Origin: Methanobacteriota archaeon
Lineage (GTDB): Archaea > Thermoplasmatota > Poseidoniia > Poseidoniales > Poseidoniaceae
NCBI GenBank assembly: GCA_014240385.1
Contig: JAAZXA010000068.1
Location: 29,090 to 93,089 of the forward strand
DNA length: 64,000 nucleotides
Reading direction: 5' to 3'
How positions within the stretch are numbered: the stretch's first letter is position 1; the number at the start of each line of letters is the position of its first letter. A model generated the notes under the pieces. That model was not told the DNA's origin. It searched no databases and was given only the letters and a program-made list of their open reading frames with translations. The position numbers and the translations under genes are program-made. Shown piece after piece: positions 1-64,000 of the stretch.

Positions 1-152
1 TTTCCAGTTATGGTCGGTAGGTCTACTCGTTCCAACGGAGTCCATTCTGGTTTCCTGCGCTGTAATTCATTGATGAGGTGTTCATCTGAGTATCTTTTCA
101 ATCTCTTCCGGTCACCCTGACTGAGACCTCTAATTTTGTGCTGTTTAGTCAT
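1..152 (-). CDS. hypothetical protein, N-terminal part (continues past window start)
   Basis: ATG (cat 150-152) directly preceded on coding strand by AACCGCTC; reads MTKQHKIRGLSQGDRKRL...; open to window edge. Confidence 0.5.
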   Translation of the reverse strand, partial: MTKQHKIRGLSQGDRKRLKRYSDEHLINELQRRKPEWTPLERVDLPTITG

Positions 153-163
153 GAGCGGTTCAA

Positions 164-379
164 TCATTCAGGGGAGATGGTCTTTGCCCAGCGGATTAGT
201 GCAAGTTCTCTTGCAACTTTGTCGCTGAGTAACATGCACCCAATGTATTGGTCTAGGGCTTGAAATTCCTCTTTTGCTTTTTCACAAAATAATTCATTTT
301 CCTTATTGCCTGCACAGATCGTTCTTATTTTGTGTAGGCTGTAGCGTAAATCAATCACTTCTTCCTCGATTTCCTTCAT
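164..379 (-). CDS. hypothetical protein, 71 aa
   Basis: ACCGCTC-ATG start (cat 377-379); track ORF 164..625 over-extended, motif visible as ..KPLM KEIEEEV.. Confidence 0.6.
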   Translation of the reverse strand: MKEIEEEVIDLRYSLHKIRTICAGNKENELFCEKAKEEFQALDQYIGCMLLSDKVARELALIRWAKTISPE

Positions 380-387
380 GAGCGGTT

Positions 388-1104
388 TCAATTGGGTTTC
401 ATTTGAATCCAATTGTAGAGTCTCAAGAACTCGTACATCACATTTCCAGTTGGGTTTTCTGGATCGTGTGTTGAGGTTCCTTTGATTCCAAAATATTTCT
501 TCACATCCTTCACCCTCCAATTTGAGTTTGGTTGGATATGTGGCCCACCTGGACGGATTTCCTCCGTTTTGGGGTCGTAGCCAGTCCATAGGGACAGGTC
601 TCGGTGACTGATTATGAGGTTCCACATGGCTCCCCCCATTGGGTTGCCATTGACGGAAAGGATGTCTTCGCCGTTTTGACGGGCTATCATTTCCTTTTCG
701 AACTGTTCCATGAAAGGGCTTACGCGCATTTCATGGGTTAGGGGTGTTGCATCATCTTCTTCTCGGGGATCTTTCCCGTTAAAGTGATATTCAATGTGTT
801 CATCCGTTAGTTCGTCGTAGAAATCGTAGGTTCTCCATGTTGCTGTAATTACCAGCCCCATGAACCACCCATCTTTTTCGTCATCATAACATTCATGTTC
901 CCACCAAGTAATGAGATTCTTCCGATACAGACAACTTAGAATTGTGTCCATCTGTTCTTCGGTTTTGTTCATATTGGTAGGCATATCGTGACCGAAGACA
1001 TCGGAGTAATAGGGTTCTCCGATGCCCCAGTTGTACCATCCTGTCTCCTTGAGCCAATCTAGTGTTTCTTTTTCTGCTTCCGTAAGGTGCATTTTGTTTT
1101 TCAT
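388..1104 (-). CDS. hypothetical protein, 238 aa
   Basis: ACCGCTC-ATG start at 1102-1104 (..NKPLM KNKMHLTEAEK.. in track ORF 388..1329); stop 8 nt before next start. Confidence 0.6.
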   Translation of the reverse strand: MKNKMHLTEAEKETLDWLKETGWYNWGIGEPYYSDVFGHDMPTNMNKTEEQMDTILSCLYRKNLITWWEHECYDDEKDGWFMGLVITATWRTYDFYDELTDEHIEYHFNGKDPREEDDATPLTHEMRVSPFMEQFEKEMIARQNGEDILSVNGNPMGGAMWNLIISHRDLSLWTGYDPKTEEIRPGGPHIQPNSNWRVKDVKKYFGIKGTSTHDPENPTGNVMYEFLRLYNWIQMKPN

Positions 1105-1231
1105 GAGCGGTTTGTTGATAGACCGGCTACCTTTGTTGAAGGTTGCCGGATATAATGTCACCTCCAAGTGAAGGGGGGCAGGGGGATTTCCGGTGAGGCT
1201 TGGGTGGCCTCCCTCTACCCCCTGTCTCCAC

Positions 1232-1429
1232 TTATTCTTCATAGCGTTCTTCATAATCATGAATCTTCCAAGAGCCAACGGTATTTCCGTTGATATCTTT
1301 GATTCTTCCTTCCCCGTGTCCGTTGGCAATCATATCGCAGATGTCTGCGAAAATGCGCCTTGTCTCTGGTAAAGGGGTTTCATTGAACGCTGCGTTGTCT
1401 ATGTTGTATTCGATTTCAATTTTCGACAT
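1232..1429 (-). CDS. hypothetical protein, 65 aa
   Basis: ACCGCTC-ATG start 1427-1429; matches track ORF. Confidence 0.55.
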   Translation of the reverse strand: MSKIEIEYNIDNAAFNETPLPETRRIFADICDMIANGHGEGRIKDINGNTVGSWKIHDYEERYEE

Positions 1430-1601
1430 GAGCGGTGGATGGTGTGTAGGTCTGACATGAAGACAAATGTTCCCATACTATCTTCAATATTTTGATTTTC
1501 ATTTCTTTCCTGATGGATCTGTTATTCTGGACATAGTCTCGAATCTCATCCCATCTGCTTTCGTTTTTCCCTAGTTTGTTTCTAGCGTGTTGTTCTAGCA
1601 T
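1416..1601 (-). CDS. hypothetical protein, 61 aa
   Basis: motif start at 1599-1601 (catgagcggatt); overlaps downstream gene by 14 nt. Confidence 0.5.
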   Translation of the reverse strand: MLEQHARNKLGKNESRWDEIRDYVQNNRSIRKEMKIKILKIVWEHLSSCQTYTPSTAHVEN

Positions 1602-1608
1602 GAGCGGA

Positions 1609-1773
1609 TTAGACATCCCAACAAAGGGGCGTTCGGTTCTCCTTTGCAATTCTCCTGCAAGTTGCACAGGGGATTTTTCCCCCGTCTTTGACTATCTTTC
1701 GTTCCTTCTTGCTAAGATATGAAGTAAACGGTTTCTCTCTGTTGCATATTGAACAGTTGTACCATCGTGGCAT
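1609..1773 (-). CDS. Zn-ribbon protein, 54 aa (CxxC...CxxC); not in ORF track
   Basis: motif start 1771-1773; MPRWYNCSICNREKPF...CATCRRIAKEN; stop TAA abuts next ACCGCTCATG. Confidence 0.5.
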   Translation of the reverse strand: MPRWYNCSICNREKPFTSYLSKKERKIVKDGGKIPCATCRRIAKENRTPLCWDV

Positions 1774-1951
1774 GAGCGGTAATGATGGATCGACTTGTCA
1801 TGAAGGAGATCGCAGCGTTTAAGGGTTGCAGACTATCCGATTGTCATAGGCTTCTCGAATAGTCGAGAGCGAATCATCTTCTTGGCCCTCCTTTCCTTGA
1901 CTTAATATCCTGCATCTTACCCAGCTACTAATTACTGAGATTACTCGCTTT

Positions 1952-1975
1952 GGTGTCGTCCAAGGATTGGACACC
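1952..1975. repeat. conserved hairpin element GGTGYCGTCCAAGGATWGGACACC, copy A
   Basis: 6-bp perfect stem GTCCAA/TTGGAC, loop GGA, extended arms; 4 copies in window; followed 30-45 nt later by start-less motif variant CTGTGAGCGG (2003). Confidence 0.7.
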
Positions 1976-2013
1976 TATTGCTTCAATCCGTTCATATTCG
2001 CTGTGAGCGGTGT

Positions 2014-2382
2014 TCAGATGTAGTCATCTGAACCTTCTTCTCTGATGCCCCATCGACCAACTTCAATCTTAATTGAAGGTAGGTAATGTTCATGGCAATT
2101 CTGTATCTCGAATGCAAGCATTCCATCGGGTTCGGAATCATAAGCACCATATTTGCGCCAGACAGACAATAATGCTCGCATTTGTGTCTGTAGGCTCTTT
2201 GCAAGAAGTATTGCATTCTCTGTGTCGATATCATATCCCAAGTTGGTGGTTGCCTCGCTGTAGGTGTCCTTCGCCATGATGGTGAAAGATTCACTCAACA
2301 TTGCTCCTACTGTTTCACAATCCATGCTTGCAGTATACAGTTGCCATGTTTGGGCATCTAGTTTACACTTGTAGTGTTTCAT
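2014..2382 (-). CDS. hypothetical protein, 122 aa
   Basis: motif start 2380-2382; matches track ORF. Confidence 0.6.
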   Translation of the reverse strand: MKHYKCKLDAQTWQLYTASMDCETVGAMLSESFTIMAKDTYSEATTNLGYDIDTENAILLAKSLQTQMRALLSVWRKYGAYDSEPDGMLAFEIQNCHEHYLPSIKIEVGRWGIREEGSDDYI

Positions 2383-2393
2383 GAGCGGTGTTG

Positions 2394-2900
2394 TTATGGT
2401 CCTTCCACATCAACTGTGTCGTTCCAAGTGCAACTGGTAATGTGGTCCCATTCAACTCTTTCAGCGTCTTCACCATCAACATTCCAGGTATGCTCCGTTA
2501 GAGCATTTCTGAAATCGTAGGATGCATACGATAGAGCGTTGTAAGCTTCTTCGGTAGCATCGCTGTTGGCTTTCACGCCTTTGGCGTTCGCATCTCCACT
2601 GCAGTACAGGCGACTTAACGCCCTGAATAGTAAGATTTCCAACGGTGATGGTGTCCAACTCATTGCTCGTTGGATCTCTTCTTCTATCTCTAACTCTGCT
2701 TCGTTGCGGCTGTGCGGTGAGCCTGTTTCGTTGTGGGCGACATGCAGTTGCCAGTCGTTGAGCGCCTCTAGCGCATCAGCGGGTCTATCTTTTTCTCCTA
2801 AGATGTCGCTTAATCTGTTCAAGGCCTCAGTCAAACTTGGAATCGTATGATTCGCAAGATGTTGTCCTGCCCTTGTGTTTAACCAATTTCTATTAGTCAT
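2394..2900 (-). CDS. hypothetical protein, 168 aa
   Basis: motif start 2898-2900 (..HMKPLM TNRNW.. in track ORF 2394..2957). Confidence 0.6.
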   Translation of the reverse strand: MTNRNWLNTRAGQHLANHTIPSLTEALNRLSDILGEKDRPADALEALNDWQLHVAHNETGSPHSRNEAELEIEEEIQRAMSWTPSPLEILLFRALSRLYCSGDANAKGVKANSDATEEAYNALSYASYDFRNALTEHTWNVDGEDAERVEWDHITSCTWNDTVDVEGP

Positions 2901-2908
2901 GAGCGGTT

Positions 2909-3856
2909 TCATGTGGGTCCATTGGATTCTCCGTATGCGCCACTTGGTAGAGTCCATCCTCCCCTGGAACGAATCAATTGTCTTTCTTCAATCCATGCCT
3001 CGACGAGGTATGTGACGCCTTCGTATGGTGTTCCTTTCTCTACCAATTCTCGGACACTCACGCCTTGCTTGATTGTAAAACCGAATTCTTCTTCGTATTT
3101 CGCAATCTTCTCCACCATTGCTGGATAGAGTTCGGCGGCTGATGCCCATTGATTCGCATTTCCGAATATGCAGGTAATGCATGACAGTCTGCCCCATCCT
3201 AGCCAGTATGCTGGATGAGCCATGATTCTGTGTTTTTCCATGATTTCCCACACTTGTTTTTCTGTCCAATCGTGAATTGGCCTCCAATGATGCACCGTTC
3301 TCAATTTTCCATGACAACGGTGATTCTCGAAGGTGTTGTAGTTGGATCGTGATTTGCTTTCTCCTGCTCTCTCACCAGTCACAACAAGGGTCTTCTTGCC
3401 CTTGAATCGTTCTTGGTTGTTGATTGCTGCGCTCATCACATCGATTTTCAAATAGGCACTGCACCATCTTACCCGCAGATCTGCGGAGACTTGTGGAAAC
3501 TTGCGCCTTGTACCATCAGGGCCTTTACCCCCTGATGAATCGATTGTTCCGTCTGGGTTCTCCCAGAACACCTTGCCTGTCGGGCTGTTATCTCGTAGCA
3601 TCTCTTGCTCGAATCCGCCATCTCTCCAACTGAAGTAGATGGGAACATTGAATTCCTTTGCGAATTCCCGACAGTAATCTTCTGTTATCGGCCAATCCAT
3701 GAATGGATCGCTTCCTGGCGCACCATCAATGAGATGGTGCCACAGTTCTATTTTCTCTTTGTCAACACCGTTGTCTAGCAGGTCAAGGAAACAAGCTGTT
3801 GAGTCCTTTCCTCCGCTAAAGGCAACGATGATGTAATCGTATTCATTTAGGTTCAT
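2909..3856 (-). CDS. PP-loop ATP pyrophosphatase (PAPS reductase / DndC / QueC-like superfamily)
   Basis: N-terminal YIIVAFSGGKDSTACFL = SGGxDS PP-loop; motif start 3854-3856; 315 aa. Confidence 0.6.
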   Translation of the reverse strand: MNLNEYDYIIVAFSGGKDSTACFLDLLDNGVDKEKIELWHHLIDGAPGSDPFMDWPITEDYCREFAKEFNVPIYFSWRDGGFEQEMLRDNSPTGKVFWENPDGTIDSSGGKGPDGTRRKFPQVSADLRVRWCSAYLKIDVMSAAINNQERFKGKKTLVVTGERAGESKSRSNYNTFENHRCHGKLRTVHHWRPIHDWTEKQVWEIMEKHRIMAHPAYWLGWGRLSCITCIFGNANQWASAAELYPAMVEKIAKYEEEFGFTIKQGVSVRELVEKGTPYEGVTYLVEAWIEERQLIRSRGGWTLPSGAYGESNGPT

Positions 3857-3892
3857 GAGCGGTTCATTCCGACAAGGGAATTTCCTTGTTGG

Positions 3893-4126
3893 TTATTGTA
3901 GTTGTGAAACTGTTGTTACTGCGCGTTCGCCTTTAATCACCTTCTGTAAAGCATGAAGGCTGATTACAAGGGGGATGTAGGTTTGCCCATCCCCTGTTGT
4001 GTATGTTTCACAGTTTCCCATTTCGTTTACATTGATGGAGATCTTGATTGCTCCACCTTGGTTGCTTCTTCGGGCGTAGCCCACTAGCCTAGCGGGTGCC
4101 GTATCATCTTTTTCTTCAATAGACAT
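3893..4126 (-). CDS. hypothetical protein, 77 aa
   Basis: motif start 4124-4126. Confidence 0.5.
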   Translation of the reverse strand: MSIEEKDDTAPARLVGYARRSNQGGAIKISINVNEMGNCETYTTGDGQTYIPLVISLHALQKVIKGERAVTTVSQLQ

Positions 4127-4136
4127 GAGCGGTAAA

Positions 4137-4586
4137 TCACATTTCGAATTTAGTGATGCCATCATCTTCCGATAATCTCACTTTACGGCCAATCATTGTA
4201 GCCTGTTTTCGAAGTGCTTTGATTTTAGCGTGTTGTTCTAGCAGTCCTTCTCCATCTAGCATTGCTATGATTTGGAAGGCTTTTTTGTGCGAACGAATAC
4301 TATCCAGAATATCGTCAATCTTCGACAATAGTTCCCACATCTCGGGGCTTATCGTCATCTTGACTGCAGTTCTGTAATCGTCTGCACAGAATCCCTTTCC
4401 ATTAGTTTCTCTTCCTTTGACGAAGTGTCCGTGGCCGATGTGACCGGGGACTGGGAGTTTCGCAAAAATATTCTCTCTAAGGGTTGAGTCGTTTCTGCAT
4501 ATACAGAGGGGATTAGCCCTCATTCTCTCTCTCCCGCCAATACTCCAAGAAGCGGGGGAGAACTGTAGTGTAAATTCAGTTTTCAT
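4137..4586 (-). CDS. 6-pyruvoyl-tetrahydropterin synthase / QueD-like protein (putative)
   Basis: FSPASW near N-terminus (cf. FSAAH) and PGHIGHGHFVKG (cf. PTPS/QueD NGHGHNY / RLHGHSF Zn-site motif); motif start 4584-4586. Confidence 0.4.
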   Translation of the reverse strand: MKTEFTLQFSPASWSIGGRERMRANPLCICRNDSTLRENIFAKLPVPGHIGHGHFVKGRETNGKGFCADDYRTAVKMTISPEMWELLSKIDDILDSIRSHKKAFQIIAMLDGEGLLEQHAKIKALRKQATMIGRKVRLSEDDGITKFEM

Positions 4587-4597
4587 GAGCGGTCCCT

Positions 4598-4849
4598 TTA
4601 GGCTAGGGGATTTAATCCTTCTTTCCTGATTATTTCAGTCACTTGAAATTGGTGCCGGTGTTTGGTACAGGTTTCGTTAAGAAGGGGTTCCCAATGGGGT
4701 GCTAAAAGGGCGTTTTTGTTTCCTGGACATACTCCAGTATGTCCTTTGGTAATATTCTCTAATTCTTCCTCTGTTGCCCAGCCTTCTTCGGGCCAGGTGT
4801 GCTCTGCTTTACAGAACTTGCATCGGAAGATTGCTTTTATCTCTGCCAT
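4598..4849 (-). CDS. Cys-rich Zn-binding protein, 83 aa
   Basis: CKFCKAEH...CPGN; motif start 4847-4849. Confidence 0.55.
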   Translation of the reverse strand: MAEIKAIFRCKFCKAEHTWPEEGWATEEELENITKGHTGVCPGNKNALLAPHWEPLLNETCTKHRHQFQVTEIIRKEGLNPLA

Positions 4850-4856
4850 GAGCGGT

Positions 4857-5087
4857 TCAATTTGTTACTTGCCAAATTGATTCTTTCCATCGTCGGCCTC
4901 TGTCGTAACATCTCTTTGTTTCGACCTTGACGAACTCTGGGTTCTTTCCCAAGACATTGTTCAATGTTTGGATTGAGGTTCCTTCTTTGGTATTCATATT
5001 GATGTGCTCAAGTATCTCATGTGTTGAGGCATTTCCTTTCTCTTGCACATACTCTATTGCCATTTTCTTGATTCTAATGGAGACCAT
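4857..5087 (-). CDS. hypothetical protein, 76 aa
   Basis: motif start 5085-5087 (track ORF 4857..5156 over-extended). Confidence 0.5.
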   Translation of the reverse strand: MVSIRIKKMAIEYVQEKGNASTHEILEHINMNTKEGTSIQTLNNVLGKNPEFVKVETKRCYDRGRRWKESIWQVTN

Positions 5088-5095
5088 GAGCGGTT

Positions 5096-5251
5096 CTATT
5101 CGGGCTGTAGAATTTTGTATTGTAACAGGCCCACTTTCAGGAAGTGCCTGATACAATCTGATCTAGATAACCCGTGCGTATCTGCGATTTCATCAATTTG
5201 TTTCAATTGACCTTTGCTTATTCTGAGACTCACCATCCCTTTTGTTGTCAT
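5096..5251 (-). CDS. ribbon-helix-helix (CopG/Arc-like) DNA-binding protein, 51 aa; not in ORF track
   Basis: motif start 5249-5251; MTTKGMVSLRISKGQLKQIDEIADTHGLSRSDCIRHFLKVGL shows beta-strand/helix/helix RHH pattern. Confidence 0.5.
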   Translation of the reverse strand: MTTKGMVSLRISKGQLKQIDEIADTHGLSRSDCIRHFLKVGLLQYKILQPE

Positions 5252-5260
5252 GAGCGGTGT

Positions 5261-5470
5261 TCAGGAAAAGTCTGCTCCGCAATTGTAGCATTGATCTATT
5301 CCTGTGTTTGCATGGTGGTCGCAACATTTCGGGCAGATTTCATTTTCTGCACAAGGGCAACCGTTCAAGATTCTTCGCATCTCTTTAATCCAGCAATTTA
5401 CCAAATAGCGTTGGGTTTCTGTAGTAAAGGTGTCGATGTTGTTTTCCATGTCTTCAAGTATTGTTTCCAT
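5261..5470 (-). CDS. Cys-rich protein, 69 aa
   Basis: motif start 5468-5470; CPCAENEICPKCCDHH...CYNCG. Confidence 0.5.
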   Translation of the reverse strand: METILEDMENNIDTFTTETQRYLVNCWIKEMRRILNGCPCAENEICPKCCDHHANTGIDQCYNCGADFS

Positions 5471-5478
5471 GAGCGGTT

Positions 5479-6354
5479 TCAAACTGGAACCCATAGTTTC
5501 CTGCCATTAGATGAACAGGCTCGGACTAGAGAGGCTGCAGCACTTGGAGAATTGAAGGTCACATCTCGAGTAAATCGTAAATGTTTGCCGTCTTCAATTA
5601 TTGCTCCTTTTTCAAGGAGTTCTTTTCTCCATCTTTGCTCGCTTAACCTCCATGAGTCTCGGGGTTGCTTGTTTGCTGTAGATCCACGAAATACCACGAA
5701 CTTCTCGTTGCGGTATTGGCCTGTTGCTTCAACACCATTTGTTAGTGCAAGCTTCAGCATATCGTTGTCCCAGTATTCTTCTGATAGCCAGTTTCCCTTG
5801 TTATCCATGCATAGAACCTGCTTACCGCCGGCTCCTTCCCATGGACTGTTTGAAAATACGACTGATACTGACGGCCATCTTGACGCTCCGCCCTTAACAT
5901 GTGCAGGGCCGGTGAAGTCAAGTCTCCCTTTGAAGAAAACCAAATGCGAAGCATGAGGAAAAATCCAATTATGCCACATCAGGGTTTCACAGTTGGTAGG
6001 TCGGATTAGCAAGACGACGATTTCTGCATCGCCATTCTGCACAGAATCAAATGCCTTCTTTACGAACGGTTTGATTCCGTGGCTTGTTTTGCTGGAGTAT
6101 GGCGGGTTGCACCATACTATTCCTTCCCACTTCTGTTCTAGGGAGTCCATCTCAATATCGTAGTAATTCTCGCATAGGGCGTTTTCTTCGCTTGCAGCCG
6201 CATCCAATGTGAATGGGCCGAATCTGGCATTTAGAGAATCGAATATTGCTGTCGGAGTGCGCATGTCGTTTTCATCGCTATTCTTCTGCTTTCGATTCTT
6301 ATGCCAGGAGCGAACTTCCTCTGGCGTCATTTCAATTGATATCTTTTCAGACAT
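5479..6354 (-). CDS. DNA N6-adenine methyltransferase (phage Dam-like family)
   Basis: IVWCNPPYS catalytic NPPY motif; motif start 6352-6354; 291 aa. Confidence 0.7.
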   Translation of the reverse strand: MSEKISIEMTPEEVRSWHKNRKQKNSDENDMRTPTAIFDSLNARFGPFTLDAAASEENALCENYYDIEMDSLEQKWEGIVWCNPPYSSKTSHGIKPFVKKAFDSVQNGDAEIVVLLIRPTNCETLMWHNWIFPHASHLVFFKGRLDFTGPAHVKGGASRWPSVSVVFSNSPWEGAGGKQVLCMDNKGNWLSEEYWDNDMLKLALTNGVEATGQYRNEKFVVFRGSTANKQPRDSWRLSEQRWRKELLEKGAIIEDGKHLRFTRDVTFNSPSAAASLVRACSSNGRKLWVPV

Positions 6355-6361
6355 GAGCGGT

Positions 6362-6652
6362 TCAAGGAGGGGAAGGCCATGTTGGGCAATGTTCTCTCAA
6401 CATTGCTGCCAATATCTCAGTAGCCTCTGAAGCTACTTCTCGGCTAATCCCTCGTTCAGTCCATTGGTCGTAATTGCCTTCTAGATTTTCGTAGTCCAGA
6501 AGTTTCAAGCATTCGTATGCTGCAATTGCAACGCTTTGATCATATTTGCATGTACCCTGTAATCCACAGCATGGACAACAGACGCACATTCCTTCACCAC
6601 CATTCCATGTGGCTGCTCCGCAAGTGCAGGGGTATGTTTTCTTTTTTGTCAT
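6362..6652 (-). CDS. Cys-rich protein, 96 aa
   Basis: motif start 6650-6652; CTCGAATWNGGEGMCVCCPCCGLQGTC. Confidence 0.5.
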   Translation of the reverse strand: MTKKKTYPCTCGAATWNGGEGMCVCCPCCGLQGTCKYDQSVAIAAYECLKLLDYENLEGNYDQWTERGISREVASEATEILAAMLREHCPTWPSPP

Positions 6653-6766
6653 GAGCGGTGTCCTCGATTATGAGGATGATTTCGGTTATTTCTCCGTTGT
6701 TGTCTCTCTTTACATCATGTGGTGTGCAAAGTCCGTATTTGGGGTGCATGTAATGCATGAGCGGTT

Positions 6767-7237
6767 TCATTCATCGAATGAAAGTTTGTCAAAACCGAAG
6801 TTCATCGTGTAGTAGTAACCATCATAAATCTCACCATATCCCTCGATGACAACTATGTCACCAATGGACATTGATGTGTGTCCGACTTCGTTTTCACTCA
6901 TCCAGTTCTGTCCGAATCTTGGATTATCTGGTTCGAGCGGTATTGCGTTGTCGAACTCGTCATAGCAGTTAATCCTGCCTTTGCCGTCCCAATTACGATA
7001 TTCTTCTGCAAGTGGGTTTGTTGCGTATGAGTTCATTCTTCGGAAGATGGCTTCAAGGGTGATTTTTGGTTCGTTATCCTGTGAAGGAACCAAGCACAAG
7101 CCGTCTTCCTCAAGGTTGAATACGACCCAACTGGGCAACTCAGCCCATTGTTCTTCGATTTCTTGCTTTGTTTGTAGTTTCCTGTCTCGGAACATAAATT
7201 CACAGTTCCTCTTTCCGTACAAGATCTTAATCTTCAT
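6767..7237 (-). CDS. hypothetical protein, 156 aa
   Basis: motif start 7235-7237. Confidence 0.55.
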   Translation of the reverse strand: MKIKILYGKRNCEFMFRDRKLQTKQEIEEQWAELPSWVVFNLEEDGLCLVPSQDNEPKITLEAIFRRMNSYATNPLAEEYRNWDGKGRINCYDEFDNAIPLEPDNPRFGQNWMSENEVGHTSMSIGDIVVIEGYGEIYDGYYYTMNFGFDKLSFDE

Positions 7238-7246
7238 GAGCGGTAT

Positions 7247-8152
7247 TCAGTCTCGGTAATTCGGGAACTTGTAGTACATAAGCCACCATGTTCCTCTAAT
7301 CTCATCGCCACAATTACTGCAGCATTGAGCCTTGCCGATACTTTTCTTCGTTTGTGTTCCGTAACAGTAATCGATTGGTTCTCCTGCTTCGCTACGGAAT
7401 AGTTTCTCGATAACTGACTTTGGAATATCATTTTCAGCCCATTTGAACACAAGTGTTCCATTGGTTTTCAATAATCTCCATAGTTCTCGGAATCCCTTAG
7501 CGAGGTTTTCTTGCCAATCATGTCCTAGATACCCATACTTCATTGTGATGAATCCTGTGCCTTTCTTTTTCACATGGGGTGGATCCCATACGATGTGATT
7601 GAAGGTCTCGTCATCAAATTGAGGTAAGTAGGTGAAGTCCCCCAGAATATCTGGTTTGCATTCCCATCCGGGTTGGGATGGTATAGGCACACCGTCTGGG
7701 TCTTTTCGAGGCATCATTACTCCTTGAGAGCCTTCGCCTTTGACTTCTATCCTTTGATCTAGGAACAATACATTCGGATTGTTTTTGTGGTTTTTGTGCC
7801 AAATCGACCTTGAACCTGCTGTTGCATCGAGGATCAATAATTCATTGGCAGTTGGTATAATGGTTGAGTTGATGGTGATTCTCCACCATCCTCTGTCTAA
7901 ACCATCTTTTTCCACATCTCCTTTTCCTTTCAAGGAACCAAGTGCTGTTCTTACTCGGTGTTTCCATTCGGGTTGATTAGTTCCACATGTGCAGCATTGG
8001 CTGCAGAGATAATCGTCATCGCATAGGTGAGGGAAAGAATCCTTCACATATTCGTAAATGACGGTTATTTTGTGGATTCCCTCTGGAACCACTTTCGTTA
8101 TTCCACCGTCCATTAGTTCCTTTTGCAATTTTCTGTGTTGCAATTGTTGCAT
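7247..8152 (-). CDS. DNA methyltransferase (N6A/N4C class) with Cys cluster
   Basis: IVWDPPHV (DPPY-type motif IV); motif start 8150-8152 (..EEPLM QQLQH.. in track ORF 7247..8209); 301 aa. Confidence 0.55.
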   Translation of the reverse strand: MQQLQHRKLQKELMDGGITKVVPEGIHKITVIYEYVKDSFPHLCDDDYLCSQCCTCGTNQPEWKHRVRTALGSLKGKGDVEKDGLDRGWWRITINSTIIPTANELLILDATAGSRSIWHKNHKNNPNVLFLDQRIEVKGEGSQGVMMPRKDPDGVPIPSQPGWECKPDILGDFTYLPQFDDETFNHIVWDPPHVKKKGTGFITMKYGYLGHDWQENLAKGFRELWRLLKTNGTLVFKWAENDIPKSVIEKLFRSEAGEPIDYCYGTQTKKSIGKAQCCSNCGDEIRGTWWLMYYKFPNYRD

Positions 8153-8162
8153 GAGCGGTTCC

Positions 8163-9002
8163 TCAGTTCCATCGCATTGCAAACCTGATAAGGTACTTGC
8201 GTTTTGCACATGAGGTCCTTATTGTAACAAACATAGTTCCATATCCGTTAGGATGGCCGTCGTTGACGGTTAGGTCTGTTGGACAATAGATTTCGATTCG
8301 GGCATTGTTCAATACCCAATTCGGCATTTTTGCTAATTGATCTAAGCGGTAAGCTTCTAGCGTCCCCGACATCTTAATTCCCCCTGGGTTATCAATGGGA
8401 ATAATGACGGTGTTGCTTTCCGATTCGCCTGCGGTTCTGCTTAATTTGAATTCGTTCTCATCAATTGCAAATTGTGTTTGCTGGAATGATTGTGCCAATG
8501 ATTTCAATTTCATCTTCAAGTTTTTGTCTTGGATAGTGAAATTCCTATTAGGCCCCCTCATCCTCTCGAGTTTGGGGTTCATCAAGGATTGAGATGAAAA
8601 ATCGTTGCGGGAATTTTTCCATTTGGAGTTGTTTCCCCAACGCATGGTGAATTCACCATCTTCATCTTCTAATTCAACGGTTGATTTGCCTGCAATTGAG
8701 GCTCCACTCATTCCTTTGAATGTTTTCCATTGCGTCTTGGAGAAATTTCTTCCAACTTCTCCATTGGCAATTTCGTGATTAGAATAGTCAATCCGGTTCA
8801 AACTGAGAAGTGGCATTATCTCTTCATTGCCTATACTCCACCATTCATGCTCCTGTGAATTGGGGTCAATTACAGGTGCCGTTGATGAAAGGAGGAGGCC
8901 TTGTTCACAAAATCCGATTCTAATCGAATCCTCGTTTCCAATTAAGCGATTGGCTATGCCAATTATCTGTCTATTTGCTGTAGCATCTAGTGTTGCTTTC
9001 AT
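8163..9002 (-). CDS. hypothetical protein, 279 aa
   Basis: motif start 9000-9002. Confidence 0.55.
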   Translation of the reverse strand: MKATLDATANRQIIGIANRLIGNEDSIRIGFCEQGLLLSSTAPVIDPNSQEHEWWSIGNEEIMPLLSLNRIDYSNHEIANGEVGRNFSKTQWKTFKGMSGASIAGKSTVELEDEDGEFTMRWGNNSKWKNSRNDFSSQSLMNPKLERMRGPNRNFTIQDKNLKMKLKSLAQSFQQTQFAIDENEFKLSRTAGESESNTVIIPIDNPGGIKMSGTLEAYRLDQLAKMPNWVLNNARIEIYCPTDLTVNDGHPNGYGTMFVTIRTSCAKRKYLIRFAMRWN

Positions 9003-9008
9003 GAGCGG

Positions 9009-9107
9009 TCAAATGATTTTTCCACATTTCTGACAAGACTGGGGGTGAACCCCTGAATGTCTAGGACATGGGTTTTCGCAAATACAATCTTCTGATTCAT
9101 CAGTCAT
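9009..9107 (-). CDS. Cys-rich micro-protein, 32 aa (not in ORF track)
   Basis: motif start 9105-9107; MTDESEDCICENPCPRHSGVHPQSCQKCGKII; stop abuts next motif. Confidence 0.3.
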   Translation of the reverse strand: MTDESEDCICENPCPRHSGVHPQSCQKCGKII

Positions 9108-9133
9108 GAGCGGTTTAGGATTACGAGTGTATT

Positions 9134-9376
9134 TCAACTCTTGGGGCGAAAATGTGCCTCGACTCCAGCCCAAATCCATACGGTTTCATGATCTCCATAA
9201 GTGACGATTACTATGTCTTGGGGTTTGTACCCGTCTTGCAATAAATGCTCAATGTTTTCGTCTGGTCCGCTTGAGGCGAACATTTTGAATCCAGGGTAGG
9301 GTGGATCTAGTTCATCTCTTGCGTTCCATAAGACGGTTTCACAAAACCAGCCTTCTACTCTATCTATTTCGGTCAT
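9134..9376 (-). CDS. hypothetical protein, 80 aa
   Basis: motif start 9374-9376. Confidence 0.5.
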   Translation of the reverse strand: MTEIDRVEGWFCETVLWNARDELDPPYPGFKMFASSGPDENIEHLLQDGYKPQDIVIVTYGDHETVWIWAGVEAHFRPKS

Positions 9377-9384
9377 GAGCGGTC

Positions 9385-9951
9385 CTATTGTTCAATCCAA
9401 TGCCCATCAGAATCGTATTCCTTTGGGTCAATGGTTGTCTTTTCATAGGCTTTGTGTGGGTTGATGTACCAGAATGATTCTTTGTTGATGTAAATCACGG
9501 CTTGTTCTAGTTGCCTTCCTTTCTCAGAGTTTCCTCGTAAGATTTCTTCCGGCCTCCAGGTATGTCCATGTTCATCAACCATAGAATCATCACCATGTTT
9601 CGAACGGTGGTCTGAAAGTAAATGGTAGCTTAGGTTCACGGCAAATTGCATTTCACTATGCCAACCTGCAGCGTTTGTGCTCCATCCTGCTTCTTTCATT
9701 CTTTCAATCAATTCGATGGTGACGAATTCTGGTAGTTTCTGTCCTTCACCAAAAGTTGGTGATTCCTTATCGTAATCTTTGTTGAAGTTAGGCCAAACAA
9801 TCTTGAGTCTGTTCAAAAACACAAGAGGGTCTCGGCAGTCCCCGCAACCTGTTACTGCACTGACGCTTCCAAGAGTATATCCGCAAGCGAATCCAATTTC
9901 TTCGTCAGTAAAGTTTTCTTTATCCATATAGTATCCTACTAGTAGTGGCAT
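9385..9951 (-). CDS. hypothetical protein, 188 aa
   Basis: motif start 9949-9951. Confidence 0.55.
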   Translation of the reverse strand: MPLLVGYYMDKENFTDEEIGFACGYTLGSVSAVTGCGDCRDPLVFLNRLKIVWPNFNKDYDKESPTFGEGQKLPEFVTIELIERMKEAGWSTNAAGWHSEMQFAVNLSYHLLSDHRSKHGDDSMVDEHGHTWRPEEILRGNSEKGRQLEQAVIYINKESFWYINPHKAYEKTTIDPKEYDSDGHWIEQ

Positions 9952-9958
9952 GAGCGGT

Positions 9959-10222
9959 TTATTCGTGGATCCAGAATACCCTGATTATGTGCGTTTCTGC
10001 ACTTGTTTCATCTGGTTCAAGGTGTATCTTGGTTATTGTCCTCATTCTTTTGGTTCTCTTTGCTCCTGAATATGTTTCAAGTGACTTTTCTTCCATGTGA
10101 ATAATTTTCCAACGGGAATAGATGTCGAGAAGCCCGTGCTTCTTGCTGCTCATCTTTTTCCTTAGAGTGCTTGAAGCTACCTTTCCTCCAATTTTGGGGT
10201 TTTTCAGTGGTTCAATCTTCAT
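9959..10222 (-). CDS. hypothetical protein, 87 aa
   Basis: motif start 10220-10222. Confidence 0.5.
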   Translation of the reverse strand: MKIEPLKNPKIGGKVASSTLRKKMSSKKHGLLDIYSRWKIIHMEEKSLETYSGAKRTKRMRTITKIHLEPDETSAETHIIRVFWIHE

Positions 10223-10409
10223 GAGCGGTTTCTCCTAAATCTATTATTCCAAGTTCGACTGCAGCAAGTTCAATTGCCACATCTAGCGGCAGTATGTTGC
10301 CGCCTACGCAGTGTCTGTTGTGTTCCATGTAAATGGAGACAACTCGTGAACTGAATTCTGGGGTGTGATTTTCTTCAACTAATTTTCTTGCTTTTGTTGC
10401 TAAATCCAT
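10212..10409 (-). CDS. hypothetical protein, 65 aa
   Basis: motif start 10407-10409 (..KKPLM DLATK..). Confidence 0.5.
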   Translation of the reverse strand: MDLATKARKLVEENHTPEFSSRVVSIYMEHNRHCVGGNILPLDVAIELAAVELGIIDLGETAHED

Positions 10410-10422
10410 GAGCGGTTTCTTT

Positions 10423-10593
10423 TCAGTAGTCCCAATACCACCTATCATTGCCTGCCGCCAGATATTCTGCGCCACGCACAGCCGTATCGAACTTTCGTTC
10501 TAATTCGATTATCCGTTCTTCTAGTTTTTGGATTAAGGCGAGTAATTGGGTTTCTCTATCAATATCTTGCTTTTCAGCATGTTTTGATTTCAT
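10423..10593 (-). CDS. hypothetical coiled-coil protein, 56 aa
   Basis: motif start 10591-10593. Confidence 0.45.
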   Translation of the reverse strand: MKSKHAEKQDIDRETQLLALIQKLEERIIELERKFDTAVRGAEYLAAGNDRWYWDY

Positions 10594-10600
10594 GAGCGGT

Positions 10601-10807
10601 TTATTCACTTCGGACGAAGGAGTCGCCTCCCATGATGCCGAATACCCATTTGGGTGGACACCACGAACCGTTTTCTTCTGATTCTGGCTTCAATAGCAAA
10701 TACATCTGCATTGCGCCTACAAGGAAATCGGCTTCACTAACAAGTGAGCCGTTCTTGTGCCTTGCAGACAATACTTCGATGATTTTTTCTTGTATTTCTT
10801 GTTCCAT
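10601..10807 (-). CDS. hypothetical protein, 68 aa
   Basis: motif start 10805-10807. Confidence 0.5.
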   Translation of the reverse strand: MEQEIQEKIIEVLSARHKNGSLVSEADFLVGAMQMYLLLKPESEENGSWCPPKWVFGIMGGDSFVRSE

Positions 10808-10814
10808 GAGCGGT

Positions 10815-11144
10815 TCATTCCGCATTCCAAAGATGGGGGTTTCCTGAACGAATTATCGTCAGTATTTCCCACCTTTGGAATGTTATGTCGTTAATTGTTA
10901 GTTGTTCGGGTATCTTCTTCATGTCTGGCCTGTATGTAGGAACAGTTCCATTTTCCAACCTTGTCCGAGTCATTAGATCTCCAAAGTGTTCTTCTGCGAA
11001 ATTCTTCCTAATCGCACCGTTCCTTGCGGAACGATAGTATAGGGTTTCGTCTGAATCTCGCATTTTTCCCATTAGAGTTGTCCAATATTCAGGATCGTTC
11101 CAGACTTCAATGTCCATTCCGAGTTCTCTGTTAATTAGAGTCAT
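10815..11144 (-). CDS. hypothetical protein, 109 aa
   Basis: motif start 11142-11144. Confidence 0.55.
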   Translation of the reverse strand: MTLINRELGMDIEVWNDPEYWTTLMGKMRDSDETLYYRSARNGAIRKNFAEEHFGDLMTRTRLENGTVPTYRPDMKKIPEQLTINDITFQRWEILTIIRSGNPHLWNAE

Positions 11145-11332
11145 GAGCGGTTAGGCCATTTACATCTCTTCCTTCTGTCCATGTTTCTCTGAACTCAAAC
11201 TCCTACCATCAGGTCGTCCGAACTGCGGATTTGCTCCTGTCTCGTTCAATGTAGGTTCTCAAGCAAAGGCCATTTTGGACTAGGTAATTATGTTCCATTG
11301 GCCGTCCCCCGGCTACTTGTTGACTTTGCGTT

Positions 11333-11356
11333 GGTGCCGTCCAAGGATAGGACACC
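11333..11356. repeat. conserved hairpin element, copy B (GGTGCCGTCCAAGGATAGGACACC)
   Basis: same element as 1952-1975; followed by CCGTGAGCGG (11375-11384) just after stop of upstream gene. Confidence 0.7.
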
Positions 11357-11405
11357 TTTTGCTTATCGTCGTATTGAGCCGTGAGCGGTTGGCCGAAGTT
11401 GATAT

Positions 11406-11702
11406 TCAAGCCATAGGTGGCGAGACAATCTTGTTGCACTTCGCCGGTATCTTCGTGCAGCGCAAAAAGTCAACATTCTTCTCGGGCATCATAAAGGGGG
11501 CTGTCGTATATGTTGTGCGCTTGTATTCCTTCACGCCATCATGTCCGATGATTAATGCTCCCTCTTCGTTCTTATGCTTCTCAAACCATTCTTTGCATTT
11601 TGCTTCCAATGTCTTGATGTCTTCTTCCATTGCTTTCTTAGCTTCTTTCATTTTTGCCAAATGTACGAATTTATCTCGTATTCTTTTAGGTGCTTTTGCC
11701 AT
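11406..11702 (-). CDS. hypothetical lysine-rich protein, 98 aa
   Basis: variant start context CCCCTC-ATG (catgagggg 11700); MAKAPKRIRDKF... Confidence 0.45.
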   Translation of the reverse strand: MAKAPKRIRDKFVHLAKMKEAKKAMEEDIKTLEAKCKEWFEKHKNEEGALIIGHDGVKEYKRTTYTTAPFMMPEKNVDFLRCTKIPAKCNKIVSPPMA

Positions 11703-11785
11703 GAGGGGTGGGAGACAGGTGGATCCTATAGGGATGGGATGCCAACAGGAGGTTGTGAACACCTGTCCCCCGTGAGCGGTTTCTA

Positions 11786-12142
11786 TCACAACTTCATCAA
11801 CTTTCCCCGAAGGGATTCGAATTTGATGATCCTTTTGATAGCGTTTTGAAATTCCTTGTTCAGTTTTTCATCATCTGATTCAGATAGATGGAATTCAGGG
11901 TTTTTCATATTCAGTAATTTGTATCTCATCACAGAATTGACGAGGAATTTCTGTTCTTCTTCACTCAATTCAGACCTTGGGCGGTTGATTTTGTAATTGT
12001 TAATCAGCCGTTCCAGAACAAACATTTGTTCTCTATGGTCGTATGAGCATGTTTCAAGCCATTGTTTTGCTTCGATTCGTAATTGCTTTCGAAGATCAAT
12101 AACCCTTTCAGTTTTTTTCCTCAAGTGGGTTAGGTTCGTCAT
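11786..12142 (-). CDS. hypothetical protein, 118 aa
   Basis: variant motif catgagtggtt, start 12140-12142. Confidence 0.5.
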   Translation of the reverse strand: MTNLTHLRKKTERVIDLRKQLRIEAKQWLETCSYDHREQMFVLERLINNYKINRPRSELSEEEQKFLVNSVMRYKLLNMKNPEFHLSESDDEKLNKEFQNAIKRIIKFESLRGKLMKL

Positions 12143-12419
12143 GAGTGGTTAAGTCCCATACGCACACTTGATATCCACCTGATAGGATTCCTCCTCTAAA
12201 GGCGGAACCAACCTTCTTGAAACGCTTGTCTTTGGACAAACAGTTGCCGAGTTGTTGGCTTGTCGTCCCGTGCCTCATGGTTTCATTGATGTAATCTTGA
12301 ATTGCATAAGTTGGCTGGGGGCCGTTATCTTCTAGGTACTGGACTATCTTGATTCGTATTCTTTGTGTCTTCATGGAAATCACCCTACGGGGGTTCCCTT
12401 GATGAAGTCTTTGCTTCAT
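12108..12419 (-). CDS. putative winged-helix DNA-binding protein, 103 aa
   Basis: motif start 12417-12419 (..KLPLM KQRL..). Confidence 0.45.
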   Translation of the reverse strand: MKQRLHQGNPRRVISMKTQRIRIKIVQYLEDNGPQPTYAIQDYINETMRHGTTSQQLGNCLSKDKRFKKVGSAFRGGILSGGYQVCVWDLTTHDEPNPLEEKN

Positions 12420-12429
12420 GAGCGGTAAT

Positions 12430-12684
12430 TTATGCCAGCATTCCTCCCAGCATCTTATCGAGTTCCATATCATCTTTCACAGTAACCCAATGGGCTGATT
12501 CTGTGCAGTATCTCTTGAGTACATTGGTTGGATAGCCGATTATGTCTACAATCTTCCATTTCGGTCCATCAAAATTTACCCAGAATAGAGCTTCTTCCGC
12601 ATCTATTCTGGTTTTGATGGCTTTTCCCGAAGGGAGTGTGTAGATCATTTGGTTTCCATTTGAGATTGCATACTTTGCTTTCAT
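12430..12684 (-). CDS. hypothetical protein, 84 aa
   Basis: motif start 12682-12684. Confidence 0.5.
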   Translation of the reverse strand: MKAKYAISNGNQMIYTLPSGKAIKTRIDAEEALFWVNFDGPKWKIVDIIGYPTNVLKRYCTESAHWVTVKDDMELDKMLGGMLA

Positions 12685-13075
12685 GAGCGGTGTTTTTTAC
12701 CTCATGGTAATAGATGATGTAATGCTCTGCGTAAAGCATCAATTCACCTTTCTTCCAAGACTCGTATTCATCTTTTGTTGGCTCCATCCATCCTCCGTTT
12801 TGGGCTTCGGAATGGTCTGCAACTGTTTTTGTTGTCTGTAAAGTCCAGCGTTCGAATTCGTCGTCTTCCTTTTGTTTATCTTGATGATAGTCTACGAGTT
12901 CATCGGACAAGTTGTGGTGTGCTTTCAGATATGTAAGCATCGTTGGGATGTTGGGGAAATTTCTCCCAATTGCCCAAGTTGCTCCGCATCCCGTGTACTT
13001 TCCTTCTCCTTCTTCCCATGTGTCTTCGTAAATTTCAGACATTATGCTAGTGCAATGAAATAATTTCTTTTCCAT
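12569..13075 (-). CDS. hypothetical protein, 168 aa (overlaps downstream gene by ~116 nt)
   Basis: motif start 13073-13075 (..IKPLM EKKLFH..). Confidence 0.45.
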   Translation of the reverse strand: MEKKLFHCTSIMSEIYEDTWEEGEGKYTGCGATWAIGRNFPNIPTMLTYLKAHHNLSDELVDYHQDKQKEDDEFERWTLQTTKTVADHSEAQNGGWMEPTKDEYESWKKGELMLYAEHYIIYYHEVKNTAHESKVCNLKWKPNDLHTPFGKSHQNQNRCGRSSILGKF

Positions 13076-13082
13076 GAGCGGT

Positions 13083-13268
13083 TTAATCGTATTCAAGTTC
13101 GTAATAGCCATGTTCTTTGATCTTCTCGAAGATGATTTTCAACTTCTTGACTTCTCTGCGAACATCGTGATAATCTTGTTTGGATAGAATACGACCATAG
13201 TACATTCTTGCTACTACTTCGAAGAGTATCTCAAAAGCCTCTTCTTCCGTAGGTATTTCTTCATCCAT
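13083..13268 (-). CDS. hypothetical protein, 61 aa
   Basis: motif start 13266-13268. Confidence 0.5.
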   Translation of the reverse strand: MDEEIPTEEEAFEILFEVVARMYYGRILSKQDYHDVRREVKKLKIIFEKIKEHGYYELEYD

Positions 13269-13280
13269 GAGCGGTTCCCA

Positions 13281-13733
13281 TCAAATGTGGGGGGACTGTG
13301 TATCTCCATCGATTGGCATCGGTTGAATGCTAATCCATTTCTCAGTCCTGTAATGCATGTGGTCGTATAGCCATTCTTTCAATGGCGTAATACCTTTGCC
13401 GTAGACTGAAAGGGAATATTGTTGCAAGATAAATCGCTTGCGTTCCTCTGCAGCCTTGAGGTCTGGCAGTAATTCGTTCCAGTAGCCAGCCTTCGCATCA
13501 CCCCATTCGAGGATGTAACCTCCAAATGGTTTGTCGATACGCCAGGCTACAATTCGAGTCCACATATTCCCAAATTCATGTTCGTTGTTTTCAATAGTAA
13601 ATATCACTGGACCCTCGACATCGTGGCCTCCTTCTCTTAGTGTTCGAAGTTCTGTATCTCGCAGATTGAGGTTTTCGTCTGGTGTTCCTGTGTATTCGTT
13701 TATTTCCATCGGTTTATTTGGTCTTTTAACCAT
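13281..13733 (-). CDS. hypothetical protein, 150 aa
   Basis: motif start 13731-13733. Confidence 0.55.
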   Translation of the reverse strand: MVKRPNKPMEINEYTGTPDENLNLRDTELRTLREGGHDVEGPVIFTIENNEHEFGNMWTRIVAWRIDKPFGGYILEWGDAKAGYWNELLPDLKAAEERKRFILQQYSLSVYGKGITPLKEWLYDHMHYRTEKWISIQPMPIDGDTQSPHI

Positions 13734-13740
13734 GAGCGGT

Positions 13741-13923
13741 TCAATAACATCTACATATAATGCATGTAGTTGAAAAATATTCGACTACTGGGCATTCAGG
13801 TAAGCATCTTTGCTCATCTGCGTTTAGATTGCCCCAGCAGTGTTCTTCTGCATATTCTAGGACTGTTTCGTAGTCATATCCCTCATCTCCATTAATGATG
13901 AGCCAGTCGTCTTTGTTTTGCAT
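13741..13923 (-). CDS. Cys-rich protein, 60 aa
   Basis: motif start 13921-13923 (..MKPLM QNKDDW..). Confidence 0.5.
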   Translation of the reverse strand: MQNKDDWLIINGDEGYDYETVLEYAEEHCWGNLNADEQRCLPECPVVEYFSTTCIICRCY

Positions 13924-13931
13924 GAGCGGTT

Positions 13932-14006
13932 TCATTCGTAGGCACAATCGCATGTAGGATATCCTTCATCGTCGTACTCTTCTTCGCAGATTAGGCACCA
14001 GACCAT
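13932..14006 (-). CDS. Cys-rich micro-protein, 24 aa (not in ORF track)
   Basis: motif start 14004-14006; MVWCLICEEEYDDEGYPTCDCAYE; stop abuts next ACCGCTCATG. Confidence 0.25.
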   Translation of the reverse strand: MVWCLICEEEYDDEGYPTCDCAYE

Positions 14007-14015
14007 GAGCGGTGT

Positions 14016-15149
14016 TCAACTTGTCGAGACCCGATGAAAATTGGTAATCAGTCCTGCTTGAGAACTCCCTGTTCGAGCGTTCCAAGCCTTCTCTAATATC
14101 TTCTTATTCATTGAATGGTGGTAACTTGTCCTGTTCCATTGTTTCATGATGTGCTTGTAAAGCCCATCCGGGTCGTCATTGTAAGTTGAGAGTTCAAGAG
14201 CATCTTGATCCTGTTCCCAGACATTGTGTAATCCCCTGGCACTAGTTCCCCCAGCACCATCGGAACGAAGTAAATCCATCATTTCCTTGAAGGTAAATCC
14301 TGCAGCCTTACTGAATGGGTATGAATCTGTATTCCAGACCTTCTTCATGTGGTTTGCTGCCCAAGGCTTGTGTAGGTTGTTTTTCTTTCCAACTTTGATA
14401 AATCTTCCAGATTCACAATCCATAAGTTGCCGTAGCATGGCATTGAGTCTCCAACTAGTTGCATCTACGCATTTAGCACCAAGCATTGATGCTACCTTGG
14501 TTGCGTTCATTCCACCTGCGCCAAGAAGGAAGAAGTCTTTGTCTGCTTCTCTTAATTCTTGACTGGTGTTTAGAACGACATTCCAAAGTTTCGCCTTTGA
14601 GACGATGGTAGTTTCATTCTTGATGTCGGCATTTCCAATGCGATCCATTACTCTAAAAGTTGATTGAGCCAAATTACTACCGTAGCCAACCATAATGTCG
14701 TTGTCTATGTCGTATTGGTTCAAATGATGGATTGCTTCTTCTGCGTTCCTTCCGTGAATTACGGGTATTGTCTGCGGAATCTCTTCGTGCATCTCGCTAA
14801 ACCAGTCGCAACTTGTCTGTTGCCGTTCCACTACCTCATTTTCGGTGAGGCCTGTGAATCTCGGTATCGGGAAATCTGCTGCAATGATGATGTCATTGTC
14901 TTTGATTCCGATTCTCCTATGGTTTGCGACTAGATCTTCAACTTTGAATGTTGAAGCTAGTTCGGGATTCTGTAGGAAATTGAATCCTCCTGAATCCTTA
15001 GCGACTTGATGCTTTGTTGTGAACTCTTGATGGCTAAAGCCATCTCCGATTCTATCATTTATTGTGATGAGCATACTGTCGGTCAATTCCCTAACATCGT
15101 AGGGTCGTTTACCGATGTATTCTGCGTTTTCACTTGTAAAATTCTGCAT
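14016..15149 (-). CDS. tRNA-guanine transglycosylase-like protein (DpdA-like 7-deazaguanine DNA transglycosylase candidate)
   Basis: VAKDSGGFNFLQN matches TGT family DSGGFQ catalytic motif; FLLGAGG; 377 aa; motif start 15147-15149. Confidence 0.55.
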   Translation of the reverse strand: MQNFTSENAEYIGKRPYDVRELTDSMLITINDRIGDGFSHQEFTTKHQVAKDSGGFNFLQNPELASTFKVEDLVANHRRIGIKDNDIIIAADFPIPRFTGLTENEVVERQQTSCDWFSEMHEEIPQTIPVIHGRNAEEAIHHLNQYDIDNDIMVGYGSNLAQSTFRVMDRIGNADIKNETTIVSKAKLWNVVLNTSQELREADKDFFLLGAGGMNATKVASMLGAKCVDATSWRLNAMLRQLMDCESGRFIKVGKKNNLHKPWAANHMKKVWNTDSYPFSKAAGFTFKEMMDLLRSDGAGGTSARGLHNVWEQDQDALELSTYNDDPDGLYKHIMKQWNRTSYHHSMNKKILEKAWNARTGSSQAGLITNFHRVSTS

Positions 15150-15157
15150 GAGCGGTA

Positions 15158-15550
15158 TTATTGTTCATACACGATCCATTCGTTCTGTTCTGTAGACCAA
15201 ACCCAATACTGGCCGTAGCCCTGCATGTGCCATTGCCCTGAACCGGGCGGCATTTCAAAGGGTTCCCCCCAACCTGTCTGTCCAACTGTCGAAGGTTGTT
15301 CGAACTGTTGCGCAGGTGCAGGGGTTAGATCTACTGTTCTTCGGCTTGGTATTGTTACTAGTACTGGTAGCCAGCACCAGACCGTTATCAACAGGTAAAC
15401 TCCGTAGAATACAGGAGAATGAACCCATTGGGGTAGGTCGAATTGTGGTATGTTGTAATTTTGTGTGTTTGCATAGTAGTATGCAATTCCGAGCAACACC
15501 AATATGATGCCCGATATTCTGCGAACTGCCATTCCAATTATGTTCGTCAT
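15158..15550 (-). CDS. membrane protein, 130 aa
   Basis: motif start 15548-15550; two hydrophobic helices (GIILVLLGIAYYY, VFYGVYLLITVWCWLPVLV). Confidence 0.55.
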   Translation of the reverse strand: MTNIIGMAVRRISGIILVLLGIAYYYANTQNYNIPQFDLPQWVHSPVFYGVYLLITVWCWLPVLVTIPSRRTVDLTPAPAQQFEQPSTVGQTGWGEPFEMPPGSGQWHMQGYGQYWVWSTEQNEWIVYEQ

Positions 15551-15576
15551 GAGCGGTGCGGGGTGGTTCGACTACT

Positions 15577-15912
15577 TCAAACCCCTGCGATTGCTTCTTG
15601 TATCAACTCCATTCTTTCAGCGAGGAGTTCTCTTGCGTCTATATCCACAATTGCTGATACATCGACCTTGCCACCTTCAACTATTGTTAATCTGGTTCTC
15701 GGTTTGATGTACAGTTTTTCGTCATCGTTTATTTCAACATGGAAATCACCTGATGTCGTCAATAATGCAATTGCTTGTTTCTTGTTATTCGCTAGGTCTT
15801 CAAACTCAAAGCGGATGTCGGTTCCGCAAGTAGATAGAAGGTATTCTTGCAGTTCCCTTTCGGAACCGTTCCATTCAATGATTTCGTCTCCTTCGATGTA
15901 TTTCAAGTCCAT
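15577..15912 (-). CDS. hypothetical protein, 111 aa
   Basis: motif start 15910-15912 (..NEPLM DLKYIEG..). Confidence 0.5.
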   Translation of the reverse strand: MDLKYIEGDEIIEWNGSERELQEYLLSTCGTDIRFEFEDLANNKKQAIALLTTSGDFHVEINDDEKLYIKPRTRLTIVEGGKVDVSAIVDIDARELLAERMELIQEAIAGV

Positions 15913-15919
15913 GAGCGGT

Positions 15920-17191
15920 TCATTCCAGTATTTTCTGCATCTCCTTTTCGAGCAAAGCATCATTTCTTCGTGCTATGTGCTCTTTCATGGAGTATCGCAG
16001 ACCGTCATACTTGAGGCTGTTCAGCGTAGCCTTGCCAAGATTGGCAACAGGCTTACGCTCATACCAGTCTTTTCGCTTCATCATCTCGCCTGTAACGGGA
16101 TGAGGAACGATTTCATTTCCTTCTGGGCTTTCAGCGAGTTTCAACCATTGGAAGGGCATCAATTTCCATGCGCCTATCTTCTCAGTATATGGCTTGAATT
16201 CTTTCTTGTAGCCCGAAAGTCCTGATTTCTTATCGGGTTCTGGTGTCATCTTGTAAACATGAGTACAGTTAGGATCTTCGCACCATCCACTAGCCATAGG
16301 AGTCCTATGGTAGCCTCGGTTGCATCTACCTCCCTTGTTGAGAGGCATTCCATCTCTGTGCCATTTCTCATGCTTGTCTTCTGAGTAGAAGCGTTCTTCG
16401 ATTCCTAGAGCTTCTTGCAGCCCTATACCATCAGCGTCAATCAAACGGTCAACTTCCCATTCTTTGCAGAATGGACACCACATGCATGAACTCTTCTGGA
16501 CTGGGGAGCCATCTCCCCTGTAATCCCATCCAAGTATCTGCAACATGGCGAGGCATTCTTTCCTATTCATGTCCAATTCCTGGAGAGGATAGGAGTATTC
16601 ATGCCCTTTGACTTTGTTTTGACCGTGGTTTGCTGTGAATCTGTCAGTTCTTCCACCTTCGTTGGCTTCGATGCCAAGCATCCACCATTTTTCCGATACA
16701 GTATGGTCTCCAAAGGTTTCTTCTGCCCATTTCTGTTGGACATTTCCCTTGAATCTCATGCTGCAGGTATGTTGTTGTCCTCCAATTACTGGAAGCATTC
16801 CTCCATCCATCAACCATTCATAGATCTTGTAGACCTTTTCTCCCTTGGTGTAATCATCCTTCTCTGATTTGGGCAAACTTCTCCATTCTTCATAGCGGAG
16901 TTCTTCGCCTGTATCATTGTGATGATAAACGGGGATTGTGTGTCTAACGGTAACTACTGGCAAGCCTACTTCTGCGCATCGCTTCTCTGCGTATGCAAGG
17001 TTTTCGTAGGTTTCAGGCCATTCGCTACCGGGATCCGAGAATACGGCTGCAACGAATGGAGGAAACTTTTCGTCTAGTTCTTGTCGAGTTATCCCCAACG
17101 CTTCGGCTGAGGTGTCTCTGTCTAAGTGCATGGCTAGAAGGGCTGTTGAATCAACCCCTACGCCAAATGATAACAAGTCTATTCGTTTCAT
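15920..17191 (-). CDS. PP-loop-like / PAPS-reductase-like domain protein, 423 aa
   Basis: N-terminal LLSFGVGVDSTALLA resembles SxGxDS PP-loop; motif start 17189-17191. Confidence 0.4.
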   Translation of the reverse strand: MKRIDLLSFGVGVDSTALLAMHLDRDTSAEALGITRQELDEKFPPFVAAVFSDPGSEWPETYENLAYAEKRCAEVGLPVVTVRHTIPVYHHNDTGEELRYEEWRSLPKSEKDDYTKGEKVYKIYEWLMDGGMLPVIGGQQHTCSMRFKGNVQQKWAEETFGDHTVSEKWWMLGIEANEGGRTDRFTANHGQNKVKGHEYSYPLQELDMNRKECLAMLQILGWDYRGDGSPVQKSSCMWCPFCKEWEVDRLIDADGIGLQEALGIEERFYSEDKHEKWHRDGMPLNKGGRCNRGYHRTPMASGWCEDPNCTHVYKMTPEPDKKSGLSGYKKEFKPYTEKIGAWKLMPFQWLKLAESPEGNEIVPHPVTGEMMKRKDWYERKPVANLGKATLNSLKYDGLRYSMKEHIARRNDALLEKEMQKILE

Positions 17192-17198
17192 GAGCGGT

Positions 17199-17954
17199 TT
17201 ATTCCATAGATGCAATCTTTTGCTCTATGGCTGTGTGCTTTCGAAAGATGCTTAGGCATCTAATTCGTGTGTTTGGGCCACAGGTGATTGATACCACACC
17301 ACATCTTGTTGCCCCTTTGGGCTGAATGTAAACCAAATGGTGTAAGGCGAGGAGATATCCTCCTGGCTTTAGCACCCTGATGGCTTCTTTGACCCATGAA
17401 TAGGGCTTGATGTATTCTGTTTTCCATAACTTGTCGGAGTAATCTATCTTGACTCCGTCTGTTGTTTGCATGTCGTAAGGTGGATCTGCAATAACCATGT
17501 CGTATGAATCAGTTTCAATAGGGAACTGTTGTCTGGCATCAGCTACGAATGTAGGATTATTCGCTTCGCTAATGTCCATTGTGTCTTCATTCTCCCTTCC
17601 TTGGATGCTTCCCGAGAATAGGTGTAATACCTTGGTTTCATCGGTGACTTCCATTAGGGCGTCTACTCTACGAAGGAACCCATTTGGGTAGGCTCCCTTG
17701 TATTTCGCCATTGGTCGGCCACAAGCCCACCCTAGACGGAGTGATTTTTCCGTCATGTGGGTCAATGAGGCGTCTTTCTGTTTCAATTTGTTGTAATGCC
17801 TAGCGATTCGATGAATCGTCCCTTTCGAAACTGTTTCACCAATCCTATCGCCTGCCATCTTAGCAGCATCGTCATACGAGTTATTGCTAAGATCGTTGAT
17901 TACTTGCATATGGTCTAGCAATTCAACCTTTCTTCCTTTCAATGTTAAGGACAT
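17199..17954 (-). CDS. DNA methyltransferase (DPPY, N6A/N4C class)
   Basis: MVIADPPYDM motif IV; motif start 17952-17954; 251 aa. Confidence 0.6.
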   Translation of the reverse strand: MSLTLKGRKVELLDHMQVINDLSNNSYDDAAKMAGDRIGETVSKGTIHRIARHYNKLKQKDASLTHMTEKSLRLGWACGRPMAKYKGAYPNGFLRRVDALMEVTDETKVLHLFSGSIQGRENEDTMDISEANNPTFVADARQQFPIETDSYDMVIADPPYDMQTTDGVKIDYSDKLWKTEYIKPYSWVKEAIRVLKPGGYLLALHHLVYIQPKGATRCGVVSITCGPNTRIRCLSIFRKHTAIEQKIASME

Positions 17955-17961
17955 GAGCGGT

Positions 17962-18249
17962 TCAGTCTTTCATATCTTCGACTGCTGCTATCATTTGATA
18001 GAAGCGAGCATTCCTTTGATTGGGGCTCCCCATACCATACTCGTGTCCGTAGATTAGAGGGGTACAGGCCTTGTGCGTATCAGTTAGATGTTTTTCAATT
18101 TCATCAAGAGATACCCCTGCTTCCAATAGGAACTCGGTCCAGTTGCTAAATCTTTCATAACCATCGTGCTTTCTCAACATTCTCAATGATTGTTTCCATC
18201 GTTTCAGATCTGCTTCTTTGTCATCTGTCGTCATTTCTATTTCTGCCAT
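17962..18249 (-). CDS. hypothetical protein, 95 aa
   Basis: motif start 18247-18249. Confidence 0.5.
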   Translation of the reverse strand: MAEIEMTTDDKEADLKRWKQSLRMLRKHDGYERFSNWTEFLLEAGVSLDEIEKHLTDTHKACTPLIYGHEYGMGSPNQRNARFYQMIAAVEDMKD

Positions 18250-18256
18250 GAGCGGT

Positions 18257-18532
18257 TCAGTAATATTTTCTGTTTTGTATCAACCATTCCCATACGAGGG
18301 GTATTCTTTCCCTCATTTGTGGGTTTTTGCCGAATTTAGCGAGGTATTCAATGTATTCTTCAAGGTATGGGATTAGGTCGCTTCTTTCAATCCCTGCGTC
18401 TTGTAGAAGTTCCTCTACTCCTTCCAATATTGTGATTAGTGATTTGTAGCATCCCACTTGTTTCAAGTAGGTAATTGCCTTCTTTGTCTCACCAACCGGT
18501 TTAATGGTTGCTGCGGTCATAAATTCTGCCAT
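18257..18532 (-). CDS. hypothetical protein, 91 aa
   Basis: motif start 18530-18532 (..TPPLM AEFMTAA..). Confidence 0.5.
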   Translation of the reverse strand: MAEFMTAATIKPVGETKKAITYLKQVGCYKSLITILEGVEELLQDAGIERSDLIPYLEEYIEYLAKFGKNPQMRERIPLVWEWLIQNRKYY

Positions 18533-18543
18533 GAGCGGTGGGG

Positions 18544-19476
18544 TTATTCTGTTCCACATTGGTTCGGGCATACCCCGCAAGTTGTTACGCATCCGATAGC
18601 CCATGAGTCCTTCTCTCGATAGGGATCCCCATGGAAATACAATGCTCCTGCGGTTTCTTTCCGACTTTTCTTGCTCCAATCCGCATAACTGTGGGCCTTA
18701 TCGTAGGCAGTTTTGTCTACATACGGCCATCTTGGGTCATTAGGTTCCATCTTCCATGGTGTTTCAATAATTCTCCAATTGTTCTTCTTTGCGGTGTCTG
18801 CAAAATATTCCTGTGCTTCCCAGAGTAGCCTTCCTTCTTCTTGATTTGCATCGAATAAGAAGGTACACAATCTAATGAAAGTGTTTTCGTGTTTTGTCAT
18901 TCGATTGAACTTCTGCAGTGTCTGGATAATTCGCCTTGATCTCGATGAGACTTCGGGGTGTTCATCATATCCAGGAATGACCGACCAGTGTATTTTTACA
19001 CCTGCGATAGCCATTCGTGTCAATGTTTCTTCCGAGGGTATTTTCCAAAATTTTGTGATTACAACGGGAGTTAACCCAGTCTCGGCAATTATTTCTGCCG
19101 TTGCTGCGGTCAAGTCCCAATCAAATGATGGATCACCCATTACCCCGATTCTAACCCATCGGATTTTCGGTTCGTTCCAAATTAACTGCATACAATCCCA
19201 TCGAAGTAAGGCGGGATTCAGGATTTGCGATACTGGTATGTCGAAATCAATTCTCCCGAACATTACTCCTTGAGAATTCTTTGCGTAACAACCAGAACAT
19301 CTTCCTGCGCATCCCTTAACCGTATCACAGATGTTGGCATCTGTCTTTGTGTTGCCCCCAAGTCTGATTTCCTTTGCTTCATAGGGCCGTAGTGGCGCTC
19401 CTGTTGAAGTGTGGGTTTTTCTTGGACTGAGGGCAATTTTCGGTCCAAATCTTCGTTTGGTTTTCTGTATAGCCAT
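18544..19476 (-). CDS. radical SAM domain protein (QueE-like candidate)
   Basis: GCAGRCSGCY = CxxxCxxC-aromatic radical-SAM cluster motif; second CxxC cluster at C-terminus; motif start 19474-19476; 310 aa. Confidence 0.5.
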   Translation of the reverse strand: MAIQKTKRRFGPKIALSPRKTHTSTGAPLRPYEAKEIRLGGNTKTDANICDTVKGCAGRCSGCYAKNSQGVMFGRIDFDIPVSQILNPALLRWDCMQLIWNEPKIRWVRIGVMGDPSFDWDLTAATAEIIAETGLTPVVITKFWKIPSEETLTRMAIAGVKIHWSVIPGYDEHPEVSSRSRRIIQTLQKFNRMTKHENTFIRLCTFLFDANQEEGRLLWEAQEYFADTAKKNNWRIIETPWKMEPNDPRWPYVDKTAYDKAHSYADWSKKSRKETAGALYFHGDPYREKDSWAIGCVTTCGVCPNQCGTE

Positions 19477-19491
19477 GAGCGGTTTGTTGGT

Positions 19492-19716
19492 TCAGCAATG
19501 GACATAGCCCTTGCGAACCTTTTCCTCTACTTTCTTCTCGATGAAGCTGAGAGCTTCTTCTGCAGTTCCGAAGTTTCGGGGTTTGGCCTTTTGGCCTTTG
19601 CTGCCGATTCTCCCCCATGATACCCACACAATATCTTCGAGTGTGGTTTCATTGTCTGCTTGCCAGAACTTGTGGGAGTTCTCTTCTTCATCATGGTATT
19701 CCATGTATACTCGCAT
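19492..19716 (-). CDS. WGR-domain protein, 74 aa
   Basis: KFWQAD...WVSWGRIGSKGQ...FGTAEEALSFIEKKVEEKVRKGY fits WGR signature; motif start 19714-19716. Confidence 0.5.
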   Translation of the reverse strand: MRVYMEYHDEEENSHKFWQADNETTLEDIVWVSWGRIGSKGQKAKPRNFGTAEEALSFIEKKVEEKVRKGYVHC

Positions 19717-19768
19717 GAGCGGTGTCGATTCTCATTATTACTGAGTTGCAATAGTGCCATGAGCGGGC

Positions 19769-20035
19769 TTAATCATCGTAGCCTCTATCTGAATTGTAAA
19801 TGCTAGCGAACTCGCTGAATATTCTTTCGGTATCTCCTAGATCTCCAAAGTGCATCAGCAAGTTCCATGCATTCCATACTTCACCTGAAGGAGAATTGTT
19901 GATTGCTCCCCCAATTTGTTTTACTTCGATTTCGCCATTCTCGGCTGCTTTGATGCCAGCCGCTAGAAAGTCCTCGACCAAATCAACGGCTTTCTCTAGC
20001 GAATCCTCTTCCAATTTTCCAATGTTCAATGACAT
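19769..20035 (-). CDS. hypothetical protein, 88 aa
   Basis: motif start 20033-20035. Confidence 0.5.
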   Translation of the reverse strand: MSLNIGKLEEDSLEKAVDLVEDFLAAGIKAAENGEIEVKQIGGAINNSPSGEVWNAWNLLMHFGDLGDTERIFSEFASIYNSDRGYDD

Positions 20036-20045
20036 GAGCGGTGAT

Positions 20046-20486
20046 TCATTTGCGAATCAGCCAGTTGAAGAATAACTTCTCGTCGTCTGCCAAGTGATAT
20101 TGGCATACGGTGAGGAATCTGTCGTGTCCTTCAAACCATCTTCGATATTGTTCTTGAATCCAAGTGTCAGAAGCGCAAGCGATAATTTCGCTTCGGTTCT
20201 GCTTTGCGTATTTCCAAAGATTCTTGGGTTTCATGTCCACGAAGTTATCGTCTGTTATCATAATCACGATTTCAGCGAATGGAAAGAGTGTTAGGGATTT
20301 AATGCTTACCATTTCCTCGAGTGTTCGTTCATCAAATCGGCAGGCTGGGTGAGTTGCATAGAACTCAGCAAAACCAGCCGAACCATTATTCATGTGCCAT
20401 TTCTCAATGAGCATTTCTAACGACTTGTAGATTACTCTGTCGAGCAGTTTTCCTGCTTCTTGTATTTGTTCAACGAATGTTGTCAT
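20046..20486 (-). CDS. hypothetical protein, 146 aa
   Basis: motif start 20484-20486 (..KQPLM TTFVEQ..). Confidence 0.55.
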   Translation of the reverse strand: MTTFVEQIQEAGKLLDRVIYKSLEMLIEKWHMNNGSAGFAEFYATHPACRFDERTLEEMVSIKSLTLFPFAEIVIMITDDNFVDMKPKNLWKYAKQNRSEIIACASDTWIQEQYRRWFEGHDRFLTVCQYHLADDEKLFFNWLIRK

Positions 20487-20512
20487 GAGCGGTTGTTTTT
20501 GCCGAGGGTATT

Positions 20513-21271
20513 TCAAGCCTTCTTCTCAACCCAGTTAGCGAGTTCACGCATCATTTCGTTCCTAACGCTGTTCAGGGCGGCATTTACCACCCTGATTCCG
20601 GTTTTCAAACTCTTCCGGTGCGCCTCGCTGTTAAATGTGTTATCTGCAGCCTGTAGTTGAGTTTCAAGAACTCTTGATATTTGGGACTCCAAAGCCCCAT
20701 TGAGTGTTGAGTACCCTTGGGCTTCGTAAGTTGAGCCAAAGGGGTTTACTTCTTCTCGGTTTTCCCTAACACGAAATGTGGCTTCCTTACGATTTCTACT
20801 GATTTCTTGTTTGATCCAGTCTATATCGTTGTACCAAACATCTCGGTTTTGCCTGCCATTAATGAACAGGCGAGGGTACCAACGGTGGCCGTATTGTGAT
20901 ATTATTTCAACTTCACAATATTCTCGGTGGTTTTCGTTGTTTTTATCATAGCCCCACCTTTTCCATTCTTTTCGGAAATTGGGTAGGTGTCTGCTGACAC
21001 CCCCTCCAAAACCTGAGTCTTTGGTTGAATAGGATAGGCTGCTCAAATATCGTTCTTGATCCGTTCTAGCCACGCTAATTCTGGCGTAGTTAGAGCGGCC
21101 AAATGATTTTGGGTATTTGATTTCGTAAACATCCGGGTTCAGGTAAACACCATGCTTGTTGTAGGTATGGTATTTCGTATTCGTACAACCTTCCTCTTTC
21201 AAATTCTTTTCGAAAGGGCAGGTGTATGGGATTACTCCCTCAACCGGTAATTTCCATTGCATTTCTGCCAT
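20513..21271 (-). CDS. hypothetical protein, 252 aa
   Basis: motif start 21269-21271. Confidence 0.55.
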   Translation of the reverse strand: MAEMQWKLPVEGVIPYTCPFEKNLKEEGCTNTKYHTYNKHGVYLNPDVYEIKYPKSFGRSNYARISVARTDQERYLSSLSYSTKDSGFGGGVSRHLPNFRKEWKRWGYDKNNENHREYCEVEIISQYGHRWYPRLFINGRQNRDVWYNDIDWIKQEISRNRKEATFRVRENREEVNPFGSTYEAQGYSTLNGALESQISRVLETQLQAADNTFNSEAHRKSLKTGIRVVNAALNSVRNEMMRELANWVEKKA

Positions 21272-21280
21272 GAGCGGTGT

Positions 21281-21832
21281 TTATTCCTCTTTTGAGAGGA
21301 TTGTTGTTGTTGAGTTCACCCAGTCTTGCCAGTTGTCGTCAAAAACGACTGTTCTCTCGACTGCGTTAACACAAACATATCCGTGAACGCTTGATTCTGT
21401 AGCGAATCCTCCGTATTCAGCGTAGATTTGTTGTGCAAACAAGTTTCTAACCTCCGTGGGTTCTTCCATTTCTTCTGGTGGAATTTTTCTGTAAGAGCCA
21501 TTCTCACCGTTGAAATCGTATGTGCGAACTGCTCCGTTGTCTTCATCATAGTCATCAGTTCCAATTAGAATCACCAAGTCTTGCTTGAGTGTTGGCATTC
21601 CATCTTTCTGTTCCCATTTCTTAGTCTCGGGGTTTAGATATGTTCCTTCTCCAACGACCAAGCCCTCTTTGAAGGTCTTGTGACCTTTGCCGATTATAGC
21701 TTGGATGTCGTCACAATATCCTTCATCGTGACCTCCGTTGAAATTAACGGTTATCTGTTCGTAGCCTAATTCTGTCATTCTGTCCATTAGGGCATTCCAA
21801 TCTTCTTCTGGTATCACACTTTTTGTGTTCAT
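21281..21832 (-). CDS. hypothetical protein, 183 aa
   Basis: motif start 21830-21832 (..ETPLM NTKSV..). Confidence 0.55.
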   Translation of the reverse strand: MNTKSVIPEEDWNALMDRMTELGYEQITVNFNGGHDEGYCDDIQAIIGKGHKTFKEGLVVGEGTYLNPETKKWEQKDGMPTLKQDLVILIGTDDYDEDNGAVRTYDFNGENGSYRKIPPEEMEEPTEVRNLFAQQIYAEYGGFATESSVHGYVCVNAVERTVVFDDNWQDWVNSTTTILSKEE

Positions 21833-21842
21833 GAGCGGTGTC

Positions 21843-22385
21843 TCATCCAAAGACAACTTTTCCCATTGTTATGCATTGAAGCATTACATCGGAAGTAATT
21901 GCATCGCCAGATTCGCTGACGAAATCTTCGAAGTGCCTTTGGTAACTTTCAGACATTGTTTGAAGTCCAGATTCAATGGTCTGTTGATTGACAACTCCGA
22001 GAACCTCTGCGTATATCCAGTCATCCTTCTCTTCACTCCATTCTCTCGATTCTAAGTCGTAAATGGTGATCTCGCCTCCCAAGAATGGGATTTGGTGATG
22101 GTAGATGTATCGCTTATTTTCTCTAAGCCAGTCGAAATCTTCTTCACACTTCTTTCCGTAAGGTAAGAAATTAGTTTCTTGGTGGTGTGAATTTTTATGC
22201 TCAACTAATCGTCTTGCGTTCTCCTCTTTGATTAGAGGGTCTCCATGATTGATTCGTGCGCATCCTGCGTGGTTTGTTACGCTTGATCTAGCCCAGTAAC
22301 CTGAGCCTCCTTCAAACGCACCACTAAGGCACGACCATGTATCTCTGTCTTCAACTTCTTTTTCGATAGTAACATTGTACTTCAT
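21843..22385 (-). CDS. hypothetical protein, 180 aa
   Basis: motif start 22383-22385. Confidence 0.55.
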   Translation of the reverse strand: MKYNVTIEKEVEDRDTWSCLSGAFEGGSGYWARSSVTNHAGCARINHGDPLIKEENARRLVEHKNSHHQETNFLPYGKKCEEDFDWLRENKRYIYHHQIPFLGGEITIYDLESREWSEEKDDWIYAEVLGVVNQQTIESGLQTMSESYQRHFEDFVSESGDAITSDVMLQCITMGKVVFG

Positions 22386-22400
22386 GAGCGGTATATGGTT

Positions 22401-22904
22401 TCATTCTGTGTTTGGTTCCCAATCGTCGAAGGTAACCTTTGTCGGTTGGCTTTCGCTCCATGATTCACCATGAACCTCAATCTTGATATCTTCAATCTTG
22501 ATATGTTCTAGGTTTGATTGGACGCACCAAACACCGTGGACTCCCATGTTCTCCGTGATACTGACTCTCCACAATTTATTGTGTAGTTTCACAATGTATT
22601 CGTAGGATTCGTGTATTGAATCTTCAACTGGGGGGAATCTGTCTGTGCTTGTGAAGCTTAGACTGCTTTCGCAGTTCCATGCGTTGTGTAGCACAAGGAA
22701 CTCTTCTTCACCGATATTATCGGATGATGAGAAGGTCCAAGGTATGAGTTCATCATATTCTTCTCCTGCCCACTCCCATTCTGGGTCATTTTTTTCATAT
22801 GGGTTGGGGCATCCCTCATACCATATCTTTCCTTCATGTCGGTAGTGGGTTCTTCCCGGGTAGTATTCGTTCAGAAGTTCTTCTTCTGCTGGTGTATATT
22901 CCAT
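22401..22904 (-). CDS. hypothetical protein, 167 aa
   Basis: motif start 22902-22904, inside 45-bp repeat. Confidence 0.55.
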   Translation of the reverse strand: MEYTPAEEELLNEYYPGRTHYRHEGKIWYEGCPNPYEKNDPEWEWAGEEYDELIPWTFSSSDNIGEEEFLVLHNAWNCESSLSFTSTDRFPPVEDSIHESYEYIVKLHNKLWRVSITENMGVHGVWCVQSNLEHIKIEDIKIEVHGESWSESQPTKVTFDDWEPNTE

Positions 22905-22945
22905 GAGCGGTGTTATTTGGATCAGTTATTCTAGATCTTCGGTGG
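22901..22945. repeat. 45-bp gene-junction repeat, copy 1 (CCATGAGCGGTGTTATTTGGATCAGTTATTCTAGATCTTCGGTGG)
   Basis: near-identical to 27796-27840 (one indel, one substitution); spans start motif of downstream gene, intergenic spacer and last codons of upstream gene. Confidence 0.75.
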
Positions 22946-23137
22946 TTCCAGCCCGTACACTACATGAGTAATCCTGATTTGGATTTCTCCTTCACAGTTG
23001 TTGCAGAAGTAGTAGTAGGTGTCGTGTTCGACGCTCTCCGTGTCTAGATCGCCGTCATCTTTGCACCAGGGGCATTCTCCGAATCCTTGCGGATCCAGTT
23101 CTTCTCCCACTTTGATGCTAATCTCTTTTGATGTCAT
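22931..23137 (-). CDS. Zn-ribbon protein, 68 aa
   Basis: CPWCKDDG...CNNCEGE; motif start 23135-23137. Confidence 0.55.
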   Translation of the reverse strand: MTSKEISIKVGEELDPQGFGECPWCKDDGDLDTESVEHDTYYYFCNNCEGEIQIRITHVVYGLEPPKI

Positions 23138-23160
23138 GAGCGGTGTTTTGAGTCTAAACT

Positions 23161-23349
23161 CTAAACAATGTAGGTGCCTAGGGCTACTGCTGCAGTAAGT
23201 ACAACGAAATTTATCGCTACCATGAGGGCGAGAAACGATCCACTTCGGGCTGTCTTCTTTTCCTCAATGTACTCATTCAATGCTGTTGTGTTTCCCTTCA
23301 CGATTAGGTTGAAGGTTTCTGTTGGCATACAAACTGTTTTGTCAGTCAT
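23161..23349 (-). CDS. small membrane protein, 62 aa
   Basis: motif start 23347-23349 (..RLPLM TDKTV..); C-terminal TM helix. Confidence 0.5.
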   Translation of the reverse strand: MTDKTVCMPTETFNLIVKGNTTALNEYIEEKKTARSGSFLALMVAINFVVLTAAVALGTYIV

Positions 23350-23366
23350 GAGCGGTAGTCGTCCCG

Positions 23367-24494
23367 TCACTTGAGTTCGGTTACAGCGTGAAGGCTGACC
23401 GTGTTCAAATTTGTAGTTTCATGGTACAATATTAGTTGCTTCGATTTGAAGCCTAACCATAATTGTCCCTTTCTGTCTGTAGGGGCGATTAAATCATTCA
23501 GCGTGTCTGTACACACGGACAACGATGAAACCTTCTTTCTGATGGCAACTTCGTCGGTGTCGAATTTCAATCTGAATACTTCGCCATCCTTCTTGCTGCC
23601 ATTGTAGGCTACCATTGTAAGTTCTCCGTTTTGTGTTCCCTCGAAGTAAACCCTCGAGGTCAAGGACGCTGCTGTTTTCACATGTCCAGCAAATTCTTTC
23701 AAATCAAGGATTTCAACATTGTAATCCTCTTCGTCAAATGTTGGAATTTCAACCCTATAGCCCTTATTGGCGTAGGTTGTCGAGTAAGGTTCATATTTGA
23801 CCTTCTCTGATTCCATCGAAAAAGTGTATTCGATTCTGTCGCCGGTTTCCTCTTTGAGGTGGAATGTCAATTCCTTTGAGTTCCTGGCAGCTTCAGCAAT
23901 TTTCTTGTTGCTTGATTCTGCGCCGGTACTTAACCGGAATGGCATGTTTTCAATAACAACGGGTGTGCTATCCTCTGCCGCACATGTTAATCTCCACTCA
24001 AGTGCTGATGTGGATCTGTAGTGCGATGTCTTGGATTGCTTCCCAATGCCATTGAAGTCCATTATTGAATCTGCGGCGTATTCTCCTGCGGATAATTTCT
24101 TATCAATGATTGTGAATCGTTTAACCGATTCGGAATCGAGTGTTATTGCGAATGATTTGGTTGAATTAGGGGTCATCCCGGCACTATCCCTACGGGCGGC
24201 GGCGGGGTGTTTTGGTCTATATTCAACCGGTTCTTCGTCATCCTCTTCATCCTCTTCATCATCTTCTTCATAGATGTCTGAGTCATTGATTTGTTCCCAT
24301 TCTTCATCCGTGATTAATATTGAGTCATCTTCTTCATGTTCATCATCTTCTTCGGATAAGGAGTCATTAACTCCTGTGAATGATTCTGGATCTGTGTCCT
24401 GTTCTGTCTCTGATTCACTTGCGCCCAGTTTCTCTTCCGATACTCCTAGTGATTCGGCAAGTAATCTTCGGGTTGTTTCCCAATCTAGAGTCAT
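23367..24494 (-). CDS. hypothetical protein with acidic N-terminal region, 375 aa
   Basis: motif start 24492-24494 (..DTVPLM TLDWETT..); DE-rich low-complexity stretch. Confidence 0.55.
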   Translation of the reverse strand: MTLDWETTRRLLAESLGVSEEKLGASESETEQDTDPESFTGVNDSLSEEDDEHEEDDSILITDEEWEQINDSDIYEEDDEEDEEDDEEPVEYRPKHPAAARRDSAGMTPNSTKSFAITLDSESVKRFTIIDKKLSAGEYAADSIMDFNGIGKQSKTSHYRSTSALEWRLTCAAEDSTPVVIENMPFRLSTGAESSNKKIAEAARNSKELTFHLKEETGDRIEYTFSMESEKVKYEPYSTTYANKGYRVEIPTFDEEDYNVEILDLKEFAGHVKTAASLTSRVYFEGTQNGELTMVAYNGSKKDGEVFRLKFDTDEVAIRKKVSSLSVCTDTLNDLIAPTDRKGQLWLGFKSKQLILYHETTNLNTVSLHAVTELK

Positions 24495-24705
24495 GAGCGG
24501 TACAGTATCTTTCCCCCGGTTGCGCAGGACATATTTCCAATTCAACCGTGTCGGTATCAAATCTGTGTTCTCTGCCACAATGTCCACATTCCAAACGCCA
24601 GTCTACATCGTAGATTTCAGCTCCCAGTATTCTTGGGTGTTTGATTTTGGATAATGGCACCCATATTGTAGGAAGTCTTGCTTGCAGGATATCTAATTTG
24701 TCCAT
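24415..24705 (-). CDS. Cys-containing protein, 96 aa
   Basis: motif start 24703-24705; CGHCGREH...C. Confidence 0.45.
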   Translation of the reverse strand: MDKLDILQARLPTIWVPLSKIKHPRILGAEIYDVDWRLECGHCGREHRFDTDTVELEICPAQPGERYCTAHDSRLGNNPKITCRITRSIGRETGRK

Positions 24706-24717
24706 GAGCGGTGCGTG

Positions 24718-25596
24718 TTAAACGCGTCTTTTGATAGCCTCATTAACTGACTTCAACCTTTCAAGGAAAGTGTCGAGGTTTTCGATTGTGTCGTCAAATT
24801 CGTTCACAATCTCGATAATTTTCCTCTCCATCTTTTTCTCCTTTACGAAGATGCTTACCATTTCAGGGGGGTCTTCACTTTGCTGGACTTGTGCTGGCAC
24901 AGGTCCTGTGGATTTCTTTCCCTTTTCTTTGCGGTGTTCAGTAAACGGTTCTATTCCGTCTTCATCTACCCAAATGGTTTCCTTCTCGGTATGCAGGATA
25001 TCCGTTTCAATGAGTCCTTCGTACATCGGCTTTTCATCGTCGTATTCTTCGATTAACTCATTTTGTAGTTCGGATTCTAATACATCCACGAAGTTTGAAT
25101 CTAATTCACGAACTTCTGTGGTTTCTTCGGTTTCCTCTGCATCTGGAACGGGTTCGGAGCAATCGAAATTACTTGAGATGTAGTCTAGCATTGCTTGTTT
25201 GGGGTCTTTCCCCTCAGCAATTGCTTTTCCTGCTACATCGAAAATATTCTCTGAATTCTCTAGTACCTGTTCGTTGTCCTTGACCCATTCCAATGCCAAT
25301 ACTTCTTGCATTAATTCTACAATGTCGGCTGGAGGGTCTTCGGGCTCTTCGGTAGTAGGTTCCTCTTCGGTTTCAGTCTCAACCTTGACTTTTGGTTCTG
25401 AAAACTTGGCTGTAAGGTAGGACGCCATTTCAAATCTCCTCTTCTGGGATGAATCGATGTCGTTAAACTGTCCTCCATCGATTGCATTGTTGAGGTAATC
25501 TTCGGCGGCTACCATGTGCCGGTCTCTCCACCCTTCGTCTGTTAGGTCGGTTAATTTGTTTATCACATAGTTCATATCATCTATGATCTCTTGCAT
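24718..25596 (-). CDS. highly acidic protein, 292 aa
   Basis: motif start 25594-25596; ETEEEPTTEEPEDPPAD. Confidence 0.55.
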   Translation of the reverse strand: MQEIIDDMNYVINKLTDLTDEGWRDRHMVAAEDYLNNAIDGGQFNDIDSSQKRRFEMASYLTAKFSEPKVKVETETEEEPTTEEPEDPPADIVELMQEVLALEWVKDNEQVLENSENIFDVAGKAIAEGKDPKQAMLDYISSNFDCSEPVPDAEETEETTEVRELDSNFVDVLESELQNELIEEYDDEKPMYEGLIETDILHTEKETIWVDEDGIEPFTEHRKEKGKKSTGPVPAQVQQSEDPPEMVSIFVKEKKMERKIIEIVNEFDDTIENLDTFLERLKSVNEAIKRRV

Positions 25597-25606
25597 GAGC
25601 GGTTCA

Positions 25607-25813
25607 TTATTCCATTATCCTCACGAAACTTCCGAATGGTTTGCGGCATTTAGCGTGAATCCAAAGGTTCTTGGTGATGCTCAATTGGCTTCCGGGCTTA
25701 TTCTTCATTGAAATTGCCCTTTCTCCTTTTGTCATCAATTCTCCACACCATACGCAAATTTGTTGTTCTGTTTGTGAGGTTCTCCATACAATTCTGTCGT
25801 GTATTTGGGTCAT
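25607..25813 (-). CDS. Zn-binding protein, 68 aa
   Basis: motif start 25811-25813 (..HRQPLM TQIHDR..); CVWCGE...HAKC. Confidence 0.5.
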   Translation of the reverse strand: MTQIHDRIVWRTSQTEQQICVWCGELMTKGERAISMKNKPGSQLSITKNLWIHAKCRKPFGSFVRIME

Positions 25814-25823
25814 GAGCGGTTGT

Positions 25824-26096
25824 CTATGGCAATGGTGCAACCATTTGAGCCATAGGTGGGCTTGGCGGAACAATCTCAATTAATCCTTCAATGCCTGTTG
25901 CAAGGGCTAAGAGGACCTTTCGGTGGATGGTTAAGCGGTGGATTAATTCGTCCAATACATCTGCGCCTTCCAACTCTGCTATGTTTTCCGCCAGACCATT
26001 AGTTGGATTCCACCTGTCTTGGTGCTTTTCCATTAGGTCTGCTTCGTATTTCACTAGGTCAATTCCTAGTAATTCGTGTTGATATTCTTCTAACAT
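25824..26096 (-). CDS. hypothetical protein, 90 aa
   Basis: motif start 26094-26096. Confidence 0.5.
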   Translation of the reverse strand: MLEEYQHELLGIDLVKYEADLMEKHQDRWNPTNGLAENIAELEGADVLDELIHRLTIHRKVLLALATGIEGLIEIVPPSPPMAQMVAPLP

Positions 26097-26274
26097 GAGC
26101 GGTTCTTTTCATTCCAGCGGGGGATGTTTCGTCACCTTGAACTTGAGCCGACCCCCATCACTTGATTCTTGCCTACAAGCAGTGGGGAGGTATCTTTCAG
26201 TGGTGGGCGAGTATCGAGCCCCTTGTTTCAAAGAACCCGGTTATATCATTGGTTGTCTCCTTTCGAGTTTCTTC

Positions 26275-26298
26275 GGTGTCGTCCAAGGATTGGACACC
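26275..26298. repeat. conserved hairpin element, copy C
   Basis: GGTGTCGTCCAAGGATTGGACACC; followed by CCGTGAGCGG (26327-26336) directly after stop of gene 26343..26711. Confidence 0.7.
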
Positions 26299-26342
26299 TA
26301 CTTTCTCTACTTTGGACTGCAATAAGTCCCCGTGAGCGGTAT

Positions 26343-26711
26343 TCACAAATCTCTGTCCAGCAGTAAGGACCTTAATTCACTCCAACAGTCTTGGATTGCT
26401 CCAGGGTCGGTATGTCCTTCAATTGGCCTTACTTCTGCTAAGATTGTGCTGATTAGGTCTCTTACTCGTTCATAATCTACAGTTTTGATTTCATTGTATG
26501 CATCGGCAATCTCATTTTGAATCGACTCATCGATAAACGATGATGTTGCGTCCATAGCGAGCGTTTGCAATATTATCTCTGCTGCTGATTCGGGTAAAAT
26601 CCAAATCGTTTTGGCGTGTCTTTTGCCGAGGTCGATGTAATCGACTCCTTCCTCTAGTTCATCTAGTCTTTTGGCAAATTCTTTTCCATCTACAAGATCT
26701 TCTCTTGGCAT
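26343..26711 (-). CDS. hypothetical protein, 122 aa
   Basis: motif start 26709-26711 (catgagcggatt; ..CNPLM PREDLV..). Confidence 0.5.
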   Translation of the reverse strand: MPREDLVDGKEFAKRLDELEEGVDYIDLGKRHAKTIWILPESAAEIILQTLAMDATSSFIDESIQNEIADAYNEIKTVDYERVRDLISTILAEVRPIEGHTDPGAIQDCWSELRSLLLDRDL

Positions 26712-26753
26712 GAGCGGATTACACAAGTTAGGTGTTTCAAACTGGGGCATCGT

Positions 26754-27338
26754 TCATCCTCCACGGATGCACTCCAGTTCGCACCTTTCCCATGCTTTCT
26801 CTGAGATTCCGAGTTCCATAGCCTTCTTTCGGCTCTTTTCCTCATCCATCTCCCATTCATCTTCGTTGTGCCATACGATGTAATCTGACATGTTTCCGTC
26901 TTCTACTTCTTCTCCGTTTACCCACCAACCCCAGAAATCCATGCCGGCTTCCATAAAGGAAGCATCGACTTCGAATCCGTTGTTGTATAGGTGTTCATAG
27001 ATTGGGAAGGTAGGACTCCATGCTGAATCAAATCTGATTTCCAGTATGTTTTCGTCTGGGTCTAAATGGCAATGAGTCCGTCCGTAGTTGTTTTCGTCAA
27101 CTTCTGCGGGTATGGCCCATTTGGTTCCCCAATTGTTCACATTCCAATTTCTCCACCAAGTCGGGTCGCTATGAAGCTCCTGCTGTGATGTTTCATATTC
27201 ATCACGGTAAGCAGGTGTGTCCGGCGGTGGGATTAGGAATTGGAACAATCCAGTTTCCTTTGTTGCTTTTTCTATTTCAATTAATTTCTGTCTATCATCG
27301 TGTTTGATGATGACATGGTTGTTTGTCCAATTAGGCAT
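26754..27338 (-). CDS. hypothetical protein, 194 aa
   Basis: motif start 27336-27338. Confidence 0.55.
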   Translation of the reverse strand: MPNWTNNHVIIKHDDRQKLIEIEKATKETGLFQFLIPPPDTPAYRDEYETSQQELHSDPTWWRNWNVNNWGTKWAIPAEVDENNYGRTHCHLDPDENILEIRFDSAWSPTFPIYEHLYNNGFEVDASFMEAGMDFWGWWVNGEEVEDGNMSDYIVWHNEDEWEMDEEKSRKKAMELGISEKAWERCELECIRGG

Positions 27339-27346
27339 GAGCGGTT

Positions 27347-27799
27347 CTAAATGATGAGTTCTGCAATTTTGATAATTTCATGTTGTAAATCAACTTGATT
27401 GTTGATTTCCAAGACTTCTTCCTCGTGAATTATTCGGTCAGTCTTTGCTTTGAGGGCTTGAAGGGATTGGTCTGCTAAAACCAAACCAATCTTCAAAGCC
27501 TCAACTTCTGGGAATCCATATTCCTTCAAGTAGCCTGTAATCCAAACGACACTTCGGTTGAGGTCGTGATTTAGAGAATTGCAATAAACCATATCTGAGT
27601 ATTGTTCTAGGGATAGGTTCAAAGCTTCTCTTTTTGACAGACAGACATCTTTCATGATGAGTTCACCATCAATTATGTCATCTTCCTCTGTGTGCATGAT
27701 TTTCTCATTCCAGTAATCTTGGTAGTTTTCTTCGCCTTTTTCGTGTAAGCCGATCCAAGCGCCATACCATTCATCGATTTCTCCGGTTTCGTTTTCCAT
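27347..27799 (-). CDS. hypothetical protein, 150 aa
   Basis: motif start 27797-27799, inside 45-bp repeat copy 2. Confidence 0.55.
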   Translation of the reverse strand: MENETGEIDEWYGAWIGLHEKGEENYQDYWNEKIMHTEEDDIIDGELIMKDVCLSKREALNLSLEQYSDMVYCNSLNHDLNRSVVWITGYLKEYGFPEVEALKIGLVLADQSLQALKAKTDRIIHEEEVLEINNQVDLQHEIIKIAELII

Positions 27800-27840
27800 G
27801 AGCGGTGTATTTGGATCAGTTATTCTAGATCTTCGGTTGG
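27796..27840. repeat. 45-bp gene-junction repeat, copy 2
   Basis: see 22901-22945. Confidence 0.75.
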
Positions 27841-28146
27841 TTCGATTTCTACGATGTAGATTTCGATGCCTTTGGCCTCCAACCAGTCTAATGTGTCGTC
27901 AAAACTCCGATGGTCTTGTTTGAACTCTTCTGTCAAATCAACCATCATGCCTTGCATACATTCATGTGCAATTGCATCAGAGTTGAACGACCAATCCATA
28001 TCTCTCCAACCCATTCCGAATCCAGAACCACCATCGGTCATGTATTCGTCATATTTGTTGGCTATCTCATCCATTCGTTTGCTACGGTTGCTGAAAGTCT
28101 CGATGTTTCCATCGTCCTTCCATCTGAGCATTACTCTGTATTCCAT
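27820..28146 (-). CDS. hypothetical protein, 108 aa
   Basis: motif start 28144-28146. Confidence 0.5.
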   Translation of the reverse strand: MEYRVMLRWKDDGNIETFSNRSKRMDEIANKYDEYMTDGGSGFGMGWRDMDWSFNSDAIAHECMQGMMVDLTEEFKQDHRSFDDTLDWLEAKGIEIYIVEIEPTEDLE

Positions 28147-28155
28147 GAGCGGTTT

Positions 28156-28443
28156 TTAGAACTCGTTTGTAGTTCCTGTTTTGAGTAATGTGATGATTAT
28201 CCGATTAACGGCAATCATCCTATTTGTAATCGCCTTATCGTCAAAATTCTCAAAGTAAGCCATGAGCATTTCATAGTGAGGCATGTTCCATTGATGTGTC
28301 GGTAAAATAAGTTTTTCAACTGCTTCTACATCTGTTGGTTTCAAATTGTCTGATTGTCTGAGGATAGTTGAAGGGAGTTGTCCTGTTTGGTCGTTGAAAC
28401 CCCATGTTGCTTCTAACATCTTTCTAATCCATTTATCTTCCAT
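28156..28443 (-). CDS. hypothetical protein, 95 aa
   Basis: motif start 28441-28443. Confidence 0.5.
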   Translation of the reverse strand: MEDKWIRKMLEATWGFNDQTGQLPSTILRQSDNLKPTDVEAVEKLILPTHQWNMPHYEMLMAYFENFDDKAITNRMIAVNRIIITLLKTGTTNEF

Positions 28444-28530
28444 GAGCGGTTAATCCTCTTCGTATTCTTCGAAGATGTATTCTTCTGTTTCAATGCGTAA
28501 TATCAATGTCGGCATGAGCGGCTCAAACCA

Positions 28531-28797
28531 TCAAGATGGTTTGTAGCAGTTTGATTCGTTTGTTGTTATTCTGATTGTTGAATCTGATATTGACTCGAGC
28601 AATACATCTCCATCATCCTTGACCTTAATTACTATGCAGAAATCTCCGGGCTCGATTATCTCGTCCTCGCTATTTGTTTCTGCAGCATAAAGGCTCACGA
28701 AGTCTCCGACTTCGAAGTTGTTTTGTGAAGTTGTGTAGTTCTGTTCGTATGCGTCTTCAATCAGTTTCTTTAACCGGGTTGCTACTCTTCTTCCCAT
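28531..28797 (-). CDS. hypothetical protein, 88 aa
   Basis: motif start 28795-28797. Confidence 0.5.
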   Translation of the reverse strand: MGRRVATRLKKLIEDAYEQNYTTSQNNFEVGDFVSLYAAETNSEDEIIEPGDFCIVIKVKDDGDVLLESISDSTIRITTNESNCYKPS

Positions 28798-28806
28798 GAG
28801 CGGTGT

Positions 28807-29073
28807 TCATTCTTCTTCAAGATCATCCCAGTGGATAAAATCTCTTTTCATTGTCCTTCTTTTGAATTTAGGGGTGTTTTCTACAAATGGGTCGGGTATT
28901 GTATTTGTCTCTTCTGGTTTGCCAAAAATATAGGCGAACCAGAAATACATCAATATCCCCATAAGAATTATCGTATAGGGGTCTTGCAGCCATTCGTAGA
29001 TGAGTGCGCATAGCAATCCTGTGCAAATTGCTGCTAGTGCGTTTCTTACATTCAATTCAATGTATTGTTCCAT
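28807..29073 (-). CDS. membrane protein, 88 aa
   Basis: motif start 29071-29073; two predicted TM helices. Confidence 0.55.
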   Translation of the reverse strand: MEQYIELNVRNALAAICTGLLCALIYEWLQDPYTIILMGILMYFWFAYIFGKPEETNTIPDPFVENTPKFKRRTMKRDFIHWDDLEEE

Positions 29074-29310
29074 GAGCGGTTTGTACCGGCATACTCTTGC
29101 TTAGACTGTTCGCTGGACAGTTGGCCTGTGAATCTAACTGCAACACTCCGTCTTCCCGTTTCTGTCTCCGTAGATACAATTGAGGGAAGCTGCGGGTTTG
29201 TCAATTGACTCGATGGCATCGTGGCCGAAGCCGCAGGATGCCCTAAGCAGTATCTTACCGTAGGTACTTACCCGACTCGCCAATTAGGGGTCACACCATC
29301 CATGACTGTT

Positions 29311-29334
29311 GGTGCCGTCCAAGGATTGGACACC
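29311..29334. repeat. conserved hairpin element, copy D
   Basis: GGTGCCGTCCAAGGATTGGACACC; followed by TCGTGAGCGG (29369-29378) abutting stop of gene 29379..29585. Confidence 0.7.
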
Positions 29335-29378
29335 GTAAGCGTATTGGTTCTGCCCCGGTTAGGTCTGTCGTGAGCGGT

Positions 29379-29585
29379 TTAATCATTTCTAACAAGGTTG
29401 TAGACATATTCGAATAAATCTCTTCCTTGTTCTGTGAAGCCAGATGGATCATCGTCGTTTTCAACGATGTTTCCTTCTGCATCTAGGTTGTATAGTAACT
29501 TGCGTTCAATAAGTCCTTCATCAATTAAATATTCGATTACTGAATCTCCTGCATCGCAAGCTTCTCCTATGTTGTTTTCTTCCAT
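29379..29585 (-). CDS. hypothetical acidic protein, 68 aa
   Basis: motif start 29583-29585. Confidence 0.5.
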   Translation of the reverse strand: MEENNIGEACDAGDSVIEYLIDEGLIERKLLYNLDAEGNIVENDDDPSGFTEQGRDLFEYVYNLVRND

Positions 29586-29592
29586 GAGCGGT

Positions 29593-30459
29593 TTATGTCC
29601 AAAGACTCCTCGTCATCCTCCATATCCCTGCTTTTGCGAAGTCAGGGTGTTTTTCTATCCCTACTGCGTGTCGCCCTGTGAGCATCGCAGCCAATCCTAG
29701 GCTGTATGATCCTGCAAACGGGTCGAGCACTACATCTCCAGGATAAGTGGAGAAGCGAATAAGTTCAATCAAGAGTTCAACAGGCTTTTCTGTCTGGTGA
29801 ACCTTCTTCCTACCCATCATTCTAGAGTGGGTTTGAACATCTGCTATGCTGTTATTGATTCTTCTGCGCTTCCCTTTCGAGAAGAACAGAATTAGTTCGT
29901 GTCGTGGCCGACCATTGTAGCCAAGTGATATGACTTTCTTATCCCATACCCATTGGCTATTGAATGTGAAACCTGCGGCTTCTGCAATCTTGATTTGATT
30001 GTAGATGTAGTCGTAGGTGTCGTGCTTTGCTGCAGGCATGAAGCAAAAGAAGTGTCCATTGGGCTTCAAGACCCTAAGCATCTCCGAATACAAATCCGAA
30101 TCGATGTCTTTGGTCTCAAAATCCCATCCCTTCTTGAGATTCCTTGCTCGGGTAGTTCCCGTCTGCATTTGAGCATTCAAGATTGAATACGGAGGATCTG
30201 TGATGATAGCATCGAAGCTGTTATCTTCTAACTTTGCTAATTCATCCCAACTGTCTCCTTCAATCAAAGCGCATTGTGTGTCGCCAACTGTGGCGATGTA
30301 TATGCCTCTTGATACTCTGCGAAAGCACTTGTCTATGTTTTCATTGAGTCTTCCACGAATTGTTGTTTCCTTTTCATCAGGCAATGCTTCGTATATCTCC
30401 TTGAGATTCGATTCATTGTCTGCTAGAAATTCAACCAATCTTTCTTTCAATGTTTTCAT
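29593..30459 (-). CDS. DNA methyltransferase (beta-class N6A/N4C, DPPY with C-terminal FxGxG)
   Basis: AIITDPPYS motif IV and VVLDPFAGSYSLGLAA motif I; motif start 30457-30459 (..TEPLM KTLKERL..); 288 aa. Confidence 0.65.
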   Translation of the reverse strand: MKTLKERLVEFLADNESNLKEIYEALPDEKETTIRGRLNENIDKCFRRVSRGIYIATVGDTQCALIEGDSWDELAKLEDNSFDAIITDPPYSILNAQMQTGTTRARNLKKGWDFETKDIDSDLYSEMLRVLKPNGHFFCFMPAAKHDTYDYIYNQIKIAEAAGFTFNSQWVWDKKVISLGYNGRPRHELILFFSKGKRRRINNSIADVQTHSRMMGRKKVHQTEKPVELLIELIRFSTYPGDVVLDPFAGSYSLGLAAMLTGRHAVGIEKHPDFAKAGIWRMTRSLWT

Positions 30460-30480
30460 GAGCGGTTCAGTTTGGGTCAA

Positions 30481-30774
30481 CTAATCTTCAGTTTGATGAG
30501 ACCAGTTTTCGGGTTGTTTGAGCCAAAGTCCAAAAAGCACCTGGGCTCCGTAGTAGGTTCCGAAAGTTTCCAAATCCGATTCCTCGTAGCCGTCTTTTGA
30601 TTCGTGAATGACATAGAACAATTGTTCCATGGTTAGATCTTCTGGTATTTTCCATTCATCTCCGTAATCGTCATTACATTCCAACAAATCGTCGTTTGCG
30701 ATTTTATCTGAGGGTGCTTCCTTAACGATTCCCGATATTGGGTTCCAGAAAGTTCCTGATATTGTTTTAGTCAT
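30481..30774 (-). CDS. hypothetical protein, 97 aa
   Basis: motif start 30772-30774. Confidence 0.5.
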   Translation of the reverse strand: MTKTISGTFWNPISGIVKEAPSDKIANDDLLECNDDYGDEWKIPEDLTMEQLFYVIHESKDGYEESDLETFGTYYGAQVLFGLWLKQPENWSHQTED

Positions 30775-30783
30775 GAGCGGTGT

Positions 30784-30858
30784 TCAAATTTCGTGACAAC
30801 AAGCCATGCACTTGTTTCTGCACATGGCGTATAGTCTGCATACTCTGCATTGTTCCAT
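30784..30858 (-). CDS. Cys-rich micro-protein, 24 aa (not in ORF track)
   Basis: motif start 30856-30858; MEQCRVCRLYAMCRNKCMACCHEI (8 Cys). Confidence 0.3.
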   Translation of the reverse strand: MEQCRVCRLYAMCRNKCMACCHEI

Positions 30859-30865
30859 GAGCGGT

Positions 30866-31207
30866 TTATTCACCATGATGCCATTTGAGAGCCTTTTCAT
30901 CCCAAGGCCCCCAATGCAGGTGATTTAGTACATTCTCAATTACTTCTTCATAGGTGTATTCAATAATCTCATCGGGATTGATTTTTCCTCGTCTGAAGTA
31001 AATCTCCCATGCCATCTTCACCATTCCATTTGGCCCCGATGGGTCAAAAACCCATTCGGTTAGCCATTCATCTGTGAATCTGACAAAGGCGTGGCCGTAT
31101 CGAATTCCTTCGATTTCTCCCTCGCCTGTTACTTCGGCGTGGACTAATCGGTATTCTGGATTCTCTTGAGCCAATTGAGCTGCTAATCGATAGCATTCTC
31201 CTTTCAT
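30866..31207 (-). CDS. hypothetical protein, 113 aa
   Basis: motif start 31205-31207. Confidence 0.5.
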   Translation of the reverse strand: MKGECYRLAAQLAQENPEYRLVHAEVTGEGEIEGIRYGHAFVRFTDEWLTEWVFDPSGPNGMVKMAWEIYFRRGKINPDEIIEYTYEEVIENVLNHLHWGPWDEKALKWHHGE

Positions 31208-31214
31208 GAGCGGT

Positions 31215-31502
31215 TCAGAATGGAAGATCTAATGCAATCTGCTTTGCGTGTTCTGGTGCATGTTTCGCTATTACTTCCCAAAATGGGCTTTCTGTAATTG
31301 CGTCTTTGCCTCCCGTATCACTCCAAGTTGGAGGAAGGGTTGTTTGGTTTCCATTCTTGTCGAGAAGCCATGCTTGAATGAAATAACTTGTTTCGCCTGT
31401 TATTCCCCCACGGTCAAATCCGTAGGCGAGGTTCCAGTTTTGCTGTTCTTCTATGTTTTTCAATACATTCAGGTTCTCTGCATATCCTAGATATCTAGTC
31501 AT
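31215..31502 (-). CDS. hypothetical protein, 95 aa
   Basis: motif start 31500-31502 (..TNEPLM TRYLGY..). Confidence 0.5.
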   Translation of the reverse strand: MTRYLGYAENLNVLKNIEEQQNWNLAYGFDRGGITGETSYFIQAWLLDKNGNQTTLPPTWSDTGGKDAITESPFWEVIAKHAPEHAKQIALDLPF

Positions 31503-31509
31503 GAGCGGT

Positions 31510-31581
31510 TCATTGGTTCGGGCATTTGCCGCATCCATTGTCTGGACAATCGTTGCATGTCCTTGCTTCATCTTCTTCCAT
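31510..31581 (-). CDS. Cys-rich micro-protein, 23 aa (not in ORF track)
   Basis: motif start 31579-31581; MEEDEARTCNDCPDNGCGKCPNQ. Confidence 0.3.
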   Translation of the reverse strand: MEEDEARTCNDCPDNGCGKCPNQ

Positions 31582-31589
31582 GAGCGGTT

Positions 31590-32003
31590 TTACCAGTCAT
31601 ACACCTCAATGATGTTCTTGACTGCGTGTGATTTCATCGTTGTGAAACTGTTTGGGTCAAGATTCTCTTCAAGTGTTTCGACCAATAATCCAAGTAGTTT
31701 GTTGGTGTCCTCTCTCAACTTGTTACTGCGTCTTTTGAGAGCAATATTGATTTCGTCAATCTCATGTTGAGGGCGTGGCCTCCATGCTTGTGCCTTTCTG
31801 AGTTGTTCCTTGAGCGACTCGACTTCAACTTGTAGTTCGTAAATCGGGTTGCCTTCGTCCAACGGTTCACCGTAGTTTTGAGTTGTTAGTTTCTCTTCGA
31901 GCCTTTGCTCAGCGTCTTCAACCCAACTTGGATCTTCTTCCTTTTGGCCTAATGCATTTGCATCAGGGTTTAGTCCTTCAATCTGTTCTTTCAATGATTG
32001 CAT
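31590..32003 (-). CDS. coiled-coil protein, 137 aa
   Basis: motif start 32001-32003. Confidence 0.55.
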   Translation of the reverse strand: MQSLKEQIEGLNPDANALGQKEEDPSWVEDAEQRLEEKLTTQNYGEPLDEGNPIYELQVEVESLKEQLRKAQAWRPRPQHEIDEINIALKRRSNKLREDTNKLLGLLVETLEENLDPNSFTTMKSHAVKNIIEVYDW

Positions 32004-32011
32004 GAGCGGTT

Positions 32012-32368
32012 CTAAGGCGTCAACTCTATTTTCTTTGAGAGTTTTTCTGCACCATTAGTCATCCAAGGTTCAGGTTTGACTGATTGTAGCCACTTATCGG
32101 GAGTTGGAATGAATCCAAAGTCTTCCATAAGGTGCTGTTCAACAATCAACCTCGTCAATACCTGCTTGCCGTTGCTGTTTTCGATTGTTAATCCGAATAT
32201 AGCTTCAGCGTCTCCTATCGCTAAGGTGCTGTGCCTAAATATTCTAGACACGAAATGCCATCTGTGTTCTTTGGGAGCATCTATCCATTTGTGGATATCG
32301 ATGTAATCTTCCATTTTTCCTCCGTATTTTCTTGCTGATGATTCAGCATGATGTACATAAGTTGCCAT
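32012..32368 (-). CDS. hypothetical protein, 118 aa
   Basis: motif start 32366-32368 (..AYLPLM ATYVHH..). Confidence 0.5.
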   Translation of the reverse strand: MATYVHHAESSARKYGGKMEDYIDIHKWIDAPKEHRWHFVSRIFRHSTLAIGDAEAIFGLTIENSNGKQVLTRLIVEQHLMEDFGFIPTPDKWLQSVKPEPWMTNGAEKLSKKIELTP

Positions 32369-32667
32369 GAGCGGTAAATAGGCATTACACCATTGCGCCA
32401 GCACAAGGCCTGCACTTATCCTAGACTTTCTGAGATGTTGAGGCCAAACCGACCAGTTCATCATCGAGGGCTTTCGGGGGGGCGTGTCGACTTCCTTGCT
32501 TGGAGCCACTTTACCCTAGCCCACCGATTTGGGAACGGTATGTCCTGTTCATGCCTTTAGCCGTCCAAATGGAACTAACTGCCGATCCGTAGATGGGTCT
32601 GGGCTTTGGCAATCCTTTGGATTCCGTCATTCCACTCAGCGTGGGTCTAGTGAGAGGTAAGTTGGGG

Positions 32668-32720
32668 GAAACCAAAAAGAAAACCCAACCGCCGTTGCAG
32701 TTGGGTTTGTTTGATTTGTG
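32668..32720. terminator. bidirectional intrinsic-terminator-like hairpin
   Basis: AAACCCAACCGCCGTTGCAGTTGGGTTT stem-loop flanked by A-run on one side and T-rich run on the other; lies after stop of gene 32736..33203 (minus-strand sense); followed by start-less TTGTGAGCGGCTC. Confidence 0.5.
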
Positions 32721-32735
32721 AGCGGCTCTTATGCC

Positions 32736-33203
32736 TTATGCCATTATCTCGCTTGGGTCGTCTTCCCATCGGTTACTCATCGCAATGATTCCTTCAAGAG
32801 GAACGCCATGGACATTTGACTCGAATAAGAATTGGTCTGTAATGTCGTGGCCTTGTTTCTTCCTGTATTGGTTCGTGTTGACGATTTTCACTCGATAGTC
32901 AAAGATCTTAGCGAGTTTAGCGTGATTTTCATATTCCCATCTTTGAGTGTTGGTGTTGTCTACAACGATGTATTCGTCGCCAGAGGCTAGAGCATCGATG
33001 AAGGAGCCCCAACATGATTGATGGGCCATAGGGATTTGCCAGGGGACAAAGTTGTAATTGCCGTCCTTGTCCTCGAAATAGAAATCTGCAGAATGCCAAC
33101 TGGTAGTTGCATTTGCTAGGTCTGTTTTCAAGCGCAAGTAGTGTTTAGCGTAGTAACTTTTGCCGGTTCCGGGTTTTCCCCTAAGAATTAATACTTCTTT
33201 CAT
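32736..33203 (-). CDS. P-loop kinase-like NTPase (polynucleotide/nucleotide kinase-like)
   Basis: LILRGKPGTGKSYYAKHY Walker A at N-terminus; 155 aa; motif start 33201-33203. Confidence 0.45.
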   Translation of the reverse strand: MKEVLILRGKPGTGKSYYAKHYLRLKTDLANATTSWHSADFYFEDKDGNYNFVPWQIPMAHQSCWGSFIDALASGDEYIVVDNTNTQRWEYENHAKLAKIFDYRVKIVNTNQYRKKQGHDITDQFLFESNVHGVPLEGIIAMSNRWEDDPSEIMA

Positions 33204-33228
33204 GAGCGGTTCTTATCGGGTGTTTGCA

Positions 33229-33525
33229 CTATTCGAATTGTGCAATCAAGTTGGTAAACCCATCATTCTGATCCCCATCAACAGTCCTTACGGCGTTGAT
33301 GAATCGTAGTCCACAAGATTGAGCATACCAATCCTTCAATTGTAGGAGGGCTGATTCAACACCAATAGATTCGATGCGAATCAAGGGATCATAACCGTAT
33401 GATTCCATCTGTTGATGTTGTCCTTCGTCCTGTAAGACATAGATCTTGTGACATGTATCGAATGCTATCGATACAGCGTCTTCCAATGTCTTTTCAATTG
33501 CTTTCCAAGTTTTCTTGTTTGGCAT
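33229..33525 (-). CDS. hypothetical protein, 98 aa
   Basis: motif start 33523-33525 (..NLPLM PNKKTWKA..). Confidence 0.5.
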   Translation of the reverse strand: MPNKKTWKAIEKTLEDAVSIAFDTCHKIYVLQDEGQHQQMESYGYDPLIRIESIGVESALLQLKDWYAQSCGLRFINAVRTVDGDQNDGFTNLIAQFE

Positions 33526-33535
33526 GAGCGGTAAA

Positions 33536-33910
33536 TTATATCCACGACATGTGGTTATTCTCAACCCATTCAAACAAAACCGAGTTATGCGGACCTTCTA
33601 ATCCGTCTAAGTCGGTGGCCTTTACGCCGTGTCTGATGTCGTTGATTCCAATCCAAGCCGGGGTTTTGTCATCTCGGGTCAGCATAACTGACCTGAGAAC
33701 TAGCCTGACTTGGCTATGATAGCCTCCGATGTCGATTCTGTCGGCTACGACTCGTTGCCCTATTGAAAGGGCCGCATCCAGGGGATGTGCTTCGTATACG
33801 ACTTTCTTTTGTTCCGAATCCCATCTCTTTGAGCCGGTGTAGCGGAGAGTAAATCTCCCTTCATGGCGTCCAATCTGGTGTCCGAATGCTTCTACAATGT
33901 TTGTAGTCAT
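33536..33910 (-). CDS. hypothetical protein, 124 aa
   Basis: motif start 33908-33910. Confidence 0.55.
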   Translation of the reverse strand: MTTNIVEAFGHQIGRHEGRFTLRYTGSKRWDSEQKKVVYEAHPLDAALSIGQRVVADRIDIGGYHSQVRLVLRSVMLTRDDKTPAWIGINDIRHGVKATDLDGLEGPHNSVLFEWVENNHMSWI

Positions 33911-33919
33911 GAGCGGTTC

Positions 33920-34651
33920 TCAGAAGTTCAACTTCGAGATTCGTCCGTGTTCATCGCATTGCTGCTTGATACGGAGCAATTCGCAGGCACCACGCCTTAT
34001 CCAAGCGTAGGCCTTCTTGCCCATACTCTCGCCATGAGGGATGTCAAGTTCACTCCACTCAGGCCAGTCCCAAGCGTCAAGTCCTTCGACTTGCGGCTTT
34101 AGGAAATCTGGTATGGTGGTTTTTCCTTGTTCATCCATAGCTGAAAGTTGGTGAGCATTCATGTGCTCCGCTACAATCCAAAGGATTGCATCGTACCCTG
34201 AAGAATCATCTCCGAGGTGTTCTAATGCTTCCTCAAGCATCTTTGCAGATGCCTTGTCGTGTCCAAATGCAGTGCTTTGTGGCGTTCCATCCGGCCATGT
34301 CTTCTTCGGGCTGTCCTTTAATGTGGACAACTTTCCAAGATCCGACCAGAAAATAGCCATCTCAAGAATGTGGTATTTACTCCACTCATTATCCATAAGG
34401 ATAACAGGCGTATCTTCCAGATGTTGAAGCATCCCGATGATGTGGTTGTAAAGCCAACCTTCCTCGTGGTGCTCGTTGTTCTGGAAACAGTAGAGCGTCT
34501 CGGTGTCAAACACCAATCCGTCAATACTTGCCTTTCCGTTCTCGAGTAAGACGATCTCAGTAGTGTGTAGGTGCTTGTTGATAGCACCAATCACTTCTTC
34601 GATTTCTGTTCTTTCAATTCTGCCCGTAGGCAGACAATTTTTTTCTAACAT
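33920..34651 (-). CDS. DEDD-family 3'-5' exonuclease-like protein
   Basis: LVFDTETLY resembles Exo I motif (FDTETTG) of DnaQ-like exonucleases; 243 aa; motif start 34649-34651. Confidence 0.4.
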   Translation of the reverse strand: MLEKNCLPTGRIERTEIEEVIGAINKHLHTTEIVLLENGKASIDGLVFDTETLYCFQNNEHHEEGWLYNHIIGMLQHLEDTPVILMDNEWSKYHILEMAIFWSDLGKLSTLKDSPKKTWPDGTPQSTAFGHDKASAKMLEEALEHLGDDSSGYDAILWIVAEHMNAHQLSAMDEQGKTTIPDFLKPQVEGLDAWDWPEWSELDIPHGESMGKKAYAWIRRGACELLRIKQQCDEHGRISKLNF

Positions 34652-34681
34652 GAGCGGTCTTTTTGCGTAGTCCTATTTGAA

Positions 34682-34882
34682 CTATGCAAGATATCCTCGT
34701 CCCATGAAATGCTTTCTACAGCCTCGAAAGCCGCACTTGTGGCATTCGCCAGGGTCGTGGGTATCTGGCTCTTGAGTTCCTTTTGGGACGAGTGGATCAT
34801 CATCATTGTGAATTGTAATGTTCTGCGTCCCGCAATGGGGGCAGTGCATTCTTGGTGGTTCGATGAATATTATCTGATTCAT
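34682..34882 (-). CDS. Zn-ribbon protein, 66 aa
   Basis: motif start 34880-34882 (MKPLM NQIIF..); CPHCG...CHKCG. Confidence 0.5.
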   Translation of the reverse strand: MNQIIFIEPPRMHCPHCGTQNITIHNDDDPLVPKGTQEPDTHDPGECHKCGFRGCRKHFMGRGYLA

Positions 34883-34890
34883 GAGCGGTT

Positions 34891-35118
34891 TCAATTCTTG
34901 ATAGGCATCAGCTTAAATCTGCAGCCTAGCATCAATTCATACATTACACCCCAATAAGGATGGGGTCTCCGTAGAGTCCACCATATATCGCAAAAGCGTT
35001 CAACCCCGACTGATTCAAGCCACTTTATTGCGGCTTTGCTGTTCTTGAATTTCGGGGATTTGAATCGGATTCTCTTTCGATCCTTGTAAAGGTGGATTGT
35101 GTATCTCTTTTCGGGCAT
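34891..35118 (-). CDS. hypothetical basic protein, 75 aa
   Basis: motif start 35116-35118 (catgagcggattt). Confidence 0.5.
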   Translation of the reverse strand: MPEKRYTIHLYKDRKRIRFKSPKFKNSKAAIKWLESVGVERFCDIWWTLRRPHPYWGVMYELMLGCRFKLMPIKN

Positions 35119-35126
35119 GAGCGGAT

Positions 35127-35408
35127 TTAATCCAGTGGATGTTCAGCCTTCGTGTTAAGGATCCATTCCAGCGTCTTGACTACGCCCCGAAGGGCATTGT
35201 AGTTTCGGACTGCTTCGCTGAATTTCTTCTCACGGGGGCTTACTCTCATCTCTTTCAGTTTATGGAGGTGGTTCAACCACCAATCCCTTCGTTCCTTCGC
35301 TTCGTGATACATTTCAATAATGTCATCCCAATTGCGATTAAAATCGAAGGGTGAACTTACTTGGGTCAGTCTGGGAGTTGTCATCATGGGTGGCGCATCA
35401 ATTCTCAT
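35127..35408 (-). CDS. hypothetical protein, 93 aa
   Basis: ATG 35406-35408 lies 9 nt downstream of start-less motif ACCGCTCAC (gtgagcggtg 35416-35425) that abuts stop of upstream gene; MRIDAPPMMTTPRL... Confidence 0.4.
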   Translation of the reverse strand: MRIDAPPMMTTPRLTQVSSPFDFNRNWDDIIEMYHEAKERRDWWLNHLHKLKEMRVSPREKKFSEAVRNYNALRGVVKTLEWILNTKAEHPLD

Positions 35409-35428
35409 ATTTGATGTGAGCGGTGTGT

Positions 35429-35842
35429 TCACGACCAGCAATTAAACTGGTCGATGCGAACACGCTTTTGGTCCTTATCGGCTCCACGCCCGATAGAATC
35501 GGGTGTGGGGACAGTCGAAACAACAGGGTAGCCATAGGCTTCTGCTGCGACTGCTGAACCAACTACAAGTACTCCTTCGGGGACAGTTGCTAGGAAAGCA
35601 AGTCCATCCTCTCGGGGTAGCTTCGTTGGTGTTACGAAATCGACATCCACTTCAACCTCAAGGTCGAGCGGGTTCCCTCCAAAATCTGCATTCAGCATAA
35701 CTCCAGAAGGCTCTACTTCGGTTTCATCCTCAAAGATGAACGAATGCCATGTTGTGCTAAGCACTTTGACTCCGTTACTCAAGGTGTAAACCATGCTGTC
35801 GTCGTATTCGTTTGTTTTCTCCATATTATTGTCTGTTGACAT
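35429..35842 (-). CDS. hypothetical protein, 137 aa
   Basis: motif start 35840-35842 (..NIPLM STDNNMEK..). Confidence 0.55.
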   Translation of the reverse strand: MSTDNNMEKTNEYDDSMVYTLSNGVKVLSTTWHSFIFEDETEVEPSGVMLNADFGGNPLDLEVEVDVDFVTPTKLPREDGLAFLATVPEGVLVVGSAVAAEAYGYPVVSTVPTPDSIGRGADKDQKRVRIDQFNCWS

Positions 35843-35865
35843 GAGCGGTATATTCCTTTCGGAAT

Positions 35866-36765
35866 TCAACTGAACACAGTCAAGAGTTCCTTCCACTCCT
35901 TTGGAGCACCCATTCTTAGCCGAATTGCCCTGTCGAGGGTTCGGAATGTAACGGCATCGCCATTGGCGTGAGTCTCTTTCAAATGTTTCAATACGCCCCT
36001 TTTGATGTTAATATCAACGCCAGGGTACATATTGGGTAGAATTGTGTTCATTCGTTCAAAAACCTCTGTAGTTGTAAGAACAACAGGGACCAACCAAGAC
36101 CTGTCGACCAGGGGTTGAGGCATTTCATGTTCCATCTTGTTTGTGATGAAGATTACCTGTCCCTTGAAATCGAACTTTCTCGGTAGTCCGTTGTTATCAG
36201 CCCATGAACTGTTCCATGAGATGACTCTTTGTCCATATGAGTCAAGTGCAGCCTTGCACAGTTCCATCATAGTCTCCCCAGACCAGATATCCACATCGTC
36301 TAGCACTAGCACTCCACCTTCTTGGCGGTCGTGCATAGCGGTGTAGACTCCGGTAGGAGCAATGTGTCCGGCAACCCAAGTGAATCCTTGCTTGCCTTTC
36401 TTGTCCTCTACGAGGTTCATTCGCTTGAGTGCTTCCTTTACCATGTGAGATTTTCCTAGTCCGCCTGTTCCACAGACGATTACTGAGGGACTAAATCTTC
36501 GAATTACCATCAACACAATTGATTCCATCATTTCGAATCTTTTGTTGACTGAGTGTTTGCTCATTTTATCGGTAATCGATTGGTTTCGCGCTTTCATTTC
36601 TCGGATTTTGGTATTTTCCTCGATTGATTGCGTTTCTGCTGTTGTTGCTGTACTTGCAATTGGTGTTACAACTTCGTTAGTCACACTTGAGGGGTTCGTA
36701 AAATTGATGTTCTCAAGTGTGCCGTTTTTGATATTTGTTTCTCCTTGCAAGTTATTCGTTTGCAT
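35866..36765 (-). CDS. P-loop ATPase (AAA-like)
   Basis: VIVCGTGGLGKSHMVKEAL Walker A and VLVLDDVDIW Walker B; 299 aa; motif start 36763-36765. Confidence 0.5.
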   Translation of the reverse strand: MQTNNLQGETNIKNGTLENINFTNPSSVTNEVVTPIASTATTAETQSIEENTKIREMKARNQSITDKMSKHSVNKRFEMMESIVLMVIRRFSPSVIVCGTGGLGKSHMVKEALKRMNLVEDKKGKQGFTWVAGHIAPTGVYTAMHDRQEGGVLVLDDVDIWSGETMMELCKAALDSYGQRVISWNSSWADNNGLPRKFDFKGQVIFITNKMEHEMPQPLVDRSWLVPVVLTTTEVFERMNTILPNMYPGVDINIKRGVLKHLKETHANGDAVTFRTLDRAIRLRMGAPKEWKELLTVFS

Positions 36766-36776
36766 GAGCGGTGTGT

Positions 36777-37151
36777 TTAGAACACGGGGCAGTCATTCCA
36801 TTCTGCCCAAAAGGCAGACGATTCATCCTTTGCCAGCACAGGGCCGACTAGGACTTTGAATATCTCAAAGCGCATTCCCTCCAATTTTAATGGCAGGGTA
36901 ACATACCTGAGTATTGGAATTGCCTCACGGCCTTCATTCAGGGTATACCTTCTTTGAATAGCCATTAGTGATGATATCAACACTCGGCCTACAACCTTAG
37001 ATGCCGATTCATCGCTGGTGCTGCTTTGATGGGCAGTCCACGCTTTCCAAATCGGGATCCATAGGTAGTCATCCGTGTGTTCATCTGGTTGTATTGACCT
37101 CAACTTAGAGAAGAGGCTGTCTGCAACCGGGTCATTTGTTTGTTCTTGCAT
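36777..37151 (-). CDS. hypothetical protein, 124 aa
   Basis: motif start 37149-37151 (MLIQPLM QEQT..). Confidence 0.5.
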   Translation of the reverse strand: MQEQTNDPVADSLFSKLRSIQPDEHTDDYLWIPIWKAWTAHQSSTSDESASKVVGRVLISSLMAIQRRYTLNEGREAIPILRYVTLPLKLEGMRFEIFKVLVGPVLAKDESSAFWAEWNDCPVF

Positions 37152-37162
37152 GAGCGGTTGGA

Positions 37163-37429
37163 TTAGCAAATTTCAAGCCATGCTTGTGTAGCCATTTCGG
37201 CTTCCTTTTTGCTAATCGCTATCCGGTTTCCACCCTTTGTGGTGGATGTGAGGACTGTTCCTCCTTTAGCCCATTCTTGGGCCTGTCTTTGTGCGTTTTT
37301 CTTGGCCTTTCGACCTCGTTTTCCATTTTCATGGATTTGTGTTGCTGTATCTTCGTAATATTGAGTCGTTCTGTTGAAATCTATTGAGCCTGTTTTGCGG
37401 CTGATTTTCCACGGAAAGATCCTAGACAT
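37163..37429 (-). CDS. basic (K/R-rich) protein, 88 aa
   Basis: variant start context CCCCTC-ATG (catgaggggtgc 37427); GKRGRKAKKNAQRQAQ. Confidence 0.45.
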   Translation of the reverse strand: MSRIFPWKISRKTGSIDFNRTTQYYEDTATQIHENGKRGRKAKKNAQRQAQEWAKGGTVLTSTTKGGNRIAISKKEAEMATQAWLEIC

Positions 37430-37449
37430 GAGGGGTGCAAAATGGGTAA

Positions 37450-37497
37450 TTCAAAACAAAACGCCCAACCGCATTGTCGCGGTTGGGCTTTTTGAAT
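37450..37497. terminator. bidirectional intrinsic-terminator-like hairpin
   Basis: GCCCAACCGCATTGTCGCGGTTGGGC stem-loop between A-run and TTTTTGAAT; shares CCCAACCGC with 32668-32720 hairpin. Confidence 0.5.
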
Positions 37498-37695
37498 ATG
37501 ACTTTGCGTGGGGGGTGCTCGAGATTTTTACTAGCCGCCTGCCTGCTGTATGGCTCTCGAGGGTCCGTGAGGACACGGCTCCTAACACAACTGATTTCCT
37601 TCTTCAAGATCCAGTTGGCCTCATCCCTGAATTAGGGATTACATTCCTCATTACCTATTGAAGCCGTTTCCGGCCTCTGCTGTAATTTTTTCGTA

Positions 37696-37777
37696 CATGT
37701 GGGGTTATCGTTATGTCCATCTCGATTCATGGCTCCATTGCCGACCTCTAATAGGCGGAGCGGGATTTTTTTCGGTG
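37696..37777. repeat. ~82-bp repeat, copy 1 (CATGTGGGGTTATCGTTATGTCCATCTCGATTCATGGCTCCATTGCCGACCTCTAATAGGCGGAGCGGGATTTTTTTCGG)
   Basis: ~97% identical to 40303-40383; upstream (minus-strand sense) of basic-protein gene 37163..37429. Confidence 0.75.
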
Positions 37778-37788
37778 TGTTGAAAGGT

Positions 37789-38067
37789 TCAACGCTTTGC
37801 CTTGAGCATTTCTAGTTGCTGCAAGTGCTGGTTGTCTCTGAGTTGTTGCGCTGCATCCTTCATAACGAGTATTGTTGTCTGGGCATTTCCAATCACTCTA
37901 TCGATTGCTGCCTTTGACGCCTCGTCAATGAGAAGTTGCTCAACGCAATTACTTGCTTCCCTTGCTATCATCTTAATCTCTGATTTTTCACAGTTTTTGA
38001 TGTTTCGGGGGCGACGGTTTCGCTGGTTTCCTTTTCCTTTTCTTGGTTTTATACATTTATCGTGCAT
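37789..38067 (-). CDS. basic protein, 92 aa
   Basis: motif start 38065-38067; KPRKGKGNQRNRRPRNIKN. Confidence 0.5.
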   Translation of the reverse strand: MHDKCIKPRKGKGNQRNRRPRNIKNCEKSEIKMIAREASNCVEQLLIDEASKAAIDRVIGNAQTTILVMKDAAQQLRDNQHLQQLEMLKAKR

Positions 38068-38090
38068 GAGCGGTTTGCTTTGGAACGGGA

Positions 38091-38124
38091 GCCCCGCTCA
38101 ATATCCGCAGATATTGGGCGGGGC
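38091..38124. terminator. 15-bp-stem hairpin (GCCCCGCTCAATATC/GATATTGGGCGGGGC)
   Basis: near-perfect inverted repeat with CGCA loop directly after stop of gene 38145..39071 and upstream of gene 37789..38067; stem contains CCGCTCA. Confidence 0.4.
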
Positions 38125-38144
38125 GTTCTAGATTTTGAACTCGT

Positions 38145-39071
38145 TCATACTCCGACGGATTTTGCTTTCTTGCTGTTTGTGATTGTTACAGCCAAGTTTG
38201 GTAATCCATCTTCATCTGTGCGTAGGTCAATGAAGTAGCCACGGATGCTTTCGTTGCAATCTAATGCTAAACGCCAGACACTTTGTTTTCCTGTTGGAGG
38301 TGCGGCAATTGGTATGCCTGCTCCCTCAACTAGGGTGTGAACAGAGTAATCAGCCTCATTCATTGGGTTTGAAGCTGCTCGTCCGGACAAGATGTAACCA
38401 GGGGTGATTCCCTGTCCATCATGGCGGGTTAGGCTCATCAAGTTGGCTGGACCGTTTAGGTCGCCAAGAAAGTTGATGAGCCCGATTCCGATTTGTCCTC
38501 GAGTAACTTTCCCATTTGATTGTGGGGTTGAGTCCTGTCCTTCCATGAAAAATGGAATAGATCTGATGCGTAGAGCACTATTGATTAGTGCAACGAATCC
38601 TTGAACCATGTTCAGACTGTTGGAGTTGTAAAGCTGCCATCTGCTGAGGCCATCCACTGATGGGGTAGGCCAGTAGTCCAATTTTTCGTGATACTCACAT
38701 TCTGCCATTCGCACGAATACCGTGTTCAGCCCGATGATTGTTGGGCTTGGTGCGGTTACGATGTCTGAGATGATTCCTGCATCTTTGAGGATGCTGAGTT
38801 CATCAACGAGGGCTTGCTTATCAAGTCCGAAGGCCAGCATGTCGCATCTGACTTCGTAGACTGGTCCGTCTCCGTCAGTATTTGGGACATAGATGAAGCG
38901 AGTTCCACCGTTTACAATGTATCGGGTGAAGTTCTTCTTTCCTTTTTGCTTGGTCTTCCTTGTGACTTCTACTCCTTCCAAGTGTTGTTCTGCTGCTTGG
39001 AGGGTATTGATTAAGTCCTCTGGGTCTATCTTTTCGTTCGTTTTGGTTTCTGTTTGCATGTTTGTTTGCAT
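38145..39071 (-). CDS. hypothetical protein, 308 aa
   Basis: motif start 39069-39071. Confidence 0.55.
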   Translation of the reverse strand: MQTNMQTETKTNEKIDPEDLINTLQAAEQHLEGVEVTRKTKQKGKKNFTRYIVNGGTRFIYVPNTDGDGPVYEVRCDMLAFGLDKQALVDELSILKDAGIISDIVTAPSPTIIGLNTVFVRMAECEYHEKLDYWPTPSVDGLSRWQLYNSNSLNMVQGFVALINSALRIRSIPFFMEGQDSTPQSNGKVTRGQIGIGLINFLGDLNGPANLMSLTRHDGQGITPGYILSGRAASNPMNEADYSVHTLVEGAGIPIAAPPTGKQSVWRLALDCNESIRGYFIDLRTDEDGLPNLAVTITNSKKAKSVGV

Positions 39072-39095
39072 GAGCGGTTGATAGTTGAGTTAAAC

Positions 39096-39422
39096 TCAAC
39101 GGTATGCACCATACTTCAAACCGGGGATTGGGTGGTTTCCGGCTCCACGACGCCTCATTGTGGCAATCATGGAATGAAGGACTTGGTTCGCACGGAACGC
39201 AAGTTCATTTGGTCCCTTTGAAGGATCCAAATTTCCTTTGAAGTCGAATGCACCTGCTTCTTGAATGTCTGTCTCGCATAGGAGGCAGAGCCATTCAGGA
39301 GCTTTTCCAATTGTTAGCACCTTGCGGTGTCCAACAGAGGAGAACTCCTCGCTGTTCAGGTTGCAGTTGCATATAGCGCATGTTCTTGTTATCAATTTCT
39401 GCTTCGTTTGTGTTTGTAGCAT
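39096..39422 (-). CDS. Zn-binding protein, 108 aa (first gene of leftward block)
   Basis: ATG 39420-39422; upstream context ACCGCAC 9 nt from ATG rather than abutting; CAICNCN...CLLCETD. Confidence 0.5.
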   Translation of the reverse strand: MLQTQTKQKLITRTCAICNCNLNSEEFSSVGHRKVLTIGKAPEWLCLLCETDIQEAGAFDFKGNLDPSKGPNELAFRANQVLHSMIATMRRRGAGNHPIPGLKYGAYR

Positions 39423-39840
39423 GTGTGGTGTGTGCGGTTTGGGTTCTGGCAGAGCATTACCTTCACCTACTACGGTCTCGATTCTCCCTTGTTTCTCAAA
39501 TCCTAACCGGAAAGTCCGGTAGTCGGGTAGGTTAAATCCACCTATGATGGTGAATTAGTCCTCTTAATTGAGAATCGGCCTGCGTGGAACTCTGCTTCCT
39601 CTACGGCCATGGGGGAGTCGGCTCTAAGCAACATCAAGTCAAAGTAAGCATCCCCGATGGATTGCTCCATCTTCGTCTGCTTAGATCATGCTATGATATC
39701 GTTCGTAGCGACGCTTTGACTTGAATCGGCTTCGAGCTATCGATTCAGTAGTTGGTGGCCTCTACCACTGCTCGCTATCCGTTAAGGATGAGCATGTGGT
39801 TTTGGCCGTTATACGAGCGGTTGCGTAAACATTGGCAATC

Positions 39841-40305
39841 TCATTGAGCGACCTGCCGCTTTCGTCTTGCTAAAGGAACTGGTGTTCTTTTGGGCTTGAC
39901 GGTTTTAGCGGCAGGTTGTACTCGGCTTCTGGACGCCTGATTAAACAGGTTAGTCGCAGATGATGTTCTTGCCTTATTCTTCTGCCCCTTGAACTGGGAT
40001 TTCTTGGCATGTGGCTTTGACGCCTTTGCCTTGACAGTTTTCATGTGCTTTCTCCAAGCCTTGATGTGATTATCATAGATTGGATCTGCGAAAACTGCTT
40101 CTGGCACATACCGAGAGACCATACTTCCGATTCGATTCCAGCCACCAAAACTCAATGAATCATTCATTGCGTTTTTGATTTTGGAAACATAGGATGCTGG
40201 AGCATTCTTATTCAGTTTGCTCCAGTGTTCGGAACCCATCTTGGTAACCCAAGTTGGGATGTAGAGTTCTTGCGGGGTTTCGATGTTCTTATTTTGCATA
40301 TTCAT
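39841..40305 (-). CDS. basic protein with K/R-rich tail, 154 aa
   Basis: ATG 40303-40305 inside 82-bp repeat copy 2 (context CCCCCC-ATG); C-terminal KKSQFKGQKNKAR...KPKRTPVPLARRKRQ. Confidence 0.5.
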   Translation of the reverse strand: MNMQNKNIETPQELYIPTWVTKMGSEHWSKLNKNAPASYVSKIKNAMNDSLSFGGWNRIGSMVSRYVPEAVFADPIYDNHIKAWRKHMKTVKAKASKPHAKKSQFKGQKNKARTSSATNLFNQASRSRVQPAAKTVKPKRTPVPLARRKRQVAQ

Positions 40306-40383
40306 GGGGGGTTATCGTTATGTCCATCTCGAATCATGGCTCCATTGCCGACCTCTAATAGGCGGAGCGGGATTTTTTTCGGT
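40303..40383. repeat. ~82-bp repeat, copy 2
   Basis: see 37696-37777; abuts start codon of gene 39841..40305. Confidence 0.75.
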
Positions 40384-40400
40384 AGTGTTGATGGGAGAAT

Positions 40401-40778
40401 TTAGTCCTCAGCGATTGTGGGATCTTGAAGCGAATCATTTGCTTCTGCTGTTCCCTTTGCTGGGGACAGAACTTTGGACTCATTGAAGGTCCAACCTAAT
40501 TCCATCATCATGGATAGAATCCATTCAGGTGCTTGACTCCAGTTGCCATGGAACTTGATGTTGCACATGTTGGCGAATTCAATTATCTCGCTTTCTAATG
40601 TGCTTTGTGTTTTGCCATGGGTTGCTGCTGTCGCTGCAATTGCCTGATTAATGGATGCTCCAGATGCTTCTACTTCGAGCAATACTGTGTCCCAAAGGGT
40701 CATCATTGCTGAGTATAGGCTCAGGTATATTCGTTCTGCCATCGTGCTTGTTTGCTTGCTAACTTGTGTGTGTTGCAT
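40401..40778 (-). CDS. hypothetical protein, 125 aa
   Basis: ATG 40776-40778 in CCCCAC-ATG context (catgtggggtatgg). Confidence 0.45.
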   Translation of the reverse strand: MQHTQVSKQTSTMAERIYLSLYSAMMTLWDTVLLEVEASGASINQAIAATAATHGKTQSTLESEIIEFANMCNIKFHGNWSQAPEWILSMMMELGWTFNESKVLSPAKGTAEANDSLQDPTIAED

Positions 40779-40802
40779 GTGGGGTATGGGAAGACTTTGT
40801 CT

Positions 40803-40860
40803 TCCTCATTAGCATAGGTCATAGGGGCCGTAGGCCCTGACCGTTTTAGTCATGTTTTGG
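40803..40860. repeat. two-hairpin element, copy 1 (..CCTCATTAGCATAGGTCATAGGGGCCGTAGGCCCTGACC + T/GT-rich tail)
   Basis: hairpin GGAAGAC-tttg-TCTTCC then GGGCC-GTA-GGCCC; 3 copies (40803, 41195, 42041). Confidence 0.65.
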
Positions 40861-41034
40861 TGCTAAGTTTTATTCTACCTCTCGATAGAAACGGCGCAAA
40901 GCAACCTTTGGACTCCTCCCGTAAAGGGTGGTGTGTGTGGTGTTACGGGTGTCCATGGGTCTCTCTCGCCAATAAAGCGAGTTGTAGGCGTACTCCAACG
41001 CCTCGTTGTTCGTCAATGATTTGACTACACCTCA

Positions 41035-41168
41035 TGGTGGACCGTGCTGGATTCGAACCAGCGGCCTCCTAAGACAGACAACTTCGACTCCTTCCGTCCT
41101 GCCCGGGACAGTTCGGTTTTTGTCTTATTCTGTTTCTTAGGCGCTCTTCCTGACTGAGCTAACGGCCC
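41035..41168 (-). tRNA. archaeal-type tRNA with ~57-nt anticodon-loop intron and encoded CCA; isotype unresolved
   Basis: revcomp reads GGGCCGT-TA-GCTC-AGTCAGGAA-GAGC-G-CCTAA[64 nt]TTAGG-AGGCC-GCTGG-TTCGAAT-CCAGC-ACGGTCC-A-CCA: all four stems canonical; loop+intron between CCTAA/TTAGG. Confidence 0.7.
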
Positions 41169-41194
41169 GTAACGGTGTTTTGAGGAAGTATTTC

Positions 41195-41250
41195 TTCCTC
41201 ATTGGTATAGGTCATAGGGGCCGTAGGCCCTGACCCATTTGTGTGTGGTT
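41195..41250. repeat. two-hairpin element, copy 2
   Basis: GAGGAAG-tattt-CTTCCTC then ATTGGTATAGGTCATAGGGGCCGTAGGCCCTGACC, GT-rich tail, then start-less TGTGAGCGGTTT (41261-41272). Confidence 0.65.
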
Positions 41251-41376
41251 TTTGTGTGTTTGTGAGCGGTTTAGCCTGATTTCCAATCCATACTGACGAA
41301 CTTCCTCGTAAACCAATTCTGGCCTTTCGGCACTCTCGGTTTGCGTAAGAGAGCGAGATCGTTCCCCGTGAGGGGC

Positions 41377-41646
41377 TTAGATCTTCGTAGCTCGCCTTCT
41401 GTTCACCTGGAACCATTGCTGGTACAGGTGCTCTCCAATAACTACTGCTGCAGGGTCGAGCATCGGGTTTCCGCTTGCTAGTGGACGGTCAAAAGACCAA
41501 TCCATGTGCTTACGGTGTTGCCGATATTGCTGTCGCCTGTAACTCAAATAGGGGTGTCCTTCACCGTCAAAGCGGTGTCGGTAACGATATTTTCTTATTT
41601 TTCCCCTCTTCCCAGCATTGGAAATCGTTTGTTGGCTAATTTGCAT
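41377..41646 (-). CDS. basic R/Q/Y-rich hypothetical protein, 89 aa
   Basis: ATG 41644-41646, no motif and no SD; in control region; weak. Confidence 0.25.
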   Translation of the reverse strand: MQISQQTISNAGKRGKIRKYRYRHRFDGEGHPYLSYRRQQYRQHRKHMDWSFDRPLASGNPMLDPAAVVIGEHLYQQWFQVNRRRATKI

Positions 41647-42040
41647 TTATCATACAAGCCCTGAACTACCTCATGTCCGTGGGGCTAATCCACATTGTCC
41701 TTTCGGAGCGTAGAATCACCTAAGCAGCAACCAGCCGCTTTTGCTTCGTAACATATCGGACCAACTGACTAATGCCAGTAGTGATTAAGTCACCAACGAG
41801 GTCTTTTCGTCAATGTTACGGTTTTCGGTGGACTACATGGGAAAGGAGCGATGATAGTCGCTACTTTCTCTCAATGTATATCCGTTAGCCGAGAAGAGGC
41901 ACCAAAAGGTGCGGGTATCTCTATTTCTCGACCCGGTGTCTCGGTGAAGTCCTCTTTCGAGGGATCCTCCGCCTTATCCCCTATCTCTAGGGTTTAGCAG
42001 ATACTTCGTGTAGGCCCTTGAGCCAACCGAGAGAGGGCAT

Positions 42041-42100
42041 TCCTGTCCTCATTAGATGAGGTCATAGGAGCCCTAGGCCTTGCCGTAGCAAGGTGGTGTG
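42041..42100. repeat. two-hairpin element, copy 3 (diverged: GGAGCCCTAGGCC)
   Basis: TCCTGTCCTCATTAGATGAGGTCATAGGAGCCCTAGGCCTTGCC + GTGTGTGG tail. Confidence 0.55.
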
Positions 42101-42101
42101 T

Positions 42102-42545
42102 GGTATAATTTCTTCGTGGTTTTAGGCCACAGGAGGTATATGAATAGGCCCTTTTACTCTCTTTCCTTTGGATCTAGAGGCCTCAAGCTGCTACTCTTGG
42201 CCTCTTTCTCTAGAAAGAGTGTATTTTGGGTATTTCTTCATGTTCTCCACTGTATTGTGCCACAGGGGGTATATGAATAGGCCACTTGCAGTCAATTTCA
42301 AGATCGCTGAAAGGGCATGATTAGCTTCTCATGCCTTCGCTTTCAATTATTGCTTCAATATGGGTATTTCTTCATGTTCTCCACTGTATTGTGCCACAGG
42401 GGGTATATGAATAGGCCATATTTCGGTAACATCTCCAGATCTCTCCTTCGAAAGCTACTCCTGGCATGGCCGTAGGCCAAACAGGGTGAAATATGGGTAT
42501 TTCTTCATGTTCTCCACTGTATTGTGCCACAGGTGTTATTTGGCA
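42102..42545. promoter_or_regulatory. periodic array: 4 direct ~56-bp units (period ~126-134 bp), each ending in GGTATATGAATAGGCC box, immediately upstream of TFB gene
   Basis: units at 42102-42150 (degenerate), 42228-42283, 42361-42416, 42495-42533 (last lost the TATATGAA box); unique ~75-bp segments between units. Confidence 0.7.
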
Positions 42546-42563
42546 AGGCCGTTTCCGTTAACC

Positions 42564-43694
42564 ATGGCGAGTAATGACGATACGGCCAATCAGATGGGGG
42601 CGACTGCTGATTTTTCGTCAATATCGTCTGTCCTTTGTCCTGCATTCGAACAGCCGCCTGGGTGTGCCGTCTCCCTTGCCAAGCAACAAAACTTTGATTC
42701 TTTGTCAGTCGACTCTATGACTGGGAGGGCGTATTGCGGATCATGCGGCGTGGAATTCGTTGTTGACCGTTATCAGGTTAGTCATGAGCAGAAAAAGAGT
42801 GATGATGGGATAGAAACCTACGGATCTGTTCTCTCCAAGTCTGGGAAGCAACGGAATAGGGAACAATCCTTTGACCGCCTGGGCTATCTTTGTATTAGCA
42901 AGTTGGACTTATCTCAAAGTGTGTTGGCACAAGCTACCCGCTACCTGTACGATATGATGGAAGGTGGAGCCGCTAAAGGAGGTCGGGGTTTTCCCCAACT
43001 CGAAGTGGTTGCGGCTTATGTGGCAGGTAGAATGCATAATCAATCCCTTACTCTCGAACATGTTGTTAATATCCATCGAGATTGGATTACAGAAGAAGGG
43101 GAGTTCAAATCGATAAAGGCGGCATCTATGAAATCAGTTAATCGATTGCTGCAGAATATGACTAGGGAAAACATTCTGCCTTACCCCCGCCCTTCTGCAG
43201 ATGATATCATTGGTTCTAATTCGTGGTGCTTGGCTAATCTAGATGAAGTCATTATTCAGAATGCTAAGGAGTTGTCTAATTGCGGAGTCCAAGGTTCCCC
43301 CGATTCTATTGCTGCAGCATCGGTGATGGTGGCTGCGAAGAATAAGCGTGTTGTGAAACCCGGAGATGACTTATCGCGGCCACGAACACAAATGGCCGGA
43401 GAGGAAGATGGGCAGCGTTTAACGCTCGAAGTGATTGCCAAATTGTTTCCTGGCACTACTGCTAGAACTGTAAGGCGAAGAATGAAAGAGATTAGGGATG
43501 TTTTGGAACTTAGGCTACCTCTAACACGAGAGCAAGTAGAGGTTCTTGAAAATCCTGATCCCCGCAAGGTGCGTGTCCGTAATACTGTTGAGGAAGTATT
43601 CAGTCAATTGGATTCGGAATTGGAAGGAAAGATACCATTGACTTCTAAGGATGTAGCAATTCTACGAAAATTGAAAGATTCAAACAAGAGGTAA
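42564..43694 (+). CDS. tfb: transcription initiation factor TFB/TFIIB homologue
   Basis: N-terminal Cys cluster (CPAFEQPPGC...CGSCGVEF), two cyclin-like repeats (LEVVAAYVAGRMHNQSLTLEHVVNI), C-terminal BRE-recognition-helix-like TTARTVRRRMKEI; ATG 42564 (track ORF starts earlier inside repeat array). Confidence 0.65.
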   Translation: MASNDDTANQMGATADFSSISSVLCPAFEQPPGCAVSLAKQQNFDSLSVDSMTGRAYCGSCGVEFVVDRYQVSHEQKKSDDGIETYGSVLSKSGKQRNREQSFDRLGYLCISKLDLSQSVLAQATRYLYDMMEGGAAKGGRGFPQLEVVAAYVAGRMHNQSLTLEHVVNIHRDWITEEGEFKSIKAASMKSVNRLLQNMTRENILPYPRPSADDIIGSNSWCLANLDEVIIQNAKELSNCGVQGSPDSIAAASVMVAAKNKRVVKPGDDLSRPRTQMAGEEDGQRLTLEVIAKLFPGTTARTVRRRMKEIRDVLELRLPLTREQVEVLENPDPRKVRVRNTVEEVFSQLDSELEGKIPLTSKDVAILRKLKDSNKR

Positions 43695-44135
43695 TGTGAT
43701 TTCCCTTTTGGTTTTCTTGGAATCTTTTCTGTATTGCAACAGAACATAATGGATGTCTCTGCGATTGTAGCTTCCGTTTTCATCTGGTTCTGCGGACCAA
43801 CAGGCATACCTTAGTGAGCGGTTTTCTTCCTGCATTAGTTCCAACATGGTTTCAGGGCCAACGCTGTACACTTCCTTGACTTCTCTGAGAGATAATTGCT
43901 CATCTGGAACTAATCGCCAAAGTGTTCGTCTGTATTCTCCTGTTCCATCCTTTGTTCTTTCAACACCTGCTGGATCAAACCTTTCTGGGTATGATGAAAG
44001 GATCCCAGCAATTACTGATTTCCGTTCTTTACCCATTTTGTCTAGTATTCGGTCAAAAGGGAGAATTTCATCTTTGGACTCATGGAAGATTTTCTCAATC
44101 TTTGGGACAAGGCGGTTTTTTGCCTTCCTTGCCAT
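43680..44135 (-). CDS. hypothetical protein, 151 aa (possible wH regulator)
   Basis: ATG 44133-44135 preceded by GAGGGGGATGAGG SD-like purine tract; no ACCGCTC motif. Confidence 0.45.
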   Translation of the reverse strand: MARKAKNRLVPKIEKIFHESKDEILPFDRILDKMGKERKSVIAGILSSYPERFDPAGVERTKDGTGEYRRTLWRLVPDEQLSLREVKEVYSVGPETMLELMQEENRSLRYACWSAEPDENGSYNRRDIHYVLLQYRKDSKKTKREITLPLV

Positions 44136-44428
44136 CAGGCCTCATCCCCCTCGTCCTTCCTAAGTTGTGTGAGTTCTTGCACCAGCCGCCAGACTATGTC
44201 GTCCATTGTCTCGCCCCTGTTGCCGAGGCTATTCAAGATTTCATGCGTTCTTTGCTTAACATTGATGTGTTTCAACTTTGAGCCGTCTGCCGCAATGTTC
44301 CCCATGAGACCAACTGTGTGTATCTGTCGTATAAGCGACTCGGAGGGATTGGGATGGGATGTGAAAGGCTGTGATACTTGGGCAAGAGGGGAGAGAGTTT
44401 ATGCACCGTGCGCTGAAAGGCGCCCATA

Positions 44429-44635
44429 ATGAAAGCAGAAGATCCTCTAGTGCAAACCTTACTCAAGACCCTGATGGAGTTAGAAAAGGTGGATGAAAAA
44501 GACTTGAGACACATGATTGAAGTTGCTGGACAACTATGTACCCAACTCGAGCGGCCGGAGAGTATTGCGGCCTTGATGTTTCAGGTGATGGATGTTTCCA
44601 AAGCGGTTGATTCCTCGATTACTGGTTATGCCTGA
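44429..44635 (+). CDS. hypothetical protein, 68 aa
   Basis: track ORF; weak RBS; stop 34 nt before GT gene start. Confidence 0.3.
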   Translation: MKAEDPLVQTLLKTLMELEKVDEKDLRHMIEVAGQLCTQLERPESIAALMFQVMDVSKAVDSSITGYA

Positions 44636-44642
44636 ATCCTTC

Positions 44643-44655
44643 ATACGACTGAACA
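44643..44655 (+). promoter_or_regulatory. TATA-like box CATACGACTGAACA ending exactly 14 nt before ATG 44670
   Basis: member of ATAYGRCTGAACC-N14-ATG family (5 copies). Confidence 0.5.
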
Positions 44656-44669
44656 CCTTCGGCTCTCAC

Positions 44670-47111
44670 ATGAGAGTAGGTTTTCTCCTGTTAGGCAACG
44701 CCCCGTTTTACTTGACTGGGTATGGTACGCAATTGAAAATTCTAGGCGACAAATTAATTGAAGAGGGTTACCCTGTAGGTCATGTTGTTGACTTTGGATA
44801 TGCTGGACAACATATGGAATGGGAAGGGCGAACTGTTTACCCCCATGATAAGTTGCCAGGAACTCTGACTGCTGATACAATGAAATCGCACATCCTGTCT
44901 TTTCAACATAAACACGGTTTAGATCAAGTCGTTGTTTGGTCTTTGGGTGATACATGGAAATTGAGTAAGTTGAATCAAGCCATCAAGCACCCGTATTGGA
45001 TTTGCATGACTCCTGTTGATTCGGATAGGATGGATGGCGGTTCAATTACCGCTCACAATAATTCATGGTTGCAAGCCGCAATATCGAAACATGGTGTTGA
45101 AATTATGAGGGCTGCTGGATTAACTGGCATCAATTACCTCCCCCACATGGTCGGAGATTCCTTTGTGCCAATAAATCAAGAGTATGCTAGAGCCGCATGT
45201 GGTTTGCCTCAAGATCCCTTTGTCGTTGGTTTCTTTGGAGACATGAGTATGCGTAAATGCCCTCATGAGAATCTAGAGGCTTTTGCAATTTTCAAGCAGT
45301 CCGTACCGAACTCCCTCCTCTTCATCAAGACTAGTAACCATGTCCAACAGGTTCAATTCCATGAATTAATTCATAGGCTGGGTTTGCAGAATTCGGTTAT
45401 CACAATTCCCCCCTATGATTCCCTTCTAGGGCTAACGGATTATGAGATGGCACGAGCCCTCTCCAGTTTGGATGTGCTTCTTCATGTGAGTTCCCAAGAG
45501 GGTTTTGGAATCATACAAGTTGAAGCCCAAATGTGCGGAGTACCTGTTATCAACATGGATTTTGGTTCCCAAAGAGAGCTTCAAGGAAATCCCGAACTGT
45601 TGGTTCCTGTGGAACAGATGAATCGTGTTGATGGTGGAATGAAGGTTCCATTTGCGGCACCTGAGAAGATAGCGGAGAAGTTGATGTCTGTTTACAACCA
45701 TCTCAATAAAGTCAGCAGTCTTTCCGATGGTTTTATCGTCAAAAGGGCAATCGAACATGCAGAAACATACAGGGTTGATAAGGTGTGGGACGAGTATTAC
45801 AAGCCATTCCTCAAAGGGATGATTGGATCTATTGATGCGGTTTCTAGAGTTGTTATTCCCCCCCGTTCATTGAAGAAGGTGGGCATTGTTTCTACATTCG
45901 ATACTGAATGTGGAATTGCTACTTACACCCACATGCTTGCTACAAAATTGGTAGAGCAGGGAATGGAAGTTGTTGTCTTTTCGGAAACAGACGGTGAGTT
46001 TGAAGAAGTTCTTGAACATGAAGGTATTCGGCACCATCGATGTTGGAATCGAATGAATCCAAACACCAAATTATTCCGTGAACTTGTTGAGAGGGAGGGT
46101 TGCGATATTATCCACTTCCAGCACGAATGGCAGTTGTTCAAGAGTACGGGGTTGATTGAGGAACTTCGAGATGTACAAGTTAAGAAAGCCATCACATATC
46201 ATACCCCTCAGCCCGACCAAATGCGTAAATTGCTAAGGATTACTGATTCAACCGTTGATGCCCACATAACGCACTGGCCGGAGACTACCCAGTTGTTGCC
46301 AATGGTTTGTGAACATGGGATGTTGAATGGTGTCCAAACCATCAAACATGGTGTCCTTGAGCATTCACTTGTCCAGGACAAGTCTGTTCTGGGCATTCCT
46401 GAAAAGGTTCCAGTATTCTTCACCTTTGGTTTTGCTTCTTCAAGCAAGGGGTTGGATTATTTCATTGATGCGGCCATCCAAGCTTCTAAGAATCCAAATT
46501 GCCGGTACTTCGAAGTTGTAATTGCAATGTCCTATCATCCCGATTGGGATATGAGCGACTTGGCGAAGGAGATTAGAGCGAAGGCTGGTTCTGTTGATTT
46601 CATTACGCTTATTGAAGGATGGATGGATGATGATTCACTTGATGTTCATGCGGCTGCTAGTGACTACCTTGTTTTCCCCTACCGTTGGTACCAACAGATC
46701 CATAGTGCGTCTGGCGCAGTTAGACGCGTTTTGGGTCATGGTAAGCCCGTCTTGGTTACAGATGAGGGAAGGCTTCGAGATTTGACTGGAGGCGTACACG
46801 GTTGGAAGTTCGGCCAATACGATGTAGATGGCTTCGCTGCTGCTATTGTTGATGCGTCTTCATTACTTGGCAGTCCTCGGTATCAAAAGATGGCCCAAGC
46901 GGTCAAGGATTACTCTTCTTTGACCTCGTGGGATAATATTGCTGCGCAACACATTCAACTTTACGATAAGGTCTGTGGCTTGTGGTCGGTGGTTCCAGAG
47001 GGTATGTCACGAGCCCAAAGAGTTGAGATTGATTTACCATTCCCAGAATTACTTGATTCGGATGTTCAAGTGGATCGTTGGCATTTGCATAGGGGTGACG
47101 AAGAAGAATGA
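44670..47111 (+). CDS. two-domain glycosyltransferase (GT-B / GT4-like in both halves)
   Basis: EGFGIIQVEAQMCGVPVI (E-x7-E GT4 signature) in first half, SASGAVRRVLGHGKPVLVTDEG in second; 813 aa from ATG 44670. Confidence 0.6.
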   Translation: MRVGFLLLGNAPFYLTGYGTQLKILGDKLIEEGYPVGHVVDFGYAGQHMEWEGRTVYPHDKLPGTLTADTMKSHILSFQHKHGLDQVVVWSLGDTWKLSKLNQAIKHPYWICMTPVDSDRMDGGSITAHNNSWLQAAISKHGVEIMRAAGLTGINYLPHMVGDSFVPINQEYARAACGLPQDPFVVGFFGDMSMRKCPHENLEAFAIFKQSVPNSLLFIKTSNHVQQVQFHELIHRLGLQNSVITIPPYDSLLGLTDYEMARALSSLDVLLHVSSQEGFGIIQVEAQMCGVPVINMDFGSQRELQGNPELLVPVEQMNRVDGGMKVPFAAPEKIAEKLMSVYNHLNKVSSLSDGFIVKRAIEHAETYRVDKVWDEYYKPFLKGMIGSIDAVSRVVIPPRSLKKVGIVSTFDTECGIATYTHMLATKLVEQGMEVVVFSETDGEFEEVLEHEGIRHHRCWNRMNPNTKLFRELVEREGCDIIHFQHEWQLFKSTGLIEELRDVQVKKAITYHTPQPDQMRKLLRITDSTVDAHITHWPETTQLLPMVCEHGMLNGVQTIKHGVLEHSLVQDKSVLGIPEKVPVFFTFGFASSSKGLDYFIDAAIQASKNPNCRYFEVVIAMSYHPDWDMSDLAKEIRAKAGSVDFITLIEGWMDDDSLDVHAAASDYLVFPYRWYQQIHSASGAVRRVLGHGKPVLVTDEGRLRDLTGGVHGWKFGQYDVDGFAAAIVDASSLLGSPRYQKMAQAVKDYSSLTSWDNIAAQHIQLYDKVCGLWSVVPEGMSRAQRVEIDLPFPELLDSDVQVDRWHLHRGDEEE

Positions 47112-47335
47112 CTGAATGGAAGAAGGAAGATGTTGGCAAGGAAACTCCCGTTTTTATCGAGGGAGTGAAGGTGATTGATATGATTGTTGAAGTAATGTTG
47201 CCAGATGGGCAGGTTATTATTGGGCCTCAATTGGCGTGTGCTCATATTTTTGCTCGTTATTCAATGGTTCCTGCAATGGAGATGGTTAGCGAAGCTACAC
47301 AGAAAACAATTGAAAGCATGGAGGGGGATGCATGA
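47108..47335 (+). CDS. hypothetical protein, 75 aa
   Basis: ATG overlaps upstream stop (ATGA); purine-rich upstream. Confidence 0.35.
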   Translation: MTEWKKEDVGKETPVFIEGVKVIDMIVEVMLPDGQVIIGPQLACAHIFARYSMVPAMEMVSEATQKTIESMEGDA

Positions 47336-47418
47336 CGCCAGGAGTGGTATACAAGTGTGTGAAATGTGGTGTTTGGAGTATGGGTACTCACAAATGCGTT
47401 CAAGAGGAGGAAGAGTAG

Positions 47419-48177
47419 ATGTTATCCGTAATCTGTTGTACTGCCCGTCAAGAGGCAGGTATCAAAGAGATGTTGAAGAGTTTGGAAAAGCAGACGCATA
47501 CTGATTTCGAGTTTGTTTTGGTTGATAAGGCATGGGAATCTCGCAACGGGGCTTTCATCCTGATGCTGGATAATTCGTCGGTTAATTGCAAATACATCAA
47601 AGACGAATCCAAACATGGATTTGTTTCGATTGCCTCTGCTCGGAACCTAGCAGTTGAGTCCTCCGATGGAGATTGGATCGTTTCAGTTGATGATAGGACG
47701 CTGTTCTACCCCGATACCTTGGAACTACATGCGCAAGCATTTGAGGAAGGTTGGGATGGTATGGCGGGTTTTTCTGATTTCCACCACGAAGGCGTTTTTG
47801 CTGAGAAAGAACCAGACAAAGAGGATGAGAGGGGAGATAACCCCCAGTCAGGACATGGGAAATATGCATCAAGTAATTTCTTTGGCTATCACATGGGGTT
47901 CTCGAAGAAGGCTTGGGCTAAGGTCCGGGGTTTCGATGAGAACTATGATGGTGTTTACGGGTGGGAAGATTGTGATTTTGGTTTGAGGCTCGGTAATGCG
48001 GGAGCGGTTGTGAAATTGGGAACCCAATGTCGTGTGCTGCAGATTCGAGACGCTGCACATGGCGAGGTTTTCCAGAAGGATGATGCGCCACATGCAATTA
48101 CTGGAGGTCACATCAGATGGCGTAATGACCGAATGTATAGGCTCACATTAATGAACAGGGGCAGGTGCAGGTGGTAA
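47419..48177 (+). CDS. glycosyltransferase family 2-like protein
   Basis: LSVICCTARQEAGIKEMLKSLEKQTHTDFEFVLVD pattern; GAGGAGGA SD 47404-47411; 252 aa. Confidence 0.5.
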   Translation: MLSVICCTARQEAGIKEMLKSLEKQTHTDFEFVLVDKAWESRNGAFILMLDNSSVNCKYIKDESKHGFVSIASARNLAVESSDGDWIVSVDDRTLFYPDTLELHAQAFEEGWDGMAGFSDFHHEGVFAEKEPDKEDERGDNPQSGHGKYASSNFFGYHMGFSKKAWAKVRGFDENYDGVYGWEDCDFGLRLGNAGAVVKLGTQCRVLQIRDAAHGEVFQKDDAPHAITGGHIRWRNDRMYRLTLMNRGRCRW

Positions 48178-48178
48178 T

Positions 48179-48313
48179 ATGAAAACAAATGGACGCAGAT
48201 ATCGCAGATTAATGGCGGCTTGGAAGAAGAATAGAAGAGGGCGTTCGAAGCCTGTAGCTTCTAAGCGTCAAGGCCGTCCGGTAAGCAAGAAGAGAACCCC
48301 TCGGAGGAGATGA
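48179..48313 (+). CDS. extremely basic 44-aa peptide (not in ORF track)
   Basis: MKTNGRRYRRLMAAWKKNRRGRSKPVASKRQGRPVSKKRTPRRR; AGGTGG upstream; start overlaps upstream stop (TAATATG), stop overlaps next start. Confidence 0.35.
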   Translation: MKTNGRRYRRLMAAWKKNRRGRSKPVASKRQGRPVSKKRTPRRR

Positions 48314-48314
48314 A

Positions 48315-48950
48315 ATGGTTGATGGTCTTCTGCAGCATGATGAATATTCTGATGTTTGTCCAATCTGCAAGGAAATTGTCACCGAAGAAGAATGGCCTGT
48401 GCCGATTTCGAGAATGGAAGAACGGACAGGGCAGAAGTTTCCCCCTTGCGTAGTATGTGGTTCTGATGAAGACATCCATTACAATTACCTGACTATGCCT
48501 CAGAAGGATGGAAGAGGATTCAATCACAATCTTTTGCTGTGGTGCGAATCCTGCGGAAGTGGTACGCAACATGATGGGTTTGATGTATTGACAGGTAAGC
48601 CCAAGATCGCCCTGCGATTACCGAATGAGTTTTCCAATGATTCGATGGAGAAGGCGAAGGAACGGCTTGAAGCGGCTTTGGCCGCAGGTGAACAGGATGA
48701 AGAACTCGCCCAGGAGATCCAAGCAATGTTAGTCATGCGTGGTTTTTTCCGAGTCCACCATTACCCTTGCTTAGATGATGGTTGGGATGCGATGGGGCAT
48801 GGAGTCCGACCACTAGAAAGAAACGAGATTATGAAGAGGTTCTATGAATGGTCTAATGATGAGGCCATAGGTGTGGCCGAACTGTCTGACAATCCTTTGA
48901 CGAAGAATAAATCTCCTAGGACTCGAAAGCGTGGGAAGCGTTGGTGGTAA
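48315..48950 (+). CDS. Zn-finger protein, 211 aa
   Basis: GGAGGAG SD 48303-48309; CPICKEI...CVVCGSD...CESCGSG. Confidence 0.55.
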   Translation: MVDGLLQHDEYSDVCPICKEIVTEEEWPVPISRMEERTGQKFPPCVVCGSDEDIHYNYLTMPQKDGRGFNHNLLLWCESCGSGTQHDGFDVLTGKPKIALRLPNEFSNDSMEKAKERLEAALAAGEQDEELAQEIQAMLVMRGFFRVHHYPCLDDGWDAMGHGVRPLERNEIMKRFYEWSNDEAIGVAELSDNPLTKNKSPRTRKRGKRWW

Positions 48951-48960
48951 CGAACTGATT

Positions 48961-48973
48961 ATATGACTGAACC
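48961..48973 (+). promoter_or_regulatory. TATA-like box ATATGACTGAACC, 14 nt before ATG 48988
   Basis: ATAYGRCTGAACC-N14-ATG family. Confidence 0.5.
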
Positions 48974-48987
48974 ACTTGAACCAAATC

Positions 48988-49146
48988 ATGCGAGACCCAA
49001 CCTACAAAATCGCCCTAGTCTTTGAAGATGCAGAAGGAAACAATGTTACTCTGGCAACAGATGTACCTGAGAACCAAGTCGGATTGGCACATGCTTCAAT
49101 GTTGAAGCTTGCTGCTGGACTCAAAGGCAAGAGCGACGACGAGTGA
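48988..49146 (+). CDS. hypothetical protein, 52 aa (not in ORF track)
   Basis: MRDPTYKIALVFEDAEGNNVTLATDVPENQVGLAHASMLKLAAGLKGKSDDE; start defined by N14 box. Confidence 0.35.
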   Translation: MRDPTYKIALVFEDAEGNNVTLATDVPENQVGLAHASMLKLAAGLKGKSDDE

Positions 49147-49189
49147 TTAAAAGCGTAAATGCTAAGGGGCAGAGCCTCTTCGCCTGTTC

Positions 49190-49729
49190 ATGCTCAGCCA
49201 ACCGCATTCTGCTGTAAATCACATGAATTACAGTATTCTTGGTTCACATACTGTTCAAGATGCGGCCAATAATGCGAAGAATAATTTCTCTCCTTCGCAG
49301 AGATCTAGACATGCTCGAACCGCATATCAGAATAATCATCAGAATCTAATGCAACCGGCTATTGCTAACAATCCTCATCTTGCAGATGTTTTGAGAGGTT
49401 CTCAAGATCCAATGGGCGCCTCTTGGAATACTGGCGCTTTTCTCATCGCCGCAGGCGTGGGTGGGTTATTGTCGGTGGTGTCGTCGTCGAAGGACTTGAA
49501 GAGTTTTGGGAAATCGAAGAAGACACAAAGGAGAAACATTACCATTGGTACTATGATTGCTGCTTGTGGGCTGCTTGCAGTTGGATATTCGAAGAATTCT
49601 GAATTAATTCCCGCAGGTATCGGACTTCTTTCTGGCAATGTGGTTGGCAACAACTTGTGGTCTATCGGCTCCCGCGATTCTGGATTCGACTTTACGCCTT
49701 CGAAGTCCCTATTTGAGTTGGACTACTAG
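49190..49729 (+). CDS. Gly-rich membrane protein, 179 aa (alternative start 49223)
   Basis: track ORF; AACCGC 19 nt upstream of ATG 49223; TM segments. Confidence 0.45.
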   Translation: MLSQPHSAVNHMNYSILGSHTVQDAANNAKNNFSPSQRSRHARTAYQNNHQNLMQPAIANNPHLADVLRGSQDPMGASWNTGAFLIAAGVGGLLSVVSSSKDLKSFGKSKKTQRRNITIGTMIAACGLLAVGYSKNSELIPAGIGLLSGNVVGNNLWSIGSRDSGFDFTPSKSLFELDY

Positions 49730-49742
49730 ATGGGAATGGTTC

Positions 49743-49755
49743 AAACGGCTGAACC
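49743..49755 (+). promoter_or_regulatory. TATA-like box CAAACGGCTGAACC, 14 nt before ATG 49770
   Basis: ATAYGRCTGAACC-N14-ATG family. Confidence 0.5.
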
Positions 49756-49769
49756 GGCTGGCATTGTCT

Positions 49770-50195
49770 ATGTCGGCAGAAGATGACTCGCACACATTAC
49801 GCATCTTTGGGTTACTTTTCGTAAACTCATTTCTGATTGGTGCGGCAGTTGGGATCCACCAGCAGGGGCTTTGGTTCCCTGAAGAAAGTAATTGGGCTAA
49901 GATTGCAGGCCTCTATATGATGAGTGCTACATTTATTCAAATGGTTGCATTTATGATTTACAAATTGTTCTTCCAGGAGCGACTTGAAGATCAATCGTAT
50001 ATTCAAGGGCTTCATTCCTCTATGCGTCGTAGTATGAAGAAAATTAATGCGGAGACTCAACAATTCCAAGTGGGTCTCGAATTGGAAGCTAAGAGAGCCC
50101 AACAGCAGAAGCAGATGCAATTGCTACGAAATAAGGTCATGGAAGATGATGATGAGTCTGGCCTTAGCGAGAAGATGATGATTGAACTTCGGTGA
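49770..50195 (+). CDS. membrane + coiled-coil protein, 141 aa
   Basis: MSAEDDSHTLRIFGLLFVNSFLIGAAVG...; start fixed by N14 box (track ORF 49638 over-extended). Confidence 0.5.
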   Translation: MSAEDDSHTLRIFGLLFVNSFLIGAAVGIHQQGLWFPEESNWAKIAGLYMMSATFIQMVAFMIYKLFFQERLEDQSYIQGLHSSMRRSMKKINAETQQFQVGLELEAKRAQQQKQMQLLRNKVMEDDDESGLSEKMMIELR

Positions 50196-50204
50196 GGCTA
50201 CCTT

Positions 50205-50414
50205 ATGCGAGGGCTTCTTTTTCCAAGTGAATCTGCTCATCAAGCAGAGATAATGGCTGAGGCTTTTGCCAATAAATCGATATGGGACATGCGATGGTAC
50301 AAATTCAAACTTTGGTTCTACACTAGCGTAACTGCTTTCATCTTCATGTTCTTTACATCCCTTATTGAATGGTTCTTTGATTTCAGTCTTTTCAAGTGGA
50401 TGTTCGGGCTGTAG
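50205..50414 (+). CDS. small membrane protein, 69 aa
   Basis: GGTGAGG upstream; hydrophobic C-terminal half. Confidence 0.4.
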   Translation: MRGLLFPSESAHQAEIMAEAFANKSIWDMRWYKFKLWFYTSVTAFIFMFFTSLIEWFFDFSLFKWMFGL

Positions 50415-50419
50415 GTTTC

Positions 50420-50432
50420 ATACGGCTGAACC
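50420..50432 (+). promoter_or_regulatory. TATA-like box CATACGGCTGAACC, 14 nt before ATG 50447
   Basis: ATAYGRCTGAACC-N14-ATG family. Confidence 0.5.
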
Positions 50433-50446
50433 GTCTCACATTGTCC

Positions 50447-51211
50447 ATGACGCTAAGCGGATTCATTGCAATGCCTCGAAAACCGGGGAAAACAAAGATT
50501 GGGCAGATCCTCAAGAATATTGGATTCAAGGATAAGGGAGCAGCAGGAAATATGTGGGTCTTTGGTAAGACTCGGTTCCGTGTAGATGTGGTTGATTTTA
50601 GGGATGATTTGAGAGATCATGACGCTGAATGGGTTGAAGAAGTTGGATGGGATGATAATTGGGCCGTCCGTATTGCTGTCAATCATTCTAACAGAACAGA
50701 TGAAAATTACATCTTGTGGCATTCGATTCTAGTCATAGCCGCTGAGTGCTTAGGCGTTAGAGAAATTTGGTTAGATGGCGGCACAGGCATTCCACAGCAA
50801 CCGTACACACTTCGAGAGTTGTTTCCTGAATTGAAATCTGATGAAGGAGAAGACTTGATTGAAGAATCCGAAGCCGCCCCTGTTCTAGTCGACAAGGCAG
50901 AAGTCTTGGAGCTTCCAGATATTGAAACACCTGCTGAGCCTGTTTTGGTTCCATCTGAGCCTGAGCCTGAGCCTGAGCCTGAACCTGTGCCTGAGCCTCA
51001 AACAGAATCGTCCGAAGAGGATTACGATTCCTGGGGATGGGATGAGGATGAGGATGAGGATGAGGATGAGGATGAGGATGAGGACGATTCATGGAATGAG
51101 GATGAGGATGAGGATGAGGATGAGGATGAGGACGAGGATGAATCCGAAGAAGAGAATGAATCCGAAGAGAATGAATCCGAAGAAGGTGTTGATGTAATCA
51201 CTGAATGGTGA
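50447..51211 (+). CDS. acidic tandem-repeat protein, 254 aa
   Basis: (PE)n then (DE)n low-complexity runs encoded by GAGCCT and GAGGAT hexanucleotide repeats at 50953-51180. Confidence 0.55.
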   Translation: MTLSGFIAMPRKPGKTKIGQILKNIGFKDKGAAGNMWVFGKTRFRVDVVDFRDDLRDHDAEWVEEVGWDDNWAVRIAVNHSNRTDENYILWHSILVIAAECLGVREIWLDGGTGIPQQPYTLRELFPELKSDEGEDLIEESEAAPVLVDKAEVLELPDIETPAEPVLVPSEPEPEPEPEPVPEPQTESSEEDYDSWGWDEDEDEDEDEDEDEDDSWNEDEDEDEDEDEDEDESEEENESEENESEEGVDVITEW

Positions 51212-51234
51212 GTTCTTTGGTTGAAGGGGGTGCA

Positions 51235-51948
51235 ATGGCGTGGGGAGGCCTCCTTTACCTCAAGCACCTTTGGGATTCTTGGAAAAGTCACCGAATAGGA
51301 ATATATGGCCTGTGGGCGTGTGGTAAGACCACCCTGAATCGTTATTTGAATACCTCTGGGGATCTCGAAGAAGATACTGCCCGTATGACTAGCACCGCTC
51401 ACCCCTATGATAAGAAGAAGAAGCAGTATGTTCCACCAAATGCAACCCGCAAGAGAATTCATGTTTTGTCCGAAGCAAATCAGTCATTCCGTAGAACCAT
51501 TCTCTCGTCTGATATTGGAGGCCAGTCCGAATATTTCAATCTCTGGGTTCGAGATTTGGTGTTGCGTGATGTTGAAGTAATCATCTATCTGGTTGATTCA
51601 AGGGATGATCCAGATGGGCTTCAAGAGGCAACATTTCGAGACTTTACGAGAATTATTGCCGAGAGAGATTTCCGTTTTACTGAACGAAAATTGAGGAAAA
51701 AGGCCAGAAATTATCAGCCGAAGGTGGTAGCCCTTGTTGCCAATAAATCGGACCTTTGGCTCAATCCAGACGAACGGGCGTATTACGAGGGGTCTGGCAT
51801 TGGCAGGCATCCAATTTTTGATGCTTACAGGCCGCACTTGGTACGGCTACAGAGAGCCGGTATTCCTACTTTGAAGCGAAGTATTTCAGCCCTCCATGGG
51901 TATGATGTGGAGCGATTAATATGGGATTGCTTGAAGGCGAAGTCGTGA
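51235..51948 (+). CDS. Arf-like small GTPase (Ras superfamily)
   Basis: GLWACGKTTL (P-loop G1), DIGGQ (G3, Arf/Galpha-type), IIYLVDSRDD, NKSDL (G4) with ~50-aa insert between G3 and G4; GAAGGGGGTG SD before ATG 51235. Confidence 0.6.
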   Translation: MAWGGLLYLKHLWDSWKSHRIGIYGLWACGKTTLNRYLNTSGDLEEDTARMTSTAHPYDKKKKQYVPPNATRKRIHVLSEANQSFRRTILSSDIGGQSEYFNLWVRDLVLRDVEVIIYLVDSRDDPDGLQEATFRDFTRIIAERDFRFTERKLRKKARNYQPKVVALVANKSDLWLNPDERAYYEGSGIGRHPIFDAYRPHLVRLQRAGIPTLKRSISALHGYDVERLIWDCLKAKS

Positions 51949-51960
51949 TATGACTAAACC
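51948..51960 (+). promoter_or_regulatory. TATA-like box TGATATGACTAAACC, 14 nt before ATG 51975
   Basis: ATAYGRCTGAACC-N14-ATG family. Confidence 0.45.
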
Positions 51961-51974
51961 ACTTGGCAACTACC

Positions 51975-52748
51975 ATGTCGATGTTTGGCGATGAGGCTTC
52001 GAGTGGTCTGGAGGATTCTCATTTTATGTCGAATGTGAGGTTCACCTTCGATGACAATCCGGATCCATACAAACGAAGAAAGATAAATATGAAAAACGCG
52101 TATGGCGTTTTGAAACCAAAGCGTAGATGGAGGATTGGTTCCCCCGTCCATAACAATGCAGGACAATGTTGTGTTACTGGTATTGATTTGAGGGCTTTGG
52201 GTGCTGAAGCTTACAACAGGGCTTTACTTGACCCGCATACCCTGCAGCCTGTGGATGATGGTCGAACATTGATGACTGAGTTCTTTCTAGATCATTTGAC
52301 GGGCAAACCAGTTCAGTTTGCGGCTCAATCTGGAGTTACTACTGGTTTGCCGCTTCGTTCGTCTTATTGTCCAGGATTATTGCAGATTTATTGGTTGTAT
52401 ACTCAATGGAAATATGAAACCGATATGGAAGAACAGGGTAGGAATAGTTCATTCCTTAGAAGTAGAGGTATTGAATTAAAGCCTTTGAGAAGAAAGGATG
52501 TCAAAAAGCGCAATAGACCCTTGTTAGTCGATGAAATTGAGCCTTTTTTTGCTAAGGTCAAAATGCATGAAGGGCAGGGCATAACCATTGTTGAGTATTC
52601 TAATCCTGATGAAAATTCTAACTTCTTCGGAGAGATTGATTTAGTACACATAACATTGGATTTGCGGAAGATGCGAAGCGAGGAATTAAATAGGGAAAAG
52701 ACAAAGGGGGGCAACCCCTCCGATAATCAAAGCGAGGTTATACCATGA
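51975..52748 (+). CDS. hypothetical protein, 257 aa
   Basis: start set by N14 box (track uses TTG 51963). Confidence 0.5.
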   Translation: MSMFGDEASSGLEDSHFMSNVRFTFDDNPDPYKRRKINMKNAYGVLKPKRRWRIGSPVHNNAGQCCVTGIDLRALGAEAYNRALLDPHTLQPVDDGRTLMTEFFLDHLTGKPVQFAAQSGVTTGLPLRSSYCPGLLQIYWLYTQWKYETDMEEQGRNSSFLRSRGIELKPLRRKDVKKRNRPLLVDEIEPFFAKVKMHEGQGITIVEYSNPDENSNFFGEIDLVHITLDLRKMRSEELNREKTKGGNPSDNQSEVIP

Positions 52749-53449
52749 GCTTCTACAATCCAAACCCCACACCACAAAATACGAACGCTAATGTCGGTAA
52801 TCCGTTCTCTAAGGCACCTCCAGTGCCAACTGGAGCACCAATGGGTATGCAGGGTATGCAGCCAATGGGACAACAAAACCCCTATGGTATGTATCAACCA
52901 ACGCCACAGGCTTTGTGGGCTCAACTTGGTTATCAAACCGAGCCCTCTTTGGTTGAACTCATTCGAGATTTAGTTGTACAGAATTCTTTGGATTCTGCGC
53001 GATTCGCCGTTGAGGGGGGTTTCTTCGCTGATATTGCAATTATGGAGCAACTGATTGATTATCGCTTGAAGGAGTTCTTCACCAATTTCCGATTAGAAAT
53101 ACACCAAGACGCTACGCAAGAAGGTGCTATGTTCATCAAACCTGCTCCAGAGCAGCCTACGGATGAAGGAAAGAGATTGGCAACCCTCACCCAAAGTGAT
53201 TTGACTGCGAAGGTTGAGGAAATCAAGGGTGCAATTCGAGATAATCTATTGCAGACTGCGGATCAGAAAATTGAGTTGCATATCCAGGCGTCTGCTTTGG
53301 CTACGCAACAAGGATTCATGGGCTCTCTTCTAGCAGAGGACGCTAATGGGCAAAGAGGCGGCATTCTTTCTGCTACTGCAGGAGTTGCAGGAGGCATTCT
53401 AAGATCTGCTGCAGGTCTTCCACCTGCGCCAAAACCACCGGGGGCTTGA
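52745..53449 (+). CDS. protein with P/Q/M-rich N-terminus, 234 aa
   Basis: ATG overlaps upstream stop (ATGA); GMQGMQPMGQQNPYGMYQ low complexity. Confidence 0.5.
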   Translation: MSFYNPNPTPQNTNANVGNPFSKAPPVPTGAPMGMQGMQPMGQQNPYGMYQPTPQALWAQLGYQTEPSLVELIRDLVVQNSLDSARFAVEGGFFADIAIMEQLIDYRLKEFFTNFRLEIHQDATQEGAMFIKPAPEQPTDEGKRLATLTQSDLTAKVEEIKGAIRDNLLQTADQKIELHIQASALATQQGFMGSLLAEDANGQRGGILSATAGVAGGILRSAAGLPPAPKPPGA

Positions 53450-53453
53450 TTAA

Positions 53454-53753
53454 ATGAGTGTTGAAAGAGTTGATGAATTGCTAACAGAGATGGCGTCCGG
53501 TTCGAAGTCAAGAAAGAAAGAAATAGATGTTTATTCGATTATGGATGATTGGTTTCAACCTAAATCAGAATTGATGAAGCATGTGATTATTATTCAAATG
53601 ATTGCTTGTATTATCGTATCGATGTTCCTTTTGATTACTGTCGGAGATTCTCTGAGTAGTGAGGGCTTGCTCTTTGCAGTCATGGCTTTCATGTTGTTTG
53701 TTGGCGGATCCTTCCAATTTTACAATCGAATGACGGGTGGAGGGAGATACTGA
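53454..53753 (+). CDS. membrane protein, 99 aa
   Basis: two TM helices; tight coupling to upstream gene. Confidence 0.45.
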   Translation: MSVERVDELLTEMASGSKSRKKEIDVYSIMDDWFQPKSELMKHVIIIQMIACIIVSMFLLITVGDSLSSEGLLFAVMAFMLFVGGSFQFYNRMTGGGRY

Positions 53754-54017
53754 TGCCTTCGGCTAACCATCCTGCATTGTTGATTCCCAAGGTTGCACCA
53801 GTAGCACCTATGAGCCTTTCACTATACTACCTCTACAAACGACCATCAGATTGGAAGGTTGCAGTATCTACGCTGATATTTTCATCGGCCTTGTTGGTTG
53901 CAGGTCTAAGGTGAGGTTTTGATACATTGTACCCAAGTTTGCCCTGAATGTGGCAAAGTTGCATGTGTTGGGCATATGCGATGTCATTCATGCGGGTATT
54001 TTCTTCGCGTTGAAGAT

Positions 54018-54995
54018 CTAGTTCGGTAGTCCATATTCCAGAACTTCATCTAGAAGCTTCTCGTAATCAGCATCATACTCTTCTGCGTCTGGCCTTCCCT
54101 TTCTGCCGCTATTGACGAAATACACACCGTAAGGAACACGGCCTTGAGATACCATGTATTCTGCGACTCTGTGATTAGAGAGCAGCAAAGCAAATGAATG
54201 TGTTAAACCCGCATTGCGTCCCATCGTTTTATTGAAGCGAGGGCCTTTTGGCCGTCCCCTTGTATTTTTCTCCAACTTACGAACCCAATTTTGGTATGAA
54301 GTGTAACGAACATAGGGAATCCCTCGTTCTTTGATCTGCTCAATCACTTCCCAACAAGAGCCAAAACCATGATTTGAGACTCGGGTATCATCATAACCGT
54401 AAGTAACTGAAAAATCATTCCGCCCAGGGGCTATCTCAATGTTAGAATTCAAAACTTGACCGCCATGAGTTCTGGATTCAACTTTGACCCATTCTCCCTT
54501 AATTTGCTTTGGACGGCCATGAGCAGTCCAACACCACAACGAAAAAGGAGTCCTATGCATTTCATTGATACTTGGATCTCTTTTGTAATCCTTCCAATCC
54601 TTGAATCTGCAAAGAACGGTGATGTCGCCCCCATTGACCGCTCTATCAAACGAGTTTGCTTGAATAGAGATTAACGCCCGAGTAAATCCGAGTTCTTCTT
54701 CATATCGAGGCGTAGTTCTTGGTTCTCGATTATTGAATGGCCCCCGATTAAGTCGAACTGGGTGCTCATCAGGAAGATGGCCGATGAAATTTGATGCTTC
54801 CACATCAGGTTTGAGCAACATGGATATTGTACCCACGCGCTTGTTGATTTCCAATCTCACTTTTTCTTCGCCATCCCATGTAGGGTTGCGCTTAGGACAA
54901 CAGTAGCAAGCAACAGTGGCTCTACTCAGCCCGTCCAAACACCATTCAAATTCCCAATCGTCATTTCCTTCTAATTCACGCACTATTACTCGCAT
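54018..54995 (-). CDS. hypothetical protein, 325 aa (possible nuclease / homing-endonuclease-like; unassigned)
   Basis: ATG 54993-54995; no motif or SD; basic, Cys pair CYCCPK; sits between plus-strand block and tRNA-Arg. Confidence 0.45.
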   Translation of the reverse strand: MRVIVRELEGNDDWEFEWCLDGLSRATVACYCCPKRNPTWDGEEKVRLEINKRVGTISMLLKPDVEASNFIGHLPDEHPVRLNRGPFNNREPRTTPRYEEELGFTRALISIQANSFDRAVNGGDITVLCRFKDWKDYKRDPSINEMHRTPFSLWCWTAHGRPKQIKGEWVKVESRTHGGQVLNSNIEIAPGRNDFSVTYGYDDTRVSNHGFGSCWEVIEQIKERGIPYVRYTSYQNWVRKLEKNTRGRPKGPRFNKTMGRNAGLTHSFALLLSNHRVAEYMVSQGRVPYGVYFVNSGRKGRPDAEEYDADYEKLLDEVLEYGLPN

Positions 54996-55297
54996 AAGGA
55001 AAATAAGGGTGGTCTCGGCTCATAAACCCCACGATGGGGGAAGACTAAACCGAATGATCCCCGTAGGGCCAAGTGGACGGCAGGAGGGGCATCGGAGAGG
55101 TCGACACACGCAAATGTGCAGACTCCGATACTCCTGTCGTCCACCTGAGCATTAGAAATAAATGGCGGCGGTATATGTGATCTTCGCTGACCCCCCCCCC
55201 ATGAAAGTGAAAGTGTTGAATATGAATTGAGCCCCGGCGATACTGAGGGTATATGAACTATGCATAGTGGAAGAATTTCCTTGCGGCAGTAATGAAG

Positions 55298-55371
55298 CGG
55301 CCCCACGGGGATTTGAACCCCGGTTACTGGTTCCGCAAACCAGTGTGATATCCAAGCTACACTATGGGGCC
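55298..55371 (-). tRNA. tRNA-Arg (anticodon GCG), archaeal-type, no encoded CCA
   Basis: revcomp GGCCCCA..CTGGT-TTGCGGA-ACCAG..GGGG-TTCAAAT-CCCC-G-TGGGGCC-G; 7-nt loop TTGCGGA. Confidence 0.7.
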
Positions 55372-55839
55372 TTAATCTTCCCATTCATCTTCTCTGTAGT
55401 GGCATTCTACGGAATAGTTGTCCATTTCTATGTCGTCGATCTCCGCCTTCTCGCGTTCCTCTACCAATTTTTGCGTTAGGGCTACGGCCAATACGCCATC
55501 ATCCATAGAGAATCTCCAGAACATTGTTACAAGGCTTACCTTTCCCGGCCCTCCAACCATAGGTACAAGTTCTAGATTGTGTCCTTCGTATTGTTCTTCC
55601 CACCCTGGCACTAATTTCTGAATTTCACCCATTACAGATTCAGCATTGCCGAGGCCGTCAACTTCGAAGGTCACTTCAACCATCCAACATCTTAGGTTGG
55701 AAAGTTCCTCTTGTACAATTTCTGCTAATTCATTAGACAGTTTTTCATTATCTATCTTAATCTCGGTTGAGTCGCAGTTCGGACATTCCTTTTGTCCATC
55801 GACCCATGGTTTTCCACATATTGCACATTTCTTTTTCAT
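55372..55839 (-). CDS. N-terminal Zn-ribbon protein, 155 aa
   Basis: CAICGKPW...CPNCDS; GAGGCGG SD-like upstream. Confidence 0.5.
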   Translation of the reverse strand: MKKKCAICGKPWVDGQKECPNCDSTEIKIDNEKLSNELAEIVQEELSNLRCWMVEVTFEVDGLGNAESVMGEIQKLVPGWEEQYEGHNLELVPMVGGPGKVSLVTMFWRFSMDDGVLAVALTQKLVEEREKAEIDDIEMDNYSVECHYREDEWED

Positions 55840-55971
55840 CTTAATCCGCCTCGTATTGGTGGTGTCCGCATTGGAGGCAGATTACAATTACCCCCGCCCC
55901 ACAGAACTGGTTGCTCGGAACCTCATTCATAATTACATCCATTGATTCGCACTCCCTACACCGCATTGGGA

Positions 55972-56559
55972 TCACGACTTCATCAATTTCTTGATTTCTC
56001 GTACCCCATCTTCCATGTTATGAGGTTCCCAATCGCCATATTTCCATGTGAAGTCTTTCACTATGGCCCCTTGACGATTTCTCTTGTCCACCTTGACCCA
56101 GAGGATCTTAGCGAAGCAGAAGGGGTATTTTCCGTATTCTTCGAAATATTTACTGATGTACCAGAAAGCAGTCTCTGGGTCTTTGGTGATAGCTTCGATG
56201 CCGAAGTTCACGCCTTCTCTCCTGGTAGGACATTTTTTCAAATGACAATATACAGGTAGATTGTGATTGTAGACAATGAATAAATTGTCGGTTTTTCGTC
56301 TGAATATCGCTTTCCAAAACGGCATCTTTGGGGCTTCTTCCTTCATGCCATCGAGCGCATTCTGTAGTTCTCTTTTGTGAAAATCTTTGAGTTTTCGGAT
56401 TTCCCGCTCATGGCTATTTTTCATTTCTTGGTCTCTTTTTTGCAGGGCCATTTCTCTTTCGAGAGATGTTCCGTCATTCACCAATGGAAGGTTTGCCTTC
56501 GCTTTTTCGTTCATATCTCTATGTTTTTGTTTTCTGCCTTCGGAACGCTTTTCGCCCAT
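55972..56559 (-). CDS. hypothetical protein, 195 aa
   Basis: strong SD GAGGTGA (plus-strand tcacctc 56564-56570) 7 nt upstream. Confidence 0.55.
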   Translation of the reverse strand: MGEKRSEGRKQKHRDMNEKAKANLPLVNDGTSLEREMALQKRDQEMKNSHEREIRKLKDFHKRELQNALDGMKEEAPKMPFWKAIFRRKTDNLFIVYNHNLPVYCHLKKCPTRREGVNFGIEAITKDPETAFWYISKYFEEYGKYPFCFAKILWVKVDKRNRQGAIVKDFTWKYGDWEPHNMEDGVREIKKLMKS

Positions 56560-56747
56560 TTCTTCACCTCATTTTCTTTGTGTTAGCAAGTCGGTTACAG
56601 TAAGAGCAACAAGGCCGAATCCGAATACCACTAGGGATCTTTGCATGATTCCTGTTTCCAACATCATGCCCAATCCTGCGCAGAGCATTCCAATTAGTGC
56701 TGCCCTTCTCTTGAATGCGTTTTCTATTGTTTCAATCATTGTCCCAC

Positions 56748-57239
56748 CTATTGGAATTTCTTGTCCCAGTCTCGAATCTCTACAGTCTTAACGAACTTGG
56801 TTCCTTTGCCCTTGCATACATGGCATGAGCCCTTGTAATGTTGGTGGCCTTTGCATTCAGGATAGGTTGAGCATACGAATACCTTCTTTACAGTCCACAC
56901 TGGTTCTTGGTATTCTTTGAAAGCCATGGGCAATAATAGAAATGCCCATTGGTTGCCAAAGAAATCTTTGTGTTCATCGTTAAGATCTGATGGCGGCATT
57001 GTTCGGGCGTGTGTTGAGCGTTCAAAGGGGCCGAATGCTGCCTCTTTCCGTTCTAAATGGCCCAATGTAGAGATGCCGTATGGGGTTTTCTTGCTTATTT
57101 CATCAACTATTTCTTTCATCATCTTCTCTACATTCTCTACTGTTCTTTCGTCTGAATCTTCGATGGATTTGTTCAGGTTGATGGCCCAATGCATCTTCAA
57201 CTCAGGTTTTTCCTTTTGTTGGTTTTTTCTTACAGTCAA
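56748..57239 (-). CDS. hypothetical protein with C-terminal Cys cluster, 163 aa
   Basis: TTG start with GAGGAGGA SD 6 nt upstream (overlaps stop of upstream gene); alternative ATG at MHWAINL. Confidence 0.45.
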   Translation of the reverse strand: MTVRKNQQKEKPELKMHWAINLNKSIEDSDERTVENVEKMMKEIVDEISKKTPYGISTLGHLERKEAAFGPFERSTHARTMPPSDLNDEHKDFFGNQWAFLLLPMAFKEYQEPVWTVKKVFVCSTYPECKGHQHYKGSCHVCKGKGTKFVKTVEIRDWDKKFQ

Positions 57240-57547
57240 GCTTCATCCTCCTCTTGGTTTAGAACTTCTGTGTCGTTAAGTGTGATTTTCCCATCTCCAT
57301 CGTTGTCTTCAAGAGATAGTATGCCTGTTGGAGACCCCATCGTTAGACGCCATATTTTCTCATTTACAATAATATCCCCAGCAATGGTTGGCCCTTCGAA
57401 TATTGTGATAACCCACCAGCCTACGGTTCCTCCGATAATTATCAGTCCTAGGTAATTTATGGGCGTTGATGGGTCAAATATGATGAAACATAGCATCGTA
57501 GCAATAATTGAAGCGAATATTGGCCTACCTAGATCTCGGTTATTCAT
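57236..57547 (-). CDS. membrane protein, 103 aa
   Basis: GGTGAG SD-like; two TM helices. Confidence 0.5.
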   Translation of the reverse strand: MNNRDLGRPIFASIIATMLCFIIFDPSTPINYLGLIIIGGTVGWWVITIFEGPTIAGDIIVNEKIWRLTMGSPTGILSLEDNDGDGKITLNDTEVLNQEEDEA

Positions 57548-57563
57548 GTGCTCACCGAACCTT

Positions 57564-58385
57564 CTACTCTTCCTCAGTCGCTTGATTGTTTTGGAAAGGA
57601 ATGGTTATTTCAGGTTCGGCCACAAGGGTTGGATGTATGCCTTCTACTACCTCTCCATCAACATCCATCATGCCATAGATGTACAAATTCTTTTTCTCGA
57701 GAATGTTCTTGATTGTCTGTCTGTGCCAGACCACCTTTCCCTTCCTTGTTTTGATGGCTTTTGTTGCTAGTTCATTGATTATGTCGGATATTGTGTAGCC
57801 TTGAGTTTCCATATTGAAGATTATGTTTACTACGCTTGCTTCTTCTTCGTTTGGTACAAGCAAACCTTTCTTGGATCTCTTTCCTGTATCATCGATTTCA
57901 ATATTCATGTCATACCCATAGGGGGGTGTTCCAAGCCAAATTCCTTTCAACTTTGCACCTGCCATGCCCATTTTGACTCTTTCTTTGATTTCATTTCGCC
58001 TTAGTTCAGCCAATGCTGCGAATACTATGTAGAAGAAGCGGCCTTGAACCGTTGTAGTGTCCATTTGTTCAGAGATACATGCAATATGGCAGTTGTTTGT
58101 ATCAATTGTGTTTACAAATTCAATTGCGTTCATGGTGTTGCGATGAAACCGGTCTAGTTTGTAACCAACTACTGCGTCCCATTCTTCGCCCATGGTTTCC
58201 ATCATCGCACCATATCCAGGCCTGTTGTCTGTGAATCCACCTGATCCTGTATCTGAGTAGCTTCGAATGTAAGTCCAACCTTGCATTTCGATGTAGTTCT
58301 GGCAAAGCCTCAACTGTTCCTCTAGGCTGTGGCCTTTTGCTTCTTGCTTCTCGGTTGAAACTCTTGTGTAGATTATTGCTCGCAT
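57564..58385 (-). CDS. serine recombinase (resolvase/invertase family) with C-terminal extension
   Basis: N-terminal MRAIIYTRVSTEKQ catalytic-Ser motif; GGAGAGGAAG SD; 273 aa. Confidence 0.7.
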   Translation of the reverse strand: MRAIIYTRVSTEKQEAKGHSLEEQLRLCQNYIEMQGWTYIRSYSDTGSGGFTDNRPGYGAMMETMGEEWDAVVGYKLDRFHRNTMNAIEFVNTIDTNNCHIACISEQMDTTTVQGRFFYIVFAALAELRRNEIKERVKMGMAGAKLKGIWLGTPPYGYDMNIEIDDTGKRSKKGLLVPNEEEASVVNIIFNMETQGYTISDIINELATKAIKTRKGKVVWHRQTIKNILEKKNLYIYGMMDVDGEVVEGIHPTLVAEPEITIPFQNNQATEEE

Positions 58386-58703
58386 TTACTCTTCCTCTCC
58401 CCTGTCCCAATTTTGGAAGTCAACTGGAGCACCGTTTGATTCAATAAGGGGGGTGTCGGACTCGCTCTTGAAAACTGCTTGAAGGCGTAAATGTTGCCGC
58501 CATACCCTCATTTGGTCGTTTTCGATGGGTATAGGCTCATCACATTCACATTCAGGGGCAGGCACATCCAAATAGTCTGCTGTTGCCATCACGCAATCAG
58601 CGATTAGGTCAATTTTCCCGTTGATCTGGTCGATTGATGATTTGATTATCCAGAAAAAGATTGATGCAAAAATAATTGCAACTGTCAAGTGAATTTCGTG
58701 CAT
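58386..58703 (-). CDS. membrane protein, 105 aa
   Basis: N-terminal TM helix; ATG in ..GAACGAACC-ATG context. Confidence 0.45.
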   Translation of the reverse strand: MHEIHLTVAIIFASIFFWIIKSSIDQINGKIDLIADCVMATADYLDVPAPECECDEPIPIENDQMRVWRQHLRLQAVFKSESDTPLIESNGAPVDFQNWDRGEEE

Positions 58704-59082
58704 GGTTCGTTCACCATAACCTTGGTTAATTGTCGCTATGAAGGGTCAGTCGTATTACACCTTCGCCCTGTGAACCGAATTATCACCCGTTTAACACGCT
58801 ATTCCCCCCCACATAGGGGGTATGTTGACGATGAAGGAGTTCCTTTGCGCTCAACCCCCCCACCTTCATAGTCAAAAACGGGTATTTTTCACCTCATAAC
58901 TTCTCATTGAATCGCAAGTCCTCACATCACATCTCAATTGTAAGGTTGGGGTGGAATGAACCTCATGTGGTTCTGCGCTTCTAACCTTCGTTCACAGGCA
59001 ATTCCAATTCCTATCTACACATTAGGGGTGAATTACCTACTTCGTGCAACAAGGGATCTAGATGAAACAATAGGAAACAAGG

Positions 59083-59156
59083 CGGGTCATGCAGGGTTCG
59101 AACCTGCGGCCTACTGGTTAAGAGCCAGTCGCTCTACCTGACTAAGCTAATGACCC
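59083..59156 (-). tRNA. tRNA-Lys (anticodon CTT), archaeal-type
   Basis: revcomp GGGTCAT-TA-GCTT-AGTCAGGTA-GAGC-G-ACTGG-CTCTTAA-CCAGT-AGGCC-GCAGG-TTCGAAC-CCTGC-ATGACCC-G(CC). Confidence 0.75.
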
Positions 59157-59263
59157 AGTTGTTAGTGTGGTGTCCGACTTCGCAGAAGTCATAGGGTTAG
59201 TATGGTGTGAGGACCGTTGTTCGCTCCATCGGACGGACCAAGCGAAGTGTTTTAGTCGGATAA

Positions 59264-59572
59264 TCATTTCCAAGGATTTAGGCTATTTATGTTGTAATCA
59301 ACCAACAGATCAGTCTTCTTCGAAGAGGATTTGTCGTTGATGTACCAACCGAGGGCGGTGCAAGCAAAGTCTCCAAGGATGTTTAGGGCTGTGTCTTTGG
59401 AGTTATCGGGGAATACGCTGCTGAGTTTTTCCTTGAGGTAGTAATTTTCAAGCAGTTCGAAGGCAGTATGGAGAACCAATGTGGTTCCAAGAGTTAGGCC
59501 TACCCCTCTGGCGATTACGCCCATGGCAGCGTGTCCGATTGAGTATGGATCAATGAAGCCCTGGTTGCTCAT
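59264..59572 (-). CDS. hypothetical protein, 102 aa
   Basis: ATG 59570-59572 with AGGAGGGAG SD 4 nt upstream (track ORF extends further to 59680). Confidence 0.5.
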   Translation of the reverse strand: MSNQGFIDPYSIGHAAMGVIARGVGLTLGTTLVLHTAFELLENYYLKEKLSSVFPDNSKDTALNILGDFACTALGWYINDKSSSKKTDLLVDYNINSLNPWK

Positions 59573-60015
59573 TAATCTCCCTCCTTGAATTTCAATAATG
59601 GTGTACCGTAGGAGCTTTCCCGGAATACATCCAGGTCTTTGTGCCTCAGTAGTGCTCCACTGCCCATCTTGGAGTACCACATTCCCTCAATCTTTCTAGA
59701 TCCATGCTTTACCGTGATGTCGCCTATGGCGTTAATTTCTCCGTATATGCAAACTGTGGCTTTATCGTCCTCAAAGGTAGGGGTATAACCGTGTTTTTTG
59801 TAAAACCTGATGAACTCTAGATAAGATGATGTTCCATCTTTGTTAAGATCTATTTCATTCCATACCCATCTGTCCTTTACACCGATGGTGAATGCTATGC
59901 AATTGTAGGCTTTGGTGTATCTATCGATTACCTCGTATTTGAGGTGTGGGAATTGGTTTCTGTAAGTTGTGAGCAACCGGGGTCGATGTGGATGAGGCCC
60001 TCTCAGTTCATGCAC
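59572..60015 (-). CDS. hypothetical protein, 147 aa (GTG start)
   Basis: track ORF; AGGGGG ~9 nt upstream of GTG. Confidence 0.4.
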   Translation of the reverse strand: MHELRGPHPHRPRLLTTYRNQFPHLKYEVIDRYTKAYNCIAFTIGVKDRWVWNEIDLNKDGTSSYLEFIRFYKKHGYTPTFEDDKATVCIYGEINAIGDITVKHGSRKIEGMWYSKMGSGALLRHKDLDVFRESSYGTPLLKFKEGD

Positions 60016-60026
60016 TTAGAGGCCCC

Positions 60027-60656
60027 CTAGAATCCATACGGTTGCCCTAGTAGCCCTCTCGCATTACTGTGTCCGTCTAGGTTAGTGTATCTTCGTCTCG
60101 ATATCTCAACGAATTTCAAGAATATTGTTCCTGTTGTCTGGAGGTTTTGAACCTTCAAACGGATTCTATGCCTGTATGGCCTAAGACCTCGGAACATTGC
60201 TACTTTGAGTGTGGCTGTATCTTTCTTCAAGAACCAATTTCCATACTGCTCAGGCATTCCTAAATCAGATACATCTTCAAGGATGATTCCTTGGTATGAT
60301 GATGATGATGTCGTGTCGTAATGGCTTTCCAATCCGCCTTGAGCGAATCCGTCTAATTGTAAGAAGACTGCGAGTTTCTCAGGGTTTGCAGGGGTGCTTC
60401 CGTCTGGAAGGTCGCCTGCATCTGCTGTAGCTTGAATAATCACATAGTTCAATTCCCCGGATTCTCTGTCATCGAGAATTGTTAGGGTTTCGCCAGCCGC
60501 TATTTCGATTTTGTTTCTGCGGATGGTGATGTCTCGAAGATCTTGTTGGTCTGCTCTGCCGCCATCCATACCTGCCATCGGATCTATGATTAGAGGTATT
60601 TCCATTGGCGGTGCTGAGTCAATTATATCGCTAATTCCATCTGGTTCGTGTTCCAT
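60027..60656 (-). CDS. hypothetical structural-module protein, 209 aa
   Basis: track ORF; start coupled to stop of upstream large gene. Confidence 0.5.
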   Translation of the reverse strand: MEHEPDGISDIIDSAPPMEIPLIIDPMAGMDGGRADQQDLRDITIRRNKIEIAAGETLTILDDRESGELNYVIIQATADAGDLPDGSTPANPEKLAVFLQLDGFAQGGLESHYDTTSSSSYQGIILEDVSDLGMPEQYGNWFLKKDTATLKVAMFRGLRPYRHRIRLKVQNLQTTGTIFLKFVEISRRRYTNLDGHSNARGLLGQPYGF

Positions 60657-63511
60657 CAGTAATCCCTCCGATGTGTTGAGCGTGGGTCTCTGCGTTGTTT
60701 ATGCCTTCTCCTGGATGTGCCGTTAAGGATTACTTCTGTCTGAGGTGTTATTTGGTTCGTGGCATTGTCGAACTCTTGTTTGTTCATTGGAGTTCCTTTG
60801 TGGTTCCTTACATGCTCATGCCAACCCTCAGCAGGTCCAGCAGGCCCAGCAGTTCCTCTACCGAGTCCTTGTTTCTTGTATGCATCTAGAGCGTGTGGGA
60901 TTACTTCGTATTTGAATCCGCCAGATCTCTTAGTCATTCGTCTGACTTCTGGGTCTGGGACTGGTCGAAGTTTGTATTTGTAGCCAACAATGGTGAGCAC
61001 AGGATCTAAGATGTCTTCATCATTACCTGCAATCTGGAATTCGGGTAGGTTCTCTTCACCAACTCCGACCCAGAGCATGTAGGTTGGGTTCGGAGCAATT
61101 GCTGGAGATTCATTGGCTGTTATCCATCCTGTTTTGTTAATCATCAGGGCATCATTGTTATCCATTCCTACATCGTCTCTGAATGCTACTCCTTGAGCCG
61201 CGAACTTTGGTACTCCTTTTGGTTGGTATACTCGAAGTCTTGCGCTTGTGTAGCCAACGAATGTTTTCTGCATTTTCCCTCGAGTTGTTGTTGGTGCAGT
61301 CCAGTCGCATTGGTAGGCTGTTCCGTTGTCTGGTAGTTTACCAAGTTGGTCTCTCATGACACCTCCGAAATGCGTTGATTTAGGACCTGTTTCGGTAGTC
61401 CCAGCATTGAGGACAGTTAATTGTTCATCAGTATCAAAAAGGTATGTTGTTGGGGAGAAGGGTACATCGCTTCGGGTAGCCTTGGCGAAACCACCTGCTG
61501 CAGTAATGAATTTGGGTGTGTGATTCAAACCAACGCCTACATGATATACGACTGACTTGTCTTTTTTGGATAAGGTGTCCAATATTGTGGCTTGGAATTT
61601 GTTTAGCATTGTTTGCGTTCCTGCGGCTTCTGAACCAGCATGTCCAGGAATGAATTGGATTCGAACAGGATCTCCTGCTACGAATCCTTGGTGAGTAAGG
61701 GCTGCTGTGGTGAAAGTACCTTGTTTGTTGCTCAATGTAACTGCCCCTGTAATTTTTGCTACCTCACGGACGGCTCCGTTTTGCCCTCCAAATATGATGT
61801 CGGTTCCTACAGGTATTACGAGGCTGTCCCATGAGCTTCCAGCAATGGCCTCATTTTCTGTTACATTGATTACAAATGATGTCATCCCTACATTCAATGA
61901 AACCAATTCTGCCTCGAGACCCACTGGGAGTGCAACCGTCAATGAATCAACGCCGGTTACCCTGTGTAACCCTGCGCCCGTCATTACCAATTGTCCTGGC
62001 ATCAACTTCTGCGGGACTCTTCCTCCTTGAGCGAGGGCGGCTCCTGCTGGTTTTGTGTTGGGTGCGGTCTTCCTCGTTACTTTGATGGTTTGGAGACCTC
62101 CTCGAGTCACTACTGCATTCTTGTTGTAGTTGTTCAATGTTGAAGTGGCTGTTGCCTTGGTTGATGAGCCACCTCCAGTGAATGTGATTGGGGGCGGGGT
62201 TCCATAACCTGCTCCGGGATTGGTAATATCAACTGATTCAACAGTTGTTGAGGTTAATGTGGCGGTCATGGTTTCTGCGGCGCCACAGTTGGCTTGACCT
62301 GCTAGGAGCGCAGTAGATGAGGCAATTGCGTATGCTCCCGTTCCGCCTGAATCTGCTGCTATGGGAAGGACTGCTGCCCCGAACTGGTCGCAGAATGGAT
62401 CTGCTGGTAATACAGTTAATGTCGGGGGTGCGGTGTAACCTGCTCCTGGCGTTGATACTGTAACTGAAGCTATTGTGGTTGGAATGAGGCTGGCGACTGC
62501 AGTGGCACCGCTTCCTGCAAACCCCGTAAGGCCTGATAAGTCGATGGTGGGTGCTGATGTGTAACTTCCACCTGCTGATGTTATGGTTACTACTGTGATT
62601 GTATTGCCTGCGACATCTACTGTTGCAGTACCAGATCCACTTACTGTAATGCTTAGGCCGGTCCCATTGGTTAGGCCTGTTCCTGCATTGGTGATTGTAA
62701 TTCTTCCTAGAGTGGTTGCGGTTAATACTGGAACACATACTGCTGCAGTTGTTGGTGTGTCGTCATTTGACGGGGTGACTACGAGTGTTGGAACCTTCGT
62801 ATACTTCGCTGTAAGGGCGCTGCCCTCAGAACGGGCTACTGCTGAACCTGCTACGGCGACTGATGCTACGCTAGTGCCTGTTAATTTGGCAACTGCGGTA
62901 GCACCGCCCCCAGTATCAATCCAAGCCTCTGCTTCTGCTGAATAGGTTGGGTCACTTTGAGCACTACTGGAACCTGTTGAATCTGTAAGGGCGACCGTAG
63001 GCGGTGTTGTATACCCACTTCCTCGAGAATTGGCATCGGTTGTATCGCCTTGAGGGAATATGATTTGTTGGATTGTACCATTGCGAATGTAAGCAAATGC
63101 TAGGGCTCCAGAACCTGCGCCTCCGGAGAAGGCGATTTTAGGCCCGATTTCATACCTGCTAGTGGTATCGGGGTTTGTACCCCATGTAGACACCGTAGCA
63201 GACTTTGTAGCGCCCGTGTAATCCGTTATTTCACGGACTTGCCCTGCGCCCGTCCCAGATTCGATGTAAATGTATGCGCCATTGTAGTAATCGTCAGCGG
63301 CATTTGCTGTTCCTGCTAGAACTATTGTAGTTCCGCTTCCGCCTGTTGCCATTCCGTTTGTGTGATTGTCATAGATGAAGCGTCCTGCACCGCTTGAACC
63401 GTCATTGAGGATGTTCAATTTGGTTATGAAGCCCGAAACAACGGCAACTGTCGGAACAGTTTCATAACTGACTCCTGCGCCCGTTATTTCGATTGATTTT
63501 ATACCTGCCAT
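60656..63511 (-). CDS. large repetitive T/G/A/S-rich protein (tail-fibre / receptor-binding-like structural protein, inferred)
   Basis: 951 aa; AAGGTGAT SD 6 nt upstream; three GxGY[TG]xPPxx repeats (SGYTTPPTVAL, GAGYTAPPTLTV, GAGYGTPPPITF). Confidence 0.45.
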   Translation of the reverse strand: MAGIKSIEITGAGVSYETVPTVAVVSGFITKLNILNDGSSGAGRFIYDNHTNGMATGGSGTTIVLAGTANAADDYYNGAYIYIESGTGAGQVREITDYTGATKSATVSTWGTNPDTTSRYEIGPKIAFSGGAGSGALAFAYIRNGTIQQIIFPQGDTTDANSRGSGYTTPPTVALTDSTGSSSAQSDPTYSAEAEAWIDTGGGATAVAKLTGTSVASVAVAGSAVARSEGSALTAKYTKVPTLVVTPSNDDTPTTAAVCVPVLTATTLGRITITNAGTGLTNGTGLSITVSGSGTATVDVAGNTITVVTITSAGGSYTSAPTIDLSGLTGFAGSGATAVASLIPTTIASVTVSTPGAGYTAPPTLTVLPADPFCDQFGAAVLPIAADSGGTGAYAIASSTALLAGQANCGAAETMTATLTSTTVESVDITNPGAGYGTPPPITFTGGGSSTKATATSTLNNYNKNAVVTRGGLQTIKVTRKTAPNTKPAGAALAQGGRVPQKLMPGQLVMTGAGLHRVTGVDSLTVALPVGLEAELVSLNVGMTSFVINVTENEAIAGSSWDSLVIPVGTDIIFGGQNGAVREVAKITGAVTLSNKQGTFTTAALTHQGFVAGDPVRIQFIPGHAGSEAAGTQTMLNKFQATILDTLSKKDKSVVYHVGVGLNHTPKFITAAGGFAKATRSDVPFSPTTYLFDTDEQLTVLNAGTTETGPKSTHFGGVMRDQLGKLPDNGTAYQCDWTAPTTTRGKMQKTFVGYTSARLRVYQPKGVPKFAAQGVAFRDDVGMDNNDALMINKTGWITANESPAIAPNPTYMLWVGVGEENLPEFQIAGNDEDILDPVLTIVGYKYKLRPVPDPEVRRMTKRSGGFKYEVIPHALDAYKKQGLGRGTAGPAGPAEGWHEHVRNHKGTPMNKQEFDNATNQITPQTEVILNGTSRRRHKQRRDPRSTHRRDY

Positions 63512-63530
63512 CTAGATCACCTTCGTGATC

Positions 63531-63944
63531 TCAGACTGCGAAATCATCTTGCATTGTTCCTGCATGAGGCAGGCCGTAGTCCGTGATGATTTTGTAGTGT
63601 AGCTTCCCGTTGTTCGATGCCCTCATTTCTTCTACCTTTGCTCTGCTTAGAGGCGTTACGCGAATTTTGTAGCCTTCGAGATAGATGACTGGGTCGTAGC
63701 AAACTTCACCCGATACATTCAAAAATCTGAAATTTGGCAAATTGCTCTCGCCTTCGGAAATCCAAATACCAAACGCAGGGTTAGGGTCGTCCTGTGGACT
63801 GTTGTTTACATCAATCCATCCTGTCTTGTCGTCTCCGGGACTCTCATCAGCGGACCATCTTGGGATTCCAGAGGGATGCTGTAGGAAGCAACGGCCTGAG
63901 ATATCTCCGACCTTCATTCTCTGTGCTGCACCTACTGTCTTCAA
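63531..63944 (-). CDS. hypothetical protein, 137 aa (ATG alternative start at ~63917)
   Basis: track ORF uses TTG; in-frame ATG 9 codons downstream. Confidence 0.4.
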   Translation of the reverse strand: MKTVGAAQRMKVGDISGRCFLQHPSGIPRWSADESPGDDKTGWIDVNNSPQDDPNPAFGIWISEGESNLPNFRFLNVSGEVCYDPVIYLEGYKIRVTPLSRAKVEEMRASNNGKLHYKIITDYGLPHAGTMQDDFAV

Positions 63945-64000
63945 TGCTGCAGAAAGTGTGATTTCAGTTGTGTCGTTAGGGAATCCTACTCCGTTGTAAG

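Follow-up and report, generated by a model that had tools for sequence, protein, structure and literature searches.

Hairpin units headed by start-less heptamers in the gene array of a marine, probably archaeal virus look like mobile non-coding RNA genes

Four units in a densely packed gene array, each headed by a start-less copy of a 7-nt motif and carrying a 24-nt hairpin, are non-coding and look like mobile RNA genes of an undescribed kind. The array lies in a 64,000-nt stretch of DNA (the window), which belongs to a marine virus, probably an archaeal one, resembling 'magrovirus group D'. The start-less state is conserved in orthologues, and the cassettes are mobile. Start-less units are the best sequence evidence against reading the heptamer at ~90 start codons as a translation signal; its role appears to be a general one, marking where units begin. 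The virus is uncultured, and it appears to express its dozens of closely packed genes with neither promoters nor ribosome-binding sites.

The heptamer array and its start-less units

The motif ACCGCTCAYR has 90 matches against 0.27 expected, and 89 of the 90 are on the minus strand. The array and the four hairpin units, designated nc1-nc4, are located as follows.

1-41270, minus strand: co-directional array of ~90 units headed by (A/N)CCGCTC, 82 of them with ACCGCTC directly followed by ATG
1781-2011, minus strand: nc1, ACCGCTC (2005-2011) plus ACA plus a 224-nt body, reaching to the next heptamer-ATG (1771-1780)
11152-11389, minus strand: nc2, ACCGCTC plus ACG, with orthologues in L007-L011 and a long-range fold
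26104-26340, minus strand: nc3, ACCGCTC plus ACG
29081-29378, minus strand: nc4, ACCGCTC plus ACG, the heptamer abutting the upstream stop
1952-1975, minus strand: hairpin copy 1, sense sequence GGTGTCCAATCCTTGGACGACACC
11333-11356, minus strand: hairpin copy 2, GGTGTCCTATCCTTGGACGGCACC, with a U-U mismatch in the inner stem and a U-G pair in the outer stem
26275-26298, minus strand: hairpin copy 3
29311-29334, minus strand: hairpin copy 4, with G at position 20 giving a U-G pair in the outer stem

Between most adjacent array units there is nothing but 0-5 nt and the heptamer, and five upstream ORFs read through the next heptamer. Upstream of position -8 at the 82 heptamer-ATG starts, stop codons are the sole information, with neither a Shine-Dalgarno (SD) sequence nor a TATA box; SD sequences of the GGAGG/GGTGAT type are found at many genes outside the array. 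An earlier note on this DNA had tied the heptamer to the upstream stop codon. That tie is not obligatory: about 10 genes lack a perfect ACCGCTC at 25 nt or less from their stop, and some heptamer-ATG genes have their nearest upstream stop at a distance above 170 nt, as happens after every hairpin unit. The first-base variant NCCGCTC opens at least four of the ~10 gaps that lack a perfect heptamer near the stop. A gene for a TFB/TFIIB-like protein adjoins the array.

The start-less heptamers of the hairpin units are at 2002-2011 (ACA) and at 11380-11389, 26331-26340 and 29369-29378 (all ACG), lying 2, 16, 2 and 0 nt from the upstream stop in nc1, nc2, nc3 and nc4. All start-less copies seen in the ACCGCTC lineage have A at +1 and C at +2 (ACG, ACA, ACT, ACC). 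The 24-mer GGTGYCGTCCAAGGATWGGACACC occurs exactly four times in the window, at plus-strand coordinates 1952-1975, 11333-11356, 26275-26298 and 29311-29334; a search allowing up to three mismatches returned no further copies, and none is expected in shuffled sequence. The pairing of four start-less heptamers with a 24-nt hairpin, as the earlier note had it, was thus borne out; the sense it gave the features needed correction, all of them being on the minus (coding) strand. There the hairpin reads GGTGTCCWATCCTTGGACGRCACC and begins 26-37 nt after ACCGCTCAC[G/A] in 4/4 copies. Twenty-two of the 24 positions are invariant across all copies found, orientation is the same throughout, and the sequences on either side of the 24-mer cannot be aligned. 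Conserved flanks within the element are asymmetric (GGT / GACACC). The 6-bp stem GTCCAA/TTGGAC had been described as perfect, which holds for three copies and fails for the one at 11333 with its mismatch. Alternative registers compete, and the hairpin is no more than moderately stable (-8.4 to -9.3 kcal/mol, z = -1.5 to -2.0). An A/G change at position 20 yields U-A or U-G pairing on the sense strand only, and no paired (compensatory) variation was seen within the hairpin among the copies found.

No consistent ORF spans the hairpin in any frame or strand of the four units, and they share no peptide or frame beyond the 24-mer, with stops in all frames. A protein-coding gene was rejected for these units on the lack of an in-frame conserved ORF with a start and on indels of 1 and 5 nt in the nc2 orthologues, both out of frame. 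Whole-unit folding energies are no better than those of shuffles (z = -0.02 to -1.2).

Start-less heptamers also head units of other kinds.

41038-41270, minus strand: start-less heptamer 41261-41270 (ACA), a leader of ~95 nt and a tRNA-like gene (41038-41168)
32681-32726, minus strand: degenerate start-less heptamer GCCGCTCACA (32717-32726, first base G rather than A), then a hairpin plus T-run terminator-like site (32681-32708)
11390-11780, minus strand: start-less heptamer (ACG), a leader of ~80 nt, then an ORF with its first Met at 11700-11702
35127-35424, minus strand: start-less heptamer (ACA) with an ORF beginning ~30 nt downstream; the L147 orthologue also has ACA

Of the additional start-less copies claimed earlier, the one at 41261-41270 was placed correctly and the others belong at 11771-11780, 32717-32726 and 35415-35424. 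The unit at 41270 holds a match to RF00005, and in its tRNA-like gene 64 nt replace the 7-nt anticodon loop. The copies at 11780 and 35424 were considered as non-coding units and rejected, because an ORF begins ~80 and ~30 nt downstream, respectively.

nc2 orthologues and exchange of units between relatives

Orthologues of nc2 in L007-L011 are 71-76% identical and keep the ACG, which upholds the earlier claim that the heptamer occurs without a start codon; searches for orthologues of nc1, nc3 and nc4 came back empty. The nc2 alignment comprises five sequences, ~3 of them distinct. The long-range fold is 96.5% paired over all cells, with a variable apical stem-loop or insert, and has six compensatory (double-change) pairs compared with 0-2 in slid controls, a number reached by 0/500 shuffles, the fold having been derived from the same five-sequence alignment. 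A small RNA, one of the functions suggested in the earlier note, fits best, with comparative fold support for nc2 and none such for nc1, nc3 and nc4. The genes next to nc2 differ between relatives, and nc2 travels as its own cassette. The suggestion that hairpin units delimit functional modules was not borne out, since these neighbours differ and units are shuffled.

In relatives on Tara Oceans contigs the architecture is the same and the heptamer is another (ACTGACC, ACTGAAC). From relative to relative the units bounded by heptamers have been shuffled, and similarity begins at the heptamers. A protein of L016 that is 82% identical to a window protein stands behind ACTGAAC. The heptamer therefore differs between lineages even ahead of a closely similar protein, indicating that the signal follows the genome and implying a virus-specific reader. 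Other lineages have terminator-like hairpins directly after start-less heptamers. Another tRNA-like gene behind a heptamer occurs in L147, and genes for an RNAP A''-like subunit are present in relatives.

Proposed function and rival explanations

Behind the same heptamer, always followed by A, stand protein genes, tRNA-like genes, terminators and structured non-coding segments, and this variety of content argues that the heptamer is a unit-start signal. Because start-less copies head tRNA-like genes, leader-plus-ORF units and terminators, it marks unit starts independently of translation. We tentatively favor, at a little below an even chance, the reading that each hairpin unit is an autonomous, non-coding member of a cassette array which heptamers punctuate in a marine virus. 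The heptamer would act in RNA synthesis or processing rather than as ribosome-binding context, and an RNA 5' end would be created at the A that follows it. Coding units would give leaderless mRNAs starting 5'-AUG, and units not to be translated would bear ACG or ACA in place of ATG. The hairpin units would be made as stable RNAs of ~230-300 nt. Their 5'-proximal bulged hairpin, conserved in sequence and the sole shared part, may be a handle for recognition, its likeliest partner being a protein encoded by the virus or its host; the unit bodies differ and would each fold by themselves. Judged from the DNA, the heptamer most likely creates RNA 5' ends and hence leaderless mRNAs.

Several observations count against this scheme. 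The five ORFs that read through the next heptamer are awkward for a cleavage-site role, and a 7-bp signal lacking any upstream element departs from the canonical archaeal promoter. Only nc2 has comparative support for its fold, whole units fold no better than shuffles, and the hairpin is moderately stable, lacks covariation and has a stem mismatch in one copy. If the scheme is true, the four hairpin RNAs would be a new viral RNA family whose defined handle offers a route to the protein partner. Together with the lineage-specific heptamers and the shuffling, the start-less units point to a gene-expression and gene-exchange grammar of which no description was found for any virus or cell. A broader proposal, which we regard as speculative and rather doubtful, is that in a lineage of marine archaeal viruses a private lineage-specific 7-nt code (ACCGCTC, ACTGACC, ACTGAAC) sets the 5' end of every unit in a 40-kb array. 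It would give promoter-less, SD-less leaderless mRNAs and head exchangeable cassettes that include tRNA-like genes and a new class of small RNAs, ~230-300 nt long and sharing a hairpin that binds protein. The start-less hairpin units would in that case act in trans as viral RNAs and move between genomes as cassettes.

A cis-regulatory reading is a serious rival, possible although on balance unlikely. The 24-mer would be transcription punctuation, acting either on DNA, as a virus-specific promoter/operator, or in the nascent RNA, where it would cause antitermination or pausing much as lambda nut boxB does; it would split a 32-kb terminator-free stretch into expression modules, and the remainder of each unit would be a leader removed at the next heptamer. 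The copies are confined to the larger gaps, all point along the direction of transcription and recur at intervals of 2.7-15 kb. There is no terminator-like site from 32681 to the window start, and terminator-like hairpins directly follow start-less heptamers in other lineages. The TFB/TFIIB-like protein encoded beside the array and the RNAP A''-like subunit of relatives fit such a role, as does the precedent of halovirus HF2, whose conserved intergenic repeats are proven promoters (PMC8707807). Against a promoter of the archaeal or HF2 type, defined by a TATA box ~26 nt upstream of the transcription start with a BRE 5' of it and conservation among copies, no AT-rich TATA/BRE block was found in the conserved 24-37 nt of the hairpin units, in the 24-mer itself or at a fixed distance from it. 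AT-rich patches 25-45 nt downstream of the hairpin are not conserved between nc2 and its L007-L011 orthologues. No minus-strand match to sigma-70 -35/-10 hexamers with 16-18-nt spacing falls inside the four units, and such matches overall are no commoner than in shuffles. None of the four hairpins was called as an intrinsic terminator (G+C-rich stem plus T/U run), and A-rich sequence follows them. The earlier note's option of an attenuator, and likewise a terminator of the usual kind, was accordingly not supported, given the missing U/T run and the true hairpin-plus-T-run terminators elsewhere in the array (37463-37488 and 32681-32708). The cis-regulatory reading also leaves the conserved long-range fold of the nc2 body unexplained, and with neighbors of nc2 that vary in relatives there is no fixed module to regulate.

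Other readings are less probable. Double-stranded DNA sites for a dimeric protein in partition, replication or packaging, independent of the heptamer, would account for an inverted repeat (GTCCAA-N3-TTGGAC, ~15 bp) with strongly conserved primary sequence in four dispersed copies. This is improbable, since 4/4 copies share one orientation and a fixed distance to the start-less heptamer, the conserved flanks lack symmetry, dyad symmetry is lost and sense-strand pairing kept in the A/G variant, and the sites are single, with no pairing around an AT-rich region. Unit sizes of 231-298 nt fall within the small-gene range of the array and one T-to-C change turns ATG into ACG, so decayed protein-coding cassettes that lost their ATG were considered, the 24-mer then being the remnant of a shared coding motif. 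We hold this very unlikely: beyond the 24-mer there is no common frame or peptide, ACG and sequence blocks are kept in orthologues at ~71% identity alongside frame-shifting indels, and 22/24 identity amid unalignable flanks is unlike decaying paralogues. Least credible of all are solitary CRISPR-repeat mimics (RNA anti-CRISPRs) or remnants of virus-borne mini-arrays. The element is suitably short (24-28 nt), partly palindromic, dispersed and non-coding, in a virus region rich in anti-restriction-type genes, but the 24-mer with its two degenerate positions has no exact match in one genome per species (185,579 species) or in IMG/VR, and its copies are 3-15 kb apart with no adjacent repeat-spacer structure.

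Comparison with known elements

Rfam 15 at gathering thresholds yielded three tRNA matches and nothing else in the whole window, and at E<=10 the nc2, nc3 and nc4 regions gave sub-threshold noise (e.g., sno_ncR1, 24.7 bits with a threshold of 94). No tRNA or tRNA-like match was obtained in the four hairpin units with ARAGORN or RF00005, and a literature search found no match to these units. An archaeal bulge-helix-bulge motif, which has two 3-nt bulges on opposite strands and a 4-bp helix between them, was rejected by fold inspection; the hairpin has a single 3-nt bulge, an inner helix of 3 or 6 bp and a 3-nt loop.

Very short, nearly invariant signals at or near the first transcribed base are known from the poxvirus late TAAATG and the yeast mitochondrial nonanucleotide promoter, initiator-type promoters read by a virus- or organelle-specific polymerase. 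Like the heptamer, they may overlap ATG; they differ in belonging to eukaryotic viral or organellar hosts and polymerases. We know of no cassette shuffling or non-coding start-less units described for them. Intercistronic processing signals include the T7 early RNase III sites, mitochondrial tRNA punctuation and the yeast mitochondrial dodecamer 3'-processing site. Here too polycistronic transcripts are cut at recurrent sites between cistrons, and the array likewise has tRNA-like genes, but these signals are structures or a 3'-end dodecamer, and none is a lineage-specific 7-mer fused to a start codon.

Arbiol et al. reportedly described in 2010 the PeSL (promoter-early stem-loop) as mobile regulatory cassettes of T4-type phages. 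A PeSL is said to combine a sigma-70 early promoter with a stem-loop in ~50 bp of degenerate sequence upstream of an SD-led gene. As in the array, a short repeated regulatory motif borders numerous small genes of a hyperplastic region, and it is tied to modular shuffling between related phages. The array has instead an invariant 7-mer abutting ATG, no promoter consensus and a hairpin in 4 of ~90 units. The lambda nut site (boxA plus boxB) resembles the hairpin units in its order of short linear element, spacer and small sequence-specific hairpin, which heads long operons and serves as a handle for protein. In contrast, boxB, to which N binds, is a 15-nt element with a GNRA-like pentaloop; nothing homologous or similar in sequence is present here, and the virus probably has an archaeal host.

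In halovirus HF2, the intergenic repeats (class I, 58 bp; class II, 29 bp) are viral promoters (PMC8707807). They resemble the hairpins in being short, oriented, highly conserved, present in the few gaps of long co-directional gene blocks and kept in relatives, and HF2 is an archaeal tailed virus. The HF2 repeats differ in having a TATA at -26 plus BRE, with transcription starting inside; the hairpin has no AT-rich box, is bulged and always follows a start-less heptamer.

Integron cassettes are likewise co-directional, mostly promoter-less, delimited by a 7-nt core and variable in order between relatives. They differ in that each has an imperfect 60-120-nt attC hairpin (R''/L''-L'/R' boxes) at its 3' end and depends on the IntI tyrosine recombinase at attI. 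An integron attC assignment was rejected: most array units are 0-5 nt plus the heptamer apart, and there is no attC-like element per unit. The proteins scanned, a subset of the ORFs, included no tyrosine recombinase; the sole recombinase found, encoded nearby at 57564-58385, is a small serine recombinase. The anti-restriction-type genes of the virus region include several DNA methyltransferases.

Heptamer-headed units and their gene starts

The 10-mer ACCGCTCAYR occurs 90 times against an expectation of 0.27, with 89 of the 90 copies on the minus strand. The genes of window 1-41270 are all on the minus strand, so the features are read in the minus sense. This stretch holds ~90 consecutive co-directional units, each headed by (A/N)CCGCTC. 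The heptamer ACCGCTC stands immediately 5' of ATG at 82 gene starts, T/G/C-CCGCTC-ATG is found at 5 further starts, and the stop of the preceding gene typically lies 0-5 nt 5' of the heptamer. A per-position count over the 82 heptamer-ATG sites revealed no information beyond -8 except stop codons, and no SD, TATA/BRE or -10/-35 signal was found upstream of them. Many genes in the heptamer-free 42-64 kb of the window have a GGAGG/GGTGAT-type SD 5-10 nt before the start. Array genes lack the SD that these other genes have, which indicates that the array needs an alternative translation start. In five cases an ORF continues across the heptamer of the following unit and encodes Thr-Ala-His there.

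Minus-strand ORFs reading through the next heptamer (Thr-Ala-His)
24415-24501, minus strand
12569-12691, minus strand
6594-6659, minus strand
10212-10229, minus strand
6767-6941, minus strand

The ATG of heptamer-less minus-strand starts is preceded by CCCCAC, CCCCCC and CACCACAC at 37429, 39422 and 40305, and by CACCCCTC, CCCCCCTT and CCACCC at 40778, 11702 and 35387, respectively. These C/A-rich sequences may be a second start context. An ~85-nt direct repeat, CAACAC..ACCGAAAAAAATCCCGCTCCGCCTATTAGAGGTCGGCAATGGAGCCATGA..AACCCCNCATG, at window 37690-37775 and 40300-40385 (minus strand) is a possible promoter or leader of the array head.

Related loci on Tara Oceans contigs fall into heptamer lineages. 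ACCGCTC is used by L001 and L012 (59% protein identity) and by the closer L007-L011, L017 and L147, ACTGACC by L004 and L014, and ACTGAAC by L013 and L016; the L015 heptamer is looser (NYCGCTC). In L016, a protein with 82% identity to the product of window 27338..26754 lies in an ACTGAAC array, which indicates that the heptamer belongs to the genome, not the gene, and implies a genome-specific reader. Blastn of L007, L008, L010, L011 and L017 against the window detected units that are 70-92% identical in scrambled order, and the similarity between relatives and window begins at heptamers. As far as these alignments can tell, the rearrangement of heptamer-bounded units resembles cassette shuffling.

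Start-less heptamers and the units they head

The earlier note had reported start-less heptamers, with ACG or ACA in place of ATG, beyond the four larger intergenic gaps. These copies exist, but some of the coordinates assigned to them were wrong by 1-10 nt.

Start-less copies, corrected coordinates
11771-11780
32717-32726, first base G
35415-35424

All four hairpin units (nc1-nc4) are headed by a start-less heptamer, and other start-less copies are associated with the features below.

Features associated with start-less heptamers
1781-2011 (nc1), 11152-11389 (nc2), 26104-26340 (nc3) and 29081-29378 (nc4), minus strand: hairpin units
41038-41168, minus strand: tRNA-like gene, ~95 nt 3' of the start-less heptamer at 41270
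L147, about 1170-1340, minus strand: tRNA-like gene identified by eye, beginning 4 nt past ACCGCTCACT
Heptamer at 11780, minus strand: leader and ORF unit, ORF start ~80 nt downstream
Heptamer at 35424, minus strand: leader and ORF unit, ORF start ~30 nt downstream
After GCCGCTCACA at 32717-32726, minus strand: terminator-like hairpin and T-run

Rfam made no call for the L147 tRNA-like gene, and ARAGORN detected neither it nor the window gene at 41038-41168. In both, the anticodon-arm region carries an insertion of ~60 nt, the encoded CCA overlaps ATG (CACCA/TG), and a conserved small hairpin, GGCGT-N6-ACGCC, lies 3' of the gene. The L147 orthologue of the 35424 unit retains ACA. L016 resembles the terminator-like unit in that its ACTGAAC-ATA precedes a perfect hairpin with TTTTTT behind it, and L013 has a 15-bp hairpin at the equivalent position. 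Strong hairpins with a T-run were found at two terminator-like sites in the window, 37463-37488 and 32681-32708 (minus strand), which have the stem core CCCAAC.GC/GCGGTTGGG in common; there is no terminator-like site in the 32 kb downstream of this pair. L012 carries two tandem start-less units, 140-402 (263 nt) and 403-702 (300 nt), that are also present in L001. The L012 units share a conserved box, GACAAAGTAYRAACAGATYAAGGTCTAGTTYRGAAGAAGTCYAGT, that is distinct from the 24-mer of the hairpin units and has a hairpin inside, with one compensatory pair between its two L012 copies.

The conserved 24-mer and a proposed RNA 5' end

The four hairpin copies claimed earlier at 1952, 11333, 26275 and 29311 (plus coordinates) were all recovered at exactly these positions as the 24-mer GGTGYCGTCCAAGGATWGGACACC. 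Allowing three mismatches yielded zero extra copies in the window, and shuffles gave zero. Across the copies 22 of 24 positions are invariant. The perfect 6-bp stem attributed to the element holds elsewhere but not in the 11333 copy, which has one inner-stem mismatch. Hairpin stability is moderate (-8.4 to -9.3 kcal/mol, z -1.5 to -2.0) with competing registers. Near-invariant in sequence but only moderately stable, the 24-mer has the look of a handle recognised by its sequence, more than of a hairpin that serves structure alone. Reading it as a K-turn, a bulge-helix-bulge or a tRNA minihelix was ruled out on inspection in each case.

Read on the minus strand, each gap starts with the upstream stop, then 0-16 nt, then ACCGCTC followed by ACG (3 units) or ACA (1 unit). 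The hairpin lies on the sense strand as GGTGTCCWATCCTTGGACGRCACC, 26-37 nt past the start-less heptamer, and is followed by 170-230 nt of unrelated sequence and an ordinary ACCGCTC-ATG gene start, in 4/4 gaps. Mutual alignment of nc1-nc4 confines their similarity to the heptamers and the hairpin. No consistent ORF crosses the hairpin in any frame or strand, a tRNA scan of nc1-nc4 made zero predictions, Rfam at gathering and permissive thresholds returned no family for the hairpin units, and whole-unit folding energy was not significant for any of nc1-nc4. Pairing of the nc units with ACCGCUCA, as in an anti-heptamer guide RNA, was no better than in shuffles. A covariance model of the hairpin run over all related loci retrieved just the window's four copies and the nc2 orthologues, and the hairpin pattern had zero matches in IMG/VR and 185,579 species genomes.

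Five Tara contigs carry an orthologue of nc2, with an identity (71-76%) comparable to that of adjacent coding units; for nc1, nc3 and nc4 the related loci yielded none. The nc2 orthologues show differences of two kinds: indels of 1 and 5 nt, and an exchanged apical stem-loop that in some takes the form of a UUCG hairpin. RNAalifold predicts a long irregular hairpin that begins just past the 24-mer and ends 7 nt short of the next heptamer. In this structure, derived from the same alignment of five sequences (~three distinct), 96.5% of cells are paired, and 6 pairs are changed on both sides; slid controls gave 0-2 such pairs, and of 500 shuffles none reached 6. ACG follows the heptamer in 5/5 nc2 orthologues, and in the ACCGCTC-lineage start-less units seen the heptamer is always followed by A, then C. 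This constancy indicates that the start-less state is under selection, not decay. A 161-codon plus-strand ORF at window 11290-11775, antisense to the nc2 hairpin and the entire 11780 unit, is probably a chance ORF.

The start-less units are the key evidence that the heptamer apparently does not signal translation. It stands at the head of both coding and non-coding units, SD is absent in the array and A is kept at +1, and the simplest reading is thus an RNA 5' end at this A. The heptamer would fix the 5' end at the following A, coding units would yield leaderless mRNAs, and non-coding units would dodge a 5'-terminal AUG by means of ACG or ACA, with nc1-nc4 giving RNAs of ~230-300 nt. The sequence is compatible with a 5' end from either initiation or cleavage. 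For initiation, a virus-specific reader could bind the heptamer, e.g. the TFB-like protein, alone or together with the A''-like subunit, and the five ORFs that continue across the next heptamer also suit initiation better than cleavage. The lack of upstream promoter information and the position of heptamers immediately behind the final stop ahead of a terminator would speak for cleavage.

The main rival to the reading of nc1-nc4 as RNA units is a cis-acting transcription signal, which could be a promoter or operator at the DNA level or an antiterminator of the nut type at the RNA level. The hairpin copies occupy the sole large gaps of a 32-kb terminator-free stretch, as such a signal might, and by analogy halovirus HF2 has conserved repeats between genes that have been proven to act as promoters (PMC8707807); against it stand the absence of TATA/BRE, the conserved fold of the nc2 body and the different nc2 neighbours among relatives. 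Weaker explanations are a dsDNA binding site, which does not suit the fixed orientation of the hairpin and its fixed distance from the heptamer, and decay of nc1-nc4 to pseudogenes, which does not suit the conservation pattern. A CRISPR-repeat mimic is also a weaker candidate, and a database search found zero matching repeats. In function the hairpin units are somewhat like T4-type PeSL cassettes, processing sites between cistrons, ATG-fused initiator promoters and nut sites, but they match none of the four in defining features. Literature searches on these motifs and on archaeal-virus heptamer or start-codon motifs, magrovirus papers included, turned up neither heptamer arrays nor the hairpins.

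Gene content and likely host of the element

DNA and protein searches of GenBank phages found zero relatives. Tara Oceans contigs 116-129 kb in length carry homologues of a 377-aa array protein, and PCNA and a protein resembling the A'' subunit of archaeal-type RNA polymerase are encoded in relatives. Among the window's products are a small serine recombinase and a 951-aa protein with weak matches to virion proteins, and the window also carries the following features.

tRNA genes and TFB-like gene
55297-55371, minus strand: tRNA-Arg(GCG)
59081-59156, minus strand: tRNA-Lys(CTT)
42486-43694, plus strand: gene of a divergent TFB/TFIIB-like protein, with transcription pointing away from the start of the array

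The anticodon GCG is typical of archaea rather than bacteria. The Pfam match of the 42486-43694 protein is sub-threshold, and the top Foldseek matches to its model are all TFIIB/TFB. A host among the archaea is likely on this gene content. The content is also consistent with 'magrovirus group D' of Marine Group II archaea as described (PMC5434244), and a 'magrovirus group D'-like identity fits the element. The pattern ACCGCTCATG-N184-214-ACCGCTCATG in cellular genomes says nothing about the host. It had at least 119 matches; those inspected, among them the match in a Poseidoniales MAG, proved to be tandem repeats with no relation to the element, a CRISPR-like array or pairs arising by chance.

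Pfam-annotated set
2909-3856, minus strand
5479-6354, minus strand
7247-8152, minus strand: possible fourth methylase
15920-17191, minus strand
17199-17954, minus strand: N6_N4 methylase match
29593-30459, minus strand

Pfam matches in this set comprise two to the N6_N4 DNA methylase family, one to a Dam-family methylase and two that are PAPS-reductase-like. The match in 17199-17954 covers a short N-terminal stretch only; the sole basis for a methylase at 7247-8152 is a DPPH motif, with no Pfam methylase match. By their annotations, the methylases together with WGR, DUF6915, DUF3860 and DUF4357 resemble an anti-restriction/DNA-modification gene set.

Follow-up and report, generated by a model that had tools for sequence, protein, structure and literature searches.

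The block at positions 2909-19476 of the window (the whole 64-kb stretch analysed here, out of the ~128-kb genome of an uncultured marine virus) does not amount to a 7-deazaguanine pathway complete in itself but is part of a viral early-gene region rich in DNA-modification genes, and its sole gene tied to 7-deazaguanine chemistry is that of a DpdA-type transglycosylase (14016-15149, minus strand). All five open reading frames (ORFs) to which a 7-deazaguanine DNA-modification pathway had been ascribed were found on the minus strand exactly where they had been placed, each with the motif by which it had been picked out. Of that pathway, the viral TGT paralogue of DpdA type held up, while its QueD, QueE and QueC neighbours did not; at the superfamily level the TGT fold, a radical-SAM-like fold and PP-loop/PAPS-reductase were upheld and PTPS/QueD was not.

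By structure model and sequence profile, the 377-aa product of 14016-15149 (motif AKDSGGFNF) is a genuine, though very divergent, enzyme of the TGT/DpdA superfamily with a TGT-fold TIM barrel. When its AF2 model (pLDDT 86.8) was compared with the PDB via Foldseek, QTRT1/TGT was the best match (E = 7e-10, TM 0.60-0.64), and ArcTGT and bacterial DpdA (7ui4; E = 5.6e-8, TM 0.46, rmsd 15.7) were also among the matches. The matches among BFVD structures were viral TGT/DpdA-like proteins, including those of Vibrio phage nt-1 and Cellulophaga phage phiST (the phiST DpdA3 structure being a weak match at rank 24). The protein itself had no match in Pfam (TGT and DUF6610), PHROG, NCBIfam or PADLOC (including DpdA) and none by tblastn of 50,697 phage records, and its identity to any characterised TGT or DpdA was <17%. 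Since its own sequence has no direct TGT match, it is linked to Pfam TGT solely via remote family members: the family profile found 93 representatives, and Pfam TGT matched 39 of the 69 remote ones. Moreover, when the extended family was aligned with E. coli Tgt by hhalign, the probability was 97.3% (E = 2e-11). The relatives came from marine metagenomic viruses (Tara Oceans assemblies included) and from archaeal MAGs (Asgard, Thermoproteota and Archaeoglobus). Thus the TGT-family assignment is borne out twice, by the confidently modelled TGT fold and by the sequence link to Pfam TGT.

The proposed catalytic residues are D52 (AKDSGGF), D92 (ADFPIP), H132-G133 and D229 (VDATSW), all five of which were invariant across the family alignments, down to 17-26% identity. 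In the hhalign alignment with E. coli Tgt, DSGGF, (L/A)DFP and D..SW (i.e., D52, D92 and D229) fell on D89, D143 and D264 respectively, the LxGxG motif was also aligned, and the HG and HN of the family stood opposite QG and the Zn-binding His respectively. The active site of DpdA is formed by D95, D130, H181, G182 and D256 (PMC10164549); D52/D92/D229 correspond to D95/D130/D256 and H132-G133 to H181-G182, the substrate-binding Gln of Tgt being replaced by His as at H181 in DpdA. The structural Zn site CXCX2CX22H has been described as "conserved in the DpdA family" (PMC10164549). Here the three Zn-site cysteines (CxCxxC) are missing and H308-N309 is kept: the alignment of 23 homologues contained no conserved Cys and, of the Zn ligands, only the His (H308), and in the wider clade CGCPVC was found in one Odinarchaeota member only. 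Therefore, with a His in the DpdA state, the CxCxxC cysteines gone and the three catalytic Asp aligned, the protein is not a canonical tRNA-modifying TGT whose Zn site is intact. A further change affects the Gly-rich loop, which reads the 7-substituent (GG to G157-S158-N159), so the incoming base could differ.

On the other hand, the candidates for QueD, QueE and QueC belonged to unrelated families. The 149-aa product of 4137-4586 (minus strand), called PTPS/QueD for its GHIGHGHF motif, is a conserved ORFan for which neither family models (PTPS included) nor the PDB gave a match at an E-value limit of 10, and hhalign with E. coli QueD returned a probability of 0.2%. The HGH triplet was found in only two of 11 homologues, H52 and H54 were not conserved and H49 alone was invariant; the likeness to QueD is thus a matter of chance, and QueD/PTPS was rejected, the Zn-site His triad not being conserved.

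The 310-aa product of 18544-19476 (minus strand; motif CAGRCSGCY) represents a new radical-SAM-like family, as judged from its fold and an invariant CX3CX2C motif (C56-x3-C60-x2-C63-Y); it also carries a GxMGDP motif and a C-terminal CxxCPxxCG, and has 19 metagenomic homologues. It matched no Pfam, PHROG or NCBIfam model (Radical_SAM and QueE models included). The top Foldseek matches of its AF2 model (pLDDT 84.3), which spanned E values of 3e-4 to 6e-3 at TM about 0.4, were MiaB, NifB, EpeE, QueE (rank 4, E = 9e-4), HydE and PFL-AE; QueE is not favoured because the fold is equally near the other enzymes in this list. With E. coli QueE, hhalign aligned only the 24-residue cluster loop, upstream of which the N-terminal QGEG of the E. 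coli enzyme is missing. Thus the generic radical-SAM fold stood, while QueE was rejected given i) no QueE or Radical_SAM model match; ii) no QGEG; and iii) the extra C-terminal Cys motif.

Two PP-loop proteins had been put forward for QueC. PP-loop protein 1 (2909-3856, minus strand, 315 aa), which carries the SGGKDS loop, is a PAPS-reductase/DndC/SspD/BrxP-like ATP pyrophosphatase (PF01507, 46.5 bits against a cut-off of 22.5; phrog_424, E = 4.9e-38). PP-loop protein 2 (15920-17191, minus strand, 423 aa) is PAPS-reductase-like (phrog_424, E = 3.4e-24; PF01507, 17.2 bits, below the cut-off), with a degenerate loop (FGVGVDS; FGGGVDS in relatives), a CysH-like DPGSEWPETY motif that was aligned to CysH, and eight invariant Cys, CMWC (CxxC) among them. 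Its start at 17191 was correctly assigned: an ATG stands there after the start-associated 9-mer, and the upstream TTG at 17215 is not the start. Neither protein matched a QueC profile in the Pfam, PHROG, NCBIfam and PADLOC searches, and hhalign with E. coli QueC aligned only the 19-residue PP-loop. Of the QueC hallmarks, the SGGxDS PP-loop is present (degenerate in protein 2), but not a profile match together with the C-terminal Cys4 Zn motif. QueC was therefore rejected for both, their best families being PAPS_reduct, phrog_424, BrxP, DndC and SspD, and the PP-loop/PAPS-reductase superfamily was retained.

Beyond these candidates, no ORF of at least 80 aa in the 64-kb window had a family match to FolE, QueD, QueE, QueC or QueF, in agreement with the original prediction as to FolE, and tblastn with E. 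coli QueC, QueD, QueE and Tgt found nothing in the window or the related loci; as only 64 kb of the ~128 kb was read, preQ0 genes could sit in the remaining half of the genome.

The early-gene block encodes at least four DNA methyltransferases. Among these are an N6/N4-type enzyme encoded between the genes of PP-loop protein 2 and the radical-SAM protein (17199-17954, minus strand; phrog_3816, E = 5.4e-21; a weak N6_N4_Mtase match; PADLOC MTase_II), a Dam-family N6-adenine methyltransferase fused to DUF4357 (5479-6354, minus strand; PF05869, E = 3e-27; PF14267, E = 5e-16), and a methyltransferase whose start was placed by the CCGCTCATG motif (7247-8152, minus strand; phrog_954, E = 1.5e-36; PADLOC MTase_II, 2.3e-23, and orphan MTase, 4.4e-21). 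This exact 9-mer was found at the start of 87 early genes.

We consider it moderately probable that the arrangement is of the "DpdA-only" kind, in which a divergent, Zn-site-less DpdA-type enzyme would use 7-deazaguanine made by the host and the neighbours would be other DNA-modification genes. From homology with DpdA and TGT we infer that D229 would attack C1' of deoxyguanosine in DNA, with D52 as the acid/base; guanine would leave, and the free 7-deazaguanine base would then resolve the covalent intermediate. The host would supply the base (preQ0 or a related one), because the window and those related loci that could be read encode no FolE, QueD, QueE or QueC. The PP-loop pair, the radical-SAM family, the ORFan and the methyltransferases probably add other protective marks. 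"DpdA-only" phages do exist, most of their hosts make preQ0, and expression of phage 9g DpdA alone led to dPreQ0 in plasmid DNA (PMC6884629). Against this reading stand the identity of <17% to characterised TGT and DpdA proteins, the loss of the structural Zn site and the altered Gly-rich loop.

Gene neighbourhoods bear on a different explanation, in which the DpdA-like enzyme, the radical-SAM enzyme and one or both PP-loop enzymes would jointly produce a hypermodification of DNA not yet described: for example, a PP-loop enzyme could adenylate a carboxylate or carbonyl on the inserted base or the backbone, and the radical-SAM enzyme could remodel it. The three types of gene lie no more than 10 kb apart in the window and in the related loci L012, L014 and L138 (diverged lineages of one virus family), and an unrelated provirus in an Archaeoglobus MAG has genes for a PAPS-reductase-like protein and a C5-methyltransferase directly upstream of its DpdA-like gene (25% identical), suggesting that radical-SAM and PP-loop enzymes may act together with the DpdA-like one. 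The altered Gly-rich loop is consistent with this, and such a pairing of a TGT fold with a radical-SAM enzyme has a precedent in archaeosine synthesis, where ArcS (TGT fold) partners RaSEA. However, any of the three genes can be absent where the others lie: a PP-loop gene is missing from L001/L011, in L003 and L013 the radical-SAM gene was not found within 10 kb, and L139 has the radical-SAM gene and no DpdA-like gene. Moreover, co-location among the marine loci is confounded by shared descent since all of them belong to one syntenic virus family, and no fusion protein joining DpdA-like, radical-SAM and PP-loop domains was found. We thus regard joint hypermodification as unlikely, if worth keeping in mind. 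Rather less likely again is a broader proposal, that the Zn-site-less DpdA-like clade of marine viruses and archaeal MAGs (apparent integrated elements included) could here join with radical-SAM and PP-loop enzymes to make an undescribed mark, either a new 7-deazapurine derivative or a combined base-sulfur one.

Sulfur could also enter independently of the DpdA-like enzyme, were the PP-loop proteins, perhaps helped by the radical-SAM enzyme, to install a phosphorothioate-type or other sulfur mark on DNA as DndC, SspD and BrxP do. Consistent with this are the PADLOC matches of protein 1 to BrxP (1.3e-14), DndC (2e-11) and SspD (2.6e-10) and of protein 2 to SspD (E = 6.6e-5), together with the eight invariant Cys and CxxC of protein 2; but these matches are confined to the common PAPS-reductase core and lie far under curated cut-offs (TIGR03183, 42 bits against 290.4), Pfam screens of the window found no cysteine desulfurase and no partner family of DndD/DndE/SspB/SspC type, and phrog_424 is a common phage family that is uncharacterised, with no demonstrated function. 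This makes the sulfur mark quite improbable, and we rate about equally low the chance that the TGT-like protein modifies host or viral tRNA, as TGT and ArcTGT do, instead of DNA. Its model fits QTRT1/TGT better than DpdA 7ui4, and the N-terminal beta-strands of the model could be a TGT-type lid, which is absent from bacterial DpdA (PMC10164549). Against this, the protein has His-Gly, as DpdA does, where Tgt has Gln-Gly, and in phages and viruses DpdA is taken as a signature of DNA modified with 7-deazaguanine (PMC10516641). The protein also has no PUA or C-terminal tRNA-binding domain, and its gene sits among DNA methyltransferases. Queuosine goes to tRNAs with a GUN anticodon, and the two tRNA genes of the window, Arg(GCG) and Lys(CTT), are not of this type. 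Very improbable, and largely refuted by the profile searches, is a preQ0-type pathway encoded by the virus itself (QueD at 4137-4586, QueE at 18544-19476, QueC at 2909-3856 or 15920-17191, and DpdA): short motifs like those of the pathway enzymes, the QueE fold match at rank 4 and the aligned cluster loop point to it, but the QueD candidate has neither a PTPS match nor a conserved HGH, the QueC candidates never matched QueC, the QueE candidate lacks QGEG and any QueE or Radical_SAM model match and has an additional Cys motif, and the window holds no FolE.

The clade of this DpdA-type enzyme escapes the TGT, DpdA and DUF6610 profiles tried, yet it keeps the catalytic residues while having lost the Zn-site cysteines. 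If the enzyme is active, surveys that rely on profiles would count too few cases of DpdA-type modification, and the structural Zn site would be dispensable. Furthermore, naming the neighbours of a TGT-like gene QueD, QueE and QueC from motifs alone can mislead, as it did here with an ORFan, a new radical-SAM family and a DndC-like PP-loop pair.

Several known systems resemble parts of this block. The PP-loop genes share the PAPS-reductase PP-loop core with DndC/SspD/BrxP of DNA phosphorothioation and likewise lie amid DNA-modification genes, but the match is to the core only and under cut-offs, the window screens turned up no Dnd/Ssp partners (DndA/D/E or SspA/B/C), and the best family is phrog_424. 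Tgt, QTRT1 and ArcTGT are nearest to the transglycosylase in overall fold and share its DSGGF, D-x-x-P, LxGxG and D-nucleophile motifs, whereas the viral protein has His for Gln, no Zn site, no PUA or C-terminal domains and a viral setting among DNA methyltransferases. With bacterial DpdA (Salmonella Montevideo, PDB 7ui4; PMC10164549) it shares the active-site set and the HN motif of the Zn-binding His; it differs in lacking CXCX2C, in superposing poorly (TM 0.46, rmsd 15.7) and in having G157-S158 for G206-G207, and no DpdB or DpdC, the partners of bacterial DpdA, was found here. From phage DpdA1-DpdA4 it is set apart by having no match among phage records, no DUF6610 (DpdA4) or TGT Pfam match and no Zn-site cysteines. 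In other respects the "DpdA-only" phages (Hutinet 2019, PMC6884629; Cui 2023, PMC10516641) are alike: i) they too encode a TGT fold with three catalytic Asp; ii) phage genomes that encode DpdA can lack every gene for preQ0 synthesis, as do the 64 kb read here; iii) DpdA3 and DpdA4 were found by HHpred only (PMC10516641), and the viral protein described here is likewise very remote from Pfam TGT.

A DNA-modification pathway based on 7-deazaguanine (TGT/DpdA, QueD, QueE and QueC) had been proposed for window 2909-19476, and all five ORFs of this original prediction were found in place with the motifs quoted for them; the fold and the residues of the TGT-like protein, and the family placements, are shown by the analysis. 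The TGT-like protein (377 aa; 14016-15149, minus strand) went unmatched in Pfam, PHROG, NCBIfam and PADLOC, with E relaxed to 10, and no deposited phage was matched via tblastn. Moreover its 22 close metagenomic homologue clusters carried no Pfam domain (0 of 22), a GTDB scan using this close family found zero members, and a PDB-sequence profile search with its alignment gave nothing useful. At the structural level, an AlphaFold model built from the homologue alignment was confident (pLDDT 86.8, pTM 0.85) and was assigned the TGT fold by Foldseek: the leading match was QTRT1/TGT (E = 7e-10, TM ~0.6), followed by the DNA preQ0 insertase DpdA (7ui4) and ArcTGT. The best matches among viral models were TGT/DpdA-like proteins of a Sulfolobales rod-shaped virus, Vibrio phage nt-1, Dinoroseobacter phage R5C and mycobacteriophages, while that of Cellulophaga phage phiST matched weakly.

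Only 93 relatives of the TGT-like protein emerged when 1.84 billion representatives were searched with its profile. A link to TGT at the sequence level follows from the remote full-length relatives, since 39 of 69 carry Pfam TGT (E down to 2.5e-29). Via hhalign the extended family was aligned with E. coli Tgt over 259 columns (97.3% probability, E = 2e-11), for which the wider alignment A6 was required, as the small-family profile aligned short motifs only. Two Radical_SAM matches among the relatives (E = 0.0017) were probably cross-matches, and the long relatives contained no informative domain fusions.

In the hhalign pairing, DSGGF of the family corresponded to D89 of E. coli Tgt, (A/L)DFP to D143, H-G to Q-G, GSNL to GGLA, LLGAGG to LMGVG, D-x-T/S-S-W to the nucleophile D264, and H-N to the Zn-binding His. 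The conserved active site of bacterial DpdA consists of D95, D130, H181, G182, G206, G207 and D256, and a Zn site, CXCX2CX22H, is conserved in the DpdA family (PMC10164549). In the TGT-like protein D52, D92, H132, G133 and D229 are invariant, even in members at 17-26% identity. On the other hand, the three cysteines of the bacterial Zn site are missing, and the Gly-rich loop reads G157-S158-N159 where bacterial DpdA has G206 and G207. The cysteine loss looks secondary, because CGCPVC is retained at this position in an Odinarchaeota protein from the wider clade. The TGT/DpdA call held for superfamily, fold and active-site residues and failed for the profile match and the Zn cysteines: the protein stands outside all profiles tried and lacks a feature said to define DpdA. 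Judged by alignment and model, it is a member of the TGT/DpdA superfamily with predicted DpdA-like active-site chemistry.

Pfam screens covering every ORF of at least 80 aa on the apparent coding strands turned up neither GTP cyclohydrolase I nor PTPS, QueE, QueC, QueF or TGT, bearing out, for the window, the earlier remark that FolE was not recognised; tblastn with E. coli QueC, QueD, QueE and Tgt gave zero matches in the window or related loci. The ORF at 4137-4586 (minus strand), credited with a PTPS/QueD Zn site, is a genuine conserved gene with 11 homologues and the start motif described below. Neither family nor PDB searches gave a match for it at E = 10, and hhalign detected no similarity to E. 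coli QueD, a short motif alone being aligned. In GHIGHGHF, invariance among homologues is limited to the first His; the second is D or S in two of them, and the third is kept in 2 of 11. Thus, with no PTPS match and the third His so rarely kept, the Zn site was ruled out.

The radical-SAM-like protein (310 aa; 18544-19476, minus strand), proposed as QueE, keeps C-x3-C-x2-C-Y-A without exception among its homologues and also contains GxMGDP and, at its C terminus, CxxCPxxCG. No family was matched (a small number of homologues reach Radical_SAM at E ~0.1), and the PDB-sequence profile search with its alignment was not useful. Its model (pLDDT 84.3) resembled a wide range of radical-SAM enzymes, all weakly and to a similar degree: MiaB, NifB, EpeE, QueE (rank 4), HydE and PFL-AE (E 3e-4 to 6e-3, TM ~0.4). 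Against E. coli QueE in hhalign the cluster loop alone aligned, and the QGEG motif that E. coli QueE has upstream of the cluster is missing. Therefore the QueE assignment was dropped: the protein is a new radical-SAM family, not identifiable as QueE. Kinship with DUF5131 (Gp37/Gp68) was also rejected, as the alignment was confined to the Cys loop. In a Helarchaeota element a DpdA-like gene has a DUF5131 gene nearby, and this element also encodes a D5-type primase domain and an integrase.

A QueC role for the PP-loop proteins was equally unsupported. PP-loop protein 1 (2909-3856, minus strand) matched PAPS_reduct (46.5 bits vs a threshold of 22.5), phrog_424 (E = 5e-38), BrxP, DndC and SspD, and showed no QueC match. 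PP-loop protein 2 (15920-17191, minus strand), whose start had rightly been set at 17191, matched phrog_424 (E = 3e-24) and weakly SspD; it carries a CysH-type D-x-G-x-x-x-P-E-T-Y motif and a PP-loop that is degenerate in this genome. The DndC matches were far under curated cut-offs, and Pfam screens found no Dnd/Ssp partner-type families. Via hhalign the PP-loop family aligned with E. coli QueC and CysH in short motifs alone, a PDB-sequence profile search with the PP-loop-2 alignment yielded nothing useful, and the single-sequence PDB matches of PP-loop protein 1 (de novo trefoil proteins) were low-complexity artefacts. Directly downstream of PP-loop protein 1 lies an ORFan of 168 aa (2394-2900, minus strand) without a family match in Pfam, PHROG, NCBIfam or PADLOC. 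In the related viruses L001, L002 and L011 its 39%-identical homologue immediately follows the DpdA-like gene (11092-11580 in L001 and L011), and the ORFan may act as an accessory factor.

Megablast with the block found no near match to the window among 50,697 phage records; for a 951-aa protein and PP-loop protein 2, the matches in the phage collection were weak and uninformative. Nearly all homologues of the window's proteins derive from metagenomes, marine ones and others, and contigs of 60-135 kb carry several of them. The radical-SAM-like ORF has a 100% identical counterpart on a 128,049-bp contig, so the window covers roughly half of the genome of an uncultured virus. Searches with genes close to the window's ends yielded short contigs or nothing. 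At ~0.1-39 kb densely packed minus-strand genes form the early block, where the DpdA-like gene is accompanied by at least four DNA methyltransferases (5479-6354, 7247-8152, 17199-17954 and 29593-30480). The early block of relatives contains Mom-family (PF25680, an adenine-modification enzyme family) and DUF6011 genes (L001 16707-17567; L003 16289-17128; L138 8395-9261), and the window has no Mom match; the block seems to be an interchangeable set of DNA-modification genes. Also encoded are glycosyltransferases in the plus-strand block (an 839-aa GT4/GT1-like protein and a 252-aa GT2; 44592-48177), a serine recombinase with Resolvase and Recombinase domains (57564-58385, minus strand), and two tRNAs, Arg(GCG) and Lys(CTT) (55297-55371 and 59081-59156, minus strand).

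Nearly every early gene opens with the exact 9-mer CCGCTCATG, its ATG being the start codon: 87 minus-strand and one plus-strand occurrences were counted vs 0.36 expected, spanning 150-39077 on the minus strand (e.g., 15147-15155, 19474-19482 and 3854-3862). In the consensus, ACCGCTC follows an A-rich stretch and abuts ATG, with an upstream stop codon typically 7-11 nt ahead of the ATG. Relatives (L001, L003, L011-L014, L138 and L139) have their own 7-mers abutting ATG: ACCGCTC, NYCGCTC, ATTGAAC, ACTGAAC, ACTGACC and AATGAAC. The motif is absent in 39-64 kb, where GGAGG-type sites occur. A Shine-Dalgarno site was rejected, as spacing is zero and anti-SD complementarity is lacking; the motif may serve in reinitiation, RNA processing or repressor binding, or as an initiator for a viral RNA polymerase. 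The related 64-kb contig L138 shares the motif; a large protein that it encodes (19375-20977, minus strand) matches RNA_pol_Rpb1_5, a multisubunit RNA polymerase large-subunit domain, and such a virus-encoded polymerase could be related to the motif. An IMG/VR scan with a 14-mer of the motif gave matches nearly all by chance. The literature search returned one precedent only, the 'start-associated sequence' of cluster K mycobacteriophages, which is the closest found, and the motif looks more unusual than the DpdA-like finding.

The virus may infect archaea, because distant DpdA-like clade members are annotated in Heimdall-, Odin- and Helarchaeota and Thermofilaceae MAGs and also occur in an Archaeoglobus MAG, some in apparent integrated elements. 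A 402-aa protein (42486-43694, plus strand) has a weak TFIIB-repeat match just under the cut-off (E = 2.6e-4) and a 247-aa protein (51205-51948, plus strand) an Arf-family small-GTPase match just over it; both are unusual in bacteriophage and fit an archaeal host. The relative L004 has a weak TFIIB zinc-ribbon match too.

Within 10 kb of the DpdA-like gene, the radical-SAM gene and both PP-loop genes are found in the window and L014, the radical-SAM and PP-loop 2 genes in L012 and L138, PP-loop 2 in L003, L004 and L013, and the radical-SAM gene in L001, L002 and L011; L139 has the radical-SAM gene only. The three gene types are thus frequently together and each is absent in some loci. Since all these loci come from a single syntenic family of viruses, co-location is weak evidence for coupling. 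One independent case was found in the Archaeoglobus sp. UBA230 MAG (L141 6022-9194), where PAPS-reductase-like, C5-methyltransferase and DpdA-like genes are adjacent in an element with apparent terminase and portal genes, judged from sequences. A new pathway run jointly by the DpdA-like, radical-SAM and PP-loop enzymes is rather improbable. The best-supported reading is a DpdA-only arrangement, in which the transglycosylase would exchange G in viral DNA for a 7-deazaguanine made by the host; that DNA is the substrate, which base is inserted and that the host supplies it are inferred. Such an arrangement is documented in other phages, and the DpdA of phage 9g alone inserts dPreQ0 (PMC6884629).

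Follow-up and report, generated by a model that had tools for sequence, protein, structure and literature searches.

On the minus strand of the first 39.1 kb of the window (the window being the whole 64,000-nucleotide stretch of DNA that was analysed), a heptamer directly abuts an ATG many times over: CCGCTCATG occurs 87 times and ACCGCTCATG 82 times, and each copy opens a reading frame. By our own arithmetic, the 9-mer would be expected by chance about 0.24 times per strand. Counted on the plus strand, the copies read CATGAGCGGT (n = 82) and CATGAGCGG (n = 87), all within positions 150-39078. As these were counted on the plus strand, the sense of the heptamer is (A)CCGCTC-ATG on the minus strand. 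In the opposite orientation there are 0 copies of CATGAGCGGT and 1 copy of CATGAGCGG. Within this field lie five very short open reading frames, called here micro-genes A to E, together with neighbouring short frames and a relic of the motif:

150..39078, minus strand: field of gene starts at (A)CCGCTC-ATG, 87 copies, the context that defines the micro-genes
1609..1773, minus strand: 54-aa protein with CxxC...CxxC and 5 Cys; well-formed, stop-to-ATG gap of 7 nt
5096..5251, minus strand: 51-aa protein; well-formed, gap of 8 nt
6594..6758, minus strand: candidate F, 54 aa; runs through the next heptamer and overlaps the gene at 6362-6652 by 59 nt
9009..9107, minus strand: micro-gene A, 32 aa, MTDESEDCICENPCPRHSGVHPQSCQKCGKII; well-formed, gap of 6 nt, heptamer ACCGCTC at 9108-9114
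13932..14006, minus strand: micro-gene B, 24 aa, MVWCLICEEEYDDEGYPTCDCAYE; gap of 8 nt, CxxC-x12-CxC
19717..19760, minus strand: relic heptamer copy CCCGCTC-ATG; the real start (19716) follows 44 nt downstream
28450..28515, minus strand: micro-gene E, acidic 21-aa peptide that lacks Cys, MPTLILRIETEEYIFEEYEED; gap of 6 nt, heptamer variant GCCGCTC
30784..30858, minus strand: micro-gene C, 24 aa, MEQCRVCRLYAMCRNKCMACCHEI; gap of 9 nt, 6 Cys and 1 His
31510..31581, minus strand: micro-gene D, 23 aa, MEEDEARTCNDCPDNGCGKCPNQ; gap of 7 nt, CxxC-x4-CxxC (CNDC and CGKC)

Throughout the field, the stop codon of the preceding frame mostly lies 6-12 nt ahead of the next heptamer-led ATG. At the start sites, only the seven positions from -7 to -1 and the ATG itself carry information, with no Shine-Dalgarno-like signal in the start regions 5' of the heptamer. 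The heptamer replaces the Shine-Dalgarno signal, which the other genes of the same genome use. The start-abutting heptamer varies among related clades (ACCGCTC, ACTGACC, ATTGAAC / ATTTGAC / ACTGAAC, and ACTACCC), and orthologous proteins keep their start at the heptamer-ATG even where the heptamer sequence differs.

Micro-genes A to E span 21-32 codons and fall below gene-finder length thresholds. They had been proposed in a sequence-only reading as short frames that close at the next motif, and all five are present at the lengths given there, each ending 6-9 nt ahead of the next heptamer-ATG. When a frame was required to end 6-12 nt before the next ATG, the probability of such framing per interval was 0.03-0.075 in simulations with random interiors and 0.03-0.05 with real off-frame sequence. 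Five of the seven motif intervals shorter than 140 nt are well-formed, for which binomial arithmetic gives ~6e-6.

Cysteine enrichment is strong in four of the five micro-ORFs, in the proposed frame only. Across A to D, the proposed frame holds 19 TGY codons, whereas the other two frames hold 2, with shuffle P values from 2e-3 to <1e-5. By frame, with the proposed one first, the counts are 5/0/0 for A, 4/0/1 for B (P 0.002), 6/1/0 for C (P <1e-5), and 4/0/0 for D (P 1e-5). The CxxC-x4-CxxC arrangement predicted for D is indeed there, but two of the earlier cysteine counts were too high: A has 5, not 6 (with 2 His, arranged as CIC, CQKC, and HxxxH), and C has 6, not 8 (CRVC and four further Cys). 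The pairs in B are CLIC and CDC. Cysteine content also increases as proteins get shorter, from 1.4% in proteins of at least 80 aa through 2.7-4.3% (60-80 aa) and 3.7% (40-60 aa) to 7.6-15% in those shorter than 40 aa. The peptides do not form the single family that was first supposed, as the Cys spacing differs in each and all-against-all blastp-short found no significant similarity, the only match being B with D at an E-value of 0.02 in a five-sequence database.

Micro-gene A is clearly conserved, judging from five homologues in related marine contigs (L027, L028, L029, L041, and L050). Synonymous divergence in this family is saturated and non-synonymous divergence is low (pS 0.73-0.84 versus pN 0.18-0.29), and twelve positions are invariant: C8, C10, P13, P15, R16, H17, S18, G19, H21, P22, C25, and C28. 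Two other micro-ORF families in the relatives behave similarly, one of 27-28 aa (MTPTF..GEFIGE; pS 0.31 versus pN 0.09) and one of 39 aa with a CxxC (pS 0.24 versus pN 0.10). The suggested comparison of synonymous with non-synonymous change was thus favourable for A and these two families; it gave nothing for B, C, and D, which have no homologues in ~0.6 Mb of related contigs or in IMG/VR motif-pair scans and no informative substitutions among near-identical strains. Because no homologue was found among the relatives, the case for these three is one of framing and Cys codon phase. No A-family candidates were retrieved from a collection of 5.8 billion proteins. Codon usage is neutral or negative for A by log-likelihood ratio (LLR), and an AlphaFold2 single-sequence model of A is of low confidence (pLDDT 58).

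For B, stops interrupt both other frames, and the codon-usage LLR is +7.4 in the proposed frame versus -12 and -15 in the others. Micro-gene E likewise has stops in the other frames, and its LLR is +8.6; it shows weak similarity to a 33-aa heptamer-led ORF of a clade-B relative (L035:1430), with EYIFE in both. For C, no frame is interrupted by a stop, and codon usage does not settle the matter (LLR neutral or negative). In the strain contig L012, C is 100% identical while both flanking cassettes are different. In D, codon usage weakly favours the proposed frame, and one second frame is open too.

We consider it likely that all five micro-genes are real cistrons, autonomous and started at the heptamer, with A to D encoding putative metal-coordinating peptides, and that they are separate cassettes. 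They sit in what appears to be a dense, co-oriented accessory ("early-like") block of an uncultured marine virus-like element of ~128 kb. The arrangement of starts and stops can be read directly from the DNA, and from it we infer that each micro-ORF would be translated from a polycistronic minus-strand transcript, beginning at the ATG that touches the lineage heptamer (ACCGCTC) and stopping 6-9 nt before the next, like ~80 longer genes. With 23-32 residues, A to D would have metal coordination through CxxC, CxC, or HxxxH as their only plausible stabiliser, and ligand spacing suggests that they would thus be mini zinc knuckles or zinc fingers. Micro-gene E would be an acidic, Cys-free peptide. 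Together, the five would lie at the lower end of the length range of the small Cys-rich proteins of this lineage, a population without breaks in size.

The extremely uniform stop-to-ATG spacing (6-11 nt at 342 of 500 junctions in clade A) could also be explained if the short frames served only to keep ribosomes moving by termination-reinitiation, such that selection would act on the integrity of the ORF and not on the peptide; the lack of conserved homologues for B, C, and D fits this proposal. The heptamer, however, is also present at the first genes of gene runs, behind non-coding gaps of 130-370 nt. Because these genes carry it too, initiation is independent of an upstream terminating ribosome, and genes could abut without any relay. 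Frame-specific Cys enrichment and purifying selection on A and the two other families further indicate constraint on peptide sequence, and we regard a pure relay function as quite improbable.

It seems hardly likely, too, that A to E are functionless remnants or spacers left between heptamers by cassette recombination or gene decay. Cassettes do come and go between strains that are 98.8% identical, with breakpoints that coincide with heptamer boundaries, and the window does contain examples of decay. Candidate F had been listed as another micro-ORF, but it reads through the next motif; its N-terminal part resembles the N termini of proteins that are 201-203 aa long and are encoded in L039 and L040, and it is probably a truncated gene remnant, a stub of a ~200-aa family, and not a tidy micro-gene. 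The ORF from the relic ATG at 19760 is not closed by a stop ahead of the real start; it is 77 aa long and runs out of frame over the gene at 19492-19716. These remnants are precisely the ill-formed frames, whereas the stops of A to E are correctly placed, their Cys codons are in frame, none of the five resembles a longer protein, and A is conserved as a unit.

Gene callers place a 118-aa ORF (31215-31571) over D, which would make the interval a 23-codon N-terminal extension of the downstream gene. This assignment was rejected: P0002, a 92-aa homologue of that gene, lacks the extension and starts with MTRY at its own heptamer-ATG. Because orthologues truly start at the heptamer-ATG, the alternative-frame reading of D is removed. 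It is highly improbable that the intervals belong elsewhere, as alternative-frame extensions of neighbouring genes or as structured regulatory RNA: besides the gene call over D, the open second frame over D, the two other open frames over C, and a 395-aa methyltransferase ORF that runs across C in another frame in L012 speak for it, but that methyltransferase frame scores as non-coding over C (LLR -7.7), and none of the five intervals differs in fold energy from shuffled sequences (z -0.7 to +0.8).

A very short ORF that shares a transcript with a longer gene and directly precedes it also recalls a uORF or leader peptide. This assignment was rejected. Neighbours of the A family differ from relative to relative, and its members precede four different genes, encoding a 279-aa, a 112-aa, a C5-methyltransferase-like 235-aa, or a 102-aa protein; C, as noted, is unchanged beside changed neighbours.

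The micro-genes can be compared with the C(P)XCG one-domain zinc-finger micro-proteins of Haloferax volcanii, such as HVO_0758 and HVO_2753 (PMC6562870, PMC10716476, PMC11241148). Both groups are stand-alone and very small, have two Cys pairs (here D and B), occur many times per genome, and often escape annotation or resist it. Most of the Haloferax proteins have 40-70 aa and C(P)XCG knuckles; the micro-ORFs have 23-32 aa and match the consensus partially, in only some of the Cys pairs of A to D. No homology to the Haloferax proteins was found, the PDB match to an HVO_2753-like chain having an E-value of 8.5. For the Haloferax proteins, measurements of zinc binding exist, and several of them are reported not to bind the metal (PMC11241148).

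Database searches gave little for A to D, none of which matches Pfam; for B, C, and D, the PDB search also returned nothing significant. In A, residues 16-31 (RHSGVHPQSCQKCGKI) look like the junction that joins C2H2 fingers in tandem arrays (HxxxH-linker-CxxC-GK), and the best PDB matches are ZNF568, Aart, and PRDM9. The E-value of these matches comes from summing over repeats, because no single aligned stretch passes the threshold. A was rejected as a classical C2H2 zinc finger: its arrangement is C-x-C-x6-H-x3-H and not C-x2-4-C-x12-H-x3-5-H, so this is resemblance and not membership.

Small zinc-finger, ribbon-helix-helix, and zinc-ribbon proteins are typical of the early or accessory regions of archaeal viruses and phages. 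The block described here is similar in being dense, one-directional, made of small ORFans, and CxxC-rich, with gene content that turns over fast among relatives. It also holds a probable ribbon-helix-helix (CopG) protein, the well-formed 51-aa frame at 5096-5251 (Pfam RHH_1, E 5.5e-4, 20.2 bits versus a gathering cut-off of 20.5). The equally well-formed 54-aa protein at 1609-1773 is plausibly a zinc ribbon; its sole Pfam match is a weak one to Zn_ribbon_Elf1 (E 0.012, 16.1 bits versus a cut-off of 29.8). The sequence-only reading had named both. Unlike the usual small genes of viruses, the micro-ORFs are below gene-calling thresholds and are each flagged by a heptamer at the ATG. By their sequences, they appear to be new small viral zinc-finger-like proteins of a kind that is already known. 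By analogy and speculatively, their likely role would be to bind macromolecules of the host or the virus, in regulation, takeover, or anti-defence.

Annotation misses nearly all proteins shorter than ~30 aa. Small ORFs of prokaryotes have been catalogued (e.g. PMC11364881). Because the sequence tag gives the starts without Ribo-seq, the present set is a clean, testable one of 21-32-aa peptides from an uncultured virus. The peptides are short enough for chemical synthesis, which would open them to studies of metal binding, structure, and interactions; should they prove to bind zinc, several would rank with the smallest metal-binding proteins that are autonomous.

The clade-variable heptamer context is a more striking feature than the micro-ORFs themselves. 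Start or junction signals of other kinds include the poxvirus late TAAATG initiator, nidovirus transcription-regulating sequences, and MazF-type cleavage that yields leaderless mRNAs. Like the heptamer, these are short, lineage-specific sequences at gene junctions or starts that differ from the host Shine-Dalgarno signal; their sequence and genomic setting are different, however, and the analogy covers the distribution of the heptamer only. The invariant heptamer, which touches the ATG in almost all accessory genes, suggests a gene-junction code private to this viral lineage, and it would be through this code alone that the micro-genes become visible. A virus-encoded reader co-evolving with the heptamer, which might be a sequence-specific endoribonuclease that cuts each cistron down to a leaderless mRNA, a guide RNA, or an initiation factor of its own, is a candidate that we put forward tentatively and with some doubt. 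If such a reader exists, each cassette would be autonomously expressible and could be freely shuffled, down to genes of 21 codons. The heptamer tag with its clade-specific variants could also serve in the re-annotation of the whole marine viral lineage.

The motif had at first been thought to mark only real starts, which overstates its specificity. In addition to the relic at 19760, ACCGCTC occurs without an ATG (followed by ACA or ACG) directly past a stop at 2004, 26333, 29371, 35417, and 41263, and additionally at 11382 and 11773. Copies of this ATG-less kind are present at the ends of gene runs.

The five micro-ORFs that open at a heptamer directly abutting their ATG are real features and very probably real genes. 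All five lie where the sequence-only reading had placed them:

A, 9009-9107, minus strand: 32 aa, five cysteines
B, 13932-14006, minus strand: 24 aa
C, 30784-30858, minus strand: 24 aa, six cysteines
D, 31510-31581, minus strand: 23 aa, CxxC-x4-CxxC
E, 28450-28515, minus strand: 21 aa, preceded by the variant heptamer GCCGCTC

The cysteine counts reported earlier need correction, as A has five rather than six and C has six rather than eight. Each short frame had also been said to end exactly at the next motif; this description holds for A–E, in which the stop falls 6–9 nt before the next heptamer-ATG, but fails for the 54-aa candidate F (6594-6758, minus strand), which has no proper stop and passes the next heptamer by 59 nt. 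The sequence CxPHDVK...EI in F is common to the N termini of 201–203-aa proteins in clade-B relatives, and F is best read as a truncated stub. The two larger candidates, 1609-1773 and 5096-5251, are both well-formed heptamer genes; the former has only a weak zinc-ribbon match in Pfam, and the latter an RHH_1 match near threshold (20.2 bits versus a cut-off of 20.5).

The plus strand carries 82 copies of CATGAGCGGT and 87 of CATGAGCGG, all within 150-39078, and in reverse orientation these occur 0 and 1 times, respectively. This places the genes on the minus strand, with starts that read (A)CCGCTC-ATG. Translation from each heptamer-ATG opens an ORF (87/87), and for most of them the preceding stop is 6–12 nt ahead of the next ATG. 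At these starts, only positions −7 to −1 and the ATG itself carry information content, and upstream of them there is no purine-rich Shine-Dalgarno signal. No description of the heptamer was found in the literature searched for the heptamer string or in the magrovirus papers. The claim that the motif marks only real starts does not stand, as ACCGCTC is followed by ACA or ACG in place of ATG at seven sites; the motif is thus not purely a start signal.

2004, 26333, 29371, 35417 and 41263, minus strand: ATG-less heptamer (ACCGCTC-ACA/ACG) directly after a stop, opening a stretch without a heptamer-led gene
11382 and 11773, minus strand: ATG-less heptamer (ACCGCTC-ACA/ACG)
~1960-1985, ~26280-26305 and ~29310-29335, minus strand: conserved hairpin GGTGTCCAATCCTTGGACG(A/G)CACC in three non-coding gaps, 3' of ATG-less heptamers
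19717-19760, minus strand: extra heptamer copy, CCCGCTC-ATG; a real heptamer start follows 44 nt downstream, and no in-frame stop separates the two

At the ends of gene runs, the ATG-less heptamer is followed ~35–45 nt on by the conserved hairpin (GGTGTCCAATCCTTGGACGACACC), a putative terminator- or processing-like element. The extra copy at 19717-19760, where TAATAATGA is present in another frame, resembles a scar left by a cassette that was lost or frameshifted. A ~93-aa ORF at 35127-35417 (minus strand) has its ATG 9 nt away from the heptamer (ACCGCTC-ACATCAAAT-ATG), while its stop is correctly placed ahead of the next heptamer, indicating that some genes use a non-abutting arrangement.

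Chance accounts poorly for the framing of the micro-ORFs. With random interiors drawn from the coding-strand composition of the window, the probability per interval of a frame running from the ATG to a stop 6–12 nt short of the next ATG is 0.030–0.075, depending on length, and in real off-frame sequence such frames occur at 0.03–0.05. Seven heptamer intervals measure less than 140 nt; five of them are well-formed (~6e-6 by binomial arithmetic), and the two ill-formed ones are the remnant-like cases, 6594-6758 and the copy at 19760. A structured-RNA reading finds no support, as none of the A–E intervals exceeds shuffled controls in folding (z −0.7 to +0.8).

The cysteine codons point the same way. 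Counts of TGY in the three frames are 5/0/0 for A, 4/0/1 for B, 6/1/0 for C, and 4/0/0 for D, a strong phase specificity with nucleotide-shuffle P values of 8e-4, 2e-3, <1e-5, and 1e-5, respectively. This phase weighs most for C and D because other frames are also open there. Codon-usage likelihood favors the proposed frame for B (+7.4) and E (+8.6) and weakly for D (+1.7). For A, rich in Cys, His, and Pro, and for C it is uninformative (−2.0 and −1.3, respectively); such scoring is unreliable on Cys-rich frames. The best score for C falls in a frame that has no start, which we interpret as an artifact of TGY being read as GYN. Framing and Cys-codon phase together strongly indicate that B, C, and D are genes.

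For C and D, longer readings compete. Gene callers extend the downstream gene to 118 aa so that it takes in the D region, but the sole diverged homologue of this downstream gene has 92 aa and starts (MTRY) at its own heptamer-ATG, without the extension. Around C, a 98.8%-identical strain (L012:3350-4537 versus window 30459-30866) carries, precisely at the heptamer preceding C, an inserted N6/N4-methyltransferase cassette of ~1.07 kb and is missing the 97-aa gene at 30481-30774 downstream of C, with C itself kept 100% identical. These differences place the breakpoints of cassette gain and loss at heptamers. In this strain, the methyltransferase ORF continues across C, where its frame scores as non-coding. 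The read-through is probably due to a frameshift close to the 3' end of that ORF, as an out-of-frame TGA lies 18 nt before the ATG of C.

Relatives of the element, whose genome measures 128 kb, turned up in IMG/VR and in a metagenome scan. Megablast of 12 kb against GenBank phages returned nothing similar, and tblastn of the 951-aa and 423-aa proteins against the same set returned nothing or only distant PAPS-reductase matches. Scans of IMG/VR for motif pairs gave one true relative only, the 127.6-kb contig L005; on GTDB genomes, the matches listed for the motif-pair pattern were chance (tandem-repeat proteins and Nocardia/Dactylosporangium repeats). IMG/VR scans with neighboring proteins yielded no match for the 377-aa gene adjoining B; the 113-aa gene that separates C from D matched only an unrelated phage, through a homologous domain. 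The 423-aa PAPS-reductase-like protein (15920-17191) was aligned with its L005 homologue, and a metagenome scan with this alignment gave 73 loci, including ~46 marine relatives, several of them from contigs of 118–129 kb. Relatives are present at Tara stations.

The marine relatives share the gene architecture of the window, but their heptamer differs by clade (loci L015-L060 and L208-L209). One set uses ACCGCTC with variants TCCGCTC, GCCGCTC, and ATCGCTC; a second uses ACTGACC; a third uses ATTGAAC, ATTAAAC, ATTTGAC, ATTTAAC, ATTTTAC, or ACTGAAC; and one further homologue carries ACTACCC. Orthologues of the 423-aa protein start at a heptamer-ATG and have near-identical N termini whatever the heptamer of the clade. 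Where a heptamer variant contains TGA or TAA, the stop of the upstream gene often lies inside the heptamer, leaving a gap of 2 nt.

Conservation, judged by synonymous against non-synonymous change, was established for A, whereas B, C, and D are without homologues in the fetched relatives and in the IMG/VR motif-pair scans. Exact-protein look-ups found only strain contigs of 98.8–99.9% identity, in which B, C, and D are free of substitutions. These near-identical contigs come from samples labeled HARO18-2 and BUSC20-1. An apparent match to D (CGKCPNQ in L033) is the C terminus of a 311-aa protein and due to chance. Five homologues of A, of 30–35 aa, are present in L027, L028, L029, L041, and L050, each heptamer-led with its stop 6–7 nt before the next start. 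Residues C8, C10, P13, P15, R16, H17, S18, G19, H21, P22, C25, and C28 are invariant. Nei-Gojobori counts between the window copy and its relatives give pS of 0.73–0.84 and pN of 0.18–0.29, and the three closest copies differ mostly by synonymous changes. At the level of sequence, this comparative evidence proves the gene status of A. The neighbors of the A-family gene differ from genome to genome, which makes it an autonomous cassette rather than a leader peptide, and a profile search with a 56-aa in-frame extension of A gave no candidates. The one match to E, a heptamer-led ORF of 33 aa on a clade-B contig, is weak.

The relatives hold two further micro-ORF families, a 27–28-aa Cys-free one (MTPTF...GEFIGE; pS 0.31 versus pN 0.09) and a 39-aa CxxC...CxxC one (pS 0.24 versus pN 0.10). 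The tail of the former also ends a 67–70-aa CxxC protein in other relatives, and its GGAGAA-TGA codons put GGAG ~11 nt before the next ATG.

L005:6648-6731, L026:3676, L030:5194 and L033:5747; L016:5522 and L017:3470: loci of the ..GEF(I/V)GE tail

The micro-ORFs had been called a family, yet A–E are not homologous to one another. None has a Pfam match, and a PDB sequence search returned no match for B, C, or D. In that search, residues 16–31 of A resembled the junction between tandem C2H2 fingers (HxxxH-linker-CxxC-GK), but A does not have C2H2 spacing and none of the aligned stretches is significant by itself; a single-sequence AlphaFold model of A is of low confidence (pLDDT 58). Across the window and its relatives, Cys content climbs steadily as length drops, from 1.4% at ≥80 aa up to 7.6–15% below 40 aa, as would be expected were metal ligation required for the smallest proteins to fold. 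In function, the nearest analogues are the one-domain zinc-finger micro-proteins of Haloferax volcanii (PMC6562870, PMC10716476, PMC11241148), and C(P)XCG proteins identified by prediction are not always zinc-binding (PMC11241148). We regard the peptides as putative small viral zinc-finger-like proteins, a kind already known. The unusual part is the clade-specific, start-abutting heptamer, through which the micro-genes become visible.

Outside the heptamer block, genes at 42-64 kb (42486-63511, both strands) have GGAGG/GGTGA-type Shine-Dalgarno-like sequences upstream and no heptamer, indicating at least two classes of start context in one genome. Neither signal precedes three minus-strand genes at 39422, 40305, and 40778, whose leaders are C/A-rich.

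41038-41168, minus strand: tRNA gene (Rfam, 48.9 bits) with a ~57-nt insertion in the anticodon arm and an encoded CCA
42486-43694, plus strand: weak TFIIB-repeat match, below cut-off
51205-51948, plus strand: Arf-family small GTPase match (E 1.6e-5)
57564-58385, minus strand: serine recombinase (PHROG integrase, E 1e-67)
40800-40850, 41195-41240 and 42050-42090: three copies of a GGGCC-TAC-GGCCC hairpin unit
42230-42290, 42360-42420 and 42490-42520: ~60-nt repeat ending ...CCACAGGGGGTATATGAATAGGCC, two complete copies plus the beginning of another

The insertion in the tRNA, a gene that ARAGORN missed, suggests an intron of archaeal or eukaryal type. The TFIIB-like protein offers no host assignment, as its homologues have neither names nor domains. 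The GTPase, TFIIB-repeat, and recombinase genes adjoin tRNA-Arg(GCG) and tRNA-Lys(CUU). There are weak virion-protein matches in the window, and its gene content suggests an archaeal tailed virus. The ORF-poor stretch at 40.8-42.5 kb holds the repeated non-coding elements, and the ~60-nt repeat is TATA-box-like, possibly an archaeal-type promoter.
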